In this document: positions 1 through 42,719 of the stretch, in pieces
How the letters are laid out: every line of letters starts with the position of its first letter
How positions within the stretch are numbered: position 1 is the stretch's first letter
Assembly: GCA_963661055.1 (NCBI GenBank)
Contig: CAVLAC010000001.1
Coordinates: 1-42,719 of the forward strand
Length of the DNA stretch: 42,719 bases
From: a bacterium
GTDB taxonomy: Bacteria; Verrucomicrobiota; Kiritimatiellia; RFP12; UBA1067
Reading direction: 5' to 3'
The notes under the pieces: model-generated
Databases searched by the model: none
What the model saw: the letters and a program-made list of their open reading frames with translations, nothing else
What the model was told of the DNA's origin: nothing
Position numbers and translations under genes: made by a program

Positions 1-71
1 CTGCCGCGCAGTTCGTGAAAGACCTCAAAGCCGCCTACGCCCAACGCGCCGCCATCCGCCACGCGAAGTAG
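1..71 (+). CDS. 3' end of an unidentified CDS entering from the left window edge (partial)
   Basis: The frame starting at nt 3 is open from the edge to TAG at 69-71 (AAQFVKDLKAAYAQRAAIRHAK*). Codon third positions are GC-rich like the neighbouring genes. A GC hairpin follows. Too short for a functional call. Confidence 0.35.
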   Translation, partial: AAQFVKDLKAAYAQRAAIRHAK

Positions 72-72
72 C

Positions 73-94
73 GGTCACGCGGGGACGCGTGACC
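73..94 (+). terminator. GC hairpin between convergent genes, candidate intrinsic terminator
   Basis: 9-bp perfect stem GGTCACGCG/CGCGTGACC with a GGGA loop, followed by CTACCTTTGATCTTTG (T-containing but not a clean U-tract). Confidence 0.4.
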
Positions 95-152
95 CTACCT
101 TTGATCTTTGACAATTGAATTTCTGAATAGCCCCCTTAAAATCCAAGAAGGC

Positions 153-980
153 TCAGAAGCCTAGGAGGTGGAGGTAGGCGGAAACGAGTTCGGGGCCGTA
201 GAACATCCAGGCGAGGCAGCCGAGGCAGATGTAGGGCCCGTAAGGAATTTCCACGAACTTGCCGAGGCGTGCTTTCGCGGCAAGGATAAGCCCTACGCCC
301 ACAATTGAGCCAAAAATCGACGAAAGCATAAGGACGATAAAGACGGCAAGAGGTCCGAAGAGTGCCCCCACGGCACCCATCAAGAAGACATCCCCAAGCC
401 CCATCGCCTCACGCTTAAAGGCTTTCGTTCCCAAAAAGCGAATGAGCCAGAGGAGTCCGAACCCAAAGGCGAGTCCACTCAGTGAGAAAAGCGGTGAGAT
501 ACCAAATGGCGCGAGGTTGAATTCATAGCCGAAGTGCCGCGCAAGTGCCGCGCCGAGGCTTAGGACGACACCATAAATCATCCCTCCGACTGTAACAAAG
601 TCAGGAAGAAGCTTATGGTCAAAGTCAATGAAGCTCCCGACCAGCATTAGAGCGAGCCATACCCACGAGAGTGGCGCGGCAATTCCAAAGCGTGCGTAGG
701 CGGCAACAAAGAGAGCTCCACCCAAGAATTCGACAAGCGGATACCGTGCCGAAATCGGGTTTTTGCACGCGGCACATTTTCCGCGCAAGGCGACCCATGA
801 GAGGATAGGAATGTTCAAATACCACGGAATTGCCGCGTTACACTTGGGGCAATGCGAGGGCGGCGAGACAATGGACTCTCCGCGCGGCACACGCCAAATG
901 ACGACATTCAAGAAACTCGCTAGGCACGCGCCAAAAGCGAAGATGAATGCGTAAAGCCAAGGTGTCGGCAAGAGGTGCAT
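153..980 (-). CDS. Prepilin peptidase (A24 family, PilD/GspO-like)
   Basis: 275 aa and polytopic. It has the N-terminal Cys box CPKCNAAIPWYLNIPILSWVALRGKCAACKNPISARYPLVE typical of type IV prepilin peptidases, plus the GLGDV motif region. Confidence 0.88.
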   Translation of the reverse strand: MHLLPTPWLYAFIFAFGACLASFLNVVIWRVPRGESIVSPPSHCPKCNAAIPWYLNIPILSWVALRGKCAACKNPISARYPLVEFLGGALFVAAYARFGIAAPLSWVWLALMLVGSFIDFDHKLLPDFVTVGGMIYGVVLSLGAALARHFGYEFNLAPFGISPLFSLSGLAFGFGLLWLIRFLGTKAFKREAMGLGDVFLMGAVGALFGPLAVFIVLMLSSIFGSIVGVGLILAAKARLGKFVEIPYGPYICLGCLAWMFYGPELVSAYLHLLGF

Positions 981-983
981 CCG

Positions 984-1970
984 TTATTCGCTCTTCAGGT
1001 CGCGGCTCATCATCGCCGATACAGCGTCCGCCGCATTATAATTCTCGTAGCAAAGCGCATAGACGAGATTACAAATGGGCATTTCGACCCCGAGTTTGGC
1101 GGCGAGATCGTGGATAACTTTCGCGTTCCATACGCCTTCCGCCACCATCTGCATAGAGCCGAGAATCGCGTCAATTTTCTCGCCTTTGCCAAGGCGTTCG
1201 CCGACGGAATGATTGCGTGAATGAACCGAGGTACAGGTGACAATCAAATCACCCACGCCCGCGAGCCCACTCATTGTCTCAGGCGTGCCGCCATAGGCGA
1301 GAACAAAGCGCTTCATTTCAGCGAGCCCCCGCGTAATAAGTGCCGCGCGGGTATTGTCACCAAAGCCCATACCGTCCGAACAGCCAACGGCAATGGCGAG
1401 GACATTCTTAACCGCTCCGCCAATTTCTACGCCGACGGGGTCTTTGGAAGTATAGACGCGGAAGGTCGGCCCCGACCAAATGCGCTGGACGCGCTGCGCC
1501 TTTTCCTCATCCTCACACGCCGCGACAATGGCGGTTGGAATGCCGCGCGAGACTTCCTCGGCGTGGGTGGGGCCCGCGAGAGCGACGACGCTCTTTAGCC
1601 CGAGAATCTCCTTCGCGAGCTGGGTCATCCGTTTGTTGGTTTTCTCGCAGAGTCCCTTTGTAAGCGAAACAACGAGGTGGTCATCGGTGATGAGTCCCTT
1701 AAAGCCCTCGATAACGGATGCAAAATACTTCGAGGGCGGCGCGAGCACCACGACTTCCGCACCCGCGAGTGCCGCGTTGCGGTCGCTTGTGAGACTTAGC
1801 GACTCGGGCAAAGTGACGCCCTTCAGGAACTTGTCATTACGCCGCGTGCGGCGCATTTCCTCGATGTAATCAGGGAACGCCCCCCAGAGCGTGACTTCGT
1901 TGCCGTAGCCCGCGAGCAAAAGTGCATTCGCGGTGCCCCATCCGCCATCACCAATAACTGCTATTTTCAT
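984..1970 (-). CDS. gpsA: NAD(P)H-dependent glycerol-3-phosphate dehydrogenase
   Basis: 328 aa. N-terminal Rossmann motif [14 protein letters not shown] and full-length GpsA-like sequence ([12 protein letters not shown]). Confidence 0.92.
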
Positions 1971-3154
1971 AAGATATGCCCCATTTTTTCGCGCTTAGTC
2001 TCAAGATAACGGCGGTCGTATTCGGTCGGCGCAATGACAATCGGCACGCGCTCGACGATTTCGAGTCCGTAGCCATCAAGTCCGACGACCTTGCGCGGAT
2101 TATTTGTCATTAGGCGCAACTTCTTTACGCCGAGATCTGCCAAAATCTGTGCGCCCTCGCCATAATCGCGCAGGTCAGGGGCGAAACCAAGGGCGACATT
2201 CGCCTCGACGGTATCGAGTCCCTCCTCTTGCTTGCGGTAGGCGTGAAGTTTATTGGCAAGCCCAATGCCGCGCCCTTCTTGGCGCATATAAACGACCACG
2301 CCGCGCCCTTCTTTCTCAATCATTTGGAGGGCGGTATGGAGTTGCGGACCGCAATCGCACCGCTCTGAGCCGAGCACATCGCCTGTGAAGCATTCGGAAT
2401 GCACGCGAGCAAGTACAGGCGCGTCACTTGTGAGGTCGCCCTTGATAATCGCCAAATGCTCAAGCCCCGTCAAGCGGCTACGATACATCTTGAGACGGAA
2501 GTGTCCGTAGGAAGTGGGCAAATCCACATCCTCGACGGCCTCGACGAGCTTATCATACCGCCGCCGATAGGCGATGAGGTCGGCAATGCGGAGCATTTTG
2601 AGGTTGTGCTTGCGAGCAAATTCGATATGGTCGGGAAGCCGCGCCATAGAGCCATCATCGCGCATAATCTCACAGCAGAGCCCTGCTTCCTTAAGCCCCG
2701 CGAGACGAATCAAGTCCACAGTCGCCTCGGTGTGCCCCGCGCGCTTAAGAACGCCGCCTTCGCGTGCACGCAGTGGGAACATATGACCTGGACGGCGAAA
2801 ATCACGGCCCTTCGCATTCGGGGCAACAATGGCGCGCGCCGTAATGCCGCGCTCGGCGGCTGAAATGCCTGTCGTCGTCGCCACCGCGTCAATTGAGACG
2901 GTAAAGGCGGTATGGTGATTATCGGTATTCTCGCTCACCATCTGAGGCAAATCAAGCGCATCGCAAAGTGCACCCGACATCGGCATGCAAATGAGTCCCT
3001 TGGCGTAAGAAGCCATGAAGTTCACATTTTCGGTTGTCGCGAACTCCGCCGCGCAAATGCAATCGCCCTCATTCTCGCGGTCTTCGGCGTCCGTCACCAA
3101 AATGATTTCGCCGCGCCGCAGGGCTTCCAAGCACTCTTCAACAGTATTAAACAT
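1967..3154 (-). CDS. ribBA: Bifunctional 3,4-dihydroxy-2-butanone-4-phosphate synthase / GTP cyclohydrolase II
   Basis: 395 aa. The RibB half contains DRENEGD and the RibA half contains [19 protein letters not shown]. 4-nt overlap with gpsA. Confidence 0.93.
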
Positions 3155-3166
3155 GCAAAACCTTTC

Positions 3167-3778
3167 TTACGAACCTGGGTGCACGGGGTGCGAGCCCGCC
3201 TTGCAGAGGGGGCACTCGGCGGGCTGCCAAGTTTCAGGTGTCATCTGCATAAGCGAAAACATCGGGATAGAACCAAACGAAACCTTGTCGCCCGAGCGAT
3301 CGACGAGCAGAACAACTGCCGCGACTTCGCAACCCGCATTCTTCACGAGGTCGATTGTCTCTTGGACGCGCCCACCCTTGGTGACCACATCTTCCGCGAC
3401 CACATAGCGTTCGCCCGGCTTCAGCGTAAAGCGGCGCATGGCGAGGATGGTATTGGGCTTGCCTGTCGCGTCCACGCCTTCACCCTGCACCTTCTCGGCG
3501 AAGACGCACTTCGTATCGAGGGCGCGGGCGACTTCGTGTCCGACAAGGATTCCGCCGACGGCAGGGGAAATGACACCGTCAATCTTGCCAATATCACATC
3601 CCGCTTTCATCTTCTCGACGACCGCGTCGCAGAGTTTTGCCGCGATACGCGGATAGCGCAGGACATTCGCGCATTGAAAATAGCGGTTTGAATGGAGTTT
3701 TGAGCGCAATTCGAAGTGCCCTTCGAGGAGGGCTCCTGTTGATTTAAACGCTTCGAGTACTTCAGCTTCGGTCATCAT
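3167..3778 (-). CDS. pyrE: Orotate phosphoribosyltransferase
   Basis: 203 aa. PRPP-binding loop VVAEDVVTKGGRV and PyrE-like N-terminus (LLEGHFELRSKLHSNRYFQ). Confidence 0.85.
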   Translation of the reverse strand: MMTEAEVLEAFKSTGALLEGHFELRSKLHSNRYFQCANVLRYPRIAAKLCDAVVEKMKAGCDIGKIDGVISPAVGGILVGHEVARALDTKCVFAEKVQGEGVDATGKPNTILAMRRFTLKPGERYVVAEDVVTKGGRVQETIDLVKNAGCEVAAVVLLVDRSGDKVSFGSIPMFSLMQMTPETWQPAECPLCKAGSHPVHPGS

Positions 3779-3791
3779 AGTAGAGATCCTT

Positions 3792-4283
3792 TCAATCTTC
3801 TATTTTTAGTAATTCAGCACGAGTAAAGGGGTTCGTATCTTTAGGCGCGGTTGCCTCATTTTGGGCAGGTATCACGCGCGGCGCAGGGGCGGCGAGGGAA
3901 AGTGGGCGCGGCAAGGGTGCGCGGCGGTTGGGGCGCTCGAGGTGACCCTCCACACAATCCTTTAGGGCAAGGACGCTCACGGGCTCGCTCTCGGGCAAAT
4001 CAAGTGCCGAAAGATCCACCGTATGGGCACGCGCTTCAGCGAGCCCTGGTTGCCACGCCGAGCGAATCGCCTTAATCGCGGCAAGTTCCTGCGCGGGCTC
4101 AAGGGAAATCAAAGCGCCGAAAGCAGGTGCGGGCGCGGCACTTGGGCTCGTGAGGGTCGTCGGGAGGGAGCGCAAAGACGAATACATCAAAAGCGCGAGC
4201 GCGGCAGGGACAGCAAATGTCAGGAGAAGTGAGAGGAACTCACTCCGCAAACGCCGCTGAGGTCTATACGCGCTTTTGCTCAC
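3792..4283 (-). CDS. Hypothetical membrane-anchored Pro/Ala-rich protein, last gene of the ExbB/ExbD-like operon (possible TonB/TolA-like spacer protein lacking a recognisable C-terminal domain)
   Basis: 163 aa with one N-terminal TM helix (FLSLLLTFAVPAALALLMY) followed by a Pro/Ala-rich region. 4-nt overlap with the ExbD-like gene. Confidence 0.5.
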   Translation of the reverse strand: MSKSAYRPQRRLRSEFLSLLLTFAVPAALALLMYSSLRSLPTTLTSPSAAPAPAFGALISLEPAQELAAIKAIRSAWQPGLAEARAHTVDLSALDLPESEPVSVLALKDCVEGHLERPNRRAPLPRPLSLAAPAPRVIPAQNEATAPKDTNPFTRAELLKIED

Positions 4284-4759
4284 TCCGCCTCCTGTTCAAG
4301 CGCCTCATTCTTTGTCGCGAAGAAAAACTTCTTAACGCCACTTCGCCGCGCCAATGCCGCGAGTCGCATAAGGTCGCCGCCCGTCACATGTTTGTCGGCG
4401 AGAATAAGGAACGACGGAGTCTCGGCGGTGCTTACGCGATTTGCCAATTGATTCGCGAAGGAGTCCATAGAGGCCTCATCCTCTAGCACATAACGCGCAT
4501 CATCAAAGAAGACGAGCGTCTCTTTTGCCGTGGGCATAACGAGCGCGGCAAGGGAAATGTTGGCGCGGTCCACGGCATCGGCTGTGGGCAAGTCAAACAT
4601 CACGCCTTTCGCCGAAGAAAGCGTCCCTGAGAGCAAATAAAGGAGCAAAAAGAGGATTAGTACGGCAATATAAGGGACGGCTTCCACAAACGGACGCCAA
4701 TCGCCTAATTTTGTGCGTGAAGGGCTCGCCTCACGCGCCGTTCGCCAATTCCAATTCAT
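4280..4759 (-). CDS. ExbD/TolR family biopolymer transport protein
   Basis: 159 aa with a single TM helix followed by an ExbD-like periplasmic domain (FDLPTA...LVFFDD...FLILADKHV). Coupled to the upstream MotA/TolQ/ExbB gene. Confidence 0.8.
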   Translation of the reverse strand: MNWNWRTAREASPSRTKLGDWRPFVEAVPYIAVLILFLLLYLLSGTLSSAKGVMFDLPTADAVDRANISLAALVMPTAKETLVFFDDARYVLEDEASMDSFANQLANRVSTAETPSFLILADKHVTGGDLMRLAALARRSGVKKFFFATKNEALEQEAE

Positions 4760-5376
4760 GCGGCAGACCCTTTCGCGGGGGCATTCTTCGTCGCGAAGTA
4801 GCTCACGATGGAAGTCGCGGCAGCTTCGAGATTGTAAACAATGCGGTCGACACGCAACTTAAGCGAGGCGTGCATAACGATAACGGGAATCATCACGCCC
4901 AGCCCCAAGGCGGTGGAAAGAAAGGCGGGGGTCGCGGCACTTAGGAGATCCGCACGCGAAACGAGCACTTCGCTATTAATGAGCATCAAAGAACGCACAA
5001 AGCCAAGGACTGTGCCGAGAAGCCCCAGAAGTGGCGCAATGCGTCCGATTAGCGCGAGAGTCGCGAGTCGGCGATAAAGGCGACTCACAATGACGCGTCC
5101 TTGGGCATCCACGGCTTCCCGCAAGATATGTACGCCCGCCTCGCGGCGATGGATGGCGCACGCCATAAGTTCCGCGACCGGTACAGGCGTATCCTCGCAA
5201 ATGGCGAGCGCCTCATTTTCATTGCCGCTATCAAGCACATTAAAAACGCCCTTGGCAAAGTCCTGCCAATCAATTTGGGCGCGGCGCAATTCGAAGAAGC
5301 GGCTCAGAAAGACGAGAACCGCGACGAGCGCGAGTGCCAGAAAAATCCAATACATAGGGTTATCAAAGGTAATCAT
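4756..5376 (-). CDS. MotA/TolQ/ExbB family proton channel
   Basis: 206 aa with the family signature IAPLLGLLGTVLGF and 3 TM segments. Confidence 0.85.
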   Translation of the reverse strand: MITFDNPMYWIFLALALVAVLVFLSRFFELRRAQIDWQDFAKGVFNVLDSGNENEALAICEDTPVPVAELMACAIHRREAGVHILREAVDAQGRVIVSRLYRRLATLALIGRIAPLLGLLGTVLGFVRSLMLINSEVLVSRADLLSAATPAFLSTALGLGVMIPVIVMHASLKLRVDRIVYNLEAAATSIVSYFATKNAPAKGSAA

Positions 5377-7460
5377 TAGTAGAGCCCTCCCGTCTGCAAT
5401 TTATCAATACGCCGCTCAGCCTCGACGGCTGCAGGGACATCGCTTGCCGCGACAAGTTCCAGAATGCGTTCCGCCTGCCGCTTGAGTCCGCGTCGCTCAT
5501 ATTCATCAGCGAGGCGAAAGGCGGCTTTCACAAAGACCGCGCGGGCTTCATCATCAAAGACGACTCCCGCGAGGCGATTGGAGCGGTAAGACAAAACCAC
5601 ATTCGTATAATATTCGTCGAGTGCCCCCTCGAGGCGCCCCATCTTCTCAAGCGTACGCGCCACTTTATAGGCGACAACGAGGCGGCGAGACGGAGGCAAC
5701 GCTTCGCCTTGCCCAATCATATGGTAAGTGAGAAGTGCTTCCTCATAGCGCGTCGGATTATCCGCGCCCATCGCGAAGAGAGCGTCCGCCTTCAGCATCC
5801 GTGCCGTCAAGCGGTCGGCGGCGGAATCTACCGAGGCCTCAAAAGCACGGTCAAGAACGAGAATTGCCTCCTCAAAACGCGCGAGGGCAATGAGCGCTTC
5901 GCCCTGCACGAGATACGCGGCAAAAGCATCCTTCGCCTTCGGGTAGTCATTGAGGCACTTGGTACTCAGTGTCACCGCATTCTCAAAAGCCCCACCCGCA
6001 TATGCCGCGCGAGAAGCCCAAATGAGAGCCGTAGCCGCCTCGGGATTCGGGGCAATGCTCGCGGCATATTCTTCAAAGAGTTTTGCCGCCTCGTGCCACC
6101 GCGCTTGGCCGTAGGCGTACTTGGCAAGCCAATGCTTCGCCTTATTGCGTGCTTCGGAATCTTTTGCCTGCAAAGCGAGTTCCTTCGCCTTGGCGAGCGC
6201 TTCCTCATCGCGGTTGAGCCCATAGAGGCAAAGAATATCAAGATATGCCATCTTATCCGCACGCGCAGGGTCTTCCTTGGCAAGTGCCGCGAAAAGTTTG
6301 CGCGCCTCGCCAAATTGGAAGGTGCGGTAGAGTTCGCGTCCGCGTGTTTCCATATCCTTGAGCTTCACGAGAACAGCGAGTTTCTTTCCAGCGGGGGTAT
6401 CGGGGTACTTAGAAAGGACAAGCCGATAGCGTTCCATTGATTCTTCGGCACGCCCTGCTTCCGCAAGCATATCGCCCTGAGCGAGAACGATTTGCGCCTG
6501 CTCAAGGGCATTCGTCGTACAACTTTCCGCCGCGCTAAAAGCGTCCATCGCCTCATCAACACGCCCCAACTTACGGAGCGCCCACGCACGCTCTTCCTGC
6601 ACCGCGCCATTCTTGGCAAGCGTCGGCCAAATCTCGAGGGCATCCCGATAAGCAGCAACCGCGTCTTCGTTACGGTCAGCCACCAATAAAGCATGGGCAT
6701 AGGCGAGGAAAGCGGGCTGGACATCATACCTATCGGGGTGGCGTTGCGCGGCAGTTCGGATTACCTTTTCCGCGTCACTTACCTTGTTGGTATCGGCAAG
6801 GTCGTGTACGGCGACCTGCAAAGCCAATTGATTTCGCGCAATTTCGAGCTTTACTTGCGGAATTAGGTTCGTAATTAGCGTATAATCATCCAATTGAAGT
6901 GCCGCCATTACCCGCGCAAATTCCTCGGTTTTGGGAGATTCGGCGAGGGCACGCCAAATGGCTTTCGCACGGTTGGTCTCGCCTTGTGCCGCGTAAATCT
7001 CGGCGGCGACGAGTTGCTCGGGAGTTCCGCCCTTCTCAAGTTCCAACTTTTCGGCTAGGGAATCGGCTTCCTTAATTTTGCCGCGCTCAAGGAGGAGTGC
7101 CGCCTGAAGAGCCCCCGCGCGGCACTTTTCTTCGGCGAACGCGAAGTCCGTTTTCGCCAAAAGAGCGATACATTCGTCCGTTTTGCCTAGTTTCGCGAGG
7201 GCGAAGGCACGATAGAAGACGAAGGAAGGCGTTGCCGCGTCGCCCCAGCCATCAATTTCCTTAATAATATCCTGCCAGCGCTGTTCATTCGCGTAGCTCT
7301 CAAGCGTGACGAGCCGCGCCTCATCCTGGGGCAACTCGCGCGCATGGGTTCGGGCAATGGACCAGAGTCCGTCTCGAAGTGCCGCGCGGGAAACGGGGGG
7401 CGTCCCCGCCGCGATCGCGGCAGTTGCGAGAAGAACGGAAGCTAGCAGTACCTTACGCAA
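5376..7460 (-). CDS. Secreted tetratricopeptide-repeat protein
   Basis: 694 aa. Signal peptide MRKVLLASVLLATAAIAAG, then Ala/Leu-rich TPR-like helical repeats throughout. 1-nt overlap with the exbB-like gene. Confidence 0.7.
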   Translation of the reverse strand: MRKVLLASVLLATAAIAAGTPPVSRAALRDGLWSIARTHARELPQDEARLVTLESYANEQRWQDIIKEIDGWGDAATPSFVFYRAFALAKLGKTDECIALLAKTDFAFAEEKCRAGALQAALLLERGKIKEADSLAEKLELEKGGTPEQLVAAEIYAAQGETNRAKAIWRALAESPKTEEFARVMAALQLDDYTLITNLIPQVKLEIARNQLALQVAVHDLADTNKVSDAEKVIRTAAQRHPDRYDVQPAFLAYAHALLVADRNEDAVAAYRDALEIWPTLAKNGAVQEERAWALRKLGRVDEAMDAFSAAESCTTNALEQAQIVLAQGDMLAEAGRAEESMERYRLVLSKYPDTPAGKKLAVLVKLKDMETRGRELYRTFQFGEARKLFAALAKEDPARADKMAYLDILCLYGLNRDEEALAKAKELALQAKDSEARNKAKHWLAKYAYGQARWHEAAKLFEEYAASIAPNPEAATALIWASRAAYAGGAFENAVTLSTKCLNDYPKAKDAFAAYLVQGEALIALARFEEAILVLDRAFEASVDSAADRLTARMLKADALFAMGADNPTRYEEALLTYHMIGQGEALPPSRRLVVAYKVARTLEKMGRLEGALDEYYTNVVLSYRSNRLAGVVFDDEARAVFVKAAFRLADEYERRGLKRQAERILELVAASDVPAAVEAERRIDKLQTGGLY

Positions 7461-7462
7461 AA

Positions 7463-8428
7463 TCAGATTTCTCCACCTAAATAGCCCATTTCAGCGAGAA
7501 TGCGCTTGTTTTCCATCCAATTGCGCTCTTCCTTGACCTGCATCTTGAGGGTGACCTTGAGTTCAAAGACTTGGCGCAATTCGCGTTCCGCCTCTTCGCG
7601 CACCTTCTTAATGACCGCCCCGCCTTTGCCAATCACAATCCCGACTTGCGATTCACGGTTGACGAGAACATCCACATTGACCTTCCAGCGCTTATCCGTT
7701 TCTTCAATGGACTTCACGCATATCCCGAGTTCGTGTGGGATTTCGCGGTACATATGACCAATAAACTTCTCACGGATAATATCCGCGATGGTAAGGCGGC
7801 GGGGGTAGTCCGTAACGACATCCTCGGGGAAGAGCAATTCGCCAGGCTCGGCGAGCGAAAAGAGTGCGTCCAAAGTGGCATTTTCGCCACCCTCAGTCGA
7901 AGCAATCGCCTTCACCCAAATGGGCTCAGGCACGGGAAGTGCCGCGTCCGCACCTTCGACAGGGGTGGTTTTAAGCGCTTCTTCCCACGCCTCGTGGTAC
8001 ATCGTCTCAAAGAACGGCTTTTTATCCGCTTTATTGAGCACAAACACCACCTTTGACGGACGCTCCTTGGCGACGCGATTCATCCAGCCCGTATCTTCCA
8101 TCTGGGGTTCCTCGGCGGCATCAAAGACGACGCAGAGGATATCCACTCCCGCGGCACTTCGGCGTGCCATACGGTTGAGGAGGGTTCCAAGATGCCCCTG
8201 CGCCTTATGAAGACCAGGGGTATCGAGAAGGACGAGCTGTCCGCGTGGATCAGCCACAATGCCGCGCACGGTATTGCGGGTCGTTTGTTCAACGGGCGAG
8301 ACGATAGAGATTTTCTCCCCGACAAGGCGGTTAACGAGGGTAGATTTACCCGCGTTTGTGCGCCCGACGATGCCCACGACGGCAACGAGCGGCTTCTTTT
8401 CGGTTTCTGTACTCGGCGTATCGCTCAT
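7463..8428 (-). CDS. era: GTPase Era
   Basis: 321 aa. G1 motif GRTNAGKST, G3 DTPG, G4 NKAD and a C-terminal KH domain (GKGGAVIKKV). Confidence 0.92.
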   Translation of the reverse strand: MSDTPSTETEKKPLVAVVGIVGRTNAGKSTLVNRLVGEKISIVSPVEQTTRNTVRGIVADPRGQLVLLDTPGLHKAQGHLGTLLNRMARRSAAGVDILCVVFDAAEEPQMEDTGWMNRVAKERPSKVVFVLNKADKKPFFETMYHEAWEEALKTTPVEGADAALPVPEPIWVKAIASTEGGENATLDALFSLAEPGELLFPEDVVTDYPRRLTIADIIREKFIGHMYREIPHELGICVKSIEETDKRWKVNVDVLVNRESQVGIVIGKGGAVIKKVREEAERELRQVFELKVTLKMQVKEERNWMENKRILAEMGYLGGEI

Positions 8429-8430
8429 AA

Positions 8431-10110
8431 TTACGGAACCAAGAACTGCAGCGCGAGAGCCTTCGCCTCACGCTTGACCCGCGCCTGAACTTCGGTGTCG
8501 GCGATATTATCGAGGACATCCGCAATCCATGTGCCAATCTTAATCATTTCCGCTTCCTTCATGCCGCGCGTGGTGACGGAAGCCGTCCCGATACGCACCC
8601 CCGAAGTGCGGAAAGGCGATTCGGTATCGTAAGGAATCGTATTCTTGTTGACGACAATACCTGCCGCGTCGAGTGCCGCGGCGGCGTCCTTACCCGTGAT
8701 GCCCTTCGAAGTCTTGACATCCACCAAGAAGAGGTGGTTATCGGTGCCGCCCGAGACAATGCGGTAGCCGCGATCTTGCACAGTTTTGCAAAGAACTTGG
8801 CAATTTTTGACGACTTGCTGAGCATAGCCCTTCTTCTCAGGCGACATCCATTCGCGGAAGCATACCGCCTTCGCGGCAATGATGTTCTCGAGCGGACCGC
8901 CCTGCATACCCGGGAAGACGGCGGAATCGAGTGCCTTCGCCCACTTTTCCTTGCAAAGGACGAGACCGCCGCGCGGACCGCCCAAAGTCTTGTGGGTGGT
9001 GCTGGTCACAAAGTCCGCGTAAGGGACGGGGCTCTCGTGGGCACCGCCCGCGATGAGACCCGCGATATGCGCCATATCAACCATCATAATACACCCGACC
9101 TTATCGCAAATCTCACGAATGCGCTTAAAGTCAATGGCACGCGGGTAGGCGGAAGCACCCGAGAGCAGAATCTTCGGGCGCACTTCCAGCGCCTGCTTCT
9201 CGAGGGCATCGTAATCGAGCCGCTCCGTTTCCTTATTCACGGTATAAGGGACGATATTGTAGATCTTGCCCGAGAAGTTGACGGGCGAGCCGTGCGAGAG
9301 GTGTCCGCCCTGGTCGAGCGAGAGGGACATAATCGTATCGCCAGGCTTAATTGTGGCAAAATAAACTGCCATATTCGCGGCACTTCCGCAGTGGGGCTGC
9401 ACATTGGCGTGCTCCGCGCCAAAGAGTTCGCACGCCCTCTTGCGGGCGAGTTCCTCGACGGCATCCACGGGCAAGCACCCCGAATACCAGCGCTTCCCCG
9501 GATACCCCTCAGCATACTTATTCATCAAAACCGAGCCTGCCGCCTCGCGGCACGCACGAGAAGAAGTATTTTCGGACGCAATCAAGTTGATTTCGGTATC
9601 TTCCTGCTCAGTCTGTGCACGAATCGCCGCGAAGACTTCGGGGTCATCCTGCAAAAGCCCCGAGGCATCCGAAAGGCGCATCGCGCGTTCCAATTTCGCA
9701 CGGCGACGGGCGTGGCGCTCACTTTCGTCGACGGGAGTCGAGATAAATGCCTTCGCCATCTCAAGCGCATATTCGGGCGAGGTCGTGTCCGCGCCCAAGC
9801 AAAGGATATTCGCGCCATTATGTTGGCGGGTAGTGACTGCCGCGGCGAGTGTCGAGCAAACGGCGGCACGCACATTCTGGAAGCGGTTCGCCGCCATACT
9901 CATACCAATTCCCGAGCGGCAAATCAAAATGCCAAAATCTGCCGCGCCACTCGCGACATCAAGGGCGACGAGGTCGGCGTAATCAGGGTAATCACAGCTA
10001 ATCTTCTCGGCTGGACCCCTATCCAAAACGGACGCAACAGGCGAGAGCCCCGCTACGAGGTAGCTCTTGAGCTCTACTCCACCGTGATCGGAAGCAATGG
10101 CTATTTTCAT
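8431..10110 (-). CDS. glyA: Fusion protein: N-terminal ribose-5-phosphate isomerase B (RpiB/LacAB) domain plus full-length serine hydroxymethyltransferase
   Basis: 559 aa. Residues 1-~145 look like RpiB ([42 protein letters not shown]). From ~aa 150 the sequence is SHMT-like ([25 protein letters not shown]-lysine motif [14 protein letters not shown]). Confidence 0.88.
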
Positions 10111-10142
10111 TTTCTAGACAACTCCTTTAATTGTTTACTTAT

Positions 10143-10151
10143 ATTATAGCA
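10143..10151 (-). promoter_or_regulatory. Extended -10 promoter element (TGCTATAAT) for rpiB-glyA
   Basis: The reverse complement reads TTTTTGCTATAAT, about 33 nt upstream of the ATG at 10110. An AAAGGAG Shine-Dalgarno lies between them. Confidence 0.5.
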
Positions 10152-10175
10152 AAAATTGGACGCTTTGGCGCGGTT

Positions 10176-11306
10176 TTATGAACGGATGTGCACTTTTATT
10201 GTGCCCGCCACGGGTTTCTCAGAAATGAGGATCAGGTAGCCGCCGCCGCCCGCACCCGTCAACTTCCAGCCCAGAACAGAGTCCTTGAGCTTTTCGATAG
10301 TATCTTTTACCTCCTGCGTCGCGGCATTTGGGAACATCTCGAGTTGTGCCGCGAAACACGCCTTCGTTGCCGCGCCCCACGCCTTTACATCGTGCGCGAG
10401 AATTGCCTGCCAAGCCGCCTCAGAGGACGCGGCAAGTGCTTTCGCGGACGCGGCATTTACATTGTTATTGGCGAAAACATCATAAGTACCACAGCGCGGC
10501 GAAACCTGCATCAGGTAGAGGTGCTCCTCAATAAAGCGCAAGGTCTCGTCATTCGTAATCGTCTCAATGGACTTCGGCCAGTAGCCCGCGTCATAATTGA
10601 GCTTGTTGAGCCCTGGCATAAGAATACCCAATTGGTCTTGAGAGCCCGAAATGTGGGTCGAACCTGGCGGATTTTCCACTCCAAAGAGGATTTTCGCATT
10701 ATGCTCGGGGTCGCCGTGGGGCAATTCGGTCTGCCAAAGTTCAATAGCCTTATTGCGGCTTGAGGTCGCCATACCACTGCGCTCATTAAAGTCGTGGTCA
10801 GGATGAATCGAAATCGTCAAAACCGCGCCCGGGCAAAGCTTGTTCACGAAAGGTTGGTCGAGCCAACCGCCGCAAAGCTCAACGCGAAACGGAATCCGAC
10901 AGACACTTCTAATAGAGGTAGTCGATCGCGCAGGCAACCCCGCACTCGGGATGCGCTCGGCAACAACGAGTTTAATGCCGCGCTCCTTGCAAAAACGCTC
11001 TTTATCGGGGGTAAAGCCATCCGAATTCACGAAAAAGATGTCAGGTTTTAGGGCATCGACTTCCTTTTCAAAGTCCATCAGCCCCATACCCGAATTGATC
11101 CACGCGTCTTTCACATAACGAATCGCCTTAACCATATAAAGGCGTTCCGCGTCACTATTGATGGTGCGGCGTCCCTTGAGAGCATAGATATTGCGGTCGC
11201 TCCCAAGCCCCACATAAAGGTCGCCCAACTTCGCCGCCTCAGCAAAGAATGCCACGTGCCCCGAATGGAGCATATCATAACAGCCACTAACAAAGACTTT
11301 TGCCAT
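10176..11306 (-). CDS. Fusion protein: cytidylyltransferase-like nucleotidyltransferase (HldE domain II / TagD-like) plus GHMP-family sugar kinase
   Basis: 376 aa. The N-terminal ~135 aa carry VFVSGCYDMLHSGHVAFFAEAAKLGD (the (H/T)xGH nucleotidyltransferase motif). The C-terminal part has GHMP motif II-like ERSGMATSS and motif III KLTGAGGGGY. Confidence 0.7.
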   Translation of the reverse strand: MAKVFVSGCYDMLHSGHVAFFAEAAKLGDLYVGLGSDRNIYALKGRRTINSDAERLYMVKAIRYVKDAWINSGMGLMDFEKEVDALKPDIFFVNSDGFTPDKERFCKERGIKLVVAERIPSAGLPARSTTSIRSVCRIPFRVELCGGWLDQPFVNKLCPGAVLTISIHPDHDFNERSGMATSSRNKAIELWQTELPHGDPEHNAKILFGVENPPGSTHISGSQDQLGILMPGLNKLNYDAGYWPKSIETITNDETLRFIEEHLYLMQVSPRCGTYDVFANNNVNAASAKALAASSEAAWQAILAHDVKAWGAATKACFAAQLEMFPNAATQEVKDTIEKLKDSVLGWKLTGAGGGGYLILISEKPVAGTIKVHIRS

Positions 11307-11323
11307 TACTTAATCCCCTCCTC

Positions 11324-12301
11324 TTATAGAGCTCCCGTGATAAGCGAACCAAAGGTCGAAATCGGGGTCGTATCGCGGTAATTGTCGATAACTTGCCGAA
11401 TATCCTTGATAAGTCCGTTTACTTCATCATATAGCGCGGGGTCAGCAACGAGCTTGCCAAGCGTGCCCTCGCCCGCCTTGAGTTTATCGGCGACTTCATT
11501 AAGGGAAGCAAGTAGCTTATTCGCCCCCGCAAAAGTCTCCGACGCGTCAAAAGATTCGCACGCCTTCTTAAATGCCGCGAGAGAGGACTCAAGTTGACCC
11601 GCCATCGGATCATTCGCCGCGAGAAGGCGCCCGAGGAGTCCCTGCCCTTGGCGAAGGCAGTCCGAAATCTCCTTCGCATTGGCTACGGTGGCATCTAAAT
11701 TGTCGTAGAGTTTGGTATCAGGGGACATCAGCTTACCGAGCGTGCCTTCGCCGCGCTCAAGTCTAGAGGAAAGTTCCTTAATTGCCGCGCTCGCCGCCGC
11801 GAGATTCGTGACAATAGTGCGAAGTTCACTTCCCGAAACGGCTTCGTTAAGGTTATGGGCTATTTCGGCGACCTCATTCATCCAGTCTGTGGGTTTCGTG
11901 CCAGTGAAGAGCGTCTCCTTAAGCGAAAGAACTTCGCCCTTGCCTTCTTCTAAAAGGAGGTAGTAGCCGCCGAGCATTGAAAGATTACGAATGCTTATCG
12001 TATAACCTTCTCTAAGGACGACATTTTGGTCAATTTCGGCACTTACCACAAGATTTGTCGGGGTGAGCTGTATCTTCTCGACCGAGCCGACCTTTGTGCC
12101 GCGATACATAACTGTGTCGCTCTCTTTGAGACCTCCAACATCCGTAAAGACGACTTGGGCACAGACCCTCTTACGCCCCCTTAGGACATCTACCCCCGAT
12201 ATAACTATCGTAAAATAGACGAGAGCGGCTAAAACTACGAGCATAAAGAGTCCGACAACGAACTCGGCAAAGACATCATTTTTGCGTGAACTCATGACCA
12301 T
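11324..12301 (-). CDS. mlaD: MlaD/MCE-domain substrate-binding protein of the Mla-type ABC transporter
   Basis: 325 aa. N-terminal TM anchor, MCE domain (GGLKESDTVMYRGTKVGSVEKIQL) and a long helical C-terminus. 10-nt overlap with mlaF. Confidence 0.82.
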   Translation of the reverse strand: MVMSSRKNDVFAEFVVGLFMLVVLAALVYFTIVISGVDVLRGRKRVCAQVVFTDVGGLKESDTVMYRGTKVGSVEKIQLTPTNLVVSAEIDQNVVLREGYTISIRNLSMLGGYYLLLEEGKGEVLSLKETLFTGTKPTDWMNEVAEIAHNLNEAVSGSELRTIVTNLAAASAAIKELSSRLERGEGTLGKLMSPDTKLYDNLDATVANAKEISDCLRQGQGLLGRLLAANDPMAGQLESSLAAFKKACESFDASETFAGANKLLASLNEVADKLKAGEGTLGKLVADPALYDEVNGLIKDIRQVIDNYRDTTPISTFGSLITGAL

Positions 12302-13035
12302 TCTCCTTTCGCCGCGGCGAGAAATGCCTGGACCTCTGGATTTTGGGACTGGGTAAAATCATTGGGCTTGGCGCAGAGAACCGCGCGCCCTTTATCAAGT
12401 AACAGAATGTGGCTCGCCATACCAAGTGCCGCGCCGAGATTGTGGGTGACCACTATTGAAGTGAGCCCGCGCTCTTTATTGAGCTTAACTATGAGCCCGT
12501 TAATCGTCGCGGCAGTCACGGGGTCAAGTCCGCTCGTGGGCTCATCGTAAAGGACGACATCCGTCTTGCGCACAATTGCCCGCGCCAAACCCGCACGCTT
12601 CTGCATGCCGCCCGAAATCTCAGCTGGGAACTTCTCCGCGGCGTCCGTAAGCCCAACTGCCGCGAGGGCATCCTCTACCCGAACGGAAATTTCTTCTTCG
12701 CTCAAATTGGTAGTCTCCCGTAGGGGCAAAGCAACATTATCCCGAACCGTCATCCAGGCGAGAAGCGCACCACTCTGGAAAAGGTAGCCAATTCGACTGC
12801 GAATGCCCTCGAGTTCCTTGCCCGACGCGGCAGTTACATCGATGCCCTCAAAAAGAATGCGCCCCGCCGTCGGGGTCAAGAGCCGCACAATGTGCTTGAG
12901 CGTGACCGACTTACCCGTCCCTGAGGGACCCACAATGCAAAAGACCTCGCCCTTCTCAATCGAGAAGCTAAGTCCGTTCAAAACGGGCACCCCGTTGAAC
13001 TTCTTAACTACATTCTCGAACAAAATGAACGACAT
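12292..13035 (-). CDS. mlaF: ABC transporter ATP-binding protein (MlaF-like)
   Basis: 247 aa. Walker A GPSGTGKS, signature ISGGMQKR and Walker B VVLYDEP. Confidence 0.88.
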   Translation of the reverse strand: MSFILFENVVKKFNGVPVLNGLSFSIEKGEVFCIVGPSGTGKSVTLKHIVRLLTPTAGRILFEGIDVTAASGKELEGIRSRIGYLFQSGALLAWMTVRDNVALPLRETTNLSEEEISVRVEDALAAVGLTDAAEKFPAEISGGMQKRAGLARAIVRKTDVVLYDEPTSGLDPVTAATINGLIVKLNKERGLTSIVVTHNLGAALGMASHILLLDKGRAVLCAKPNDFTQSQNPEVQAFLAAAKGEWS

Positions 13036-13047
13036 GGGCTCCTTTTC

Positions 13048-13866
13048 TTAACGATAGCAGAGGCGAGTAATCATATACCCAAACATCAAAATAAGCAGAA
13101 ACGAACCAATCACGCTCCGCTGAGTGGAGCGTCCGACACCCGTTGCGCCGCGACTCGCCGAAAGCCCTTGGGCACAGGAAACCGCGCCAATAATTACCCC
13201 AAAGACGAGGGCTTTGACGAGTCCGACTACGAGATCTTTCGGTTCGGCAATAGAAATTGCGCTTGCCATATACTGCCCAAAGTCAATTCCGAGCTGGGTG
13301 ACCCCAACGAGTCCGCCACCCATTGTGCCGACCGCACAGCAATAGAACGCTAAGAGGGGAGCCATAACGACGAGGGCAAAAAGCCGAGGGGCTGCCAAAA
13401 ACCTAACGGGCGAAATGGACATTATCTCGAGCGCGGCAATTTCGTCGTTTATCTTCATTGTGCCTATTTCTGCCGCGATTGCCGACCCGACGCACGCGGC
13501 GAGGCACATTCCGCAACTAAACGGAGCCATCTCCCGAATAAGGGAGAGCATAACTGCCGCGCCCAAGTAGATTTCTTGGTTAAAACGCCGAAGTTCCAGC
13601 CCAATTTGTAGGGCGAGAATCATCCCTGTGAAGAGCGAAACTACCGTAATTACAGGAAGTACGCGAATTCCTGTAACATATAGCTGCCTCACCAAGTCTT
13701 GCCGCGAAATGGCGCGGCAAAGTACGCTCGGGAAGTAGGCGAAGGCTTCACCTAAAATGCGGAAAGCCCAGCCTAGTTGTGCTGGGATTTCTATTAGTTT
13801 CTGGACGAAGCCGCGCCGATAGGTGCGCGGTGCTTCATCCCACAACGGCTCGCGTACAACCGTCAT
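13048..13866 (-). CDS. mlaE: ABC transporter permease (MlaE-like)
   Basis: 272 aa polytopic protein with MlaE-like sequence (QLYVTGIRVLPVITVVSLFTGMILALQ). Adjacent to mlaF and mlaD. Confidence 0.85.
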   Translation of the reverse strand: MTVVREPLWDEAPRTYRRGFVQKLIEIPAQLGWAFRILGEAFAYFPSVLCRAISRQDLVRQLYVTGIRVLPVITVVSLFTGMILALQIGLELRRFNQEIYLGAAVMLSLIREMAPFSCGMCLAACVGSAIAAEIGTMKINDEIAALEIMSISPVRFLAAPRLFALVVMAPLLAFYCCAVGTMGGGLVGVTQLGIDFGQYMASAISIAEPKDLVVGLVKALVFGVIIGAVSCAQGLSASRGATGVGRSTQRSVIGSFLLILMFGYMITRLCYR

Positions 13867-13877
13867 CGCTTTAGGCG

Positions 13878-14555
13878 TTACTTCTTCGCGGGTTCAACGG
13901 ACTTTAATGCCTCGCTGACCGCGTCCTCCGAAACGGCGGGAGCCGCCTTGGCGGGACGCTCAATGAGGTCACGGGCATCCGCAATGCGCACCTTGAGAGC
14001 AAAATCGCTCGCGGCTTCCTTCTCCATTTTGTCAAGGAGGGCAAGTGCCGCGCTCTTATCACCCTTCGCCGCGAGGCAACGGGCTTCACCAAAGCGGGCG
14101 GTCGTCGCCAAGAAGCTCTTCGGCTTAGATTCCGCGAAGTTGGTGTAAAGAACAAGCGCGTCATCATACTTCTTGAGTGCCTCAAGGCACTGCGCCTTGC
14201 CAACAGCGGGAACATCCGCGAAGCCCTCGGGCGGATTCGCCTCAAGCTTTTCGTAGGTCTCAAGTGCCGCCTGGAACTCGCCCTTCATATAGAGCGCACT
14301 CGCGAGACGCATTTGCAGGGCAGGACCCGCCGCAGTCGCGGCATATTTCGCCGCCGCTTCCTCGAGTTCCTCGGTCGTCGTCGCCGAAAGGAGCGCTTCG
14401 CTCGAAGCTTCTTTCCTAGACGCATTTAAATGGGTGTAGCTGTAGTAGCCACCCACCATCATAAGCGCGATAGCGAGCCACATTACAGTAGACTTCCCAT
14501 CCTTTTCCCACCACTCAATGAGCGGGATCAGTTCTACAGGCGTTGATTTCTTCAT
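13878..14555 (-). CDS. Membrane-anchored TPR-like protein (YfgM-like architecture)
   Basis: 225 aa with a single TM helix (VMWLAIALMMVGGYY) followed by TPR-like helices. Confidence 0.5.
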   Translation of the reverse strand: MKKSTPVELIPLIEWWEKDGKSTVMWLAIALMMVGGYYSYTHLNASRKEASSEALLSATTTEELEEAAAKYAATAAGPALQMRLASALYMKGEFQAALETYEKLEANPPEGFADVPAVGKAQCLEALKKYDDALVLYTNFAESKPKSFLATTARFGEARCLAAKGDKSAALALLDKMEKEAASDFALKVRIADARDLIERPAKAAPAVSEDAVSEALKSVEPAKK

Positions 14556-15760
14556 TCGTTGGTTTCCTTTTCAATGTTACGGTCGTAGAAATCCGACCAC
14601 AAGTTCAAAACAGCTTCACTGCGTCCCTCGGAACGCGCGAGTATACGATTATAGTCGAGCGCATCGAGGAAATCACGGTTGTAAATAAAGCGACTCTTGC
14701 CGCGTGCCGGCGCCATAGAGAGGCGACGGACGCTTTCCATTATGCCTACCGCCGAGAAATAGACGGTTTTCGGTATCTTTATAGCCTCTAAGACGCTTTT
14801 CACGACTGCCCGCGCCGCCCCTTCTTTGCCGAACTCTTCGCAGGGACCCGTGCACAACAAGGCGACCCGCAGGGCATTCGTCGGCTCAAGCCCCCTCTTA
14901 CGGAGCATAAGTTCATACTTATCAAGTGCCGCGAGATGGCGCCAAAGGGGACTCTTTTCGCCACCCGTACGCTCTACATAGGCGGCGAGGGAAGGCAACA
15001 TATCGCCGAGCATTCCACTTTGCCACATCATCTGAAACGCGGCGGCGGAGTGCCCGTAGGCGAAGAGCCTAAAGACTTCCTCACAAACACGCGGAATCGC
15101 GGCAGTTAGAATGCAGGCGTGATGACGCTTAATCGCCGCCCATGTCTTCTTCTCAATCTTAAAACCAAGCCGCGCCGAGAACTTAATCGCCCGCATCATT
15201 CTCACGGGGTCTTCCTGAAAACGGATGTCTGGGTCGCCAATAGCCCGAATAATCTTCCTCTTCAGGTCGTCCATTCCGCCCACCCAGTCAATGACACTAA
15301 AGTCACGGATGTCATAGAAGAGCCCGTTTACCGTGAAGTCGCGGCGGTAAGCGTCCGTTTCGGGTGTCCCGAAAGTATTATCTTCCTGAGGGCCCTCTGC
15401 CGCGTGCTCAAGGATCTCGCCGACGGTCTGGGATTCGCGACGGAATGTCGCCGTCTCAATCACCTTCTCACCAAAGCGGATATGCGCCAAACGGAACCGC
15501 CGCCCAATAAGAAAGCAATTGCGAAATGCCTTACGGACCTCATTAGGCTTAGCCGAAGTGCCCACATCAAAGTCTTTCGGTTGGCGCCCCATTAACAGAT
15601 CCCGCACGCCGCCCCCGACCAGGTACGCCGTGTAGCCAAGCTCCGAAAGATGGTACAGTACTCTTAACGCGTCAGGGTCAATATTCTTACGCGAAATGCA
15701 GTGCTCCTGTCGTGGGTACACGACAGGCAAATTAGACTTCTTTCTCCTAAACAAAAACAT
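14552..15760 (-). CDS. pcnB: Poly(A) polymerase I / tRNA nucleotidyltransferase family (PcnB-like)
   Basis: Contains LVGGGVRDLLMGRQPKDFDVGTSAKPNEVRKAFRNCFLIGRRFRLAHIRFG, which is strongly PcnB-like. The ORF track starts at 15811. I prefer the ATG at 15760 (MFLFRRKK...) because a complete promoter, duplicated intergenically at 17725-17756, occupies 15767-15798. The start is uncertain. Confidence 0.85.
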   Translation of the reverse strand: MFLFRRKKSNLPVVYPRQEHCISRKNIDPDALRVLYHLSELGYTAYLVGGGVRDLLMGRQPKDFDVGTSAKPNEVRKAFRNCFLIGRRFRLAHIRFGEKVIETATFRRESQTVGEILEHAAEGPQEDNTFGTPETDAYRRDFTVNGLFYDIRDFSVIDWVGGMDDLKRKIIRAIGDPDIRFQEDPVRMMRAIKFSARLGFKIEKKTWAAIKRHHACILTAAIPRVCEEVFRLFAYGHSAAAFQMMWQSGMLGDMLPSLAAYVERTGGEKSPLWRHLAALDKYELMLRKRGLEPTNALRVALLCTGPCEEFGKEGAARAVVKSVLEAIKIPKTVYFSAVGIMESVRRLSMAPARGKSRFIYNRDFLDALDYNRILARSEGRSEAVLNLWSDFYDRNIEKETNE

Positions 15761-15766
15761 CCGTAA

Positions 15767-15798
15767 TATTATACCAAAACTGCCGCGCTCAAGCAAGG
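15767..15798 (-). promoter_or_regulatory. Promoter, copy 1 of a perfect 32-bp direct repeat (TTGCTT-17 nt-TGGTATAAT)
   Basis: The reverse complement is CCTTGCTTGAGCGCGGCAGTTTTGGTATAATA. The -35 is at 15791-15796 and the -10 at 15768-15773. The ATG at 15760 lies only 7 nt past the -10, so the transcript would be near-leaderless. Identical to 17725-17756. Confidence 0.55.
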
Positions 15799-15841
15799 AC
15801 ATTAACAACATTATCGTGTCGCCCGCACCCCCCGAGGCAAA

Positions 15842-16912
15842 TCAAACAACCTGCCAATATCCTCCTTTATCAGGGCCAACGCGGCGAATGAGATTAGCAT
15901 CTTTCAACTTACGGATGTTCCATTTTACGCCAATCAGAGAAAGCCCCGTCGCATTTGCCAATTCTGCAACGGTGATATCAGGCATAGCCCTCATTATAGA
16001 CAGGATTTTCTGTCCCGTTTTCTTGTTAGTTTTCTGTATAGTTTTCTGGTTAGTTTTCAGTATAGTTTTCTGTATAGTTTTCTGGTCAGTTTTCAGTATA
16101 GTTTTCAGGTCAGTTTCTACCTCGTCTGACTCGTAAGCCTTGCCTTTTGCCTTAAGAGTTCGTAGTATCTTATCGAGCATAAAGTCAATGAACGGCCCGC
16201 ACTCCCCAGCCGCTGTAGAAGCACGAATAGCCTGATAATATTCCTGCTGGTGCGCCCAGACAATGTTCTCAACGGGCGCGCCATAAAACTCCTTACGCCA
16301 AGAACCCAAAAGAACGGACTGCCAAAGCCGTCCTGTGCGTCCGTTGCCGTCGGGGAATGGGTGTATAAACTCAAACTCATAGTGAAATACGCAACTCTTT
16401 ACCAGTATGGGGTCATCGCTTTCCGTAAGCCACGCAAAGAGGTCTTTAACGAGCGTGGGAACATTTGCAAAAGGCGGCGCCATATGGACAACATTCCCGT
16501 AGCCGTCAATCACCCCTACATTGCAATTACGAAACTGTCCAGGATGGTCAACAAGGTCTTTCGTCATCAAGCCATGAGCCTTTAGAAGGTCATCCATTGA
16601 ATAGGGATTAAACGACTCAATCGCCTCATAAGCCGCGTGAGCACCCTTAATCTCGTCAATTTCGCGTTGCGGACCCACCACGCGCTTGCCCGCGAGAATA
16701 TCCGTAATCTGCTTTTCGGTAAGGGTATTACCCTCAATCGCCGTAGTGCCGCGAATCGTGCGGATGTGGTTAATCTTACGAAGGCGAACACCATTGGGGC
16801 CTTCGAGGATAATCCTATAGCGTTCGATGGCGGCGGCAATCTCAGCAATCAGATTCATTGCCTTGCCACTCACCTTATAAGGCGGAATATATTTCTCTAT
16901 ACTCATTGCCAC
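15842..16912 (-). CDS. Fic-domain protein (class II, N-terminal inhibitory helix) with a C-terminal winged-helix DNA-binding domain
   Basis: 356 aa. Fic active-site motif HPFPDGNGRTGR. N-terminal inhibitory (S/T)xxxE(G/N) motif TTAIEGN. The C-terminus ILSIMRAMPDITVAELANATGLSLIGVKWNIRKLKDANLIRRVG is wHTH-like. Confidence 0.88.
   Translation of the reverse strand: MAMSIEKYIPPYKVSGKAMNLIAEIAAAIERYRIILEGPNGVRLRKINHIRTIRGTTAIEGNTLTEKQITDILAGKRVVGPQREIDEIKGAHAAYEAIESFNPYSMDDLLKAHGLMTKDLVDHPGQFRNCNVGVIDGYGNVVHMAPPFANVPTLVKDLFAWLTESDDPILVKSCVFHYEFEFIHPFPDGNGRTGRLWQSVLLGSWRKEFYGAPVENIVWAHQQEYYQAIRASTAAGECGPFIDFMLDKILRTLKAKGKAYESDEVETDLKTILKTDQKTIQKTILKTNQKTIQKTNKKTGQKILSIMRAMPDITVAELANATGLSLIGVKWNIRKLKDANLIRRVGPDKGGYWQVV
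16001..16120 (-). repeat. In-frame 12-nt tandem repeat (about 10 units, 7 well conserved) encoding a (Q/L)KT(I/N/D) linker inside the fic gene
   Basis: Plus-strand units are tatagttttctg / gttagttttcag / gtcagttttcag and similar. The protein segment is VETDLKTILKTDQKTIQKTILKTNQKTIQKTNKKTGQKIL, lying between the Fic domain and the wHTH. Confidence 0.85.
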
Positions 16913-16941
16913 TTCCTCCTATTTCTGTTTCCTAGTTACCC

Positions 16942-17688
16942 TCATTCATTTGCGGCGAGGGGGGTGGTGCGGCGGGCGACTTGTTCGGGGGCGTTGGCGG
17001 CAGTGCCGACGCGCGAAGAGAGGGTGATAGTAATCTCAGCCTTATCAGGTGCCGCGTCAAGTTCGCTGGGCCACGTGAAAGTCATCATTGTTGCCGACTT
17101 AGACTCGGGCTCAACTCTAACGCTTTGAGTCTTGCCCTTCTTATCTACCCAACTAAACTCAGCATAATCGCCGCGCGCGGCATCATAATACTGGAAGTTC
17201 TTTCCTGTAATGACAATGTCGTGCCCTCGTAAGAGCTCTTTGCTCGCGGCATCATAACTATTAAGGTTGTAAATGTAAAGCCGCCCCTCGAGCTTATCAA
17301 CATTCTCCCATTCCATGTCGCTTATCTTGTTCTGGAAGTTGCTCAGGGGTGTTACCGTCATATGGTAGCCATTATCGGCACCCAAACGCCGCGTTTCTTT
17401 GTCTACAGAGCCATCTAATTCACCATGAAAGCGTAGCCACCCATCTAAAGAGACCGTGACACCTTGCCTATCAAGCTCTTTAATGGCACTAAATATGGCT
17501 TTGATATTACCAATAATATCTTCTCTCTTCCCCTTAAGATAGTTGTTTGCAATAGCGTAGTCAACAACCTGCTGAAACGAGTAGGTTTGACGATCTACGG
17601 CAACAGGGCGAAGCGACTCTTTGCCCGTGCCAGGGTGTAATTTGCGAATGACTCGATAATGAACTATGTTTCCTTTGCTCTCGCTCAT
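16942..17688 (-). CDS. Hypothetical protein resembling HU-like (HU-HIG type) DNA-binding domain plus DUF4469-like Ig-fold C-terminal domain
   Basis: 248 aa. The N-terminal segment VHYRVIRKLHPGTGKESLRPVAVDRQTYSFQQVVDYAIANNYLKGKREDIIGNIKAIFSAIKELDRQGVTVSLDGWLRF matches my recollection of Bacteroidetes HU-like/DUF4469 proteins. Not verifiable here. 29-nt gap to fic. Confidence 0.45.
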   Translation of the reverse strand: MSESKGNIVHYRVIRKLHPGTGKESLRPVAVDRQTYSFQQVVDYAIANNYLKGKREDIIGNIKAIFSAIKELDRQGVTVSLDGWLRFHGELDGSVDKETRRLGADNGYHMTVTPLSNFQNKISDMEWENVDKLEGRLYIYNLNSYDAASKELLRGHDIVITGKNFQYYDAARGDYAEFSWVDKKGKTQSVRVEPESKSATMMTFTWPSELDAAPDKAEITITLSSRVGTAANAPEQVARRTTPLAANE

Positions 17689-17724
17689 GTCTTTGACCAG
17701 CCTTTCTTAGCAATCAAGTACTTC

Positions 17725-17756
17725 TATTATACCAAAACTGCCGCGCTCAAGCAAGG
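17725..17756 (-). promoter_or_regulatory. Promoter, copy 2 of the 32-bp direct repeat, driving the HU-like/fic pair
   Basis: Identical 32 nt to 15767-15798. The -10 TATAAT (17726-17731) lies 37 nt upstream of the ATG at 17688. Confidence 0.55.
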
Positions 17757-17767
17757 GGACAAAATAA

Positions 17768-17841
17768 GACCGCGGTCTTAAAAAATATGACTGCGGTCTT
17801 AGAAAATATGACCGCGGTGTTTTGCCCGAGAGACCGCAGTC
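17768..17841. promoter_or_regulatory. Array of four palindrome-containing repeats (GACCGCGGTC-type) at 21-22 bp spacing; candidate operator/UAS upstream of the islet promoter
   Basis: gaccgcggtc at 17768, gactgcggtc at 17789, gaccgcggtg at 17810 and gaccgcagtc at 17832. The first two units are near-identical 21-mers (gacYgcggtcttaRaaaatat). Confidence 0.5.
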
Positions 17842-17907
17842 TCTTCTAGCTCGCCTCCTAAGACCCTACCCCCCGAGAACTTGGGCGAGGCTCCCGCCTG
17901 TCTTGAA

Positions 17908-17984
17908 TGGTGGGACTGGGGAGAATCGAACTCCCAACCTACGGTTTAGGAAACCGTCGCTCTGTCCAGTTGAGCTACAATCCC
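17908..17984 (-). tRNA. tRNA-Arg (anticodon CCT)
   Basis: 77 nt. Acceptor stem GGGATTG/CAGTCCC, D arm GCTC...GAGC, anticodon stem-loop ACGGT-TTCCTAA-ACCGT, T arm GGGAG-TTCGATT-CTCCC. The 3' CCA is encoded. Confidence 0.9.
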
Positions 17985-17989
17985 AATAA

Positions 17990-18066
17990 TGGCGGGCCTG
18001 GCGGGATTCGAACCCACTACCCGCGGTTTAGAAAACCGCTGCTCTATCCTGATGAGCTACAGGCCC
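17990..18066 (-). tRNA. tRNA-Arg (anticodon TCT)
   Basis: 77 nt. Acceptor stem GGGCCTG/CAGGCCC, anticodon stem-loop GCGGT-TTTCTAA-ACCGC, T loop TTCGAAT. The CCA is encoded. 5 nt from the neighbouring tRNA. Confidence 0.9.
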
Positions 18067-18091
18067 ACACTTTCTGCCGCGCCACGCCTCG

Positions 18092-18444
18092 TGGTGGAGG
18101 TGAGGGGAGTCGAACCCCTGTCCGAAACAGCTCCAACCTAACATCTACGCGTGTAGCTAGCCTTTAATCTCGGCTATCGTACGCGAACTAGCACGCTTAT
18201 CGACAGCCACCCACTCGGTTCGGCTCCCCGCAGCACCCGAGTGGAGAGCCCTGCGGCGAGATCTGCTAAATTATGCCTTACCGCTTAGCAGACATCTGCG
18301 GCTCGACATCGCGGCCGTTAATTAGGCGGCGAGAGCGTAATCGTTGTTCGCAATTACAGTTTGTTCTCGTTTTTTACGTGGCCCACGAGAATCCACGACG
18401 CGCAATCAGACCTCGGCATGTCCCGTCGAAACCGGATCACCCCC
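18092..18444 (-). ncRNA. ssrA: tmRNA (SsrA), tag peptide ANNDYALAA
   Basis: The 5' end is GGGGGTGATCCGGTTTCGACGGG and the 3' end is GGTTCGACTCCCCTCACCTCCACCA. The acceptor stem has the G3:U70 pair. The tag reading frame GCG AAC AAC GAT TAC GCT CTC GCC GCC TAA lies at 18322-18351 (minus strand). Confidence 0.95.
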
Positions 18445-18462
18445 ACGGCTGAAAACGCTAAT

Positions 18463-18492
18463 ATTATACCAAAGTTCGGGCATCCATATCAA
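18463..18492 (-). promoter_or_regulatory. ssrA promoter (TTGATA-18 nt-TGGTATAAT)
   Basis: The reverse complement is TTGATATGGATGCCCGAACTTTGGTATAAT, ending 18 nt upstream of the mature tmRNA 5' end. The priA stop codon (18464-18466) lies inside the -10 hexamer. Confidence 0.6.
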
Positions 18493-20641
18493 GGACAACT
18501 TTCAAATCTTTTGGAGCGGGCCTGGCGGCAATGATCCAGCGCCAGGCATTTATGATGATGCCGGGCTTCTCGGCTCTAATGATAATTTGCCACCGATACC
18601 ATCCGTCGGCTTTCTCTAACGCCGAGGGTACCGCCTCACCCACCGTGAGCCCCTTTATCTTCCCGAGGCTCGCGGAATACATCGGCGCCCACGAAGCCAC
18701 CAGCGCGGCACTTTCGCTCTTCAAATTGATTGCCGCCAAATGACAGAACGGAGGAAAATATCCGTCTTTGCGTGCCTCCAGTTCTTGCCGCGCGAAGGTG
18801 GCGTAATCGCCGCGCGCGGCAGATACAATCGCCATTTCATCGGGTGCATACGCCTGAATAATCGCGTCGCCAGGTAGCGTGGCTCGCCCCGCCCGCCCCG
18901 AGACTTGCGCCAAGAGTTGGTACGTGCGCTCGGCGGCTCTGAAGTCAGGCATATTGAGTGAGCTATCGGCATTCAACACCCCGACCAGCGTCACATTCGG
19001 GAAGTCGAGCCCCTTCGCAATCATCTGAGTGCCAATGAGGATATCCGCTTCGTGGCGGCGAAACGCACCCAAGATGTCGTCATGAGAGTTCTTGCGAGAG
19101 GTCGAGTCCGCGTCCATTCGCAAGATTCGCGCCTGCTTGAAACAGACCTTCAAGGCTTGTTCCGCCCGCTGGGTGCCCACGCCTTTATAGGTGAGGGCAG
19201 GCGAGTGGCACTTCGGACACTCCCCCGGCACGGGAATCCATCCGCCACAAATATGGCACCTCAGACACTGGTCGGCGCGATGGTAGGTATAGGGCAAATC
19301 GCACGCGGGGCAAGTCAGCACATACCCACAATTCTCACAAATGACACTACGGGAGTATCCGCGGCGGTTTAGGAAAAGGATAGTCTGCTCACCTGTCTTA
19401 AGCCGCGAATCGATGGCCTCCAGTAGGGTATGGGAAAAGATCTTGCCGCGATTCTGCGGCGTATTCATATCAACAATTCTTACGCAGGGTAGCGAGGCAT
19501 TCCCCGCCCGCGTCGACATTGTGGCGAGCGCATACTTTCCATTACGGGCATTAAGCCAACTCTCAAGCGATGGGGTCGCCGAGCCGAGAACCACCCGCGC
19601 CCCTTCCAAAGCGCCGCGCATTACCGCGACATCCCTCGCGTGGTAGCGCGGCAGTTCTTCCTGCTTATAGCTCGTCTCGTGTTCTTCGTCGACCACGATG
19701 AGCCCCAAGTTCTTAACCGGAGCAAATACCGCGCTTCGCGGACCCACCGCTACCCGTGCCGCGCCACTGCGAATTCTATGCCACTCATCATATCGCTCGC
19801 CGTCAGAGAGTGCCGAATGAAGTACCGCGACCTTGTCTCCGAAACGGGAAGCAAACCGCTGTACCGTTTGTGGGGTGAGCGAAATCTCAGGCACCATAAC
19901 AATAGCGCCGCGCCCCTTCTCTAGTTCTGCCGCGATGGCTTGTAGGTAAACTTCGGTCTTGCCCGAGCCCGTTATGCCGTGTAAGAGAATCGGACGCTTC
20001 TCGTCCGAAAGTATAAGGTTAAGCGCGGCACTTTGTTCGGCATTCAGCTTCAGGGGGTGGGTCGGCAGGATGCGTCCGCATTTAAAGGGATCGCGGCGTT
20101 TTTGGCGGGGCTCAACTGTGGCAAAGCCTTTCGCGGCAAGTGCTTTTAGGGAAGGTGTTGTCGTCTTTAGCTCTATACAAAGGGGCATCAACCAGCCTCC
20201 GCCGAGGCGAATAAGCTGTTCGTAGAGCCACTTTTGCCGCTCAGAAAGTTCGGCGGTATCCTTTTTAGGGATAGGGTCGACATAAAGGAACTCTTTGGGG
20301 CGTGCGTTGGGCTTTACGACGGCGGCAGGGATTGCCGCCTTAAGGACGCTTTCGAGGGGTGAGGCAGTATACGCGGCAATTCCCTTCACGAGCTTCAGAA
20401 GTGCCGCGCTAAAGAATGGGGTCTTATCGACTATCTCTTTAACCGCCTTAAGTTTCAGGTCTTTCGTTTCTGCCGCGCCCGCCTCTTCAGTGAGAATACT
20501 CAGGGCGTAGCCCCGCGCGGTGCGGTAACCGAAAGGCACAGAAAGGAGCTGACCAACCGCCAGCTCCTTTTCCAGTTCGACCGGTACTTTATAGGTAAAG
20601 AGCCGATCGAGTGCGAGATCTATCGCAACTTTTACGAACAC
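18464..20641 (-). CDS. priA: Primosomal protein N' (replication restart helicase PriA)
   Basis: 725 aa. Walker A GITGSGKTEVY, DEEHE box and the Cys-rich zinc insertion (CENCGYVLTCPACDLPYTYH...CHICG...CPKC). Confidence 0.92.
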   Translation of the reverse strand: MFVKVAIDLALDRLFTYKVPVELEKELAVGQLLSVPFGYRTARGYALSILTEEAGAAETKDLKLKAVKEIVDKTPFFSAALLKLVKGIAAYTASPLESVLKAAIPAAVVKPNARPKEFLYVDPIPKKDTAELSERQKWLYEQLIRLGGGWLMPLCIELKTTTPSLKALAAKGFATVEPRQKRRDPFKCGRILPTHPLKLNAEQSAALNLILSDEKRPILLHGITGSGKTEVYLQAIAAELEKGRGAIVMVPEISLTPQTVQRFASRFGDKVAVLHSALSDGERYDEWHRIRSGAARVAVGPRSAVFAPVKNLGLIVVDEEHETSYKQEELPRYHARDVAVMRGALEGARVVLGSATPSLESWLNARNGKYALATMSTRAGNASLPCVRIVDMNTPQNRGKIFSHTLLEAIDSRLKTGEQTILFLNRRGYSRSVICENCGYVLTCPACDLPYTYHRADQCLRCHICGGWIPVPGECPKCHSPALTYKGVGTQRAEQALKVCFKQARILRMDADSTSRKNSHDDILGAFRRHEADILIGTQMIAKGLDFPNVTLVGVLNADSSLNMPDFRAAERTYQLLAQVSGRAGRATLPGDAIIQAYAPDEMAIVSAARGDYATFARQELEARKDGYFPPFCHLAAINLKSESAALVASWAPMYSASLGKIKGLTVGEAVPSALEKADGWYRWQIIIRAEKPGIIINAWRWIIAARPAPKDLKVVLDMDARTLV

Positions 20642-20644
20642 ACC

Positions 20645-21373
20645 TTAGGGGACGAGATACTTCATCGTCACGCCCTGGGGAATCGTGAAGCTCTGCTTGT
20701 TGTAGATGAGGTAGAGCTTCGCATAACGCGACTTCACGACATTCGCCGCGCCACCCTTGTGGATAATGACGCACGCCTTGTTGCCAAACGGCGCGGCATA
20801 TTCCTTGCCAAGTTCAATCGAGTCCTTCTGGCTCGACATATCGTGGGTGCCCGCCGAAGTCGGGAAGGTATCCGTCGCCGCATTACGCGAGATGATGACA
20901 GGGACGATATCTTCCATCTCGTCGGTAATGCCGCTCGCAATAGCCCAGCCGACATTGTTCTTGGTGAGCGTGCCCGTAAACGCAGGGACGCCCGAACCCG
21001 AGAGAACGCCAATATCGACGCCGCTCACATACGGCGACCAATCGTCCTTGCCATACTGGTCGAGGTCGAAAAGCTTCTTAAAGTAGTCCGTCGCGGTACC
21101 GTACGCCGTGCCCGCAATGTCGTCCGAGTCATCGCTCTTGCCGTCCGTTTCGGTCTGATGAGGCCAGACACTCGTGAGACCCTGCGCTTCACGTTCCGTA
21201 TTCGCCTGAGTAATGCCGACGAACAGGTTGCGCCCGCGCATCGACATTGCCGTCGTATTCGCCGATAGCATGGCGGACGAGATGGCTGGGAACAGCGCAC
21301 CCATCAAGATGCCGAGAATGCCGATCACGACCAGCAGCTCGACCAATGTAAACCCTTTTGTCAGTTTCTTCAT
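20645..21373 (-). CDS. Prepilin-type N-terminal cleavage/methylation domain protein (pilin or pseudopilin-like)
   Basis: 242 aa. The N-terminus MKKLTKGFTLVELLVVIGILGILMGALFPA is the class III signal for the prepilin peptidase. The remainder is not recognisable. Confidence 0.85.
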   Translation of the reverse strand: MKKLTKGFTLVELLVVIGILGILMGALFPAISSAMLSANTTAMSMRGRNLFVGITQANTEREAQGLTSVWPHQTETDGKSDDSDDIAGTAYGTATDYFKKLFDLDQYGKDDWSPYVSGVDIGVLSGSGVPAFTGTLTKNNVGWAIASGITDEMEDIVPVIISRNAATDTFPTSAGTHDMSSQKDSIELGKEYAAPFGNKACVIIHKGGAANVVKSRYAKLYLIYNKQSFTIPQGVTMKYLVP

Positions 21374-21409
21374 AGTTATTTTTTCCTTAGTTTCAATTGT
21401 TGTCCTAGT

Positions 21410-21418
21410 ATTATCTCA
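21410..21418 (-). promoter_or_regulatory. Extended -10-like element (TGAGATAAT) upstream of the pilin-like gene
   Basis: The reverse complement is TTGTGAGATAAT, 36 nt upstream of the ATG at 21373. An AAGGAAAAAA Shine-Dalgarno-like stretch lies between them. Confidence 0.4.
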
Positions 21419-21424
21419 CAATTT

Positions 21425-22048
21425 TCACTTTCTTTCAAGTGCTTTTTTCACATACGGCCAGTATGCGCACGTGTAAGTAATGAAACTTATGAGATTCAAG
21501 ATGATCATAAAACCCTCAATTACATAGCAAAACACGAGCCCTGAGGTCTGTGCTGTTGCTGAAAGTGAGGATTGTATGAAGAGGTAGATATAGATGAGCC
21601 CCGCCGCTGGGAACGAGAGCGCCGTGCGCACTTTGCCGAGCATCATCGCGGCAACATTCGCGCCAAACATCGTGGCGACGGACCGCAAGAAGGTCACCCA
21701 CAAGTCCCGCAAGATGTAGAGAATTGTGAAGACGAGCATAATAATCGCGTGGGTGGTGTTCCCTTGGTGCATAATGAGCCAGGTGAGAGCTGGGAACGCG
21801 ACGACATAAAAGACCTTGTCCATTAAGGGGTCAGCCATCTTGCCGAGCGAACTTACCACATTCCACCGCCGCGCGAGGGCTCCATCAAAGAAGTCCGAAA
21901 ATCCCGAGAGCGCGAGGGCTATGACCGCCCACACACCATAGGTTAGTCCCGTAGAAAACTCCTGCATAATCGCGAGCACCAGCCACGCAATGATGAATGG
22001 CACCCGCGAGAAGGTCAAGATATTGACGAAGATTGAACTACCACTCAC
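21425..22048 (-). CDS. pgsA: CDP-alcohol phosphatidyltransferase (PgsA-like)
   Basis: 207 aa polytopic protein with the signature DFFDGALARRWNVVSSLGKMADPLMDKV (DGx2ARx8Gx3Dx3D). Confidence 0.85.
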   Translation of the reverse strand: MSGSSIFVNILTFSRVPFIIAWLVLAIMQEFSTGLTYGVWAVIALALSGFSDFFDGALARRWNVVSSLGKMADPLMDKVFYVVAFPALTWLIMHQGNTTHAIIMLVFTILYILRDLWVTFLRSVATMFGANVAAMMLGKVRTALSFPAAGLIYIYLFIQSSLSATAQTSGLVFCYVIEGFMIILNLISFITYTCAYWPYVKKALERK

Positions 22049-22416
22049 GCGTTCTCTAGCCCTTCATTTACAACATCCTGCATCGCGGCAAGCGCTTCCT
22101 TGAGCTGGGCAAGCCGCGTCTTAAGGGACTGTATTTCCATTTCCGCCTTCTGGAAGTTGCGACGGGTAGCGAAGAGCTGTTTAAGAACTTCGCCCACATC
22201 GAGATCAAGGTCAGCAAGCTGCATACCATCAGGAATCGGCACAAGTACAGGCTTACCACAGCCCGTGCAGTTAATCTGCAAACCCGCGCCACGATAGTCG
22301 ATGACGAGACTCTTATGGCAATGCGGACAGTCAAATACGATATCCGTATCGCGAATCTCAGCCGCCTCGGACGGAACTTCCGCCGGCGTTTCTTGGCTCG
22401 TTACTACTTCATCCAT
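22045..22416 (-). CDS. Hypothetical zinc-ribbon protein with a C-terminal coiled coil
   Basis: 123 aa. Zinc ribbon CPHCHKSLVIDYRGAGLQINCTGCGKPV (CxxC...CxxC) followed by a heptad-like helix. It has its own promoter and an AAGGAG Shine-Dalgarno. Confidence 0.6.
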   Translation of the reverse strand: MDEVVTSQETPAEVPSEAAEIRDTDIVFDCPHCHKSLVIDYRGAGLQINCTGCGKPVLVPIPDGMQLADLDLDVGEVLKQLFATRRNFQKAEMEIQSLKTRLAQLKEALAAMQDVVNEGLENA

Positions 22417-22443
22417 CTTGTAGCTCCTTTCCTTGATACCTAT

Positions 22444-22452
22444 ATTATACCA
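22444..22452 (-). promoter_or_regulatory. Extended -10 promoter element (TGGTATAAT) for the zinc-ribbon/pgsA unit
   Basis: The reverse complement is AAATTTGGTATAAT, 27 nt upstream of the ATG at 22416. Confidence 0.5.
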
Positions 22453-22455
22453 AAT

Positions 22456-23244
22456 TTAGGGTGTTTCGGGAAGAGGGGCAAACACAATATCTTGTTCGAG
22501 CACCGCGAGCTTCACAGCAAGCAATTTTCGCCGCCGAAGTGCCGCGACAATCGCCTTTTCGGCGAGATGTCCCTCATTACACTCGTGGGAGAGGTGGGCG
22601 AGATGCAAGAACTTGAGCTTTGGCGAGGCATATTTCTCAATAAGTTCCGCCGCCTCATCGTTGGAGAGGTGTCCGTGAGTGCCGCGAATGCGGCACTTGA
22701 GGCTCTCGGGGCGGTCACTTTGGCTCAGCAAAATTGGGTCGTGATTTGCTTCCAATGTCGCCATATCCGCCTCGGCAAGGAACTTGCCGACTGAATCGAG
22801 CGGAGCCCCCAAATCGGTCGCATGAAAGTAGGTCTCATCCCCACATTTCACGAGAAACCCAACAGGATCGGGCACATCGTGGGTAATCGAAAAAGGGGAA
22901 ATCTCGAAAGGTCCTACCTCAAAGGACTGTCCGTCCTCAAAGAGGCTAAAGTCCTCAAACGCGTCAAAGCACCCCTGCGCACAGGTCGCCTCGACCGTCA
23001 TTGGGTTCGCGAAAAGCGGCAAATCAGGGAATTTCTTATGGAGTCCCGCCACACCCTTCACGTGGTCAACATGGTTATGGGTAAAAACCGCGCCGCAAAG
23101 CCGATTTGGGTCAAACTTCGCCGCCTTACAGCGCGTCGCAAAGGTGCGCGGACCAATCCCGCAGTCGATGAGGAGTGCCCCTTTGGGTGCCTCAAGGATG
23201 TAGGCATTGCCGCGACTCCCGCTCGCCAATGAAATAAATCTCAC
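22456..23244 (-). CDS. MBL-fold metallo-hydrolase
   Basis: 262 aa. N-terminal LASGSRGN and metal motif THNHVDHVKG (HxHxDH). Confidence 0.8.
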   Translation of the reverse strand: MRFISLASGSRGNAYILEAPKGALLIDCGIGPRTFATRCKAAKFDPNRLCGAVFTHNHVDHVKGVAGLHKKFPDLPLFANPMTVEATCAQGCFDAFEDFSLFEDGQSFEVGPFEISPFSITHDVPDPVGFLVKCGDETYFHATDLGAPLDSVGKFLAEADMATLEANHDPILLSQSDRPESLKCRIRGTHGHLSNDEAAELIEKYASPKLKFLHLAHLSHECNEGHLAEKAIVAALRRRKLLAVKLAVLEQDIVFAPLPETP

Positions 23245-23261
23245 GCGCTGAGCCTTATCGC

Positions 23262-23759
23262 TTAGAGTACCGTGACGCGGGTAATGACGACGGCTTCCTC
23301 AGGCACATTCTGGTGCGGACCGTGATAACCCGTCTTTACCTTGGCAATCGCGTCCACGACATCCATTCCCTCGACAACCTTACCAAATACGGCATAGCCA
23401 TAGCCCTGCGTAGTCGGTGCGGTGAAGTCCAGGAAGTCATTATCCACTAGGTTAATGAAGAATTGGCTCGTAGCCGAGTCGACGACCATCGTCCGCGCCA
23501 TAGCAATTGTGCCGCGCTTATTCTTGAGTCCGTTCGCCGCCTCATTACGGATGGGCGCTTGGGTCGCCTTTTGGTTCATATCCTTAGTAAACCCACCGCC
23601 CTGAATCATAAAACCATCAATGACGCGGTGGAAAATTGTGCCATCGTAGTGCCCCGAGGTGATGTAAGAGACGAAGTTTTTCACGGTCTCAGGGGCTTTT
23701 TCGTCATCAAGCTCAAGGAGAATTGTCCCTTTGCTCGTTTCCATCTTAGCCTTTTTCAT
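23262..23759 (-). CDS. Peptidyl-prolyl cis-trans isomerase, cyclophilin type
   Basis: 165 aa with [15 protein letters not shown] and full-length cyclophilin similarity. Confidence 0.9.
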
Positions 23760-23775
23760 AAATCTTTACTCCTTC

Positions 23776-25176
23776 TTAGTTGAGTTGTTCAAAGCCGCGT
23801 GCAATGCGCAAGAGTTGCTCCTCGGCAAATTCCTTGCAGATGAGCTGTACGCCCACGGGAAGCCCCGCCGTCGTAAAGCCCGCCGGAACACTTGCCGCGC
23901 AGACACCCGCCAAAGCACTCGGGATTGTGTAAAGGTCGTTTAGATACATCGTAAGCGGATCTTGCACCTCGCCAATCTTAAAGGCAGGTGTCGGGGCGCA
24001 CGGGGTCAAAAGCGCGTCTACCTTCTGAAACGCCTCCTCGAAGTCCCGTGTAATAAGCGTGCGCACCTTCTGGGCACGCCCATAGTACGCGTCATAATAA
24101 CCGCTTGAAAGTACATAAGTACCCATAATTATGCGGCGTTTGACCTCAGGACCAAAGCCTTCCGCCCGCGACTTCGTGTAGAGCGAGAATACATCCTTCG
24201 CTGCGGCACTGCGGTGCCCATACCGCACCCCATCGAACCGTGCCAAATTGGCACTCGCCTCGGCAGGAGCAATGATGTAGTAAACCGCCATCGCGTATTC
24301 AGTATGCGGAAGCGACACCTCGACAATTTCAGCACCCGCCGCGGCACATTTCGCAACTGCCGCGTCCGTTAGCTTCTTAACTTCGGGGTCAAGTCCCTTA
24401 ACTTCGTAATATTCTTTGGGAAGACCAATCTTAACACCCTTCAAGTCTGCTCCCTCAAGTGCCGCGAGGTAGTTGGGGACAGGCAAATTGGGGGTCGTGC
24501 CATCGTGTTCGTCGTGCCCCGCGAGTGCACCTAAGAGAATTGCCGCGTCCTCGACACTCTTTGTCATAGGACCGACTTGGTCAAGGGAACTTGCAAACGC
24601 CGTCACACCATAGCGACTGACGCGTCCGTAGCTGGGTTTTACCCCGACACAATTACAGAAACTCGCGGGTTGGCGAATCGAGCCGCCTGTATCAGTACCG
24701 AGTGCGGCAATACAGAGGTTGCCCCCGACCGCCGCGGCACTGCCACCCGAACTGCCGCCCGGAACACGCGTCGTATCATAGGGATTCCGCGTCACCCCGA
24801 GGGCTGAGTTCTCGGTCGAACTGCCCATCGCGAACTCGTCCATATTGACGCGCCCCGCAGGAATGAAATCATTCGCCAAGAGCCGCTCGATGACGGTCGC
24901 ATTATAAGGGGAAGTATACCCCTTCAAAATCTTCGAGGCGCAGGTGCAGGGTTGCCCCGCTACATTGATGAGGTCTTTAATCGCAATCGGCACTGCCTTC
25001 GGATTCGCCGCCGCGCGCTTCAGGGCATCTTCTTCATCAAAGGTCAAATAAGCGCCAATCCGTGCATTTTCTTCATGATAGCGGTCGATAATGGCTTGTG
25101 TCAGCTCGACACTCGTGAACTCGCCCTTCGCGAGCCCTTCCCGCGCCGCCTTAATGCCTAATTCATAAAGTTTCAT
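23776..25176 (-). CDS. gatA: Asp-tRNA(Asn)/Glu-tRNA(Gln) amidotransferase subunit A
   Basis: 466 aa with the amidase signature GGSSGGSAAAV and a GatA-like sequence throughout. Confidence 0.92.
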   Translation of the reverse strand: MKLYELGIKAAREGLAKGEFTSVELTQAIIDRYHEENARIGAYLTFDEEDALKRAAANPKAVPIAIKDLINVAGQPCTCASKILKGYTSPYNATVIERLLANDFIPAGRVNMDEFAMGSSTENSALGVTRNPYDTTRVPGGSSGGSAAAVGGNLCIAALGTDTGGSIRQPASFCNCVGVKPSYGRVSRYGVTAFASSLDQVGPMTKSVEDAAILLGALAGHDEHDGTTPNLPVPNYLAALEGADLKGVKIGLPKEYYEVKGLDPEVKKLTDAAVAKCAAAGAEIVEVSLPHTEYAMAVYYIIAPAEASANLARFDGVRYGHRSAAAKDVFSLYTKSRAEGFGPEVKRRIIMGTYVLSSGYYDAYYGRAQKVRTLITRDFEEAFQKVDALLTPCAPTPAFKIGEVQDPLTMYLNDLYTIPSALAGVCAASVPAGFTTAGLPVGVQLICKEFAEEQLLRIARGFEQLN

Positions 25177-25178
25177 AA

Positions 25179-25478
25179 TTAGCTCTCCGCCCCTTCCACA
25201 ATCTTCGGCAACAGGAACTCGTCGTGAACACGCGCAGGGGCATTCGCGAGAGCTGTCTCTACGGGCATCGAGGGCTTAACCTCATCCTCCCGAAACGCAT
25301 TCACCAAGCGGTAGCCGTGCATCATAGGTTCGACATTCGTCACGTCAACGGACGCAATCTTCTCCACATACTTAACGATGTTCTCAAGTTGGGGCTGAAA
25401 AGTCGCCTTTTCTTCGTCCGTAAGCTCCAGTCGCGCGAGTTCCGCGACATACGCGACATCAATCTTTGAATCCGCCAT
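25179..25478 (-). CDS. gatC: Asp-tRNA(Asn)/Glu-tRNA(Gln) amidotransferase subunit C
   Basis: GatC-like sequence MADSKIDVAYVAELARLELTDEEKATFQPQLENIVKYVEKI. I start at the internal ATG at 25478, one nt after the tolB stop, rather than at 25562, which would overlap tolB by 83 nt. Confidence 0.85.
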   Translation of the reverse strand: MADSKIDVAYVAELARLELTDEEKATFQPQLENIVKYVEKIASVDVTNVEPMMHGYRLVNAFREDEVKPSMPVETALANAPARVHDEFLLPKIVEGAES

Positions 25479-25479
25479 A

Positions 25480-26625
25480 TTACTTACTCCAGCTAGGGGT
25501 AATTGCACGCCCCGCAATCTTAAAGAGTTGCCGTGGTGCGTCGCCACCCTCTTCCGTATCAATCAAATAGAGTACGCCATCACTTTCGGCGACGATGTGC
25601 CGTCCGTCCCGTGCCCAAGTCGGGTGCTCCCAATTGCCAGGGCTCGTCACAAGCCGCGCCTCGCGATCGCCCTTAGCAGGCTCAATAACCGCGATTTGGC
25701 GTCCGCCCGCCCGCTTTGAGACATAGCAAATGCGCCCATCCTTACCCCAATCGGGGTCGACATTCTGGGTGCCCTGAGTCGTAATCCGCCGCGTCGCTTT
25801 GGAAGCGACATCTATAATATAGAGGTGCTGCCGCCGCGTTTCATCCGAGACATAGACGATTTTCTTGCCGTCGGGACTCCATGCTGGCTGTCCCTCGCTC
25901 GCTTTGGGAGTCTTTGTAAGCCGCCGCCACGAATCGGACGCGGGGTCAATCACATAGAGTTCGGGGTTGCCATGTACCGAGAGGACTATCGCGACCAAAT
26001 TCGCGTCTGGCGAAATCACCGCACCCGTCGTGAGCCCACGGAAACTCCACTTAAGCTTGCGTGCCCCTGTCTGGGCATTAATCTCAAAGATTTGTGGGGC
26101 TTCATTCAGATAGCCCGTATAGAAAAGCGTATTCGCGTCCTTCCAGCGAGGGCCAACGGACGCTTTCCCGTCTCGCGTCAAACGCCGCACATCGGAGCCA
26201 TCCGCATAACCTGTGCAAAGTTCGCCTGACTTGCCATTTTTATTCACAAAAGCGATGGGGGCGGTCGCGAAGCCCTTTTGATTGGCGTAAGTCTCGCAAA
26301 GTTTATCCGAGAAAGCCCGCGCCGCCATACGCCGCGCCTTTTCATCGCCTGTCGGAGACTGTACCGTCAGCGATTTGCCGCGCCCTTTCGCCGTAATTGC
26401 CCCACCTGCCGCGCCAGTCACCTGAATGGGCGCGCCTTCCATAACCTTAAACGCACCCGAGAGCGTCAAATTGCGCGTCAGCGTCTTTTGGTAGACGGGA
26501 TCACCGACATTAACCGAAATCGCGAGCTTTTCCGCCCCCGCCTTATCGACATCAATTACCGTCTGCGCCGAGAGGCTACCCCCCAAAACCGCCGCGATCG
26601 CGGCACAAAATAATGCTTTTGTCAT
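25480..26625 (-). CDS. tolB: TolB-like periplasmic beta-propeller protein
   Basis: 381 aa. Signal peptide, TolB-type N-terminal domain and repeated WSPDG-type blades (PAWSPDGKKIVYVSD, PTWARDGRHIV). Confidence 0.75.
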   Translation of the reverse strand: MTKALFCAAIAAVLGGSLSAQTVIDVDKAGAEKLAISVNVGDPVYQKTLTRNLTLSGAFKVMEGAPIQVTGAAGGAITAKGRGKSLTVQSPTGDEKARRMAARAFSDKLCETYANQKGFATAPIAFVNKNGKSGELCTGYADGSDVRRLTRDGKASVGPRWKDANTLFYTGYLNEAPQIFEINAQTGARKLKWSFRGLTTGAVISPDANLVAIVLSVHGNPELYVIDPASDSWRRLTKTPKASEGQPAWSPDGKKIVYVSDETRRQHLYIIDVASKATRRITTQGTQNVDPDWGKDGRICYVSKRAGGRQIAVIEPAKGDREARLVTSPGNWEHPTWARDGRHIVAESDGVLYLIDTEEGGDAPRQLFKIAGRAITPSWSK

Positions 26626-26637
26626 CTTTTTACCTTC

Positions 26638-27873
26638 TTAAGTCGTGTAATCTGCGTTAATATGGACATAGTCCAGCGAGAAGTCGCAGGTATAAATCGT
26701 CGCCTCGTGCTTGCCGAGGTGCAAATCAACCGTGACTGTGAAGGAGTTCCCCTTCAAAACCTTCGCAAGCTTCGCCAATTGCGCGGCATCCGCTACCTTG
26801 CCAAAACGGAACGCCCACTCCTTGCCGTAGAGGACTTCCGTCTTCATATCCGTAACTGCCGCGCCCGAATAGCCAACTGCCGCGAGGACGCGTCCCCAGT
26901 TCGGGTCACGCCCAAACCAACTTGTCTTCGCGAGCGGACTCTTCGCAATCGCCCGCGCCGCACGCTCGGCATCCGTGGCACTCTTCGCACCCCGAACGGT
27001 GACTGTCACGAACTTAGTCGCGCCTTCGCCATCCGTCGCCATCTGCCGCGCAAGCGAAATGCACACTTCCTCAAGTGCCGCGCGAAAAGCCTCAAAGTCC
27101 TTGCCGCCACGCGTAATCGCGGCATTTCCCGCCTTGCCACTCGCAAGTATGAAGAGCGAGTCATTTGTGGACTCGTCACCATCCACAACCAAGCGGTTAA
27201 AGCTCTTGGCGAGGGCGAGTTTAAGTGCCCGCTTGAGCATTGCCCCCGAAATCGCGGCATCCGTCGTGATAAACCCGAGCATGGTTGCCATATTTGGCTC
27301 AATCATACCCGAACCCTTGCTCATACCGCCAATAGTGACGCGCTTGCCACCAATCGTCGTCTGGACGCACGCCTGTTTCGGGCGCGTATCGGTCGTCATA
27401 ACCGCCTTTTCAGCCGCGAGCCCATGTTTGGGGGTCGCCCCGAGCGCGGCACTTGCCGCTTTCATACCCTTGAGAAGGCGTTCCATCGGGAGGCGTCGCC
27501 CAATGACCCCCGTCGAGGCGACGAGCACGTGCTTCGGCGAAATCCCGAGTTCCCCCGCCGTAGCGAGTGCGGAAAGTTCCGCGTCCTTGAGCCCTTCTTC
27601 GCCTGTGCAGGCATTGGCGCACCCAGAATTGGCGAGAATCGCCTGAACGCGCCCACCCTTCATTACTTCGCGGTCATAAAGTACGGGCGCGGCAGCGACT
27701 TTGTTCGTCGTGAAAACTGCCGCGGCGACGCAGGGGGAGTCCGCCACAATGAGCGCGACATCATTCCGCCCCTCGTACTTAATCGCGGCAGGCACCCCCG
27801 CCGCACGGAACCCAGCGGCGGAGCAGACCCCGCCATCCTTAACGATCCGCAAGCTTGACATAGTCTCTTTCAT
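26638..27873 (-). CDS. argJ: Bifunctional glutamate N-acetyltransferase / amino-acid acetyltransferase
   Basis: ArgJ-like with the autoprocessing site region MATMLGFITTDA. The start is taken as ATG 27873 (MKETMSS...). ATG 27861 has an AAAGAG Shine-Dalgarno-like sequence and is equally possible. The track start 27942 is unlikely. Either start overlaps the end of gltA. Confidence 0.88.
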   Translation of the reverse strand: MKETMSSLRIVKDGGVCSAAGFRAAGVPAAIKYEGRNDVALIVADSPCVAAAVFTTNKVAAAPVLYDREVMKGGRVQAILANSGCANACTGEEGLKDAELSALATAGELGISPKHVLVASTGVIGRRLPMERLLKGMKAASAALGATPKHGLAAEKAVMTTDTRPKQACVQTTIGGKRVTIGGMSKGSGMIEPNMATMLGFITTDAAISGAMLKRALKLALAKSFNRLVVDGDESTNDSLFILASGKAGNAAITRGGKDFEAFRAALEEVCISLARQMATDGEGATKFVTVTVRGAKSATDAERAARAIAKSPLAKTSWFGRDPNWGRVLAAVGYSGAAVTDMKTEVLYGKEWAFRFGKVADAAQLAKLAKVLKGNSFTVTVDLHLGKHEATIYTCDFSLDYVHINADYTT

Positions 27874-29197
27874 GATAAATCGGCTTATACGCGGGACGGA
27901 TGATGGGGCCTTGGTTGACCAATTCCTCCATACGGTGAGCACACCAGCTCACGCAACGCGCCACCGCGAAAAGCGGCGTATACAAATCTTTCGGTATCCC
28001 GAGCATTTCGTAGACGAAGCCCGAGTAGAGGTCAACATTGGCGCAGACAGCATCCGCACGCGGATGGGTCTCACGGATGATTGTTGGGCCAATCTCCTCG
28101 ATGAGCTCGAAGAGGCGCATTTCGTCCGTGCGCTCCTTTTCCCGTGCCAGGCGCTCCGCCTTGACCTTCAGAAGCTGTGCACGCGGATCGGATATCGTAT
28201 AAACGGCGTGCCCGAGCCCATAAATGAGTCCCGTGCCATCGCCTGCCTTCTTATTCGCAATCTTGCGCAAATAGGCTTCGACTTCGGCGGGGTCGCGCCA
28301 ATCATTCGTATTCTCGCGAATCTCGTCCATCTGCCGCATAACCCGCAAGTTCGCGCCACCATGCCGCCGCCCCTTGAGGGAGAGAATAGATGCCGCGACC
28401 GAGGAATAGATGTCGGTATAGGCACTCGTGACGACATGGGTCGTGAAGGACGAGTTATTGCCGCCGCCGTGTTCCGCGTGCAAGATGAGCGCGAGGTCGA
28501 GAGTTTCCGCCTCAAGCTTCGTGTAGCGTCCGTCCTCACGGATGAGGGAGAGGATATTTTCCGCCGTCGACTTCTCAGGGTCGGGATTCCGTAGCATCAG
28601 CGACTGCCCGAGGTGGTAATGCGCCTTCGCCTGGTAGGAATACGCCGCGATAGTCGGCAGGCAACCAATGATTTCCACGGACTGCGCCAAGCACTTCTCG
28701 ACCGACAGGTCATCGGGGTCACCGCTCTCATCAAAGGCATAGGAGAAGAGAATCGCCCGCGCCATCGCGTTCATCACATCCCGCGACGGATTGGACATTA
28801 TGGCGTTTTCCTTAAAGCCATCCGACAGCCGGCGGTAGCGCCCAAGCTTCACATTCCAGTCCGCGAGCTGAGCGCTCGTAGGCAAGTCACCGAAAAGCAG
28901 CAAATATGCCGTCTCTTCATAGCCCATACGGTGGTCGCGCCGCGCACCTGCCGCGAGGTCCGCCACATTGATTCCGCGATAGAACAGCTCGCCAGGCACC
29001 GCCTGCTTCTCGCCTTCGCTGACCACATAGCCGTGGACATTGCCAATCGTCGTTAACCCAACGAGCACACCCGTGCCGTCATCATTGCGCAAGCCCCTCT
29101 TTACGTTGAACTTACGGTACAACGCAGGGTCTATCGCATCGGCTTTGCGTATCATCGCCGCCTGATTTCTTAACCAATTCTCGTCAAGCATCTGCAA
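27839..29197 (-). CDS. gltA: Citrate synthase
   Basis: 452 aa. Citrate-synthase family motifs LHAEHGGGNNS and GLGHAVY...DPR. Confidence 0.85.
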   Translation of the reverse strand: MQMLDENWLRNQAAMIRKADAIDPALYRKFNVKRGLRNDDGTGVLVGLTTIGNVHGYVVSEGEKQAVPGELFYRGINVADLAAGARRDHRMGYEETAYLLLFGDLPTSAQLADWNVKLGRYRRLSDGFKENAIMSNPSRDVMNAMARAILFSYAFDESGDPDDLSVEKCLAQSVEIIGCLPTIAAYSYQAKAHYHLGQSLMLRNPDPEKSTAENILSLIREDGRYTKLEAETLDLALILHAEHGGGNNSSFTTHVVTSAYTDIYSSVAASILSLKGRRHGGANLRVMRQMDEIRENTNDWRDPAEVEAYLRKIANKKAGDGTGLIYGLGHAVYTISDPRAQLLKVKAERLAREKERTDEMRLFELIEEIGPTIIRETHPRADAVCANVDLYSGFVYEMLGIPKDLYTPLFAVARCVSWCAHRMEELVNQGPIIRPAYKPIYHERDYVKLADR

Positions 29198-29217
29198 TCC
29201 TTACTTATTTGACATAA

Positions 29218-29223
29218 ATTATA
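29218..29223 (-). promoter_or_regulatory. Candidate -10 hexamer (TATAAT) for gltA
   Basis: The reverse complement is TTTAGGTATAAT, 20 nt upstream of the ATG at 29197. No TG extension and no clear -35. Confidence 0.3.
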
Positions 29224-29242
29224 CCTAAATATGACCGAATAC

Positions 29243-29280
29243 GCAATAGAAAAATTCTACTTTCTTAAATTTCCTATTGC
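29243..29280. promoter_or_regulatory. Imperfect 14-bp inverted repeat in the divergent gltA / SNF2 control region (candidate operator)
   Basis: GCAATAGAAAAATT...(10 nt)...AAATTTCCTATTGC. The arms match at 12 of 14 positions. The right arm overlaps the -35 of the SNF2 promoter. Confidence 0.35.
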
Positions 29281-29305
29281 AGTCTAATCCAAAAGATGAT
29301 ATACT
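29277..29305 (+). promoter_or_regulatory. Sigma-70-type promoter for the SNF2 gene (TTGCAG-17 nt-TGATATACT)
   Basis: -35 TTGCAG at 29277-29282, a 17-nt spacer ending in TGa, and -10 TATACT at 29300-29305. The track's ATG at 29296 lies inside this promoter. Confidence 0.45.
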
Positions 29306-29349
29306 TTATAGAAACTATGACTAGAAGTGGAATAACTAAAGAGGACATA

Positions 29350-31872
29350 ATGGCTTGGGCGGGACCCGTCGTCTTCAAGCAAGCCCTTATACTATGTAGT
29401 GAAGGCGTCGTCAAGAATGTCGCCTACAAACCTGCGACCCGCGAGTTCTCGGGCAAGATCGAGCAACTCGACGGATGGGGTATGCCCGTATCCTTCGTGT
29501 GGCTTCCCGATAACCGCGTCAAAAGCAATTGCCCCTGCCGACAGAATAAGCTCCTCGGGCAAATCTGCTTTCATGTGGTAGCCATTGGGCTCGCGCAGAT
29601 GGTTATGGAGATGGACGAGCTCGCCTCCAAGAAACCGCCCGCCCCGCCCAAACCCGTGGCCGCCCCCAAGAAGCAAGCCGCGCTCCCACCGCCCGAACCC
29701 AAGGAAGACGAATCGCGGTACATCCCCGTCGTAATGATGCCCAAGATGTCCATCTATGTCGCGGGTTCGCGAGCCTCCCTTTCCGTTGAGCTAGACGCCC
29801 ATTATGACGAAGTCGAGTTTCCCGCCTGCTCAGTCCAAACGGAACGCACGGTATGGCTCCCCGACCCCAACGATGAACTCGTGCGCCGCACCCGCAATAT
29901 GCCCGCCGAGCAGGATGCCGTCAAGGAAATCAAGCGCCACGGCTTTGAAGCGGGTTATCGCACGGGTGACCAGAAGTTCTATCTCACGAACCCCGCTAAG
30001 GTTCTCACCTTCCTCGGCGCAGGGCTCCCCGCCCTCCATCGTCTCGGATGGAACATTGAACTCGCCGATAAACTCACGAAGCTTACGGATAGCTACCCTT
30101 CCATCGTCCCTATCGTCACCGTGCGCGATGCTCCGAACGGAGACTTCGATATCGCCTATCGCTTTGAGGCTAAGGGGACGGAACTCTCGCCCATAGAGAT
30201 TCAAGCCGCCCTCAACCGCCGCGATGGCTTTATCGAGAAGAATGGCGAGATTATGCTCCTCGACTATCTTGCTGTGGAGCAAATGCATTCCGTGTTCTCG
30301 GACTGCGCCCCGCGGCAGAATGGTGCGCCCCCAGGCTGGTTCCGCGTCCCTGCCATTCACGCCGCCTATGTAAAGGCGACCCTCGATACACTCGATGTCG
30401 AAATTGACGATGCACGCGGCAAGAAGTGGCGCAAAAATGCCGCGCTCCGCAACCGCGAGAAGTCCGCGAAGTTCGAGCCCGTACCCCTCGGACCCCTCGA
30501 GAAAGTGCTGCGTCCCTACCAAAAGCAGGGCGTCTACTGGATGCGCTTCTTGGAAGATTCAGGTTTCGCGGGACTGCTCGCGGACGAAATGGGTCTCGGC
30601 AAGACAATTCAGACGCTCGCTTGGCTCTCTCTACCGCGCTCGGGCAATCAGGACGAAGAGAAGATGCCTGCGCTCGTCGTCTGCCCCACTTCGCTTGTGC
30701 GCAACTGGGAAGCGGAAGCCAATCGCTTTACCCCCGACCTCAAGGTTCTCGTTCTCTCGGGGATGTTCCGCCGTCAATTCTTCAAGGAGATTCCCAATGC
30801 AGACTTGGTCATTACCTCCTACGGAACCCTCCAGCGCGACATTGACATCTTGTACAGCAAGATGACCTTCTCGGCCATTGTACTCGATGAAGCCCAGCAC
30901 ATCAAGAACCGCCGCACGAAGACGACGCACGCGGTAAAGCGCCTGCTCACTCCCCGCCGCCTCGTTCTCACGGGCACCCCAATCGAGAACTCGGTCGCGG
31001 ATGTCTGGAGTATCTTTGACTTCCTTTTGCCAGGCTACCTCGGCAACTACGAACTCTTTAGGCGGCGGTTTGCTGAGCCCATCCTCTTGGGTGGTAGCCC
31101 CGCGAAAGATGCGCAGGATGGCCTTCGCCGCAAGATTCACCCCTTCATTATGCGCCGCTTAAAGAAGTCCGTCGCGAAGGATTTGCCCGATAAGATAGTG
31201 AAGATTTCGTACTGCCCAATGAGTGAGGAAGGCGAGCGCAAGTATCTCGCCGCCCTCACCAAGACGCGTACAAAGGCGGGCAACCTCGTCAAGAAGCAGG
31301 GCTTTGATAAGGCACGCTTTGAGATTCTTGCCCTCCTTATGAAGTTGCGCCAAATTGCCTCCCTCGGCAAGATGGAAGCTTTCTTCGAGCAGTTGATGGA
31401 CGCAATTGAGGGCGGACACAAGATCCTCGTCTTCTCGCAGTTCTTGAACACCCTCAAACTCATCTCCAAGGAGCTTGACGCGCGCGGCATTAAGTTCTGC
31501 TACCTCGATGGCACAACCAAGGAGCGCTTGACGATCTGCAACCAATTCAACCACTCCCCCGACATCCCTGTCTTCCTCATCTCGCTTATGGCTGGCGGAA
31601 CAGGTCTCAACTTGACGGGCGCGGATATGGTTATTCACTTCGACCCGTGGTGGAATCCCGCCGTGGAAGATCAGGCGACGGACCGTGCCCACCGTATCGG
31701 ACAGAAGAAGAATGTCTACGCGATTAAGATGATCTCTTCCCATACCATCGAAGAGAAAGTCCTCGCCTTGCAGCGTCGTAAGCAAGCCATTATCGCGGCA
31801 ACCATCCAGACGACGGATGTCGCGATTATGGAAAAGCTGACGGCGGAAGACTTGAACGAGTTGCTCTCTTAA
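29350..31872 (+). CDS. SWIM zinc-finger / SNF2-family helicase (RapA or YwqA-like architecture)
   Basis: N-terminal SWIM motif [21 protein letters not shown]2 ATPase motifs [12 protein letters not shown] and DEAQHIKN. Helicase-C region [37 protein letters not shown]. The start is set at ATG 29350, preceded by AAAGAGGA. The longest ORF starts at 29296. Confidence 0.88.
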
Positions 31873-32270
31873 TCGAGACTCACGGGGCGGCGATTCGCCT
31901 TCTTTTCCGCGTGCATACGCTTATCGGCAAGCATCCGTTGCTTTTGCCGCCGCGAGCGCCGCCGCTTCTGGCGGCGTTTCTTCTCACGGAGCTGTTGCGC
32001 GGCACTTTTGCGTCCCTGCTCCCTCGCCAAAATAGCTTCCGCGAGCATACGCCGCGCAAGCCACCGATTCGTTTCGCGACTACGCGTTTCCCCACACCGC
32101 ACGGCGAGTCCGCTCGGCTCATGGGCAAGGCGCACGACACTGGAGGTCTTGTTGGTCTTTTGTCCGCCAGGACCGCCCCCCAGAATGAAAGTCTCCTCCA
32201 AATCCTCTTCAAAGACCGAGGCTTCGACCATTAAGGCGCGAATACTCGCTATTTTCTCAGGAGAAATCAT
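31869..32270 (-). CDS. arfB: Peptidyl-tRNA hydrolase ArfB (GGQ-domain alternative ribosome-rescue factor)
   Basis: 133 aa. GGQ motif [13 protein letters not shown] plus a strongly basic C-terminal tail ([18 protein letters not shown]). Its stop codon overlaps the SNF2 stop codon (shared TTAA). Confidence 0.8.
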
Positions 32271-32279
32271 AGAATGGAC

Positions 32280-33869
32280 TTAGTATTGGAAACCTGGAAT
32301 AATCGTCTGCCGCGCTTTTTTCGCCGTCTTCGGATAATCGAGCGTATAGTGAAGTCCACGGCTCTCGTGACGCTTCTGAGCGGAATGCACAATCAACTCC
32401 GCGCAAACAGCAAGATTGCGCAATTCAAGCGTATCAGGCGTCACCAAATACTTGAAGTAGTACTCACGAATTTCGCGGCGAAGCGTACGGATACGATGTG
32501 CCGCGCGGGCAAGGCGCTTGTTGGTACGCACAATCCCGACATAGTCCCACATCAAACGGCGAATTTCGTCCCACATATGGGCAACAAGCACCGCTTCATC
32601 GGGTGGGACGGCGTTCCCAATGCGCCATGCGGGGATTTCAGGTGGCTTTTTCGCGAATTTCTCGGGGTTTGCCCCCAGCCGCGCCGCCGTGAGGCGTGCA
32701 CAAACGAGGGCTTCCATAAGTGAATTAGAAGCTAGGCGATTTGCCCCGTGGAGTCCCGTCGAGGCACATTCCCCGACCGCCGAGAGCCCCGGAATCGTCG
32801 TGCGTCCATCGGTCGTCGCCTGAATACCACCGCAGGTATAATGCGCGGCAGGGACAATCGGGATGAGGTCTTTTGCCATATCAATCCCGAACTCCATACA
32901 TTTATGGTAAATATTCGGGAAACGATTCATCAAATAGGCACGCCCCTTGGCACGGATGTCGAGATACATACAGTCATCGCCCGTCCGTTTCATCTCCGAG
33001 TCAATCGACCGCGCCACAATATCCCGCGGCGCAAGAGATCCGCGAGGGTCGTACTTCTGCATAAATTCGCGTCCGTGCTTATCCACGAGCACCGCGCCTT
33101 CGCCACGGACCGCTTCCGAAATCAAGAAGCGCTTCGCTTGCGGATGGAAGAGGCAAGTCGGGTGGAATTGGATGAATTCCATATTCTCAATTGCCGCGCC
33201 TGCCCGCCACGCGAGAGCAATGCCATCGCCCGTAGCCGTATCGGGATTGCAAGTATAGAGATAAACCTTACCGCACCCACCCGTCGCGAGGATGGTGTTC
33301 GGCGAGCGAATCGCATAGATTTCACCCGAGACCTTATCCATTACATACGCGCCAAGACACCGATTTTCACCCTTAAGCCCAATGCGGCGGCTCATAATGA
33401 GGTCAATGACGATGGTGTGCTCACGCAAGTCGGCTCCACAAGTCTTGGCGCGGCGAATCATTGCCGCCTCGCACTTTTCGCCTGTGATGTCGCCCGCGTG
33501 GAAAATGCGCCGCTCGCAGTGTCCGCCTTCCCGCGTCAAATCCCAAGAGCCATCTTTCTTCTTCGCGAACTTAACTCCGCAATCAATGAGATCCTGTATG
33601 CCCTCTGGCGCGTGCTCGCAAATCTCGCGAACCACCGCCTTCTTGCCAAGCCACGCCCCCGCAATCATCGTATCTTGCACATGCTTTTCGAAGGAGTCGG
33701 CGGGGTCCATCACGCAACAAATGCCGCCCTGTGCAAAGTTAGAATTGCAATCCTTTAAGCGCTCTTTTGTGACAAGAACGACCTTGCCTTTCTTAGCAAG
33801 ATGCAGGGCACTAATGAGCCCCGCCATGCCCGAACCGACAATAAAGTAATCGCAATCTACAATCTTCAT
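32280..33869 (-). CDS. nadB: L-aspartate oxidase
   Basis: 529 aa. FAD motif FIVGSGMAGL and NadB-like sequence throughout (RFLISEAVRGEGA, LHGANRLASNSL). Confidence 0.92.
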   Translation of the reverse strand: MKIVDCDYFIVGSGMAGLISALHLAKKGKVVLVTKERLKDCNSNFAQGGICCVMDPADSFEKHVQDTMIAGAWLGKKAVVREICEHAPEGIQDLIDCGVKFAKKKDGSWDLTREGGHCERRIFHAGDITGEKCEAAMIRRAKTCGADLREHTIVIDLIMSRRIGLKGENRCLGAYVMDKVSGEIYAIRSPNTILATGGCGKVYLYTCNPDTATGDGIALAWRAGAAIENMEFIQFHPTCLFHPQAKRFLISEAVRGEGAVLVDKHGREFMQKYDPRGSLAPRDIVARSIDSEMKRTGDDCMYLDIRAKGRAYLMNRFPNIYHKCMEFGIDMAKDLIPIVPAAHYTCGGIQATTDGRTTIPGLSAVGECASTGLHGANRLASNSLMEALVCARLTAARLGANPEKFAKKPPEIPAWRIGNAVPPDEAVLVAHMWDEIRRLMWDYVGIVRTNKRLARAAHRIRTLRREIREYYFKYLVTPDTLELRNLAVCAELIVHSAQKRHESRGLHYTLDYPKTAKKARQTIIPGFQY

Positions 33870-33875
33870 AGCAAA

Positions 33876-35099
33876 TTAAAGCACTTTCTCAAGCCGCGCA
33901 ATGGCTTCCAAGACATTCTCGCGCGAGTTAAACGCCGAAATGCGAATATACCCCTCGCCCGCCTTGCCGAAGCCCGCGCCAGGCGTGGTGACCACATTCG
34001 CTTCCTTAAGAAGCTTATCGAAGAAGACCCAGCTATCGCCCTTCACATCCACCCAGAGATAAGGCGAGTCAGTTCCGCCCGTCACGGTAAAGCCGCGCGC
34101 GGCAAGGGCTTCTTTCATCAACTTGGCATTTTCCAAATAGAAGTCAATCGTCGCCTTCGTCTCGGCTTGCCCCTCGGGAGAATAGACGGCTTCCGCACCG
34201 CGCTGGGCGACATAGCTCGCGCCATTGAACTTTGTCGTCTGCCGCCGCGCCCACATCGGACGCAACTCCACCGCTTCGCCCGCCTTCGTATACGCCATAA
34301 GCCCCTTCGGGACAACCGTGTAGCCGCAACGAATGCCCGTAAAACCCGCTGTCTTTGAGAAACTACGGAACTCTATCGCACACGTCCGCGCCCCCTCGCA
34401 TTCGTAGATGGAATGCGGAATGCCAGGCGTACGAATAAACGCCTCATATGCCGCGTCAAAGAGGAGGAGCGCCTTCTTCGCATTCGCCCAATCTACCCAC
34501 GCCTGAAGCTGCGCCTTCGTGGCAACTGCGCCAGTCGGATTATTCGGATAGCACAAATAAACGATATCCGCGTCACCCGCCGCCTCAGGGCTCGGCACAA
34601 AGCCATTTGCCGCGTTGCAGGTGAGATAGGTGAGCCCCGCATACTGTCCGTTCTCATTCGCGCCTGTGCGCCCCGCCATTACATTTGTATCGACATAAAC
34701 GGGATAAACAGGATCGCCAACGGCAATTTTGACATCCTTGCCAAAGAGTTCCTGAATATTGCCGCAGTCGCACTTCGCACCATCCGAAACAAAGATTTCG
34801 TCCGCGTCAATAGAAATGCCGCGCGCGGCAAAGTCGACGGACGCAATCTTCTCACGCAAAAAGGCGTGCCCTTGCTCAGGTCCATAGCCGTGGAATGTAG
34901 CGCGAGAGCCCTCATCGTCCACCGCCTTGTGCATCGCCGCGAGCACGCTGGGGGCTAGGGGTTCCGTCACATCGCCAATGCCAAGACGGATAATCTTCGC
35001 GTCGGGGTGCGCGGCTTGATGTGCCGCGACGCGGTGCGCAATTTCCGTAAAAAGGTAGCTTGCCTGAATCTTTTGATAGTTTTCGTTAACGAGTAACAT
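33876..35099 (-). CDS. dapL: LL-diaminopimelate aminotransferase
   Basis: 407 aa. The N-terminus [20 protein letters not shown]...[12 protein letters not shown] is characteristic of DapL. PLP-lysine region [10 protein letters not shown]. Confidence 0.88.
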
Positions 35100-35118
35100 A
35101 GGGGAATATCCTTATAAA

Positions 35119-36570
35119 TTAGTTCTTGAAATCTATTAGGTGCCCAACGAGCGAGCGAATGCCGCGATAATAGAAGGAAAAATCAAATAAGTTCCGTGTG
35201 GTCGTCAGGCGATGCCAGAGGGCGCGGGGTTGCAAAAAGCCACGATAAACACAGCGAATCGCGTCCTTGATTTGTGCCTCAGTGGCGTACGGAGTTTTCG
35301 TAATGGCGCGGCGCATATCATATTCGTCCCAATCGCGGGTGGTGAGCCCATCCGCCGCGTCCAATTCCTTGAAAAGCGGGGTGCCAGGATACGGAATCGT
35401 CAATGTGCACTGCAAAGTGGAAGCACGCCCTTGGGCAAGGAGTTTGCGGGCGAGTGCCACCGTCTTCGCAATCTCGGCGGGACCCTCCCACGCGTGCCCA
35501 AACATAAAGGTCAAATGCACATCGAGCCCCGCGTCACTTGCCCACTTGGAACCGTCCTCGACATCCTTGACCGTCAACTTCTTGCAGAAGCGGTCGAGCG
35601 TCTCTTGGTTAGCCGATTCCACCCCAAAAAGCACCAAGCGAAAGCCCGCCTTGCGCATAAGGCGATAGTCGTCCGCCGTGAGCCTACCAAAGCGCATATT
35701 ACAGTCAATTCGCACCTTACGATTAAGCCCACGCCGAATCATCTCATTGCAAAATGTCGTCAGCCACTCGCCCACTGGGAAGGAGCCCGAATCGTCCATT
35801 ATCTCCTTCACGCCATATTTATTGACGAGACAGTCAATTTCATCAATGACATCATTCACATTGCGGGTGCGATAAGTCGGGTAGAGGGTCGTCCAGCTAC
35901 AAAAAGTGCATTTCGCGTGCCAACAGTCGCGTCCGGACATAATATAAGTGCCTGGCGTACGGCGAAAGTTGCCATTCTTCTTCGCGTAAAGTTCCCAATG
36001 CACCAAATCACGGTCAATCCACGGCGCGGTATTGAGGTCGTGGTCGAGCTTGAAGCGTCCTGTATTGCAAATCTCACCTGCCGCGTTACGATACCAAATG
36101 CCCGCCTCAAATGTCGCGGAATCAAAACAGGAATGGACTACACTACTGAGGAGAAAGTCCCAATCGCCCCCCGTGAGGATATAGTCGACGGGGCACGCCT
36201 TCATCGATTCCTCGGGAAGTGCCGTCACATGGTCGCCGACAAGAATCGTAAGTGCCGCGCTTTTCTTCTTGAAGTCCGTTATCCATTGCCAATGACGCTT
36301 GACGACGGGGGTTTTTGTCTCCAAAACCACGACTTCAGGCGCAAATGCCGCGAGTTTCGCCTCAAATTCCTCAGGCGTGAGTTCTGCCGCGATGCCATCG
36401 AGGAACAGGACTTCGTGCCCCGCCTTCTTGAGCATCGTCGCCGCCGTCGCGGGGACAACAGGGAAAATATAAGTTGGTCTAGAGAACCACTGAAATTGGC
36501 GGTTTTGGGTTAGAAGCGGAATCCCCTTCTCGCTTTTTAAGGGCGGATAGGCAATCGCTATCTTCATCAA
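35119..36570 (-). CDS. B12-binding-domain radical SAM enzyme, function unknown
   Basis: 483 aa. N-terminal cobalamin-binding-like Rossmann domain (KIAIAYPP...HEVLFLDG...VVVLETKTP). The Cys triad DCWHAKCTFC (C216, C221, C224; nt 35899-35925) has CX4CX2C spacing. Elp3/radical-SAM core follows (LVLFGVESANQ). Confidence 0.75.
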   Translation of the reverse strand: MMKIAIAYPPLKSEKGIPLLTQNRQFQWFSRPTYIFPVVPATAATMLKKAGHEVLFLDGIAAELTPEEFEAKLAAFAPEVVVLETKTPVVKRHWQWITDFKKKSAALTILVGDHVTALPEESMKACPVDYILTGGDWDFLLSSVVHSCFDSATFEAGIWYRNAAGEICNTGRFKLDHDLNTAPWIDRDLVHWELYAKKNGNFRRTPGTYIMSGRDCWHAKCTFCSWTTLYPTYRTRNVNDVIDEIDCLVNKYGVKEIMDDSGSFPVGEWLTTFCNEMIRRGLNRKVRIDCNMRFGRLTADDYRLMRKAGFRLVLFGVESANQETLDRFCKKLTVKDVEDGSKWASDAGLDVHLTFMFGHAWEGPAEIAKTVALARKLLAQGRASTLQCTLTIPYPGTPLFKELDAADGLTTRDWDEYDMRRAITKTPYATEAQIKDAIRCVYRGFLQPRALWHRLTTTRNLFDFSFYYRGIRSLVGHLIDFKN

Positions 36571-36576
36571 GCACCC

Positions 36577-37599
36577 TTACCACGCATAGCCGAGACCGAC
36601 AATGTAACGGATGTCGCTCGACTTGCGTCCCTCGCTCGGACGAGAATTGTACTCCCACTCAATCTTAGCGATGAAGTTGAAGTCCATAATAATCTTCGTC
36701 GTGAACCCAACATCCGCCTTCATGATGTAGTGTTCCCAGTCATCAATTTGCGGATAGTACTCGAGATTGTGGAATCCATTCACGCCCTCGTTCCATTTCG
36801 GAACATAGGTGAGGTGGTGGGCATAACGAAGTGCCGCGTAGCTTTCGTCGCCATTTGCAGGACGGATATGATAGTTATCACGAAACCAAGTTGCACCAGC
36901 CTCTTGGTTGAAGCTCCAAACACCCGTCGTCTCAAAACGCCGCGCATCAAGCCACTGATAGCCAACGCCCAAACCGAGACGGACGCGATTGTCGAGTCCC
37001 GCGATGGAATCTTCCTCATAACGCGCATTCTCGAAGGTGTAGACGGCGGGACGCCAGAAGTGGTCGTGTTGACCCTCAACCTCCCAGCGGTCGGTCGTTT
37101 TATCGCGGTCAGCCTTAGAAGTGCCTGTTTCTGAATAGTAGTAGCCAAAATCAGCATTGACGCGGTCTTCTTCCCAACGGCGATTGACATTCGCAATCAA
37201 AGAAGCCGAATTCTGGTAAGTATTGCCGCGCGCGGCAGTATAGGAGGCATTCACCGACCCGTGCCACGTCTCAACGCCAGGGTCAATCGCCTTGACATTC
37301 GCCGTATCAAGGGGCTTGCCCTCAGCAATGAAAACTCCGTTCGAGACGGTCATCGACTTCGTCTCGCGGGACATATCCGTATACTGCACGGTATGGTCGT
37401 GGGGCGTATCCAAGGACGCAATCTTCGCGAGGGGCACTTCAATATCCCCAAGGTCCTCGGAGGCAAAGACGAGTTTATCACCCTTCACAATACCCGCCGT
37501 ACCCGACAAACGCGAACCCGAAAGAAGCGTCAGGGTATCCGCCGAAACCATTGCGCTTACAAAAAGCGCGCTAACTACTAGAAGAGAACGCATTTTCAT
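36577..37599 (-). CDS. DUF481-type (YdiY-like) outer-membrane beta-barrel protein
   Basis: 340 aa. Signal peptide MKMRSLLVVSALFVSAMVSA, alternating beta-strand pattern and terminal aromatic residue (GLGYAW). Confidence 0.6.
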   Translation of the reverse strand: MKMRSLLVVSALFVSAMVSADTLTLLSGSRLSGTAGIVKGDKLVFASEDLGDIEVPLAKIASLDTPHDHTVQYTDMSRETKSMTVSNGVFIAEGKPLDTANVKAIDPGVETWHGSVNASYTAARGNTYQNSASLIANVNRRWEEDRVNADFGYYYSETGTSKADRDKTTDRWEVEGQHDHFWRPAVYTFENARYEEDSIAGLDNRVRLGLGVGYQWLDARRFETTGVWSFNQEAGATWFRDNYHIRPANGDESYAALRYAHHLTYVPKWNEGVNGFHNLEYYPQIDDWEHYIMKADVGFTTKIIMDFNFIAKIEWEYNSRPSEGRKSSDIRYIVGLGYAW

Positions 37600-39257
37600 C
37601 AGTTATTATTTGAGTTTACTTCAATAAATGGGATATTTATATTCACTTTTGAAGTGACATTCGTACGTTGCGGGTCAGCATACTGCTCTTCAAGCCCACG
37701 CATATCAAGCGACTGCATACCTTCCGCCATTCGTGCGCCACGATCACCTGGCTCTTGGCGAATCTCATCCGTATAAAGACGCCCTAACACCGCATTCTTC
37801 GGCAACCCAGCATCTTTACGGATGTTTTTCGGATCAATTAAGCCCACCGTAACGAAAACGATAATTTCTGTCTGCTTCTTAATGCGAGTACGCGAACCGA
37901 AAAGACGAGGTCCAATCCACCACCAATCGCGAAGCCAAGGAATGCCGCTATCCACTTGCTGTTCAACCGTGCGCGAAAGCCCACCAATTACAGCTGTGGT
38001 CTCACTCGCCATATTAAACTCAGTAATCAAGCGTTGAACATTAATGACAGGATATTTTGCTGAATAAGTGGAATCACTAGAAGAGGAAGATTTAGACGAA
38101 GAGGCTTCATCTGTACTCGCTGTAACATAATCCGTGCAGTCGCTAATAGTCGGAACAATTTGAACATTGATAAGTCCGTTTGTACCAATGCGCGGCGTTA
38201 CTTCCAATGAAATACCCCAGCTAAAGAACGCTTCCTTAGCGAACATAAACTTATCCTCGCCAGGAATTTGCGCCATCTTCATATCAAGATCGGTAGAGAG
38301 CTGATTATTGGAAGAAAGTGTCTTTTTCGCGGCAATTGTGACATTTGGATACTTTGTTGTCATATCCACCGTTGCCTTCTTGCCAGAAGTAACAATAATC
38401 TTCGGATTCGAGAATGTTCGCGCATCTTCACTCGTTTCCAATGCCCTCAAAATGACATACAATTCACTCATACCAATCGTGGCATTGAGATGGGAAAGAT
38501 TTGCTGCATTGCCATTAGGTGAGGCTGTTGCGCTGTCAATTGTATAGGTATCACTTGATGAATCATAGGTTGAGACGCCTTTAAACCGCCGCGTATTGTA
38601 ACCAGCATCAAGTCCCATAGAGCCGCGCATACCGTCCAACATCTGCCAATCAATACCGAGCTTATGAGAGGCGTTATTTGAAAGTTCTACAAAACGGGCT
38701 TCGATGTACACTTGTTGAGGCTCAATATCAATCTCATCTACGATATGTTGGCAAGTATCGAGCACCATCTGGGGGGCAGTCACCATAACCGCATTCGCCT
38801 CAGGGAACGCCTGCGCCATTTTGGAGACCTTCCAAGCCGTACCAAAGTCTCCGCTCCAAGTCGCGTTAAACTTTTCGGCAACTTCCTCGGCATTAGCGTG
38901 GGCAAGCCTAAAGACACGAGTAGAAATCCGCCGCTGGTCAAGGGCATCTTCCGCAATCTTCGCCGCCCGCGCCTCAGCCTCCAAACGCGCCGCTTCACTG
39001 CCGCGAGCCGTCGCTTCTAGCCGCGCCTGCTCCACCGCATTCGACGCCGCCACACGAATCGCCGCCTCAACTGCCGCGTCCACCCCCGTAGTTAGGGGGT
39101 CCGCAACTGCCGCGTCCGCAGCCAAATTCGCCGTATCATTCGTGACGACGAGTACAACGGGGTCTTTTACGAGATTAACCCCCTCATCCGCCTCAGGGAC
39201 GATAGAGGCTTTTGCCGCGCTCATCGCGGCAAATAGGCTAAGCGCGGCAATTATCAT
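37599..39257 (-). CDS. Secretin (type II/III secretion system / PilQ family outer-membrane channel)
   Basis: 552 aa. Signal peptide, Ala/Glu-rich N-terminal helix and secretin C-domain (VIGGLSRTVEQQVDSGIPWLRD...EIIVFVTVGLIDP). Contains a Ser-rich insert SSSKSSSSSDS. Confidence 0.8.
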   Translation of the reverse strand: MIIAALSLFAAMSAAKASIVPEADEGVNLVKDPVVLVVTNDTANLAADAAVADPLTTGVDAAVEAAIRVAASNAVEQARLEATARGSEAARLEAEARAAKIAEDALDQRRISTRVFRLAHANAEEVAEKFNATWSGDFGTAWKVSKMAQAFPEANAVMVTAPQMVLDTCQHIVDEIDIEPQQVYIEARFVELSNNASHKLGIDWQMLDGMRGSMGLDAGYNTRRFKGVSTYDSSSDTYTIDSATASPNGNAANLSHLNATIGMSELYVILRALETSEDARTFSNPKIIVTSGKKATVDMTTKYPNVTIAAKKTLSSNNQLSTDLDMKMAQIPGEDKFMFAKEAFFSWGISLEVTPRIGTNGLINVQIVPTISDCTDYVTASTDEASSSKSSSSSDSTYSAKYPVINVQRLITEFNMASETTAVIGGLSRTVEQQVDSGIPWLRDWWWIGPRLFGSRTRIKKQTEIIVFVTVGLIDPKNIRKDAGLPKNAVLGRLYTDEIRQEPGDRGARMAEGMQSLDMRGLEEQYADPQRTNVTSKVNINIPFIEVNSNNN

Positions 39258-39802
39258 ACGTTCATCAACCCTGCGAGGAAGGAGTCCTTGGCTTGCACTT
39301 CGTCAGGCGTGAGCCCCTCAATTTCGTGGGGGAAGACAATCCAGTCATTGCCGACATCCTTCACAAAGTAATCGGGCTTAATCTCGGTGATATTCTTCTC
39401 AGGCTTCCAGTAGACACAAGCCATACGCATTTCCGCGCCTGTCTCATTGATGCGGTTCTTGACCGCACGCGCCGTTTTGCCAGTATCAAAGACATCATCG
39501 ACGACAAGGACCTTATCGCCCTTACGCATCATCGCGAAGATTTCCTCGCCGAGCGTAAAGATGACTTCACCCTTATTTTCACCAATTCCCGTATAACTCG
39601 CGCATTTTAGTGGAATATGTTGCACATTCCACCCAACCGCACGAAAATACTCGTGGATAGAAACACCAACTGCCGCGCCACCCCGCCAAAGCGCAATGAG
39701 CAAATCAGGCTTCCATCCCGACTGCTTAACCGCCGCGGCTAAACGCCAAGAGTCCCTCTGGAACTCATTGGCGCTTAAATAGTGCTTCGCAACTTCTGAC
39801 AT
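39254..39802 (-). CDS. Purine phosphoribosyltransferase (Gpt/Hpt-like)
   Basis: 182 aa with the PRPP loop VLVVDDVFDTGKTA and Gpt-like topology. Substrate not assignable. Confidence 0.7.
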   Translation of the reverse strand: MSEVAKHYLSANEFQRDSWRLAAAVKQSGWKPDLLIALWRGGAAVGVSIHEYFRAVGWNVQHIPLKCASYTGIGENKGEVIFTLGEEIFAMMRKGDKVLVVDDVFDTGKTARAVKNRINETGAEMRMACVYWKPEKNITEIKPDYFVKDVGNDWIVFPHEIEGLTPDEVQAKDSFLAGLMNV

Positions 39803-39822
39803 TCTATTGCCGCCCTTCTCTA

Positions 39823-40863
39823 TTAGTTCTTGTAGGTGACGACACCCTTGCCCTTACGGACCACGCCGATAATCGAGTAAGGCTGCTTCTGTCCCTTGAG
39901 CGCCGATTCCACCGTCTTCAAGTCGCGCTTGCCGACAATGAGGACGAAACCGATGCCCATATTAAAGACGCGATACATTTCGTCACGGTCGACCTTGCCC
40001 TGATTCTGAATGAACTTGAAGATGGTCGGCACTTCCCATGTCGAGCGGTCAATTTCCGCATTGCAGACCTTAGGAAGGACGCGCGGGATGTTGTCGGGGA
40101 AGCCACCACCCGTGATGTGCGCCATGCCGTGAATCTTGACCTTGCGCTCCATAATCTTCATTACGGGCTTCAAGAAGCTGCGGTGCACCGCGAGAAGTGC
40201 GTCGCCGAAAGTCTGATTCGTGCCAGGAACCTTATCCTGCCACGAATAACCACACAAATCGAAAATGACGCGGCGGGCGAGCGAATAGCCGTTCGTCTGA
40301 AGTCCGCCTGAGGGCAAGCCAATAATGACATCTCCCGCACGAATGGACTTGCCCGTCACCAAATCATTGCGCGAGACGTGCCCGACGATGGTGCCGACGA
40401 GGTCATATTCGCCGAGCGGATACAGCCCTGGCATTTCCGCCGTCTCACCGCCGAGAAGCGCCATCTTATTTTCCTTGCACGCTTTGCAGAGTCCCGCGAC
40501 AACTTGGCTAAACTGCCGCGCATCAAACTTCGCCGCGCCCACATAGTCCATAAAGAAGAGCGGCTTTGCACCCTGCACGAGGATGTCGTTGACGCAGTGA
40601 TTAACAATGTCTTGTCCGACGGTATCGTGCTTATTCATCATGCACGCAATCTTGAGCTTCGTGCCTACGCCGTCCGTCGAAGCGACGAGGAGCTGATCCT
40701 TGCCCGCTGGCACTCTGTGAAGTCCGCCAAAGGAACCAATGCTCCCAATGACACTCTGGGTCTTCGTGCTATTCACCATTGACTTAATCGCGGTGAGAGC
40801 AGCCATCTTATTGTCGATATTCACGCCAGACTGGGCGTATGCGGACTTCTTTTCGGGTATCAT
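39823..40863 (-). CDS. purM: Phosphoribosylformylglycinamidine cyclo-ligase (AIR synthase)
   Basis: 346 aa with DGVGTKLKIA and GAKPLFFMDY motifs. Confidence 0.93.
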   Translation of the reverse strand: MIPEKKSAYAQSGVNIDNKMAALTAIKSMVNSTKTQSVIGSIGSFGGLHRVPAGKDQLLVASTDGVGTKLKIACMMNKHDTVGQDIVNHCVNDILVQGAKPLFFMDYVGAAKFDARQFSQVVAGLCKACKENKMALLGGETAEMPGLYPLGEYDLVGTIVGHVSRNDLVTGKSIRAGDVIIGLPSGGLQTNGYSLARRVIFDLCGYSWQDKVPGTNQTFGDALLAVHRSFLKPVMKIMERKVKIHGMAHITGGGFPDNIPRVLPKVCNAEIDRSTWEVPTIFKFIQNQGKVDRDEMYRVFNMGIGFVLIVGKRDLKTVESALKGQKQPYSIIGVVRKGKGVVTYKN

Positions 40864-40904
40864 TAGCTTTAACCTTAAATCAGATTTTGACTTTGAAATG
40901 AGAG

Positions 40905-40948
40905 ATTAAGGAGGCGCGCGGGAGAATCCCCTACGCGCACTCCTTAAT
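40905..40948 (-). terminator. Long imperfect hairpin downstream of fba, candidate intrinsic terminator
   Basis: Outer 9-bp stem ATTAAGGAG/CTCCTTAAT plus inner GCGCG/CGCGC and GGG/CCC pairs. On the minus strand it is followed by TCTCTCATTTC. Confidence 0.45.
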
Positions 40949-40956
40949 AGCGCCCC

Positions 40957-41955
40957 TTAGAGCTTGTTGTTCGAGCCAAGAACCTTCACAATCTTGTGGA
41001 TGTAAAGCTTCTTCATCTCTTCGCGAGCCGGCCCGAGGTACTGACGCGGGTCGAACTGCTCGGGATGTTCCGCGAAGTGCTTGCGGATTGCCGCCGTCAT
41101 CGCGAGACGCGAGTCGCTGTCGATGTTAATCTTGCAAACCGCGCTCTTAGCGGCCTTACGAAGCTGCGCTTCAGGAATGCCAACGGCGTCCGGGAGCTTA
41201 CCACCATTCGCGTTGATGATGTCCACATATTCCTGCGGAACGCTCGACGAACCGTGAAGGACGATCGGGAAGCCCGGGAGCTTCTTCTCAACAGCCTTCA
41301 AAACATCAAAAGCGAGCGGCGGCGGGATGAGCTTGCCCGTCTTGGGATCGCGTGTGCACTGCTCGGGCTTGAACTTGTACGCACCGTGGCTCGTGCCAAT
41401 CGAAATCGCGAGCGAATCGCAACCCGTCTTCTGCGCGAACTCAATGACTTCCTCAGGCTTGGTGTAGTGCGACTCTTCCGAGGCGACTTCATCCTCAACA
41501 CCCGCGAGAACGCCGAGCTCCGCCTCAACCGTCACATCGTGCTTGTGAGCGTAGTTGACGACCTTCTTCGTGAGCTTGATGTTCTCTTCGAACGGAAGCG
41601 AACTGCCGTCAATCATAACCGAGCTGAAGCCCGTATCAATGCAGCTCTTGCAAGTCTCAAAGCTGTCACCGTGGTCGAGGTGAAGGACGATTTGGGGCTT
41701 CTTGCAGCCGAGTTCCTTAGCATACGCGACAGCACCCTCAGCCATATAGCGAAGAATCGTCGGGTTAGCATACTTACGCGCACCCTTCGAAACCTGCATA
41801 ATGACGGGAGACTTCGTCTCGACTGCCGCTTGAATGATCGCCTGCATCTGCTCCATCGTGTTGAAGTTGAACGCAGGGATCGCATAACCGCCCTTGACGG
41901 CCTTTGCGAACATCTTCTTGGTATTGACTAGACCAAGATCTTTGTAGCTGACCAT
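40957..41955 (-). CDS. fba: Class II fructose-1,6-bisphosphate aldolase
   Basis: 332 aa. Zn-binding region LHLDHG and a class II aldolase sequence throughout (ISIGTSHGAYKF, VLHGSSSVPQE). Confidence 0.92.
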   Translation of the reverse strand: MVSYKDLGLVNTKKMFAKAVKGGYAIPAFNFNTMEQMQAIIQAAVETKSPVIMQVSKGARKYANPTILRYMAEGAVAYAKELGCKKPQIVLHLDHGDSFETCKSCIDTGFSSVMIDGSSLPFEENIKLTKKVVNYAHKHDVTVEAELGVLAGVEDEVASEESHYTKPEEVIEFAQKTGCDSLAISIGTSHGAYKFKPEQCTRDPKTGKLIPPPLAFDVLKAVEKKLPGFPIVLHGSSSVPQEYVDIINANGGKLPDAVGIPEAQLRKAAKSAVCKINIDSDSRLAMTAAIRKHFAEHPEQFDPRQYLGPAREEMKKLYIHKIVKVLGSNNKL

Positions 41956-42000
41956 GTATAACTCCTTAGTATTTTACCCTTCTTCGGGGATTTGCTCAAG

Positions 42001-42029
42001 ATTATACCAAAAATAGCCCCACCATTCAA
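42001..42029 (-). promoter_or_regulatory. fba promoter (TTGAAT-17 nt-TGGTATAAT)
   Basis: The reverse complement is TTGAATGGTGGGGCTATTTTTGGTATAAT. The -10 lies 45 nt upstream of the ATG at 41955. An AAGGAG Shine-Dalgarno is present. Confidence 0.6.
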
Positions 42030-42103
42030 GCAGATTGTTCAGAAAGTGTGGTTTTCACCTTCTTTTGGTATTTTTTACCATCTTTCAGTTATTGTTTTAA
42101 CCG

Positions 42104-42135
42104 TGTAGAAATGTAGAGTTGTAGAATGGTAGGGC
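42104..42135. repeat. 8-bp tandem repeat x4 (TGTAGAAA / TGTAGAGT / TGTAGAAT / GGTAGGGC)
   Basis: Read directly from the sequence. It abuts an 8-bp GC hairpin GGCGGGCA-gtccct-TGCCCGCC at 42133-42154. Confidence 0.7.
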
Positions 42136-42180
42136 GGGCAGTCCCTTGCCCGCCGCGTATAAGAGGTTAACAATTCCACT

Positions 42181-42204
42181 CTTCAACTTCAACTTGAACT
42201 TCAA
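42181..42204. repeat. 6-bp tandem repeat x4 (CTTCAA CTTCAA CTTGAA CTTCAA)
   Basis: Read directly from the sequence. Confidence 0.8.
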
Positions 42205-42206
42205 CT

Positions 42207-42321
42207 CTCTCTGTGACTCTGTGCCTCTGTGTTTAAAACATACCCACACCCAAGCCCCGAAGGGGCTCTCTAAAATCTCTCTGCGAGCTCTGCGCCTCTG
42301 CGTGAGATAAACCCACCACCC
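42207..42321. repeat. Two ~45-nt related modules 70 bp apart (CTCTCTGYGASCTCTGYGCCTCTGYG...ACCCACMACCC)
   Basis: Module A is 42207-42251 and module B is 42277-42321. Between them lies the small hairpin AGCCCC-gaa-GGGGCT (42253-42267). Confidence 0.7.
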
Positions 42322-42371
42322 ATTTCTCATTTTAACTTTTTCAATCGCTGTTTTTTGCCGCGCTAAAAATA

Positions 42372-42441
42372 TTTCTAGGCTTTCTAGAACTTCTAGCTTC
42401 TCTAGCCTAGAACTTCTAGCCAAATCTAGCCCTTCTAGAAT
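42372..42441. repeat. Array of 8 CTAG-centred motifs (consensus TTCTAGMM) with ~9-bp period
   Basis: CTAG at 42375, 42384, 42393, 42402, 42407, 42416, 42426 and 42435. Followed by the AT-rich core CTTATATATATACCTTATAAG (42446-42466). Confidence 0.85.
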
Positions 42442-42480
42442 CGCCCTTATATATATACCTTATAAGCAACGCTTTTTTCA

Positions 42481-42508
42481 CCTCTAGAACGACTAGAAAA
42501 TCTAGCCC
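42481..42508. repeat. Second array of 3 CTAG-centred motifs with 9-bp period
   Basis: CTAG at 42484, 42493 and 42502. Two further copies lie at 42676 and 42684. Confidence 0.8.
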
Positions 42509-42719
42509 CATACCCCCACACTTTTGACCCCCAAAATCACCCCTCGCCGACCACCCCCAAAAACGCTCCAAAATCGTCCATTTTGAGACACCTCGAAAAT
42601 CTCGATTCTGAGAGGGGTTTAGGAGTGGGGGCTATCACCCTACACAAAAACTCTTCGGAGCCCGCTACGAGCCTCCTAGACCCCTAGAAACGCGTTTTTA
42701 GAAGCGACCTCCGCCGCAA

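Follow-up and report, generated by a model that had tools for sequence, protein, structure and literature searches.

A lineage-specific, uptake-sequence-like word in gut Kiritimatiellae

Genes of the window and copies of the word

The DNA that we examined, referred to as the window herein, is one 42,719 nt contig of a gut Kiritimatiellae metagenome-assembled genome (MAG). In addition to priA, SNF2 and Fic genes, it holds the prepilin peptidase, pilin/pseudopilin-like and secretin genes listed in Table 1 as context only. Throughout this contig we found AAGTGCCGCG 24 times (15 on the plus strand, 9 on the minus strand), versus 0.25 on average, and never more than 2, in 100 dinucleotide shuffles, and AACTGCCGCG 18 times (13 and 5; shuffle mean 0.23). 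The original prediction had listed the same coordinates, all of which were reproduced, as a lower bound from a manual count; that count was already complete. Both forms belong to a broader motif, AA-N-TGCCGCG (AAN herein), with 58 copies in the window (1.4/kb), in which N is G in 24, C in 18, T in 9 and A in 7. An order-3 Markov model predicted 3.2 copies of AANTGCCGCG where 58 were observed (P = 5e-51). The TGCCGCG core, with 152 copies (3.6/kb), is the commonest 7-mer of the window.

Variants with one mismatch at a fixed position reached at most 4 copies each, versus 24 for the word. Sequence information is confined to about 11 positions around the window copies, and the word is therefore not a repeat element. 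It is non-palindromic and used in both orientations, and dispersal of the core is nearly random (variance/mean 1.25 in 1-kb bins). Ala-Ala is encoded by 113 of the 152 cores. As had been described, the frames are mostly nnC GCG GCA STT or nnA AST GCC GCG; the copies at 7118 (KCR(A)) and 532 (ARHF) are exceptions. The two copies in a duplicated promoter fall within a 32-bp direct repeat that has no mismatches. Nearly all window copies are coding, and inverted pairs in the window are no commoner than copy density predicts.

The Fic islet, the AT-rich part of the secretin gene and the SNF2 gene had been described as showing no exact copies. The SNF2 gene (5 cores, one AAATGCCGCG) and the secretin gene (7 cores plus 4 AAN copies, none outside its 5' half) do contain the motif. 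The putatively foreign Fic gene has no AAN copy but is just 1 kb long and adjoins an islet gene with 3 cores, so that the word is only weakly depleted in putatively foreign DNA.

Table 1. Copies of the word, bare cores and pilus-type genes in the window
Feature	Position	Strand	Context
Prepilin peptidase gene	153..980	-	A24_N_bact, Peptidase_A24; context only
AAGTGCCGCG	532..541	+	within the prepilin peptidase CDS, antisense; frame ARHF
AAGTGCCGCG	543..552	+	antisense, GGC GCG GCA CTT = GAAL
AATTGCCGCG	675..684	-	sense, GGA ATT GCC GCG = GIAA
AATTGCCGCG	828..837	+	antisense, NAAI
AAGTGCCGCG	1338..1347	+	antisense, RAAL
AACTGCCGCG	3314..3323	+	antisense, VAAV; L003/L004 write VAAV as GTC GCC GCG GTC
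AAGTGCCGCG	4134..4143	-	sense, CCA AGT GCC GCG = PSAA; all relatives differ in amino acids
AAGTGCCGCG	4933..4942	-	sense, CTA AGT GCC GCG = LSAA; L078 LSAA = CTG AGC GCG GCG
AAGTGCCGCG	6282..6291	+	antisense, FAAL; FAKL/FADL/FAEL in relatives
AACTGCCGCG	6747..6756	-	sense, CGA ACT GCC GCG = RTAA
AAGTGCCGCG	7118..7127	-	off-frame, sense, AAG TGC CGC GCG = KCRA
AAGTGCCGCG	7377..7386	+	antisense, RAAL
AACTGCCGCG	7416..7425	-	sense, GCA ACT GCC GCG = ATAA
AAGTGCCGCG	7937..7946	+	antisense, DAAL
AAGTGCCGCG	8150..8159	-	sense, CGA AGT GCC GCG = RSAA; L003 RSAA = CGC AGC GCC GCG
AAGTGCCGCG	9376..9385	-	sense, GGA AGT GCC GCG = GSAA; L003 = GGC AGT GCG GCC
AAATGCCGCG	10320..10329	-	sense, PNAA
AAATGCCGCG	10449..10458	-	sense, VNAA
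AAATGCCGCG	11570..11579	+	antisense, LAAF
AATTGCCGCG	11780..11789	+	antisense, SAAI
AAGTGCCGCG	12424..12433	+	antisense, GAAL
AACTGCCGCG	12655..12664	+	antisense, LAAV
AACTGCCGCG	12826..12835	-	sense, GTA ACT GCC GCG = VTAA
AATTGCCGCG	13432..13441	-	sense, EIAA
AACTGCCGCG	13552..13561	+	antisense, GAAV
AAGTGCCGCG	14043..14052	+	antisense, SAAL
AAGTGCCGCG	14924..14933	+	antisense, LAAL
AACTGCCGCG	15098..15107	-	sense, CTA ACT GCC GCG = LTAA
AACTGCCGCG	15778..15787	+	promoter spacer, first 32-bp repeat copy 15767-15798; - strand TTGCTT-GAGCGCGGCAGTTTTGG-TATAAT
AACTGCCGCG	17736..17745	+	non-coding, second 32-bp promoter repeat copy 17725-17756
AAGTGCCGCG	18704..18713	-	sense in priA, ESAA
AACTGCCGCG	19647..19656	-	off-frame, sense, GAA CTG CCG CGC = ELPR
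AAGTGCCGCG	20024..20033	-	sense, QSAA
AATTGCCGCG	20372..20381	-	sense, GIAA
AAGTGCCGCG	20399..20408	+	antisense, SAAL
Pilin/pseudopilin-like gene	20645..21373	-	N-terminal methylation motif; context only
AAGTGCCGCG	22537..22546	+	antisense, VAAL
AACTGCCGCG	24355..24364	+	antisense, DAAV
AAGTGCCGCG	24457..24466	+	antisense, LAAL
AATTGCCGCG	24538..24547	+	antisense, DAAI
AACTGCCGCG	26854..26863	+	antisense, GAAV
AACTGCCGCG	26875..26884	+	antisense, LAAV
AAGTGCCGCG	27073..27082	+	antisense, RAAL
AAATGCCGCG	27118..27127	-	sense, GNAA
AAGTGCCGCG	27445..27454	-	sense, ASAA
AACTGCCGCG	27715..27724	+	antisense, AAAV
AAATGCCGCG	30435..30444	+	sense, KNAA; sole AAN copy of plus-strand SNF2 gene
AAGTGCCGCG	31998..32007	-	sense, KSAA
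AATTGCCGCG	33189..33198	+	antisense, GAAI
AAATGCCGCG	34814..34823	+	core = half of 14-nt palindrome TGCCGCGCGCGGCA at 34817
AAGTGCCGCG	36250..36259	+	antisense, SAAL
AAATGCCGCG	36343..36352	+	antisense, LAAF
AAGTGCCGCG	36829..36838	+	antisense, YAAL
Secretin gene (GspD/PilQ-like)	37599..39257	-	below family cut-offs; context only
AATTGCCGCG	38328..38337	-	secretin gene, sense, TIAA
AACTGCCGCG	39069..39078	+	secretin gene, antisense, DAAV
AACTGCCGCG	39105..39114	+	secretin gene, antisense, DAAV
AATTGCCGCG	39243..39252	-	secretin gene, sense, IIAA
AACTGCCGCG	39668..39677	+	antisense, GAAV
AACTGCCGCG	40511..40520	+	off-frame, antisense, ARQF
TGCCGCG/CGCGGCA bare core, 94 further copies	1..42719	both; all 152 cores = 91 +, 61 -	7-mer count

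Distribution and turnover among relatives

Enrichment beyond the window, on which the original prediction depended, was found. Of 80 related species compared, a strong signal of the word is confined to the window, L078, L002 and L034, which fall into two non-sister groups; about 100 kb of motif-bearing sequence was covered in all. L208, a second and non-syntenic contig of the L034 MAG, has 9 copies versus 0.31 expected. The nearest relatives have 0 copies versus 0.38 expected (L003) and 4 versus 0.70 (L004; P = 6e-3), and at orthologous sites they encode identical peptides by other codons, or different amino acids. About 60 relatives with similar proteins average 0.77 cores/kb and have essentially no 10-mers. 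The word is lineage-specific. For it to occur in two clades that are not sisters, its putative reader must have been transferred, or the lineages between them must have lost it.

Copies were gained through both synonymous and non-synonymous substitutions, with gains exceeding losses: comparing the window with L078, and using L002 as outgroup, we counted 13 lineage-specific gains and 4 losses. Motif sites were kept more often than background 10-mers, both in L078 (59% vs 36%) and in L002 (29% vs 14.5%), and a relative at 80% nucleotide identity has 8 of 28 sites in common.

Non-coding copies occur in promoters in the window and in terminators in relatives, where the inverted pairs downstream of genes that had been suggested were also found. 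In clade B, 6 of 12 and 5 of 9 AAN copies are intergenic. Inverted cores in L208 form terminator-like hairpins followed by T-runs (10275-10300, 10312-10335 and 91-112), and a further inverted-core hairpin in L034 (~3233-3252; dG -21.6, z -3.3) has no T-run. One clade thus employs the word in terminators, outside coding DNA.

Codon usage and palindrome avoidance

The coding copies were compared with a codon-pair null, a first-order codon Markov model that was fitted to the same window genes and kept the amino-acid sequence fixed (300 runs). This null did not reproduce the counts: it yielded 3.7 copies of AAGTGCCGCG (maximum 9) versus 24 observed, 2.1 of AACTGCCGCG versus 17, 8.7 of the AAN motif versus 57 and 58.7 of the core versus 148, while a synonymous shuffle gave 0.5 copies of AAGTGCCGCG. 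Together with the non-coding copies, this disposes of the extreme codon-context bias that had been offered as an alternative. AAL tripeptides are written C GCG GCA CTT in 14 of 34 cases and SAA tripeptides A AGT GCC GCG in 8 of 22; AAV was converted in 10 of 18 and TAA in 4 of 12, so that conversion of host tripeptides in the window spans 33-56% across both orientations, which are saturated to a similar degree. Of 15 AGT/ACT-GCC-GCG sites, 12 have a wobble A in front of them, versus 12% overall and 20% for the remaining AGT/ACT codons, and rare codons such as CTA, CGA, CCA and GGA are recruited to supply it.

The window strongly avoids GGCC, CCGG, ACGT and CCGCGG. One reading would do without any dedicated signal and derive the word from proteins rich in Ala-Ala, a preference for GCG codons, codon-pair bias and the scarcity of GGCC, CCGG and CCGCGG. 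The preponderance of Ala-Ala cores fits this, as does the GCG-GCC codon pair, which is never used (0 vs 29 expected), so that Ala-Ala is written more often as GCG-GCA or GCC-GCG. The 4-mers in greatest excess are TGCC and CCGC, a maximal-order Markov model predicts 116 cores versus the 152 observed, and the near absence of G directly after the word in the window is accounted for by CCGCGG avoidance. However, the codon-pair null falls well short, the AA flank and wobble bases are left over, and the motif is also present in L034 and L208, which do not show the avoidance. Since L034 shows observed/expected ratios of 0.68 for GGCC, 0.97 for ACGT and 1.37 for CCGCGG, palindrome avoidance was ruled out as the cause. 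The relatives with similar proteins and the intergenic copies likewise contradict an origin with no signal, which we consider extremely improbable. The signal lies at the level of the DNA, and neither codon usage nor codon pairs nor palindrome avoidance accounts for it.

Candidate drivers of the amplification

Strand use in the window is skewed, with a raw excess of 36:22 among AAN copies, and AGTGCCGCG is antisense:sense 51:17 when pooled over four loci. A non-palindromic, GC-rich, species-specific word with such an excess, abundant in housekeeping genes and conserved above background, could be a Chi-type recombination or repair signal, recognized by RecBCD/AddAB or some other enzyme that processes DNA ends, and maintained for repair of the cell's own DNA. 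We regard this as unlikely, as the skew vanishes when host-peptide availability is allowed for: conversion was 46% vs 35% in the window and 37/99 vs 19/77 over five pooled loci (p = 0.08). L034 has genes on both strands, and there the word's orientation follows the direction of transcription and not one fixed strand. Chi uses common codons and occurs about once per 5 kb; the enrichment seen here, about 20-100-fold with rare codons and amino-acid replacement, is far stronger. The ten specified bases also exceed any known Chi (5-8 nt).

Hyper-abundance, even dispersal, occurrence in coding and non-coding DNA and conservation above background would also suit a site, kept by selection, to which an abundant protein binds throughout the genome, for instance to structure the chromosome. 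This has been proposed for cyanobacterial HIP1, which is hyper-abundant, dispersed and conserved above background (PMC5861425). HIP1 is palindromic, as are typical dimer sites, whereas the Kiritimatiellae word is not. Selection would be weak when spread over thousands of sites that are each dispensable, yet rare codons and amino-acid changes are paid; turnover is fast, and the closest relatives, which lack the enrichment, would need a different chromosome structuring. Such a site is therefore a doubtful explanation.

The excess of gains over losses could instead have arisen neutrally, as a side effect of repair or gene conversion with a sequence-specific bias. A mismatch nuclease that works together with a mobile DNA methyltransferase, for example, could turn near-matches into matches. 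The patchy spread over two non-sister clades, whose MAGs come from a single project, fits horizontal transfer of the gene responsible, and the very strong avoidance of restriction-type palindromes in motif-bearing clade A genomes points to a heavy, mobile restriction-modification load. Known very-short-patch repair acts on one position of a 4-6 bp context with about two-fold bias or less, whereas nine positions are sharply specified here, with no excess deficit of transition variants. As the window genes include no methyltransferase or Vsr-like gene, and L034 and L208 have the word without strong palindrome avoidance, we find this origin improbable.

We favor, with a probability of roughly 0.55, an uptake-sequence-like word amplified by sequence-specific drive, likeliest through biased DNA uptake and recombination. 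The name uptake-sequence-like withstood all the sequence-level tests run (both orientations, rare codons, amino-acid replacements, lineage specificity, enrichment beyond the window, and inverted pairs downstream of genes in relatives). AA-(G>C>T,A)-TGCCGCG would have been amplified to about 1-1.4 copies/kb (core 3.6/kb) in a few gut Kiritimatiellae lineages, in which a surface DNA receptor of a competence/type IV pilus machinery would prefer fragments with the word. Such fragments would be taken up and recombine into the chromosome, so that mutations creating or improving a copy would be over-transmitted, and copies would pile up where proteins tolerate them (Ala-Ala-Leu/Val, Ser/Thr-Ala-Ala) and in intergenic hairpins. 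We infer that DNA uptake would be the driver, a pilus-associated protein the reader and the bacteria naturally competent; the pilin/pseudopilin-like protein of the window belongs to a candidate class for the receptor, and the window's prepilin peptidase, pilin-like protein and secretin, as type IV pilus or secretion components, fit this reading. The proposed link to the window's own pilus genes was not upheld: the one pilus cluster seen, of the Amuc_1098-1102 type and accompanied by a secretin, is in a relative without the motif, and pilus genes therefore do not explain the specificity of the word.

If this reading is correct, these bacteria may favor DNA from their own kind over other DNA during uptake. 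A literature search returned no paper on uptake or transformation in Kiritimatiellae, and the word would thus appear to be the first of its type for this phylum. We know of no described uptake sequence as dense as the bare 7-mer core at 3.6/kb, which counts against the uptake reading. The same applies to the weak depletion in putatively foreign DNA, to the nearly exclusive coding location and lack of surplus inverted pairs in the window, and to the spread over two non-sister clades. The suggested kinship with the Pasteurellaceae USS is unsupported, since just AAGTGC is shared and the phylum is different. Host tripeptides are roughly doubled in USS/DUS systems, whereas those of the window showed no clear inflation over motif-less relatives, given permuted control tripeptides. 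Published USS and DUS are nonetheless similar in density, coding-frame behavior and accommodation via amino-acid change (PMC2817400), and the mechanism of the Neisseriaceae DUS and Pasteurellaceae USS is the model that we propose for the Kiritimatiellae word.

Abundance and coding context of the word

Exact counting recovered every coordinate reported for the word in the original prediction. AAGTGCCGCG was found 24 times in the window (15 on the plus strand and 9 on the minus strand; dinucleotide shuffles: mean 0.25, maximum 2), and the variant with C in the third position, AACTGCCGCG, was found 18 times (13 plus, 5 minus; shuffle mean 0.23). By k-mer counting these are the two commonest 10-mers of the window, while the core TGCCGCG/CGCGGCA is its commonest 7-mer (n = 152, one per 280 bp). 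A position table over the 152 cores yielded AA-N-TGCCGCG, in which the next base is C or A and hardly ever G, with an information content of approximately zero around the cores outside positions -3 to +7. The form with any base in third position, AANTGCCGCG (AAN), is present 58 times, with G in 24, C in 18, T in 9 and A in 7 copies. As the other single-base variants of AAGTGCCGCG number only 0–4 copies each, the motif is sharp. Its density is 0.98 per kb for the G and C forms combined (AAS) and 1.36 per kb for AAN. The 39 genes of the window are closely packed and for the most part housekeeping; 38 are on the minus strand, and two tRNA-Arg genes and a tmRNA are also present. We rejected a dispersed repeat element (REP, MITE or CRISPR), as the flanks carry no information and the spacing of copies in the window is near-Poisson with no preferred distance. 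Only two 14-nt palindromes made of two abutting cores are present in the window.

Of the cores, 113 of 152 encode Ala-Ala, either as nnT GCC GCG in the sense direction (52) or as nnC GCG GCA with the word antisense (61), and Ala-Ala codon pairs are very skewed (observed versus expected: GCG-GCA 72 versus 15, GCC-GCG 63 versus 29, GCG-GCC 0 versus 29). Short palindromes are strongly avoided in the window (observed/expected: GGCC 0.13, CCGG 0.10, ACGT 0.13, CATG 0.27, GATC 0.36, CCGCGG 0.21). This avoidance explains why TGCC and CCGC are the most over-represented 4-mers, explains part of the codon-pair skew, including the missing GCG-GCC, and, through CCGCGG, leaves G nearly absent after the word. 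It does not account for the word itself. L034, a locus of a related species, carries the motif at the same density as the window with only mild avoidance (GGCC 0.68, ACGT 0.97, CCGCGG 1.37). Avoidance is also very strong in two other related loci, L078 and L002, the latter avoiding the 4-mer palindromes but not CCGCGG, and is mild (0.6–1.0) in most of the 80 related species. Such strong avoidance suggests a heavy, lineage-specific restriction-modification load; biased repair tied to a mobile methyltransferase or nuclease is nevertheless, in our view, an unlikely source of the word.

The original prediction weighed an uptake-like word against extreme codon-context bias, and held that shuffles preserving codon pairs should not reach the observed counts. 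Synonymous-codon shuffling of the window genes gave 0.5 copies of AAGTGCCGCG versus 24 observed. A first-order codon Markov model, conditioned on the proteins and trained on the same window genes, gave 3.7 copies (maximum 9 in 300 runs) versus 24, 2.1 versus 17 for AACTGCCGCG, 8.7 versus 57 for AAN and 58.7 versus 148 for the core. The word therefore survives this test, and the codon-bias half of the proposal falls away. Since a null that keeps proteins, codon usage and codon pairs falls this far short, we consider a compositional artefact very improbable.

Positions beyond the Ala-Ala codons are fixed at the level of the DNA. The wobble base ahead of AGT/ACT-GCC-GCG is A in 12 of 15 cases, versus 12% of wobble positions overall and 20% of those before other AGT/ACT codons, and this A comes from rare codons such as CTA, CGA, CCA and GGA. 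A single codon string encodes 14 of 34 AAL tripeptides (C GCG GCA CTT), 10 of 18 AAV and 8 of 22 SAA (A AGT GCC GCG), and the word form accounts for 4 of 12 TAA. Totals of these host tripeptides exceed those of the syntenic relatives L003 and L004 (30 versus 20 and 39 versus 29, respectively), with permuted controls raised alike (45 versus 32 and 59 versus 50).

The window contains 52 AAL or AAV and 34 SAA or TAA tripeptides, of which 46% and 35% are converted to the word, and the larger supply of the former explains the raw 36:22 strand excess of AAN. Pooling five loci, 37 of 99 and 19 of 77 are converted (p = 0.08). L034 has genes on both strands, and there word orientation tracks the direction of transcription and not one DNA strand. 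Together, the conversion rates and the L034 orientation speak against a Chi- or KOPS-type polar signal. Like Chi, the word is asymmetric, GC-rich, taxon-specific and over-represented in core genes. Unlike Chi, it is longer, far more enriched, built from rare codons and, in the loci compared, has no replication-strand polarity once coding constraints are controlled for. Chi is recognised by RecBCD/AddAB, and the sequence examined contains no genes for these enzymes. A Chi-like repair signal therefore appears improbable.

Distribution among relatives and turnover of copies

The window encodes a ribose-5-phosphate isomerase B domain fused to serine hydroxymethyltransferase (RpiB-SHMT), which matches proteins labelled by their sources as Kiritimatiellae bacterium MAGs. 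A genome-collection scan for SHMT homologues (416 hits) provided 80 related species, nearly all gut or rumen MAGs, and the fusion is matched over its full length (residues 1–559, 79–99% identity) in all 80. Across these loci the word is abundant in only four places: the window, L078 (CAVCJC010000025; SHMT 98.7% identical to the window; 27 AAN copies in 19 kb), L002 (CAVCAF010000034; 95%; 20 copies in 17 kb) and L034 (GCA_963629255.1; 86%; 12 copies in 12 kb). In approximately 60 other species the core density is 0.77 per kb and the 10-mers are practically absent. L003 (DJRS01; SHMT 92%) has 0 copies and L004 (DBKW01; 91%) has 4 versus 0.7 expected. By SHMT identity L034 groups with L023 and L038, two loci that are only faintly enriched; judged from this one protein, the strong carriers would form two non-sister groups, clade A on the side of the window and clade B comprising L034 and L208.

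A second contig from the MAG of L034, L208, was reached from the window's aldolase gene and shares with the window only the aldolase-purM pair. It contains 9 AAN copies in 10 kb versus 0.31 expected, and L209, reached by the same walk, contains 5 copies in 3 kb. These counts show that enrichment of the word reaches beyond the window and also beyond the region syntenic to it. Enrichment beyond the window, as had been anticipated, is thus borne out on L078, L002, L034, L208 and L209, with L034/L208 being non-syntenic. The motif-bearing DNA examined amounts to about 100 kb in all, and the motif-rich public MAGs all carry isolate names of one project (H076xx-L1_cleanbin). As a separate observation, GC skew is extreme in L208 and is -0.04 in L034 from the same MAG.

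The flanks of the word vary between carriers. Clade B favours AAAA(A/T)N-TGCCGCG-G, while the window and L078 favour AAN-TGCCGCG-(C/A); G follows the core in 5–8% of cases in the window and L078, and in 40% in L002, which tolerates CCGCGG. Two genome-wide forces thus meet on the same bases, with a 3' G present where CCGCGG is tolerated and almost never where it is avoided.

Wider scans identified no further carrier among the matches listed. A motif-pair scan of metagenomes (CGCGGCASTTN{0,30}CGCGGCASTT) returned at least 120 stretches; those listed were either fortuitous pairs or local tandem repeats, on unrelated, mostly soil-type contigs with no new motif-rich genome among them. The same scan of IMG/VR gave 36 contigs, none with dispersed copies; one of its contigs, L230, has ten copies mostly clustered in one repetitive gene. 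Exact-protein look-ups for the window's surroundings returned only 2-kb Logan contigs or nothing. The best-scoring FBA homologues (P0121, P0124 and P0126) were rejected as relatives on the basis of GC content, flanking genes and motif absence. Apparent dialects of the word in L047, L075, L050, L066, L035, L058, L026 and L063 were frequent 10-mers that proved to lie in local iteron-, tandem- or CRISPR-like arrays and were not dispersed. The 9-mer GAGGCGCTG (complement CAGCGCCTC) is enriched in L070, L061, L043, L080 and L027, with 5–8 copies per locus (order-4 Markov expectation 0.5–0.8 in L043, L061, L070 and L027) and 30 of 32 copies on the gene-sense strand. It was rejected as a counterpart word in L070, L061 and L043, being dispersed but nearly all on one strand and hence a different phenomenon: it reflects either Glu-Ala-Leu codons in frame or, in another sub-lineage, a polar word resembling Chi.

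At sites orthologous to window copies, the same tetrapeptide is written with other codons in 7 (L003) and 9 (L004) cases, for example RSAA as CGC AGC GCC GCG and GSAA as GGC AGT GCG GCC, and the amino acids differ in 11 and 16 cases. Copies therefore arise by synonymous and replacement substitutions, as USS and DUS copies do (PMC2817400). Taking L002 as the outgroup, we counted 13 lineage-specific gains against 4 losses in the window and L078; all three genomes have seven sites in common, and L002 has seven of its own. At the LSAA copy at 4933, three synonymous changes separate the window from L078. Word sites are retained more often than random 10-mers (59% versus 36% in L078, 29% versus 14.5% in L002). 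New copies are still arising, and the word is put to further use in intergenic hairpins.

Non-coding copies, hairpins and candidate imports

Approximately 97% of the window's AAN copies are coding. The only two non-coding copies, at 15778 and 17736, sit in the 17-nt spacer of a promoter duplicated as a perfect direct repeat flanking the low-GC Fic islet, which is present in L078 and missing from L002, L003 and L004. Read from the sequence, each repeat copy is a minus-strand promoter with an extended -10 element. As this 9-mer, TGGTATAAT, also recurs in L013, L020, L031, L064 and L080, it is probably the promoter consensus of the clade. The 21-nt units beside the duplicated promoter resemble operators and include CCGCGG, which is otherwise avoided in the window.

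In clade B, 6 of 12 (L034) and 5 of 9 (L208) AAN copies are intergenic, and inverted cores form terminator-like hairpins. The inverted pairs downstream of genes that the original prediction suggested seeking thus exist in these relatives; in the window, all inverted pairs lie in coding DNA and are no commoner than chance.

Coordinates of repeats, hairpins and other features in the window and in related loci
Feature	Location	Strand	Details
Perfect 32-bp direct repeat TATTATACCAAAACTGCCGCGCTCAAGCAAGG	window 15767-15798 and 17725-17756		copies 1958 bp apart, enclosing the Fic/HTH gene plus one without family match
Extended -10 element TGGTATAAT	window 15768, 17726, 18463, 22444, 42001	minus	upstream of genes or the tmRNA
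Three tandem 21-nt units AAAATAAGACCGCGGTCTTAA	window 17761-17823		each with a GACCGCGGTC-type palindrome
12-nt tandem repeat, TTTTCTGNWNAG-like	window 15994-16116		about 10 units, within the Fic-domain gene
Non-coding right end	window 42360-42480	minus (view)	rich in CTAGAAG / TTCTAG words (ctagaagttctag...)
RpiB-SHMT fusion	window 8431-10110		one 559-aa protein
Pilin-like protein (generic)	window 20645-21373		
Class II aldolase (FBA) gene	window 40957-41955		
Terminator-like hairpin, inverted cores	L208 10275-10300		GGGGCGCGGCAGATTTGCCGCGCTTT then T-run
Terminator-like hairpins, inverted cores	L208 10312-10335 and 91-112		each then T-run
Terminator-like hairpin, inverted cores	L034 3233-3252		directly after the ilvD stop; dG -21.6 kcal/mol, z = -3.3; without T-run
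Extreme GC skew	L208 1-10448		+0.18 to +0.50 in 1-kb windows; G >> C on the coding strand
Akkermansia-type type IV pilus cluster	L206 1774-9462		directly upstream of the aldolase gene
Array of repeated 10-20-mers, CRISPR-like look	L050 2942-3590		period about 78 nt
Arrays of repeated 10-20-mers, iteron-like look	L047 497-623; L066 8579-8711; L035 4208-4278; L058 6968-7106; L063 9763-9873		22-23-nt periods

In the putatively acquired genes, a small sample, the Fic gene has 0 AAN copies and 1 core, and the other islet gene has 3 cores. The aldolase gene has no cores versus approximately 3.5 expected, holds 3 of the 33 GGCC and 3 of the 20 CCGG sites of the window, and has its closest homologue (96%) in the motif-less lineage L206 (GCA_963612485.1); it may be a recent import. 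The L206 pilus cluster, which includes Amuc_1102, PilM_2, Amuc_1100, a TSP3 protein and a 1067-aa secretin, was not found at the window's right end. The window does encode pilus and secretion parts, as had been pointed out, namely a prepilin peptidase, a pilin-like protein and a secretin. Since L206 lacks the motif yet has a pilus cluster, such genes do not account for the specificity of the word.

Interpretation and comparison with known systems

The word is a driven, DNA-level feature. To our knowledge, the only other DNA words described with its combination of traits (a sharp asymmetric 10-mer in both orientations, lineage-limited, with codon and amino-acid cost and hairpins) are the Neisseriaceae and Pasteurellaceae uptake sequences, and we therefore rank an uptake-sequence-like mechanism first, with a probability of roughly 0.55. 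In those two families, biased uptake through the competence pilus and subsequent recombination act as a molecular drive, which would here have amplified the word. We know of uptake sequences from only two proteobacterial families. More speculatively, the word may mark a third, independently evolved system, the first outside Proteobacteria, with a specificity common to two non-sister clades of one sequencing project; a reader gene or tagged DNA would then have moved between species, making the word a gene-flow barcode within a gut guild.

Uptake sequences anchor the debate on whether bacterial DNA uptake reflects molecular drive or selection for conspecific DNA, and their generality could be put to the test if a case of independent origin exists in a gut phylum that is distant and uncultured. 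Such a case would also predict natural competence in Kiritimatiellae, on which the searched literature reports nothing; nor did that search yield a paper containing the word except within primers, or any that deals with uptake sequences of this phylum. In practice, DNA supplied with the word might be used to transform these organisms, and the word could serve as a native marker for contig binning and for recognising genes of recent import. Should uptake not be the cause, a sharp asymmetric 10-mer at such density would suggest a sequence-specific drive, or a reader acting genome-wide, that is as yet undescribed.

One candidate of the latter kind is a site for a genome-wide binding protein, as with cyanobacterial HIP1 (GCGATCGC). 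Like HIP1, the word is hyper-abundant and short, tens- to hundred-fold over-represented, located in coding sequence and conserved above background (PMC5861425). A recent preprint reports that HIP1 raises transformation efficiency (bioRxiv 10.1101/2024.09.10.611283). HIP1, however, is a palindrome, tied to two methyltransferases and phylum-wide, while the word is asymmetric and limited to a few species, and we assign a HIP1-like site a low probability.

Neisseriaceae DUS are recognised by the minor pilin ComP, and uptake is DUS-dependent. Like DUS, the word is a non-palindromic 10–12-mer occurring about once per kb in both orientations in housekeeping genes, and its flanks differ between lineages in the manner of DUS dialects (AAN...[C/A] versus AAAA(A/T)N...G). 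The transcription terminators formed by inverted DUS may have a counterpart in the terminator-like intergenic hairpins of clade B. The word bears no resemblance to the DUS dialects themselves, as cited in PMC3630211. In N. meningitidis, only about one DUS in three falls within an ORF (PMC2817400), unlike the predominantly coding copies of the window. AAGTGCCGCG is also unrelated to GCCGTCTGAA, and its host belongs to the PVC superphylum, not to Proteobacteria.

USS inflate the encoded tripeptides in the proteome about two-fold, and are absent from recently acquired genes. Like USS, the word lies mostly inside genes, in a few preferred frames and tolerant tripeptides, beyond what codon usage predicts. 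Its copies are likewise made by codon choice and amino-acid replacement at variable positions, and its density is similar to that of the H. influenzae USS, with 1,471 copies (PMC2817400). An A-rich flank beside a GC-rich core is a further likeness, although in the word the short A-rich 5' flank is found only in clade B. Unlike USS, which have AAGTGCGGT or ACAAGCGGT cores with phased AT-rich flanks, it has no helically phased AT tracts. The proposed likeness to the Pasteurellaceae signal thus holds for behaviour and not for sequence, as only the hexamer AAGTGC is common with AAGTGCGGT, most likely by coincidence. The word belongs to neither the DUS nor the USS family, but behaves like both.

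Follow-up and report, generated by a model that had tools for sequence, protein, structure and literature searches.

Cyanobacterial genomes carry STRR sequences, arrays of short tandemly repeated heptamers that are dispersed over intergenic regions. Phased repeats also occur in parC of plasmid R1, where two blocks of 11-bp iterons flank the parMR promoter and are bound by the ribbon-helix-helix (RHH) protein ParR. The bacterial chromosomal origin (oriC) combines DnaA boxes with a DUE and is usually located next to dnaA/dnaN. REP sequences and BIMEs, which are found together with RAYT (TnpA-REP) in E. coli, Pseudomonas and Stenotrophomonas, are defined by a GC palindrome with a GTAG head, a high copy number and a mosaic setting (PMC2817692, PMC8266576). 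We compared these systems with a gene-free stretch (positions 41956-42719) at the end of a 42,719-bp DNA segment, hereafter called the window, which represents the entire contig C1 of a gut Kiritimatiellae MAG (1.88 Mb, 152 contigs). Because the window is the whole of C1, the stretch lies at a contig end, where it abuts the assembly break. G000 denotes this source genome, other G-numbers (G132, G131, G026, G032 etc.) relatives and C-numbers contigs.

With the anatomy, copy numbers and distribution of the repeats and the absence of origin features at hand, we favor with moderate confidence the view that the region is an fba-proximal spacer colonized by lineage-specific repeats, comprising a promoter, a REP/BIME mosaic and the left end of a multi-copy element. 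To judge from a BLAST coverage map of the genome against itself, the spacer is the fba-proximal part of a long intergenic stretch and is built in three layers, namely promoter and leader, REP/BIME mosaic and element start. Only positions 41956-42095 are single-copy non-coding DNA; the remainder of the region recurs elsewhere in the genome. The original prediction of more than 760 bp without a credible gene was borne out, as the ORFs in 41956-42719 reach at most 108 aa, run across repeats and have no Pfam matches. The idea of a hidden small gene was rejected, since Pfam returned no match and the copies of the region differ by 1-nt indels; tRNA genes were likewise not found. All repeat features listed for the region were recovered, including thirteen CTAG tetramers with the first at 42375 and the last at 42684, and the estimate of about 20 CTAG copies in the preceding 42 kb had to be corrected to 28.

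The last gene ahead of the repeats, fba (40957-41955, minus strand), encodes a class II fructose-bisphosphate aldolase in an ORF of 332 aa. Its homologues are 82-95% identical in 592 genomes, and the closest ones originate from rumen and gut Kiritimatiellae MAGs. Leader and promoter of the gene (41956-42095, minus strand) have no further genomic copies. A promoter scan predicted TTGAAT-17-TG-TATAAT at 42029->42001, followed by a short CCCC..GGGG leader hairpin at approx. 41977-41992 upstream of fba. This layout of promoter and leader hairpin also precedes fba in eleven Kiritimatiellae relatives. The repeat arrangement is not conserved there: the fba upstream spacers of these eleven relatives mostly measure 65-340 bp or consist of unrelated DNA, and the upstream genes differ. 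The fba-upstream segment matches G132:C11 at 94% identity as far as 42055, and in G131 just 95 bp are located upstream of fba.

Judged by its motifs and copy numbers, the second layer (42096-42321) is a REP/BIME-type mosaic. It contains a REP-type unit on the plus strand (42104-42154) with three TGTAGA-type 8-mers at 8-bp phase and a GGTAGG head (42104-42133), followed by a GC hairpin (42133-42154) whose stem GGCGGGCA/TGCCCGCC (42133-42140/42147-42154) encloses the loop GTCCCT. The unit is covered by repeat family D6 and the hairpin, which has approx. 68-70 BLAST copies genome-wide, many of them at contig ends. Further dispersed modules of the families D4, D5 and D8, with 8-37 genomic copies apiece, occupy 42181-42321 on the same strand, among them a CTTCAA-type 6-mer repeated four times (42181-42204) and two similar modules of approx. 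45 nt (42205-42250 and 42273-42321), each composed of three CTCTGYG-type 8-mers and a tail. A GTAG-preceded, GC-rich palindrome present in many intergenic copies was thus identified at 42128-42154. The resemblance of 42104-42154 to REP/BIME sequences of E. coli, Pseudomonas and Stenotrophomonas (PMC2817692, PMC8266576) extends beyond the palindrome. The approx. 70 intergenic copies are embedded among other short motifs, the repeat is species-specific and assembly-breaking, and the genome has candidate Y1-transposase-type genes, with three matches to Y1_Tnp (RAYT-type) on C51, C77 and C39 that barely exceed the Pfam cut-off. Unlike in REP/BIME elements, extra 8-bp-phased GTAG words stand ahead of the GTAG head, and GTAG/TGTA/TAGA are the best 8-bp-phased words of the genome. 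The CTAG arrays described below differ by the lack of a hairpin, and the element to the right is far bigger than a BIME and has fewer copies.

The suggestion that the repeats might border an element further to the right was essentially correct. Positions 42322-42719 (plus strand) are the left 398 bp of a non-coding, multi-copy element of approx. 0.9-1.2 kb, the rest of which is cut off in the C1 copy by the contig end. This segment matches C101:5596-5993 at 91% identity and the reverse strand of C67 at 76-81%, and an nhmmer search detected only these three copies in the genome. On C101, homologous DNA continues gene-free for more than 1 kb until REP-type repeats close that contig. At its very end, C1 shares approx. 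115 bases without mismatch with the C101 copy, which explains why the contig broke at this point. BLAST with the 398-bp segment in 60 relatives returned matches to CTAG arrays only, and detection of the copies in G132 and G131 required a sequence-only model (R1), which was built from the approx. 170-bp conserved core and searched across the genus genomes. R1 scored 150 bits at the C1 core and gave nine other matches in G000, G132, G131 and G026. There are two copies in G132, three in G131, these two being sister species, and a weak one in G026; the remaining 113 genus genomes gave no R1 match. Neither viral nor metagenome contigs contained an exact 20-mer of the core, and plasmid and phage collections returned no blastn match to the full C101 element.

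The copies share a block order of left box, phased-repeat slot, AT core, C-rich tracts and core. The left-end box TTTCTCATTTTAACTTTTTCAA (42323-42344, plus strand), written as TTTYTCATTTTAASTTT for the copies together, is the first conserved block and opens every copy of G000, G132 and G131 that includes the left end. The slot for phased repeats is filled with CTAG 9-mers in G000 and G132 and with CGCGGCAYTTT 11-mers in one G131 copy. The following AT core CCCTTATATATATACCTTATAAG (42444-42466) includes the 19-mer TATAAGGTATATATATAAG, which is restricted to this element family among 117 genus genomes. It has one orientation in C1, C101 and G131:C91 and the opposite one in C67, G132:C52 and G131:C21, and it is missing in G132:C23. 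An invertible switch between the arrays was rejected: only the AT module of approx. 20 bp differs in orientation, and its flanks do not fit an inversion. Equally, the AT core does not qualify as a promoter as it lacks the -7 T and a -35 region at proper spacing. A C-rich, G-poor tract on the plus strand (42506-42565) has CCCC(C)AAAA words and five C4-5 runs, and in all eight copies the C-rich CCCCAAAA tracts give the top strand a negative GC skew (-0.15 to -0.35). Next comes the conserved core of approx. 170 bp, which is shortened here by the contig end (42566-42719, plus strand) and holds the CTAG motifs at 42676 and 42684 as well as the R1 match. Beyond the core comes an extended inverted array, made up of copy-specific 7-8-mers (ACAGTAGG, ACAGTTGG, ACAATCGG) or of (CA)n, which folds into a hairpin of approx. 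150 nt on C101 (z = -4.2). An alternating-GC palindrome and then a 21-bp palindrome, AAAAAACTTGACAAGGTTTTT, are the last blocks. Defined by this block order, the approx. 1-kb gene-free element is a newly documented one.

To judge by their neighborhood, the element copies reside mostly at non-orthologous sites across the species. The genes flanking the eight copies in three species are housekeeping or unrelated genes and include fba, 3-dehydroquinate (DHQ) synthase, histidine kinase, ATPase_2/DUF234, aspS, an EF-G-like gene, r-protein genes and hsdM, the first three of which are the fba-side flank genes of the G000 copies. In G132, approx. 150 bp alone precede the DHQ synthase gene and the ATPase gene has a different neighbor. 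The C1 copy is nearer to its paralogue on C101 (91%) than to its probable positional orthologue G132:C23, which points to recent copying or gene conversion; the flanking genes of G132 and this genome are approx. 90-94% identical. The fba gene of G132 is located 264 bp from a contig start, and a complete element followed by aspS forms the end of another G132 contig. In this genome, aspS begins 44 bp into contig C58, which carries five plus-strand genes (approx. 5 kb) and then minus-strand genes again. Synteny with G132 therefore makes fba <- REP mosaic - element - aspS -> the likely order, although C58 could follow the C101 copy instead; under that order, approx. 0.7-0.8 kb would be absent after the window. 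For the 1-kb element, we found neither transposition intermediates nor target-site duplications nor a clean empty site, and for this reason its mobility is deduced from its distribution.

The element contains CTAG tetramers at 42375, 42384, 42393, 42402, 42407, 42416, 42426, 42435, 42484, 42493, 42502, 42676 and 42684. Eight units form a left array (42372-42442) with spacings of 9, 9, 9, 5, 9, 10 and 9 bp, mostly in the form TTCTAG-NNN. A right array comprises three units at 9 bp in the orientation CTAGAA-NNN (42481-42508). The arrangement CTAG-N5-CTAG occurs seven times in the window, always within the region, as compared to 0.23 +/- 0.45 times in shuffled sequences. Throughout the genome, 42 neighboring CTAG pairs are exactly 9 bp apart versus six at 8 bp and four at 10 bp. 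CTAG is the top 9-bp-phased word, yet it is among the rarest tetramers. At 0.71 per kb it is approx. 5-fold under-represented in the genome, which nonetheless has 63 phased units. The fixed part of the unit is KCTAGM, and the other positions are nearly free. The two arrays were also considered as arms of a single long hairpin enclosing the AT core; this was rejected, as only small local stems were predicted (z = -1.9).

CTAG at a fixed 9-bp phase with variable spacers was found at ten dispersed intergenic loci of this genome in all kinds of context. At both rRNA regions (C25 and C47), the arrays are located approx. 100-150 bp upstream of TTGCAT-17-TATAAT promoters, and one array adjoins a truncated four-helix-bundle gene on C2. 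Of 37 genomes sampled from the genus, 18 contain CTAG arrays, as do four genomes from other genera of the order. The reversed tetramer GATC, our control, did not form such arrays in genomes with CTAG arrays and was found as GATCNGWCN arrays in other families. Among the relatives, G006 has arrays in all spacers of a type I R-M operon, G009 has them around a four-helix-bundle gene, and in G030 they lie between ackA and pta. In G032, the dnaA-mnmG spacer holds an array of 48 units and 430 bp next to a pair of DnaA boxes. Genes of the four-helix-bundle (23S IVS protein) family were considered as drivers of the arrays and rejected: they occur in 49 of 61 relatives without relation to array counts, and the family is absent from this genome save for the remnant on C2. 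The left array has runs of 16-18 nt in common with arrays at other loci, and identical runs of 44, 25 and 23 nt recur in arrays from unrelated loci and from different species. In simulated phased arrays, the 95th percentile of common runs was 15 nt. Runs beyond this percentile thus indicate that the arrays are related by copying.

Comparable to the cyanobacterial STRR sequences, these are dispersed, intergenic and lineage-restricted arrays of short units. They differ in that the unit is 9 bp long, that its fixed part is only a palindromic 4-6-mer, that the units are non-identical and that a GATC-based twin exists in sister families. The searchable literature yielded no description of a repeat design based on a phased palindromic tetramer, and the CTAG/GATC phased arrays apparently constitute an undescribed family.

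Phased repeats on both sides of an AT-rich core had originally been considered to fit an iteron-type replication origin or a partition (centromere-like) site. Such a function, be it for the chromosome or for an integrated replicon to the right, would agree with the orientation of 38 of the 40 contig genes away from this end and with the consistently negative GC skew along C1, which places the origin somewhere rightward, and the giant CTAG array near dnaA in G032 adds to it. The region also shares with oriC a long non-coding stretch with an AT-rich core beside repeated short motifs, and with parC of R1 two blocks of phased repeats around an AT-rich, promoter-like core and a period of approximately one helical turn. 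We nevertheless consider an origin or partition site very unlikely and give it hardly any weight because DnaA boxes are absent, dnaA and its boxes are located elsewhere, the segment is multi-copy and not conserved, and no switch in skew is apparent along C1 or its probable continuation. The lack of convincing DnaA boxes, already conceded in the original prediction, was confirmed for TTATCCACA-type boxes in 41000-42719 with one mismatch allowed; one box of this type is present in the C101 copy. Unlike at oriC, dnaA lies on another contig, C98, which also has dnaN and TTATCAACA-type boxes in dense clusters (approx. 925-1010 and 5949/5963). These boxes comprise a group of at least seven and a pair that precedes dnaA, and boxes of this type are also found beside dnaA in G032. 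The CTAG/TATATATA segment recurs on C101 (91% identity) and, in diverged form, on C67, so that this genome would have the putative origin in triplicate. None of the eight copies from three species adjoins a rep, par or integrase gene, which argues against a plasmid-type iteron origin, and unlike at parC no parM/parR-like or other gene follows here. The orthologous G132 copy is without the parC-like arrangement, arrays alone occur at many unrelated loci, and relatives do not share the arrangement ahead of their fba genes. Finally, the probable next contig C58, whose adjacency is drawn from G132 synteny, returns to minus-strand genes with a skew <=0.

The regularity of the arrays raises the alternative, akin to the regulator or nucleoid-protein landing pad of the original prediction, that they, alone or together with the AT core, serve as a docking platform for a small dimeric DNA-binding protein on KCTAGM sites spaced by 9 bp. 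This might be an RHH or HTH protein or a reader of CTAG-specific methylation that polymerizes on its sites and shapes the DNA locally, for instance as an upstream activator or insulator close to strong promoters and to oriC. Retention of nothing but the palindrome and the phase, the accumulation of an otherwise under-represented tetramer, the positions ahead of the two rRNA promoters and close to the paired DnaA boxes of G032, GATC arrays of like design in other families of the order and the replacement by 11-bp CGCGGCAYTTT repeats in the same element slot of G131 are in line with docking. A candidate binding protein was not found, however, and arrays occur in every intergenic context, even within operons and between convergent genes. 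Moreover, half of the genus genomes are devoid of arrays, the array of the orthologous G132 copy differs and its AT core is missing, and the long identical runs between unrelated loci point to copying rather than to site-by-site selection. On balance, docking as the primary explanation is doubtful. Still less probable is that the 1-kb element encodes a non-coding RNA, with the approx. 170-nt core as structured RNA and the AT core as promoter or regulatory part. Conservation of the core in three species would be compatible with an RNA, as would a plus-strand fold somewhat better than that of shuffled sequences (z = -2.4, as compared to z = -0.6 for the minus strand), a CUC-UUCG-GAG hairpin and the variation between copies inside the first hairpin. 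Against it, the region and both paralogous contigs had no Rfam match apart from spurious matches of miRNA models to (GT)n, only one of 36 predicted pairs is compensatory in three sequences, and ten sequences do not yield a consensus structure. The UUCG hairpin is disrupted in G132:C23 and two G131 copies. None of the element copies contains a promoter of the house type (TGGTATAAT class, 575 sites genome-wide), and the AT core, devoid of the -7 T, is found in either orientation.

A spacer colonized by repeats thus remains the explanation that we prefer. The repeats may spread and homogenize as selfish or near-neutral DNA, with single-strand transposition, recombination or gene conversion as candidate routes. 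The REP mosaic would be DNA of the type spread by REP-associated Y1 transposases. The 9-bp CTAG arrays represent a separate, genus-wide dispersed intergenic family that is copied from locus to locus. Any cellular role, such as docking of a CTAG-binding protein or absorption of supercoils between divergent strong promoters, would be secondary. Some features go beyond this model. The strict 9-bp phase of CTAG with free spacers looks like selection for binding sites or DNA shape and is not obviously expected under neutral decay. Arrays upstream of both rRNA promoters and beside the DnaA boxes of G032 could have a real cis function, and conservation of core, left box and palindromes suggests constraint that a purely selfish element would not impose. 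It is conceivable, if rather unlikely, that the 1-kb element is a functional 'non-B-DNA hub' and that the arrays are operators of a putative array-binding protein across gut Kiritimatiellae, which would include the GATC arrays of sister families. Parts of this hub would be the phased CTAG bends or docking sites, a meltable AT core that is found in either orientation, a 150-nt cruciform, C-tracts prone to i-motif or G-quadruplex formation, and (GT)n and (CG)n sequences prone to Z-DNA. It could serve as a supercoil sink, an insulator or a protein-organized boundary beside highly expressed genes.

In summary, our analysis removes a false replication-origin call, and repeat islands at contig ends explain the fragmented MAGs of this lineage. 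It adds to the evidence that gut Kiritimatiellae carry dispersed arrays of a palindromic tetramer at 9-bp phase, which is CTAG in this genus but GATC in sister families. If the arrays or the element bind protein or shape DNA topology, they would point to a hitherto unrecognized layer of chromosome organization in an uncultured gut lineage.

The replication origin of this genome (G000) probably lies outside the window, on contig C98, at 875-1040 and 5859-5994. The first of these stretches, 3.4 kb downstream of dnaA-dnaN, holds a cluster of DnaA-type boxes with at least seven copies of TTATCAACA or TGTTGATAA within approx. 100 bp, and the second, immediately upstream of dnaA, carries the inverted box pair GTTATCTACA..TGTAGATAAC. 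In the related genome G032, the dnaA-mnmG spacer (locus L096, contig C30, 3938-5047) contains a series of consecutive repeat blocks, namely T/G-rich repeats, an AT-rich stretch bearing a DnaA-box pair, a CTAG array of 48 units spanning 430 bp and an additional tandem repeat of 22 bp.

G000 carries a second dispersed tandem repeat, which has a period of 22 bp, is based on ACCTAGGTCTTTT and is located at a contig end in every case (C2:16-60, C36:17473-17539, C56:165-253 and C75:10839-10883). In the sister species G131 (locus L113, contig C21), the slot for short phased repeats within the multi-copy non-coding element is occupied by tandem CGCGGCAYTTT 11-mers where G000 has CTAG units. This word is the complement of AAGTGCCGCG, a 10-mer over-represented in the window.

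The extended -10 box TGGTATAAT, found in the window at 42001-42009, within the fba promoter, is strongly conserved and common to promoters of the lineage, with many examples in G000 and both sister-species genomes (G131, G132); allowing at most one mismatch, 575 sites occur in 1.88 Mb. In each of the two rRNA operon upstream regions of G000 (C25:19352-19730 and C47:1-220), a CTAG array precedes a TTGCAT/TTGCGC-17-TATAAT promoter by approx. 100-150 bp, and both contigs break inside or adjoining the rRNA operon. On C2, a nine-unit CTAG array is followed after 270 bp by a truncated remnant of a four-helix-bundle (23S rRNA IVS protein) gene (MKNDKVSVLRQQTNWQELYFYQKTV..., 18621-18735); the intact family is missing from the G000 genome.

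In other families of the order (G041, G055 and G060), CTAG arrays are replaced by 9-bp-phased GATC arrays with the unit GATCNGWCN, as exemplified by loci L125 (1254-2189) and L126 (1501-2202). One GATC array in L126 adjoins a four-helix-bundle (23S IVS protein) gene.
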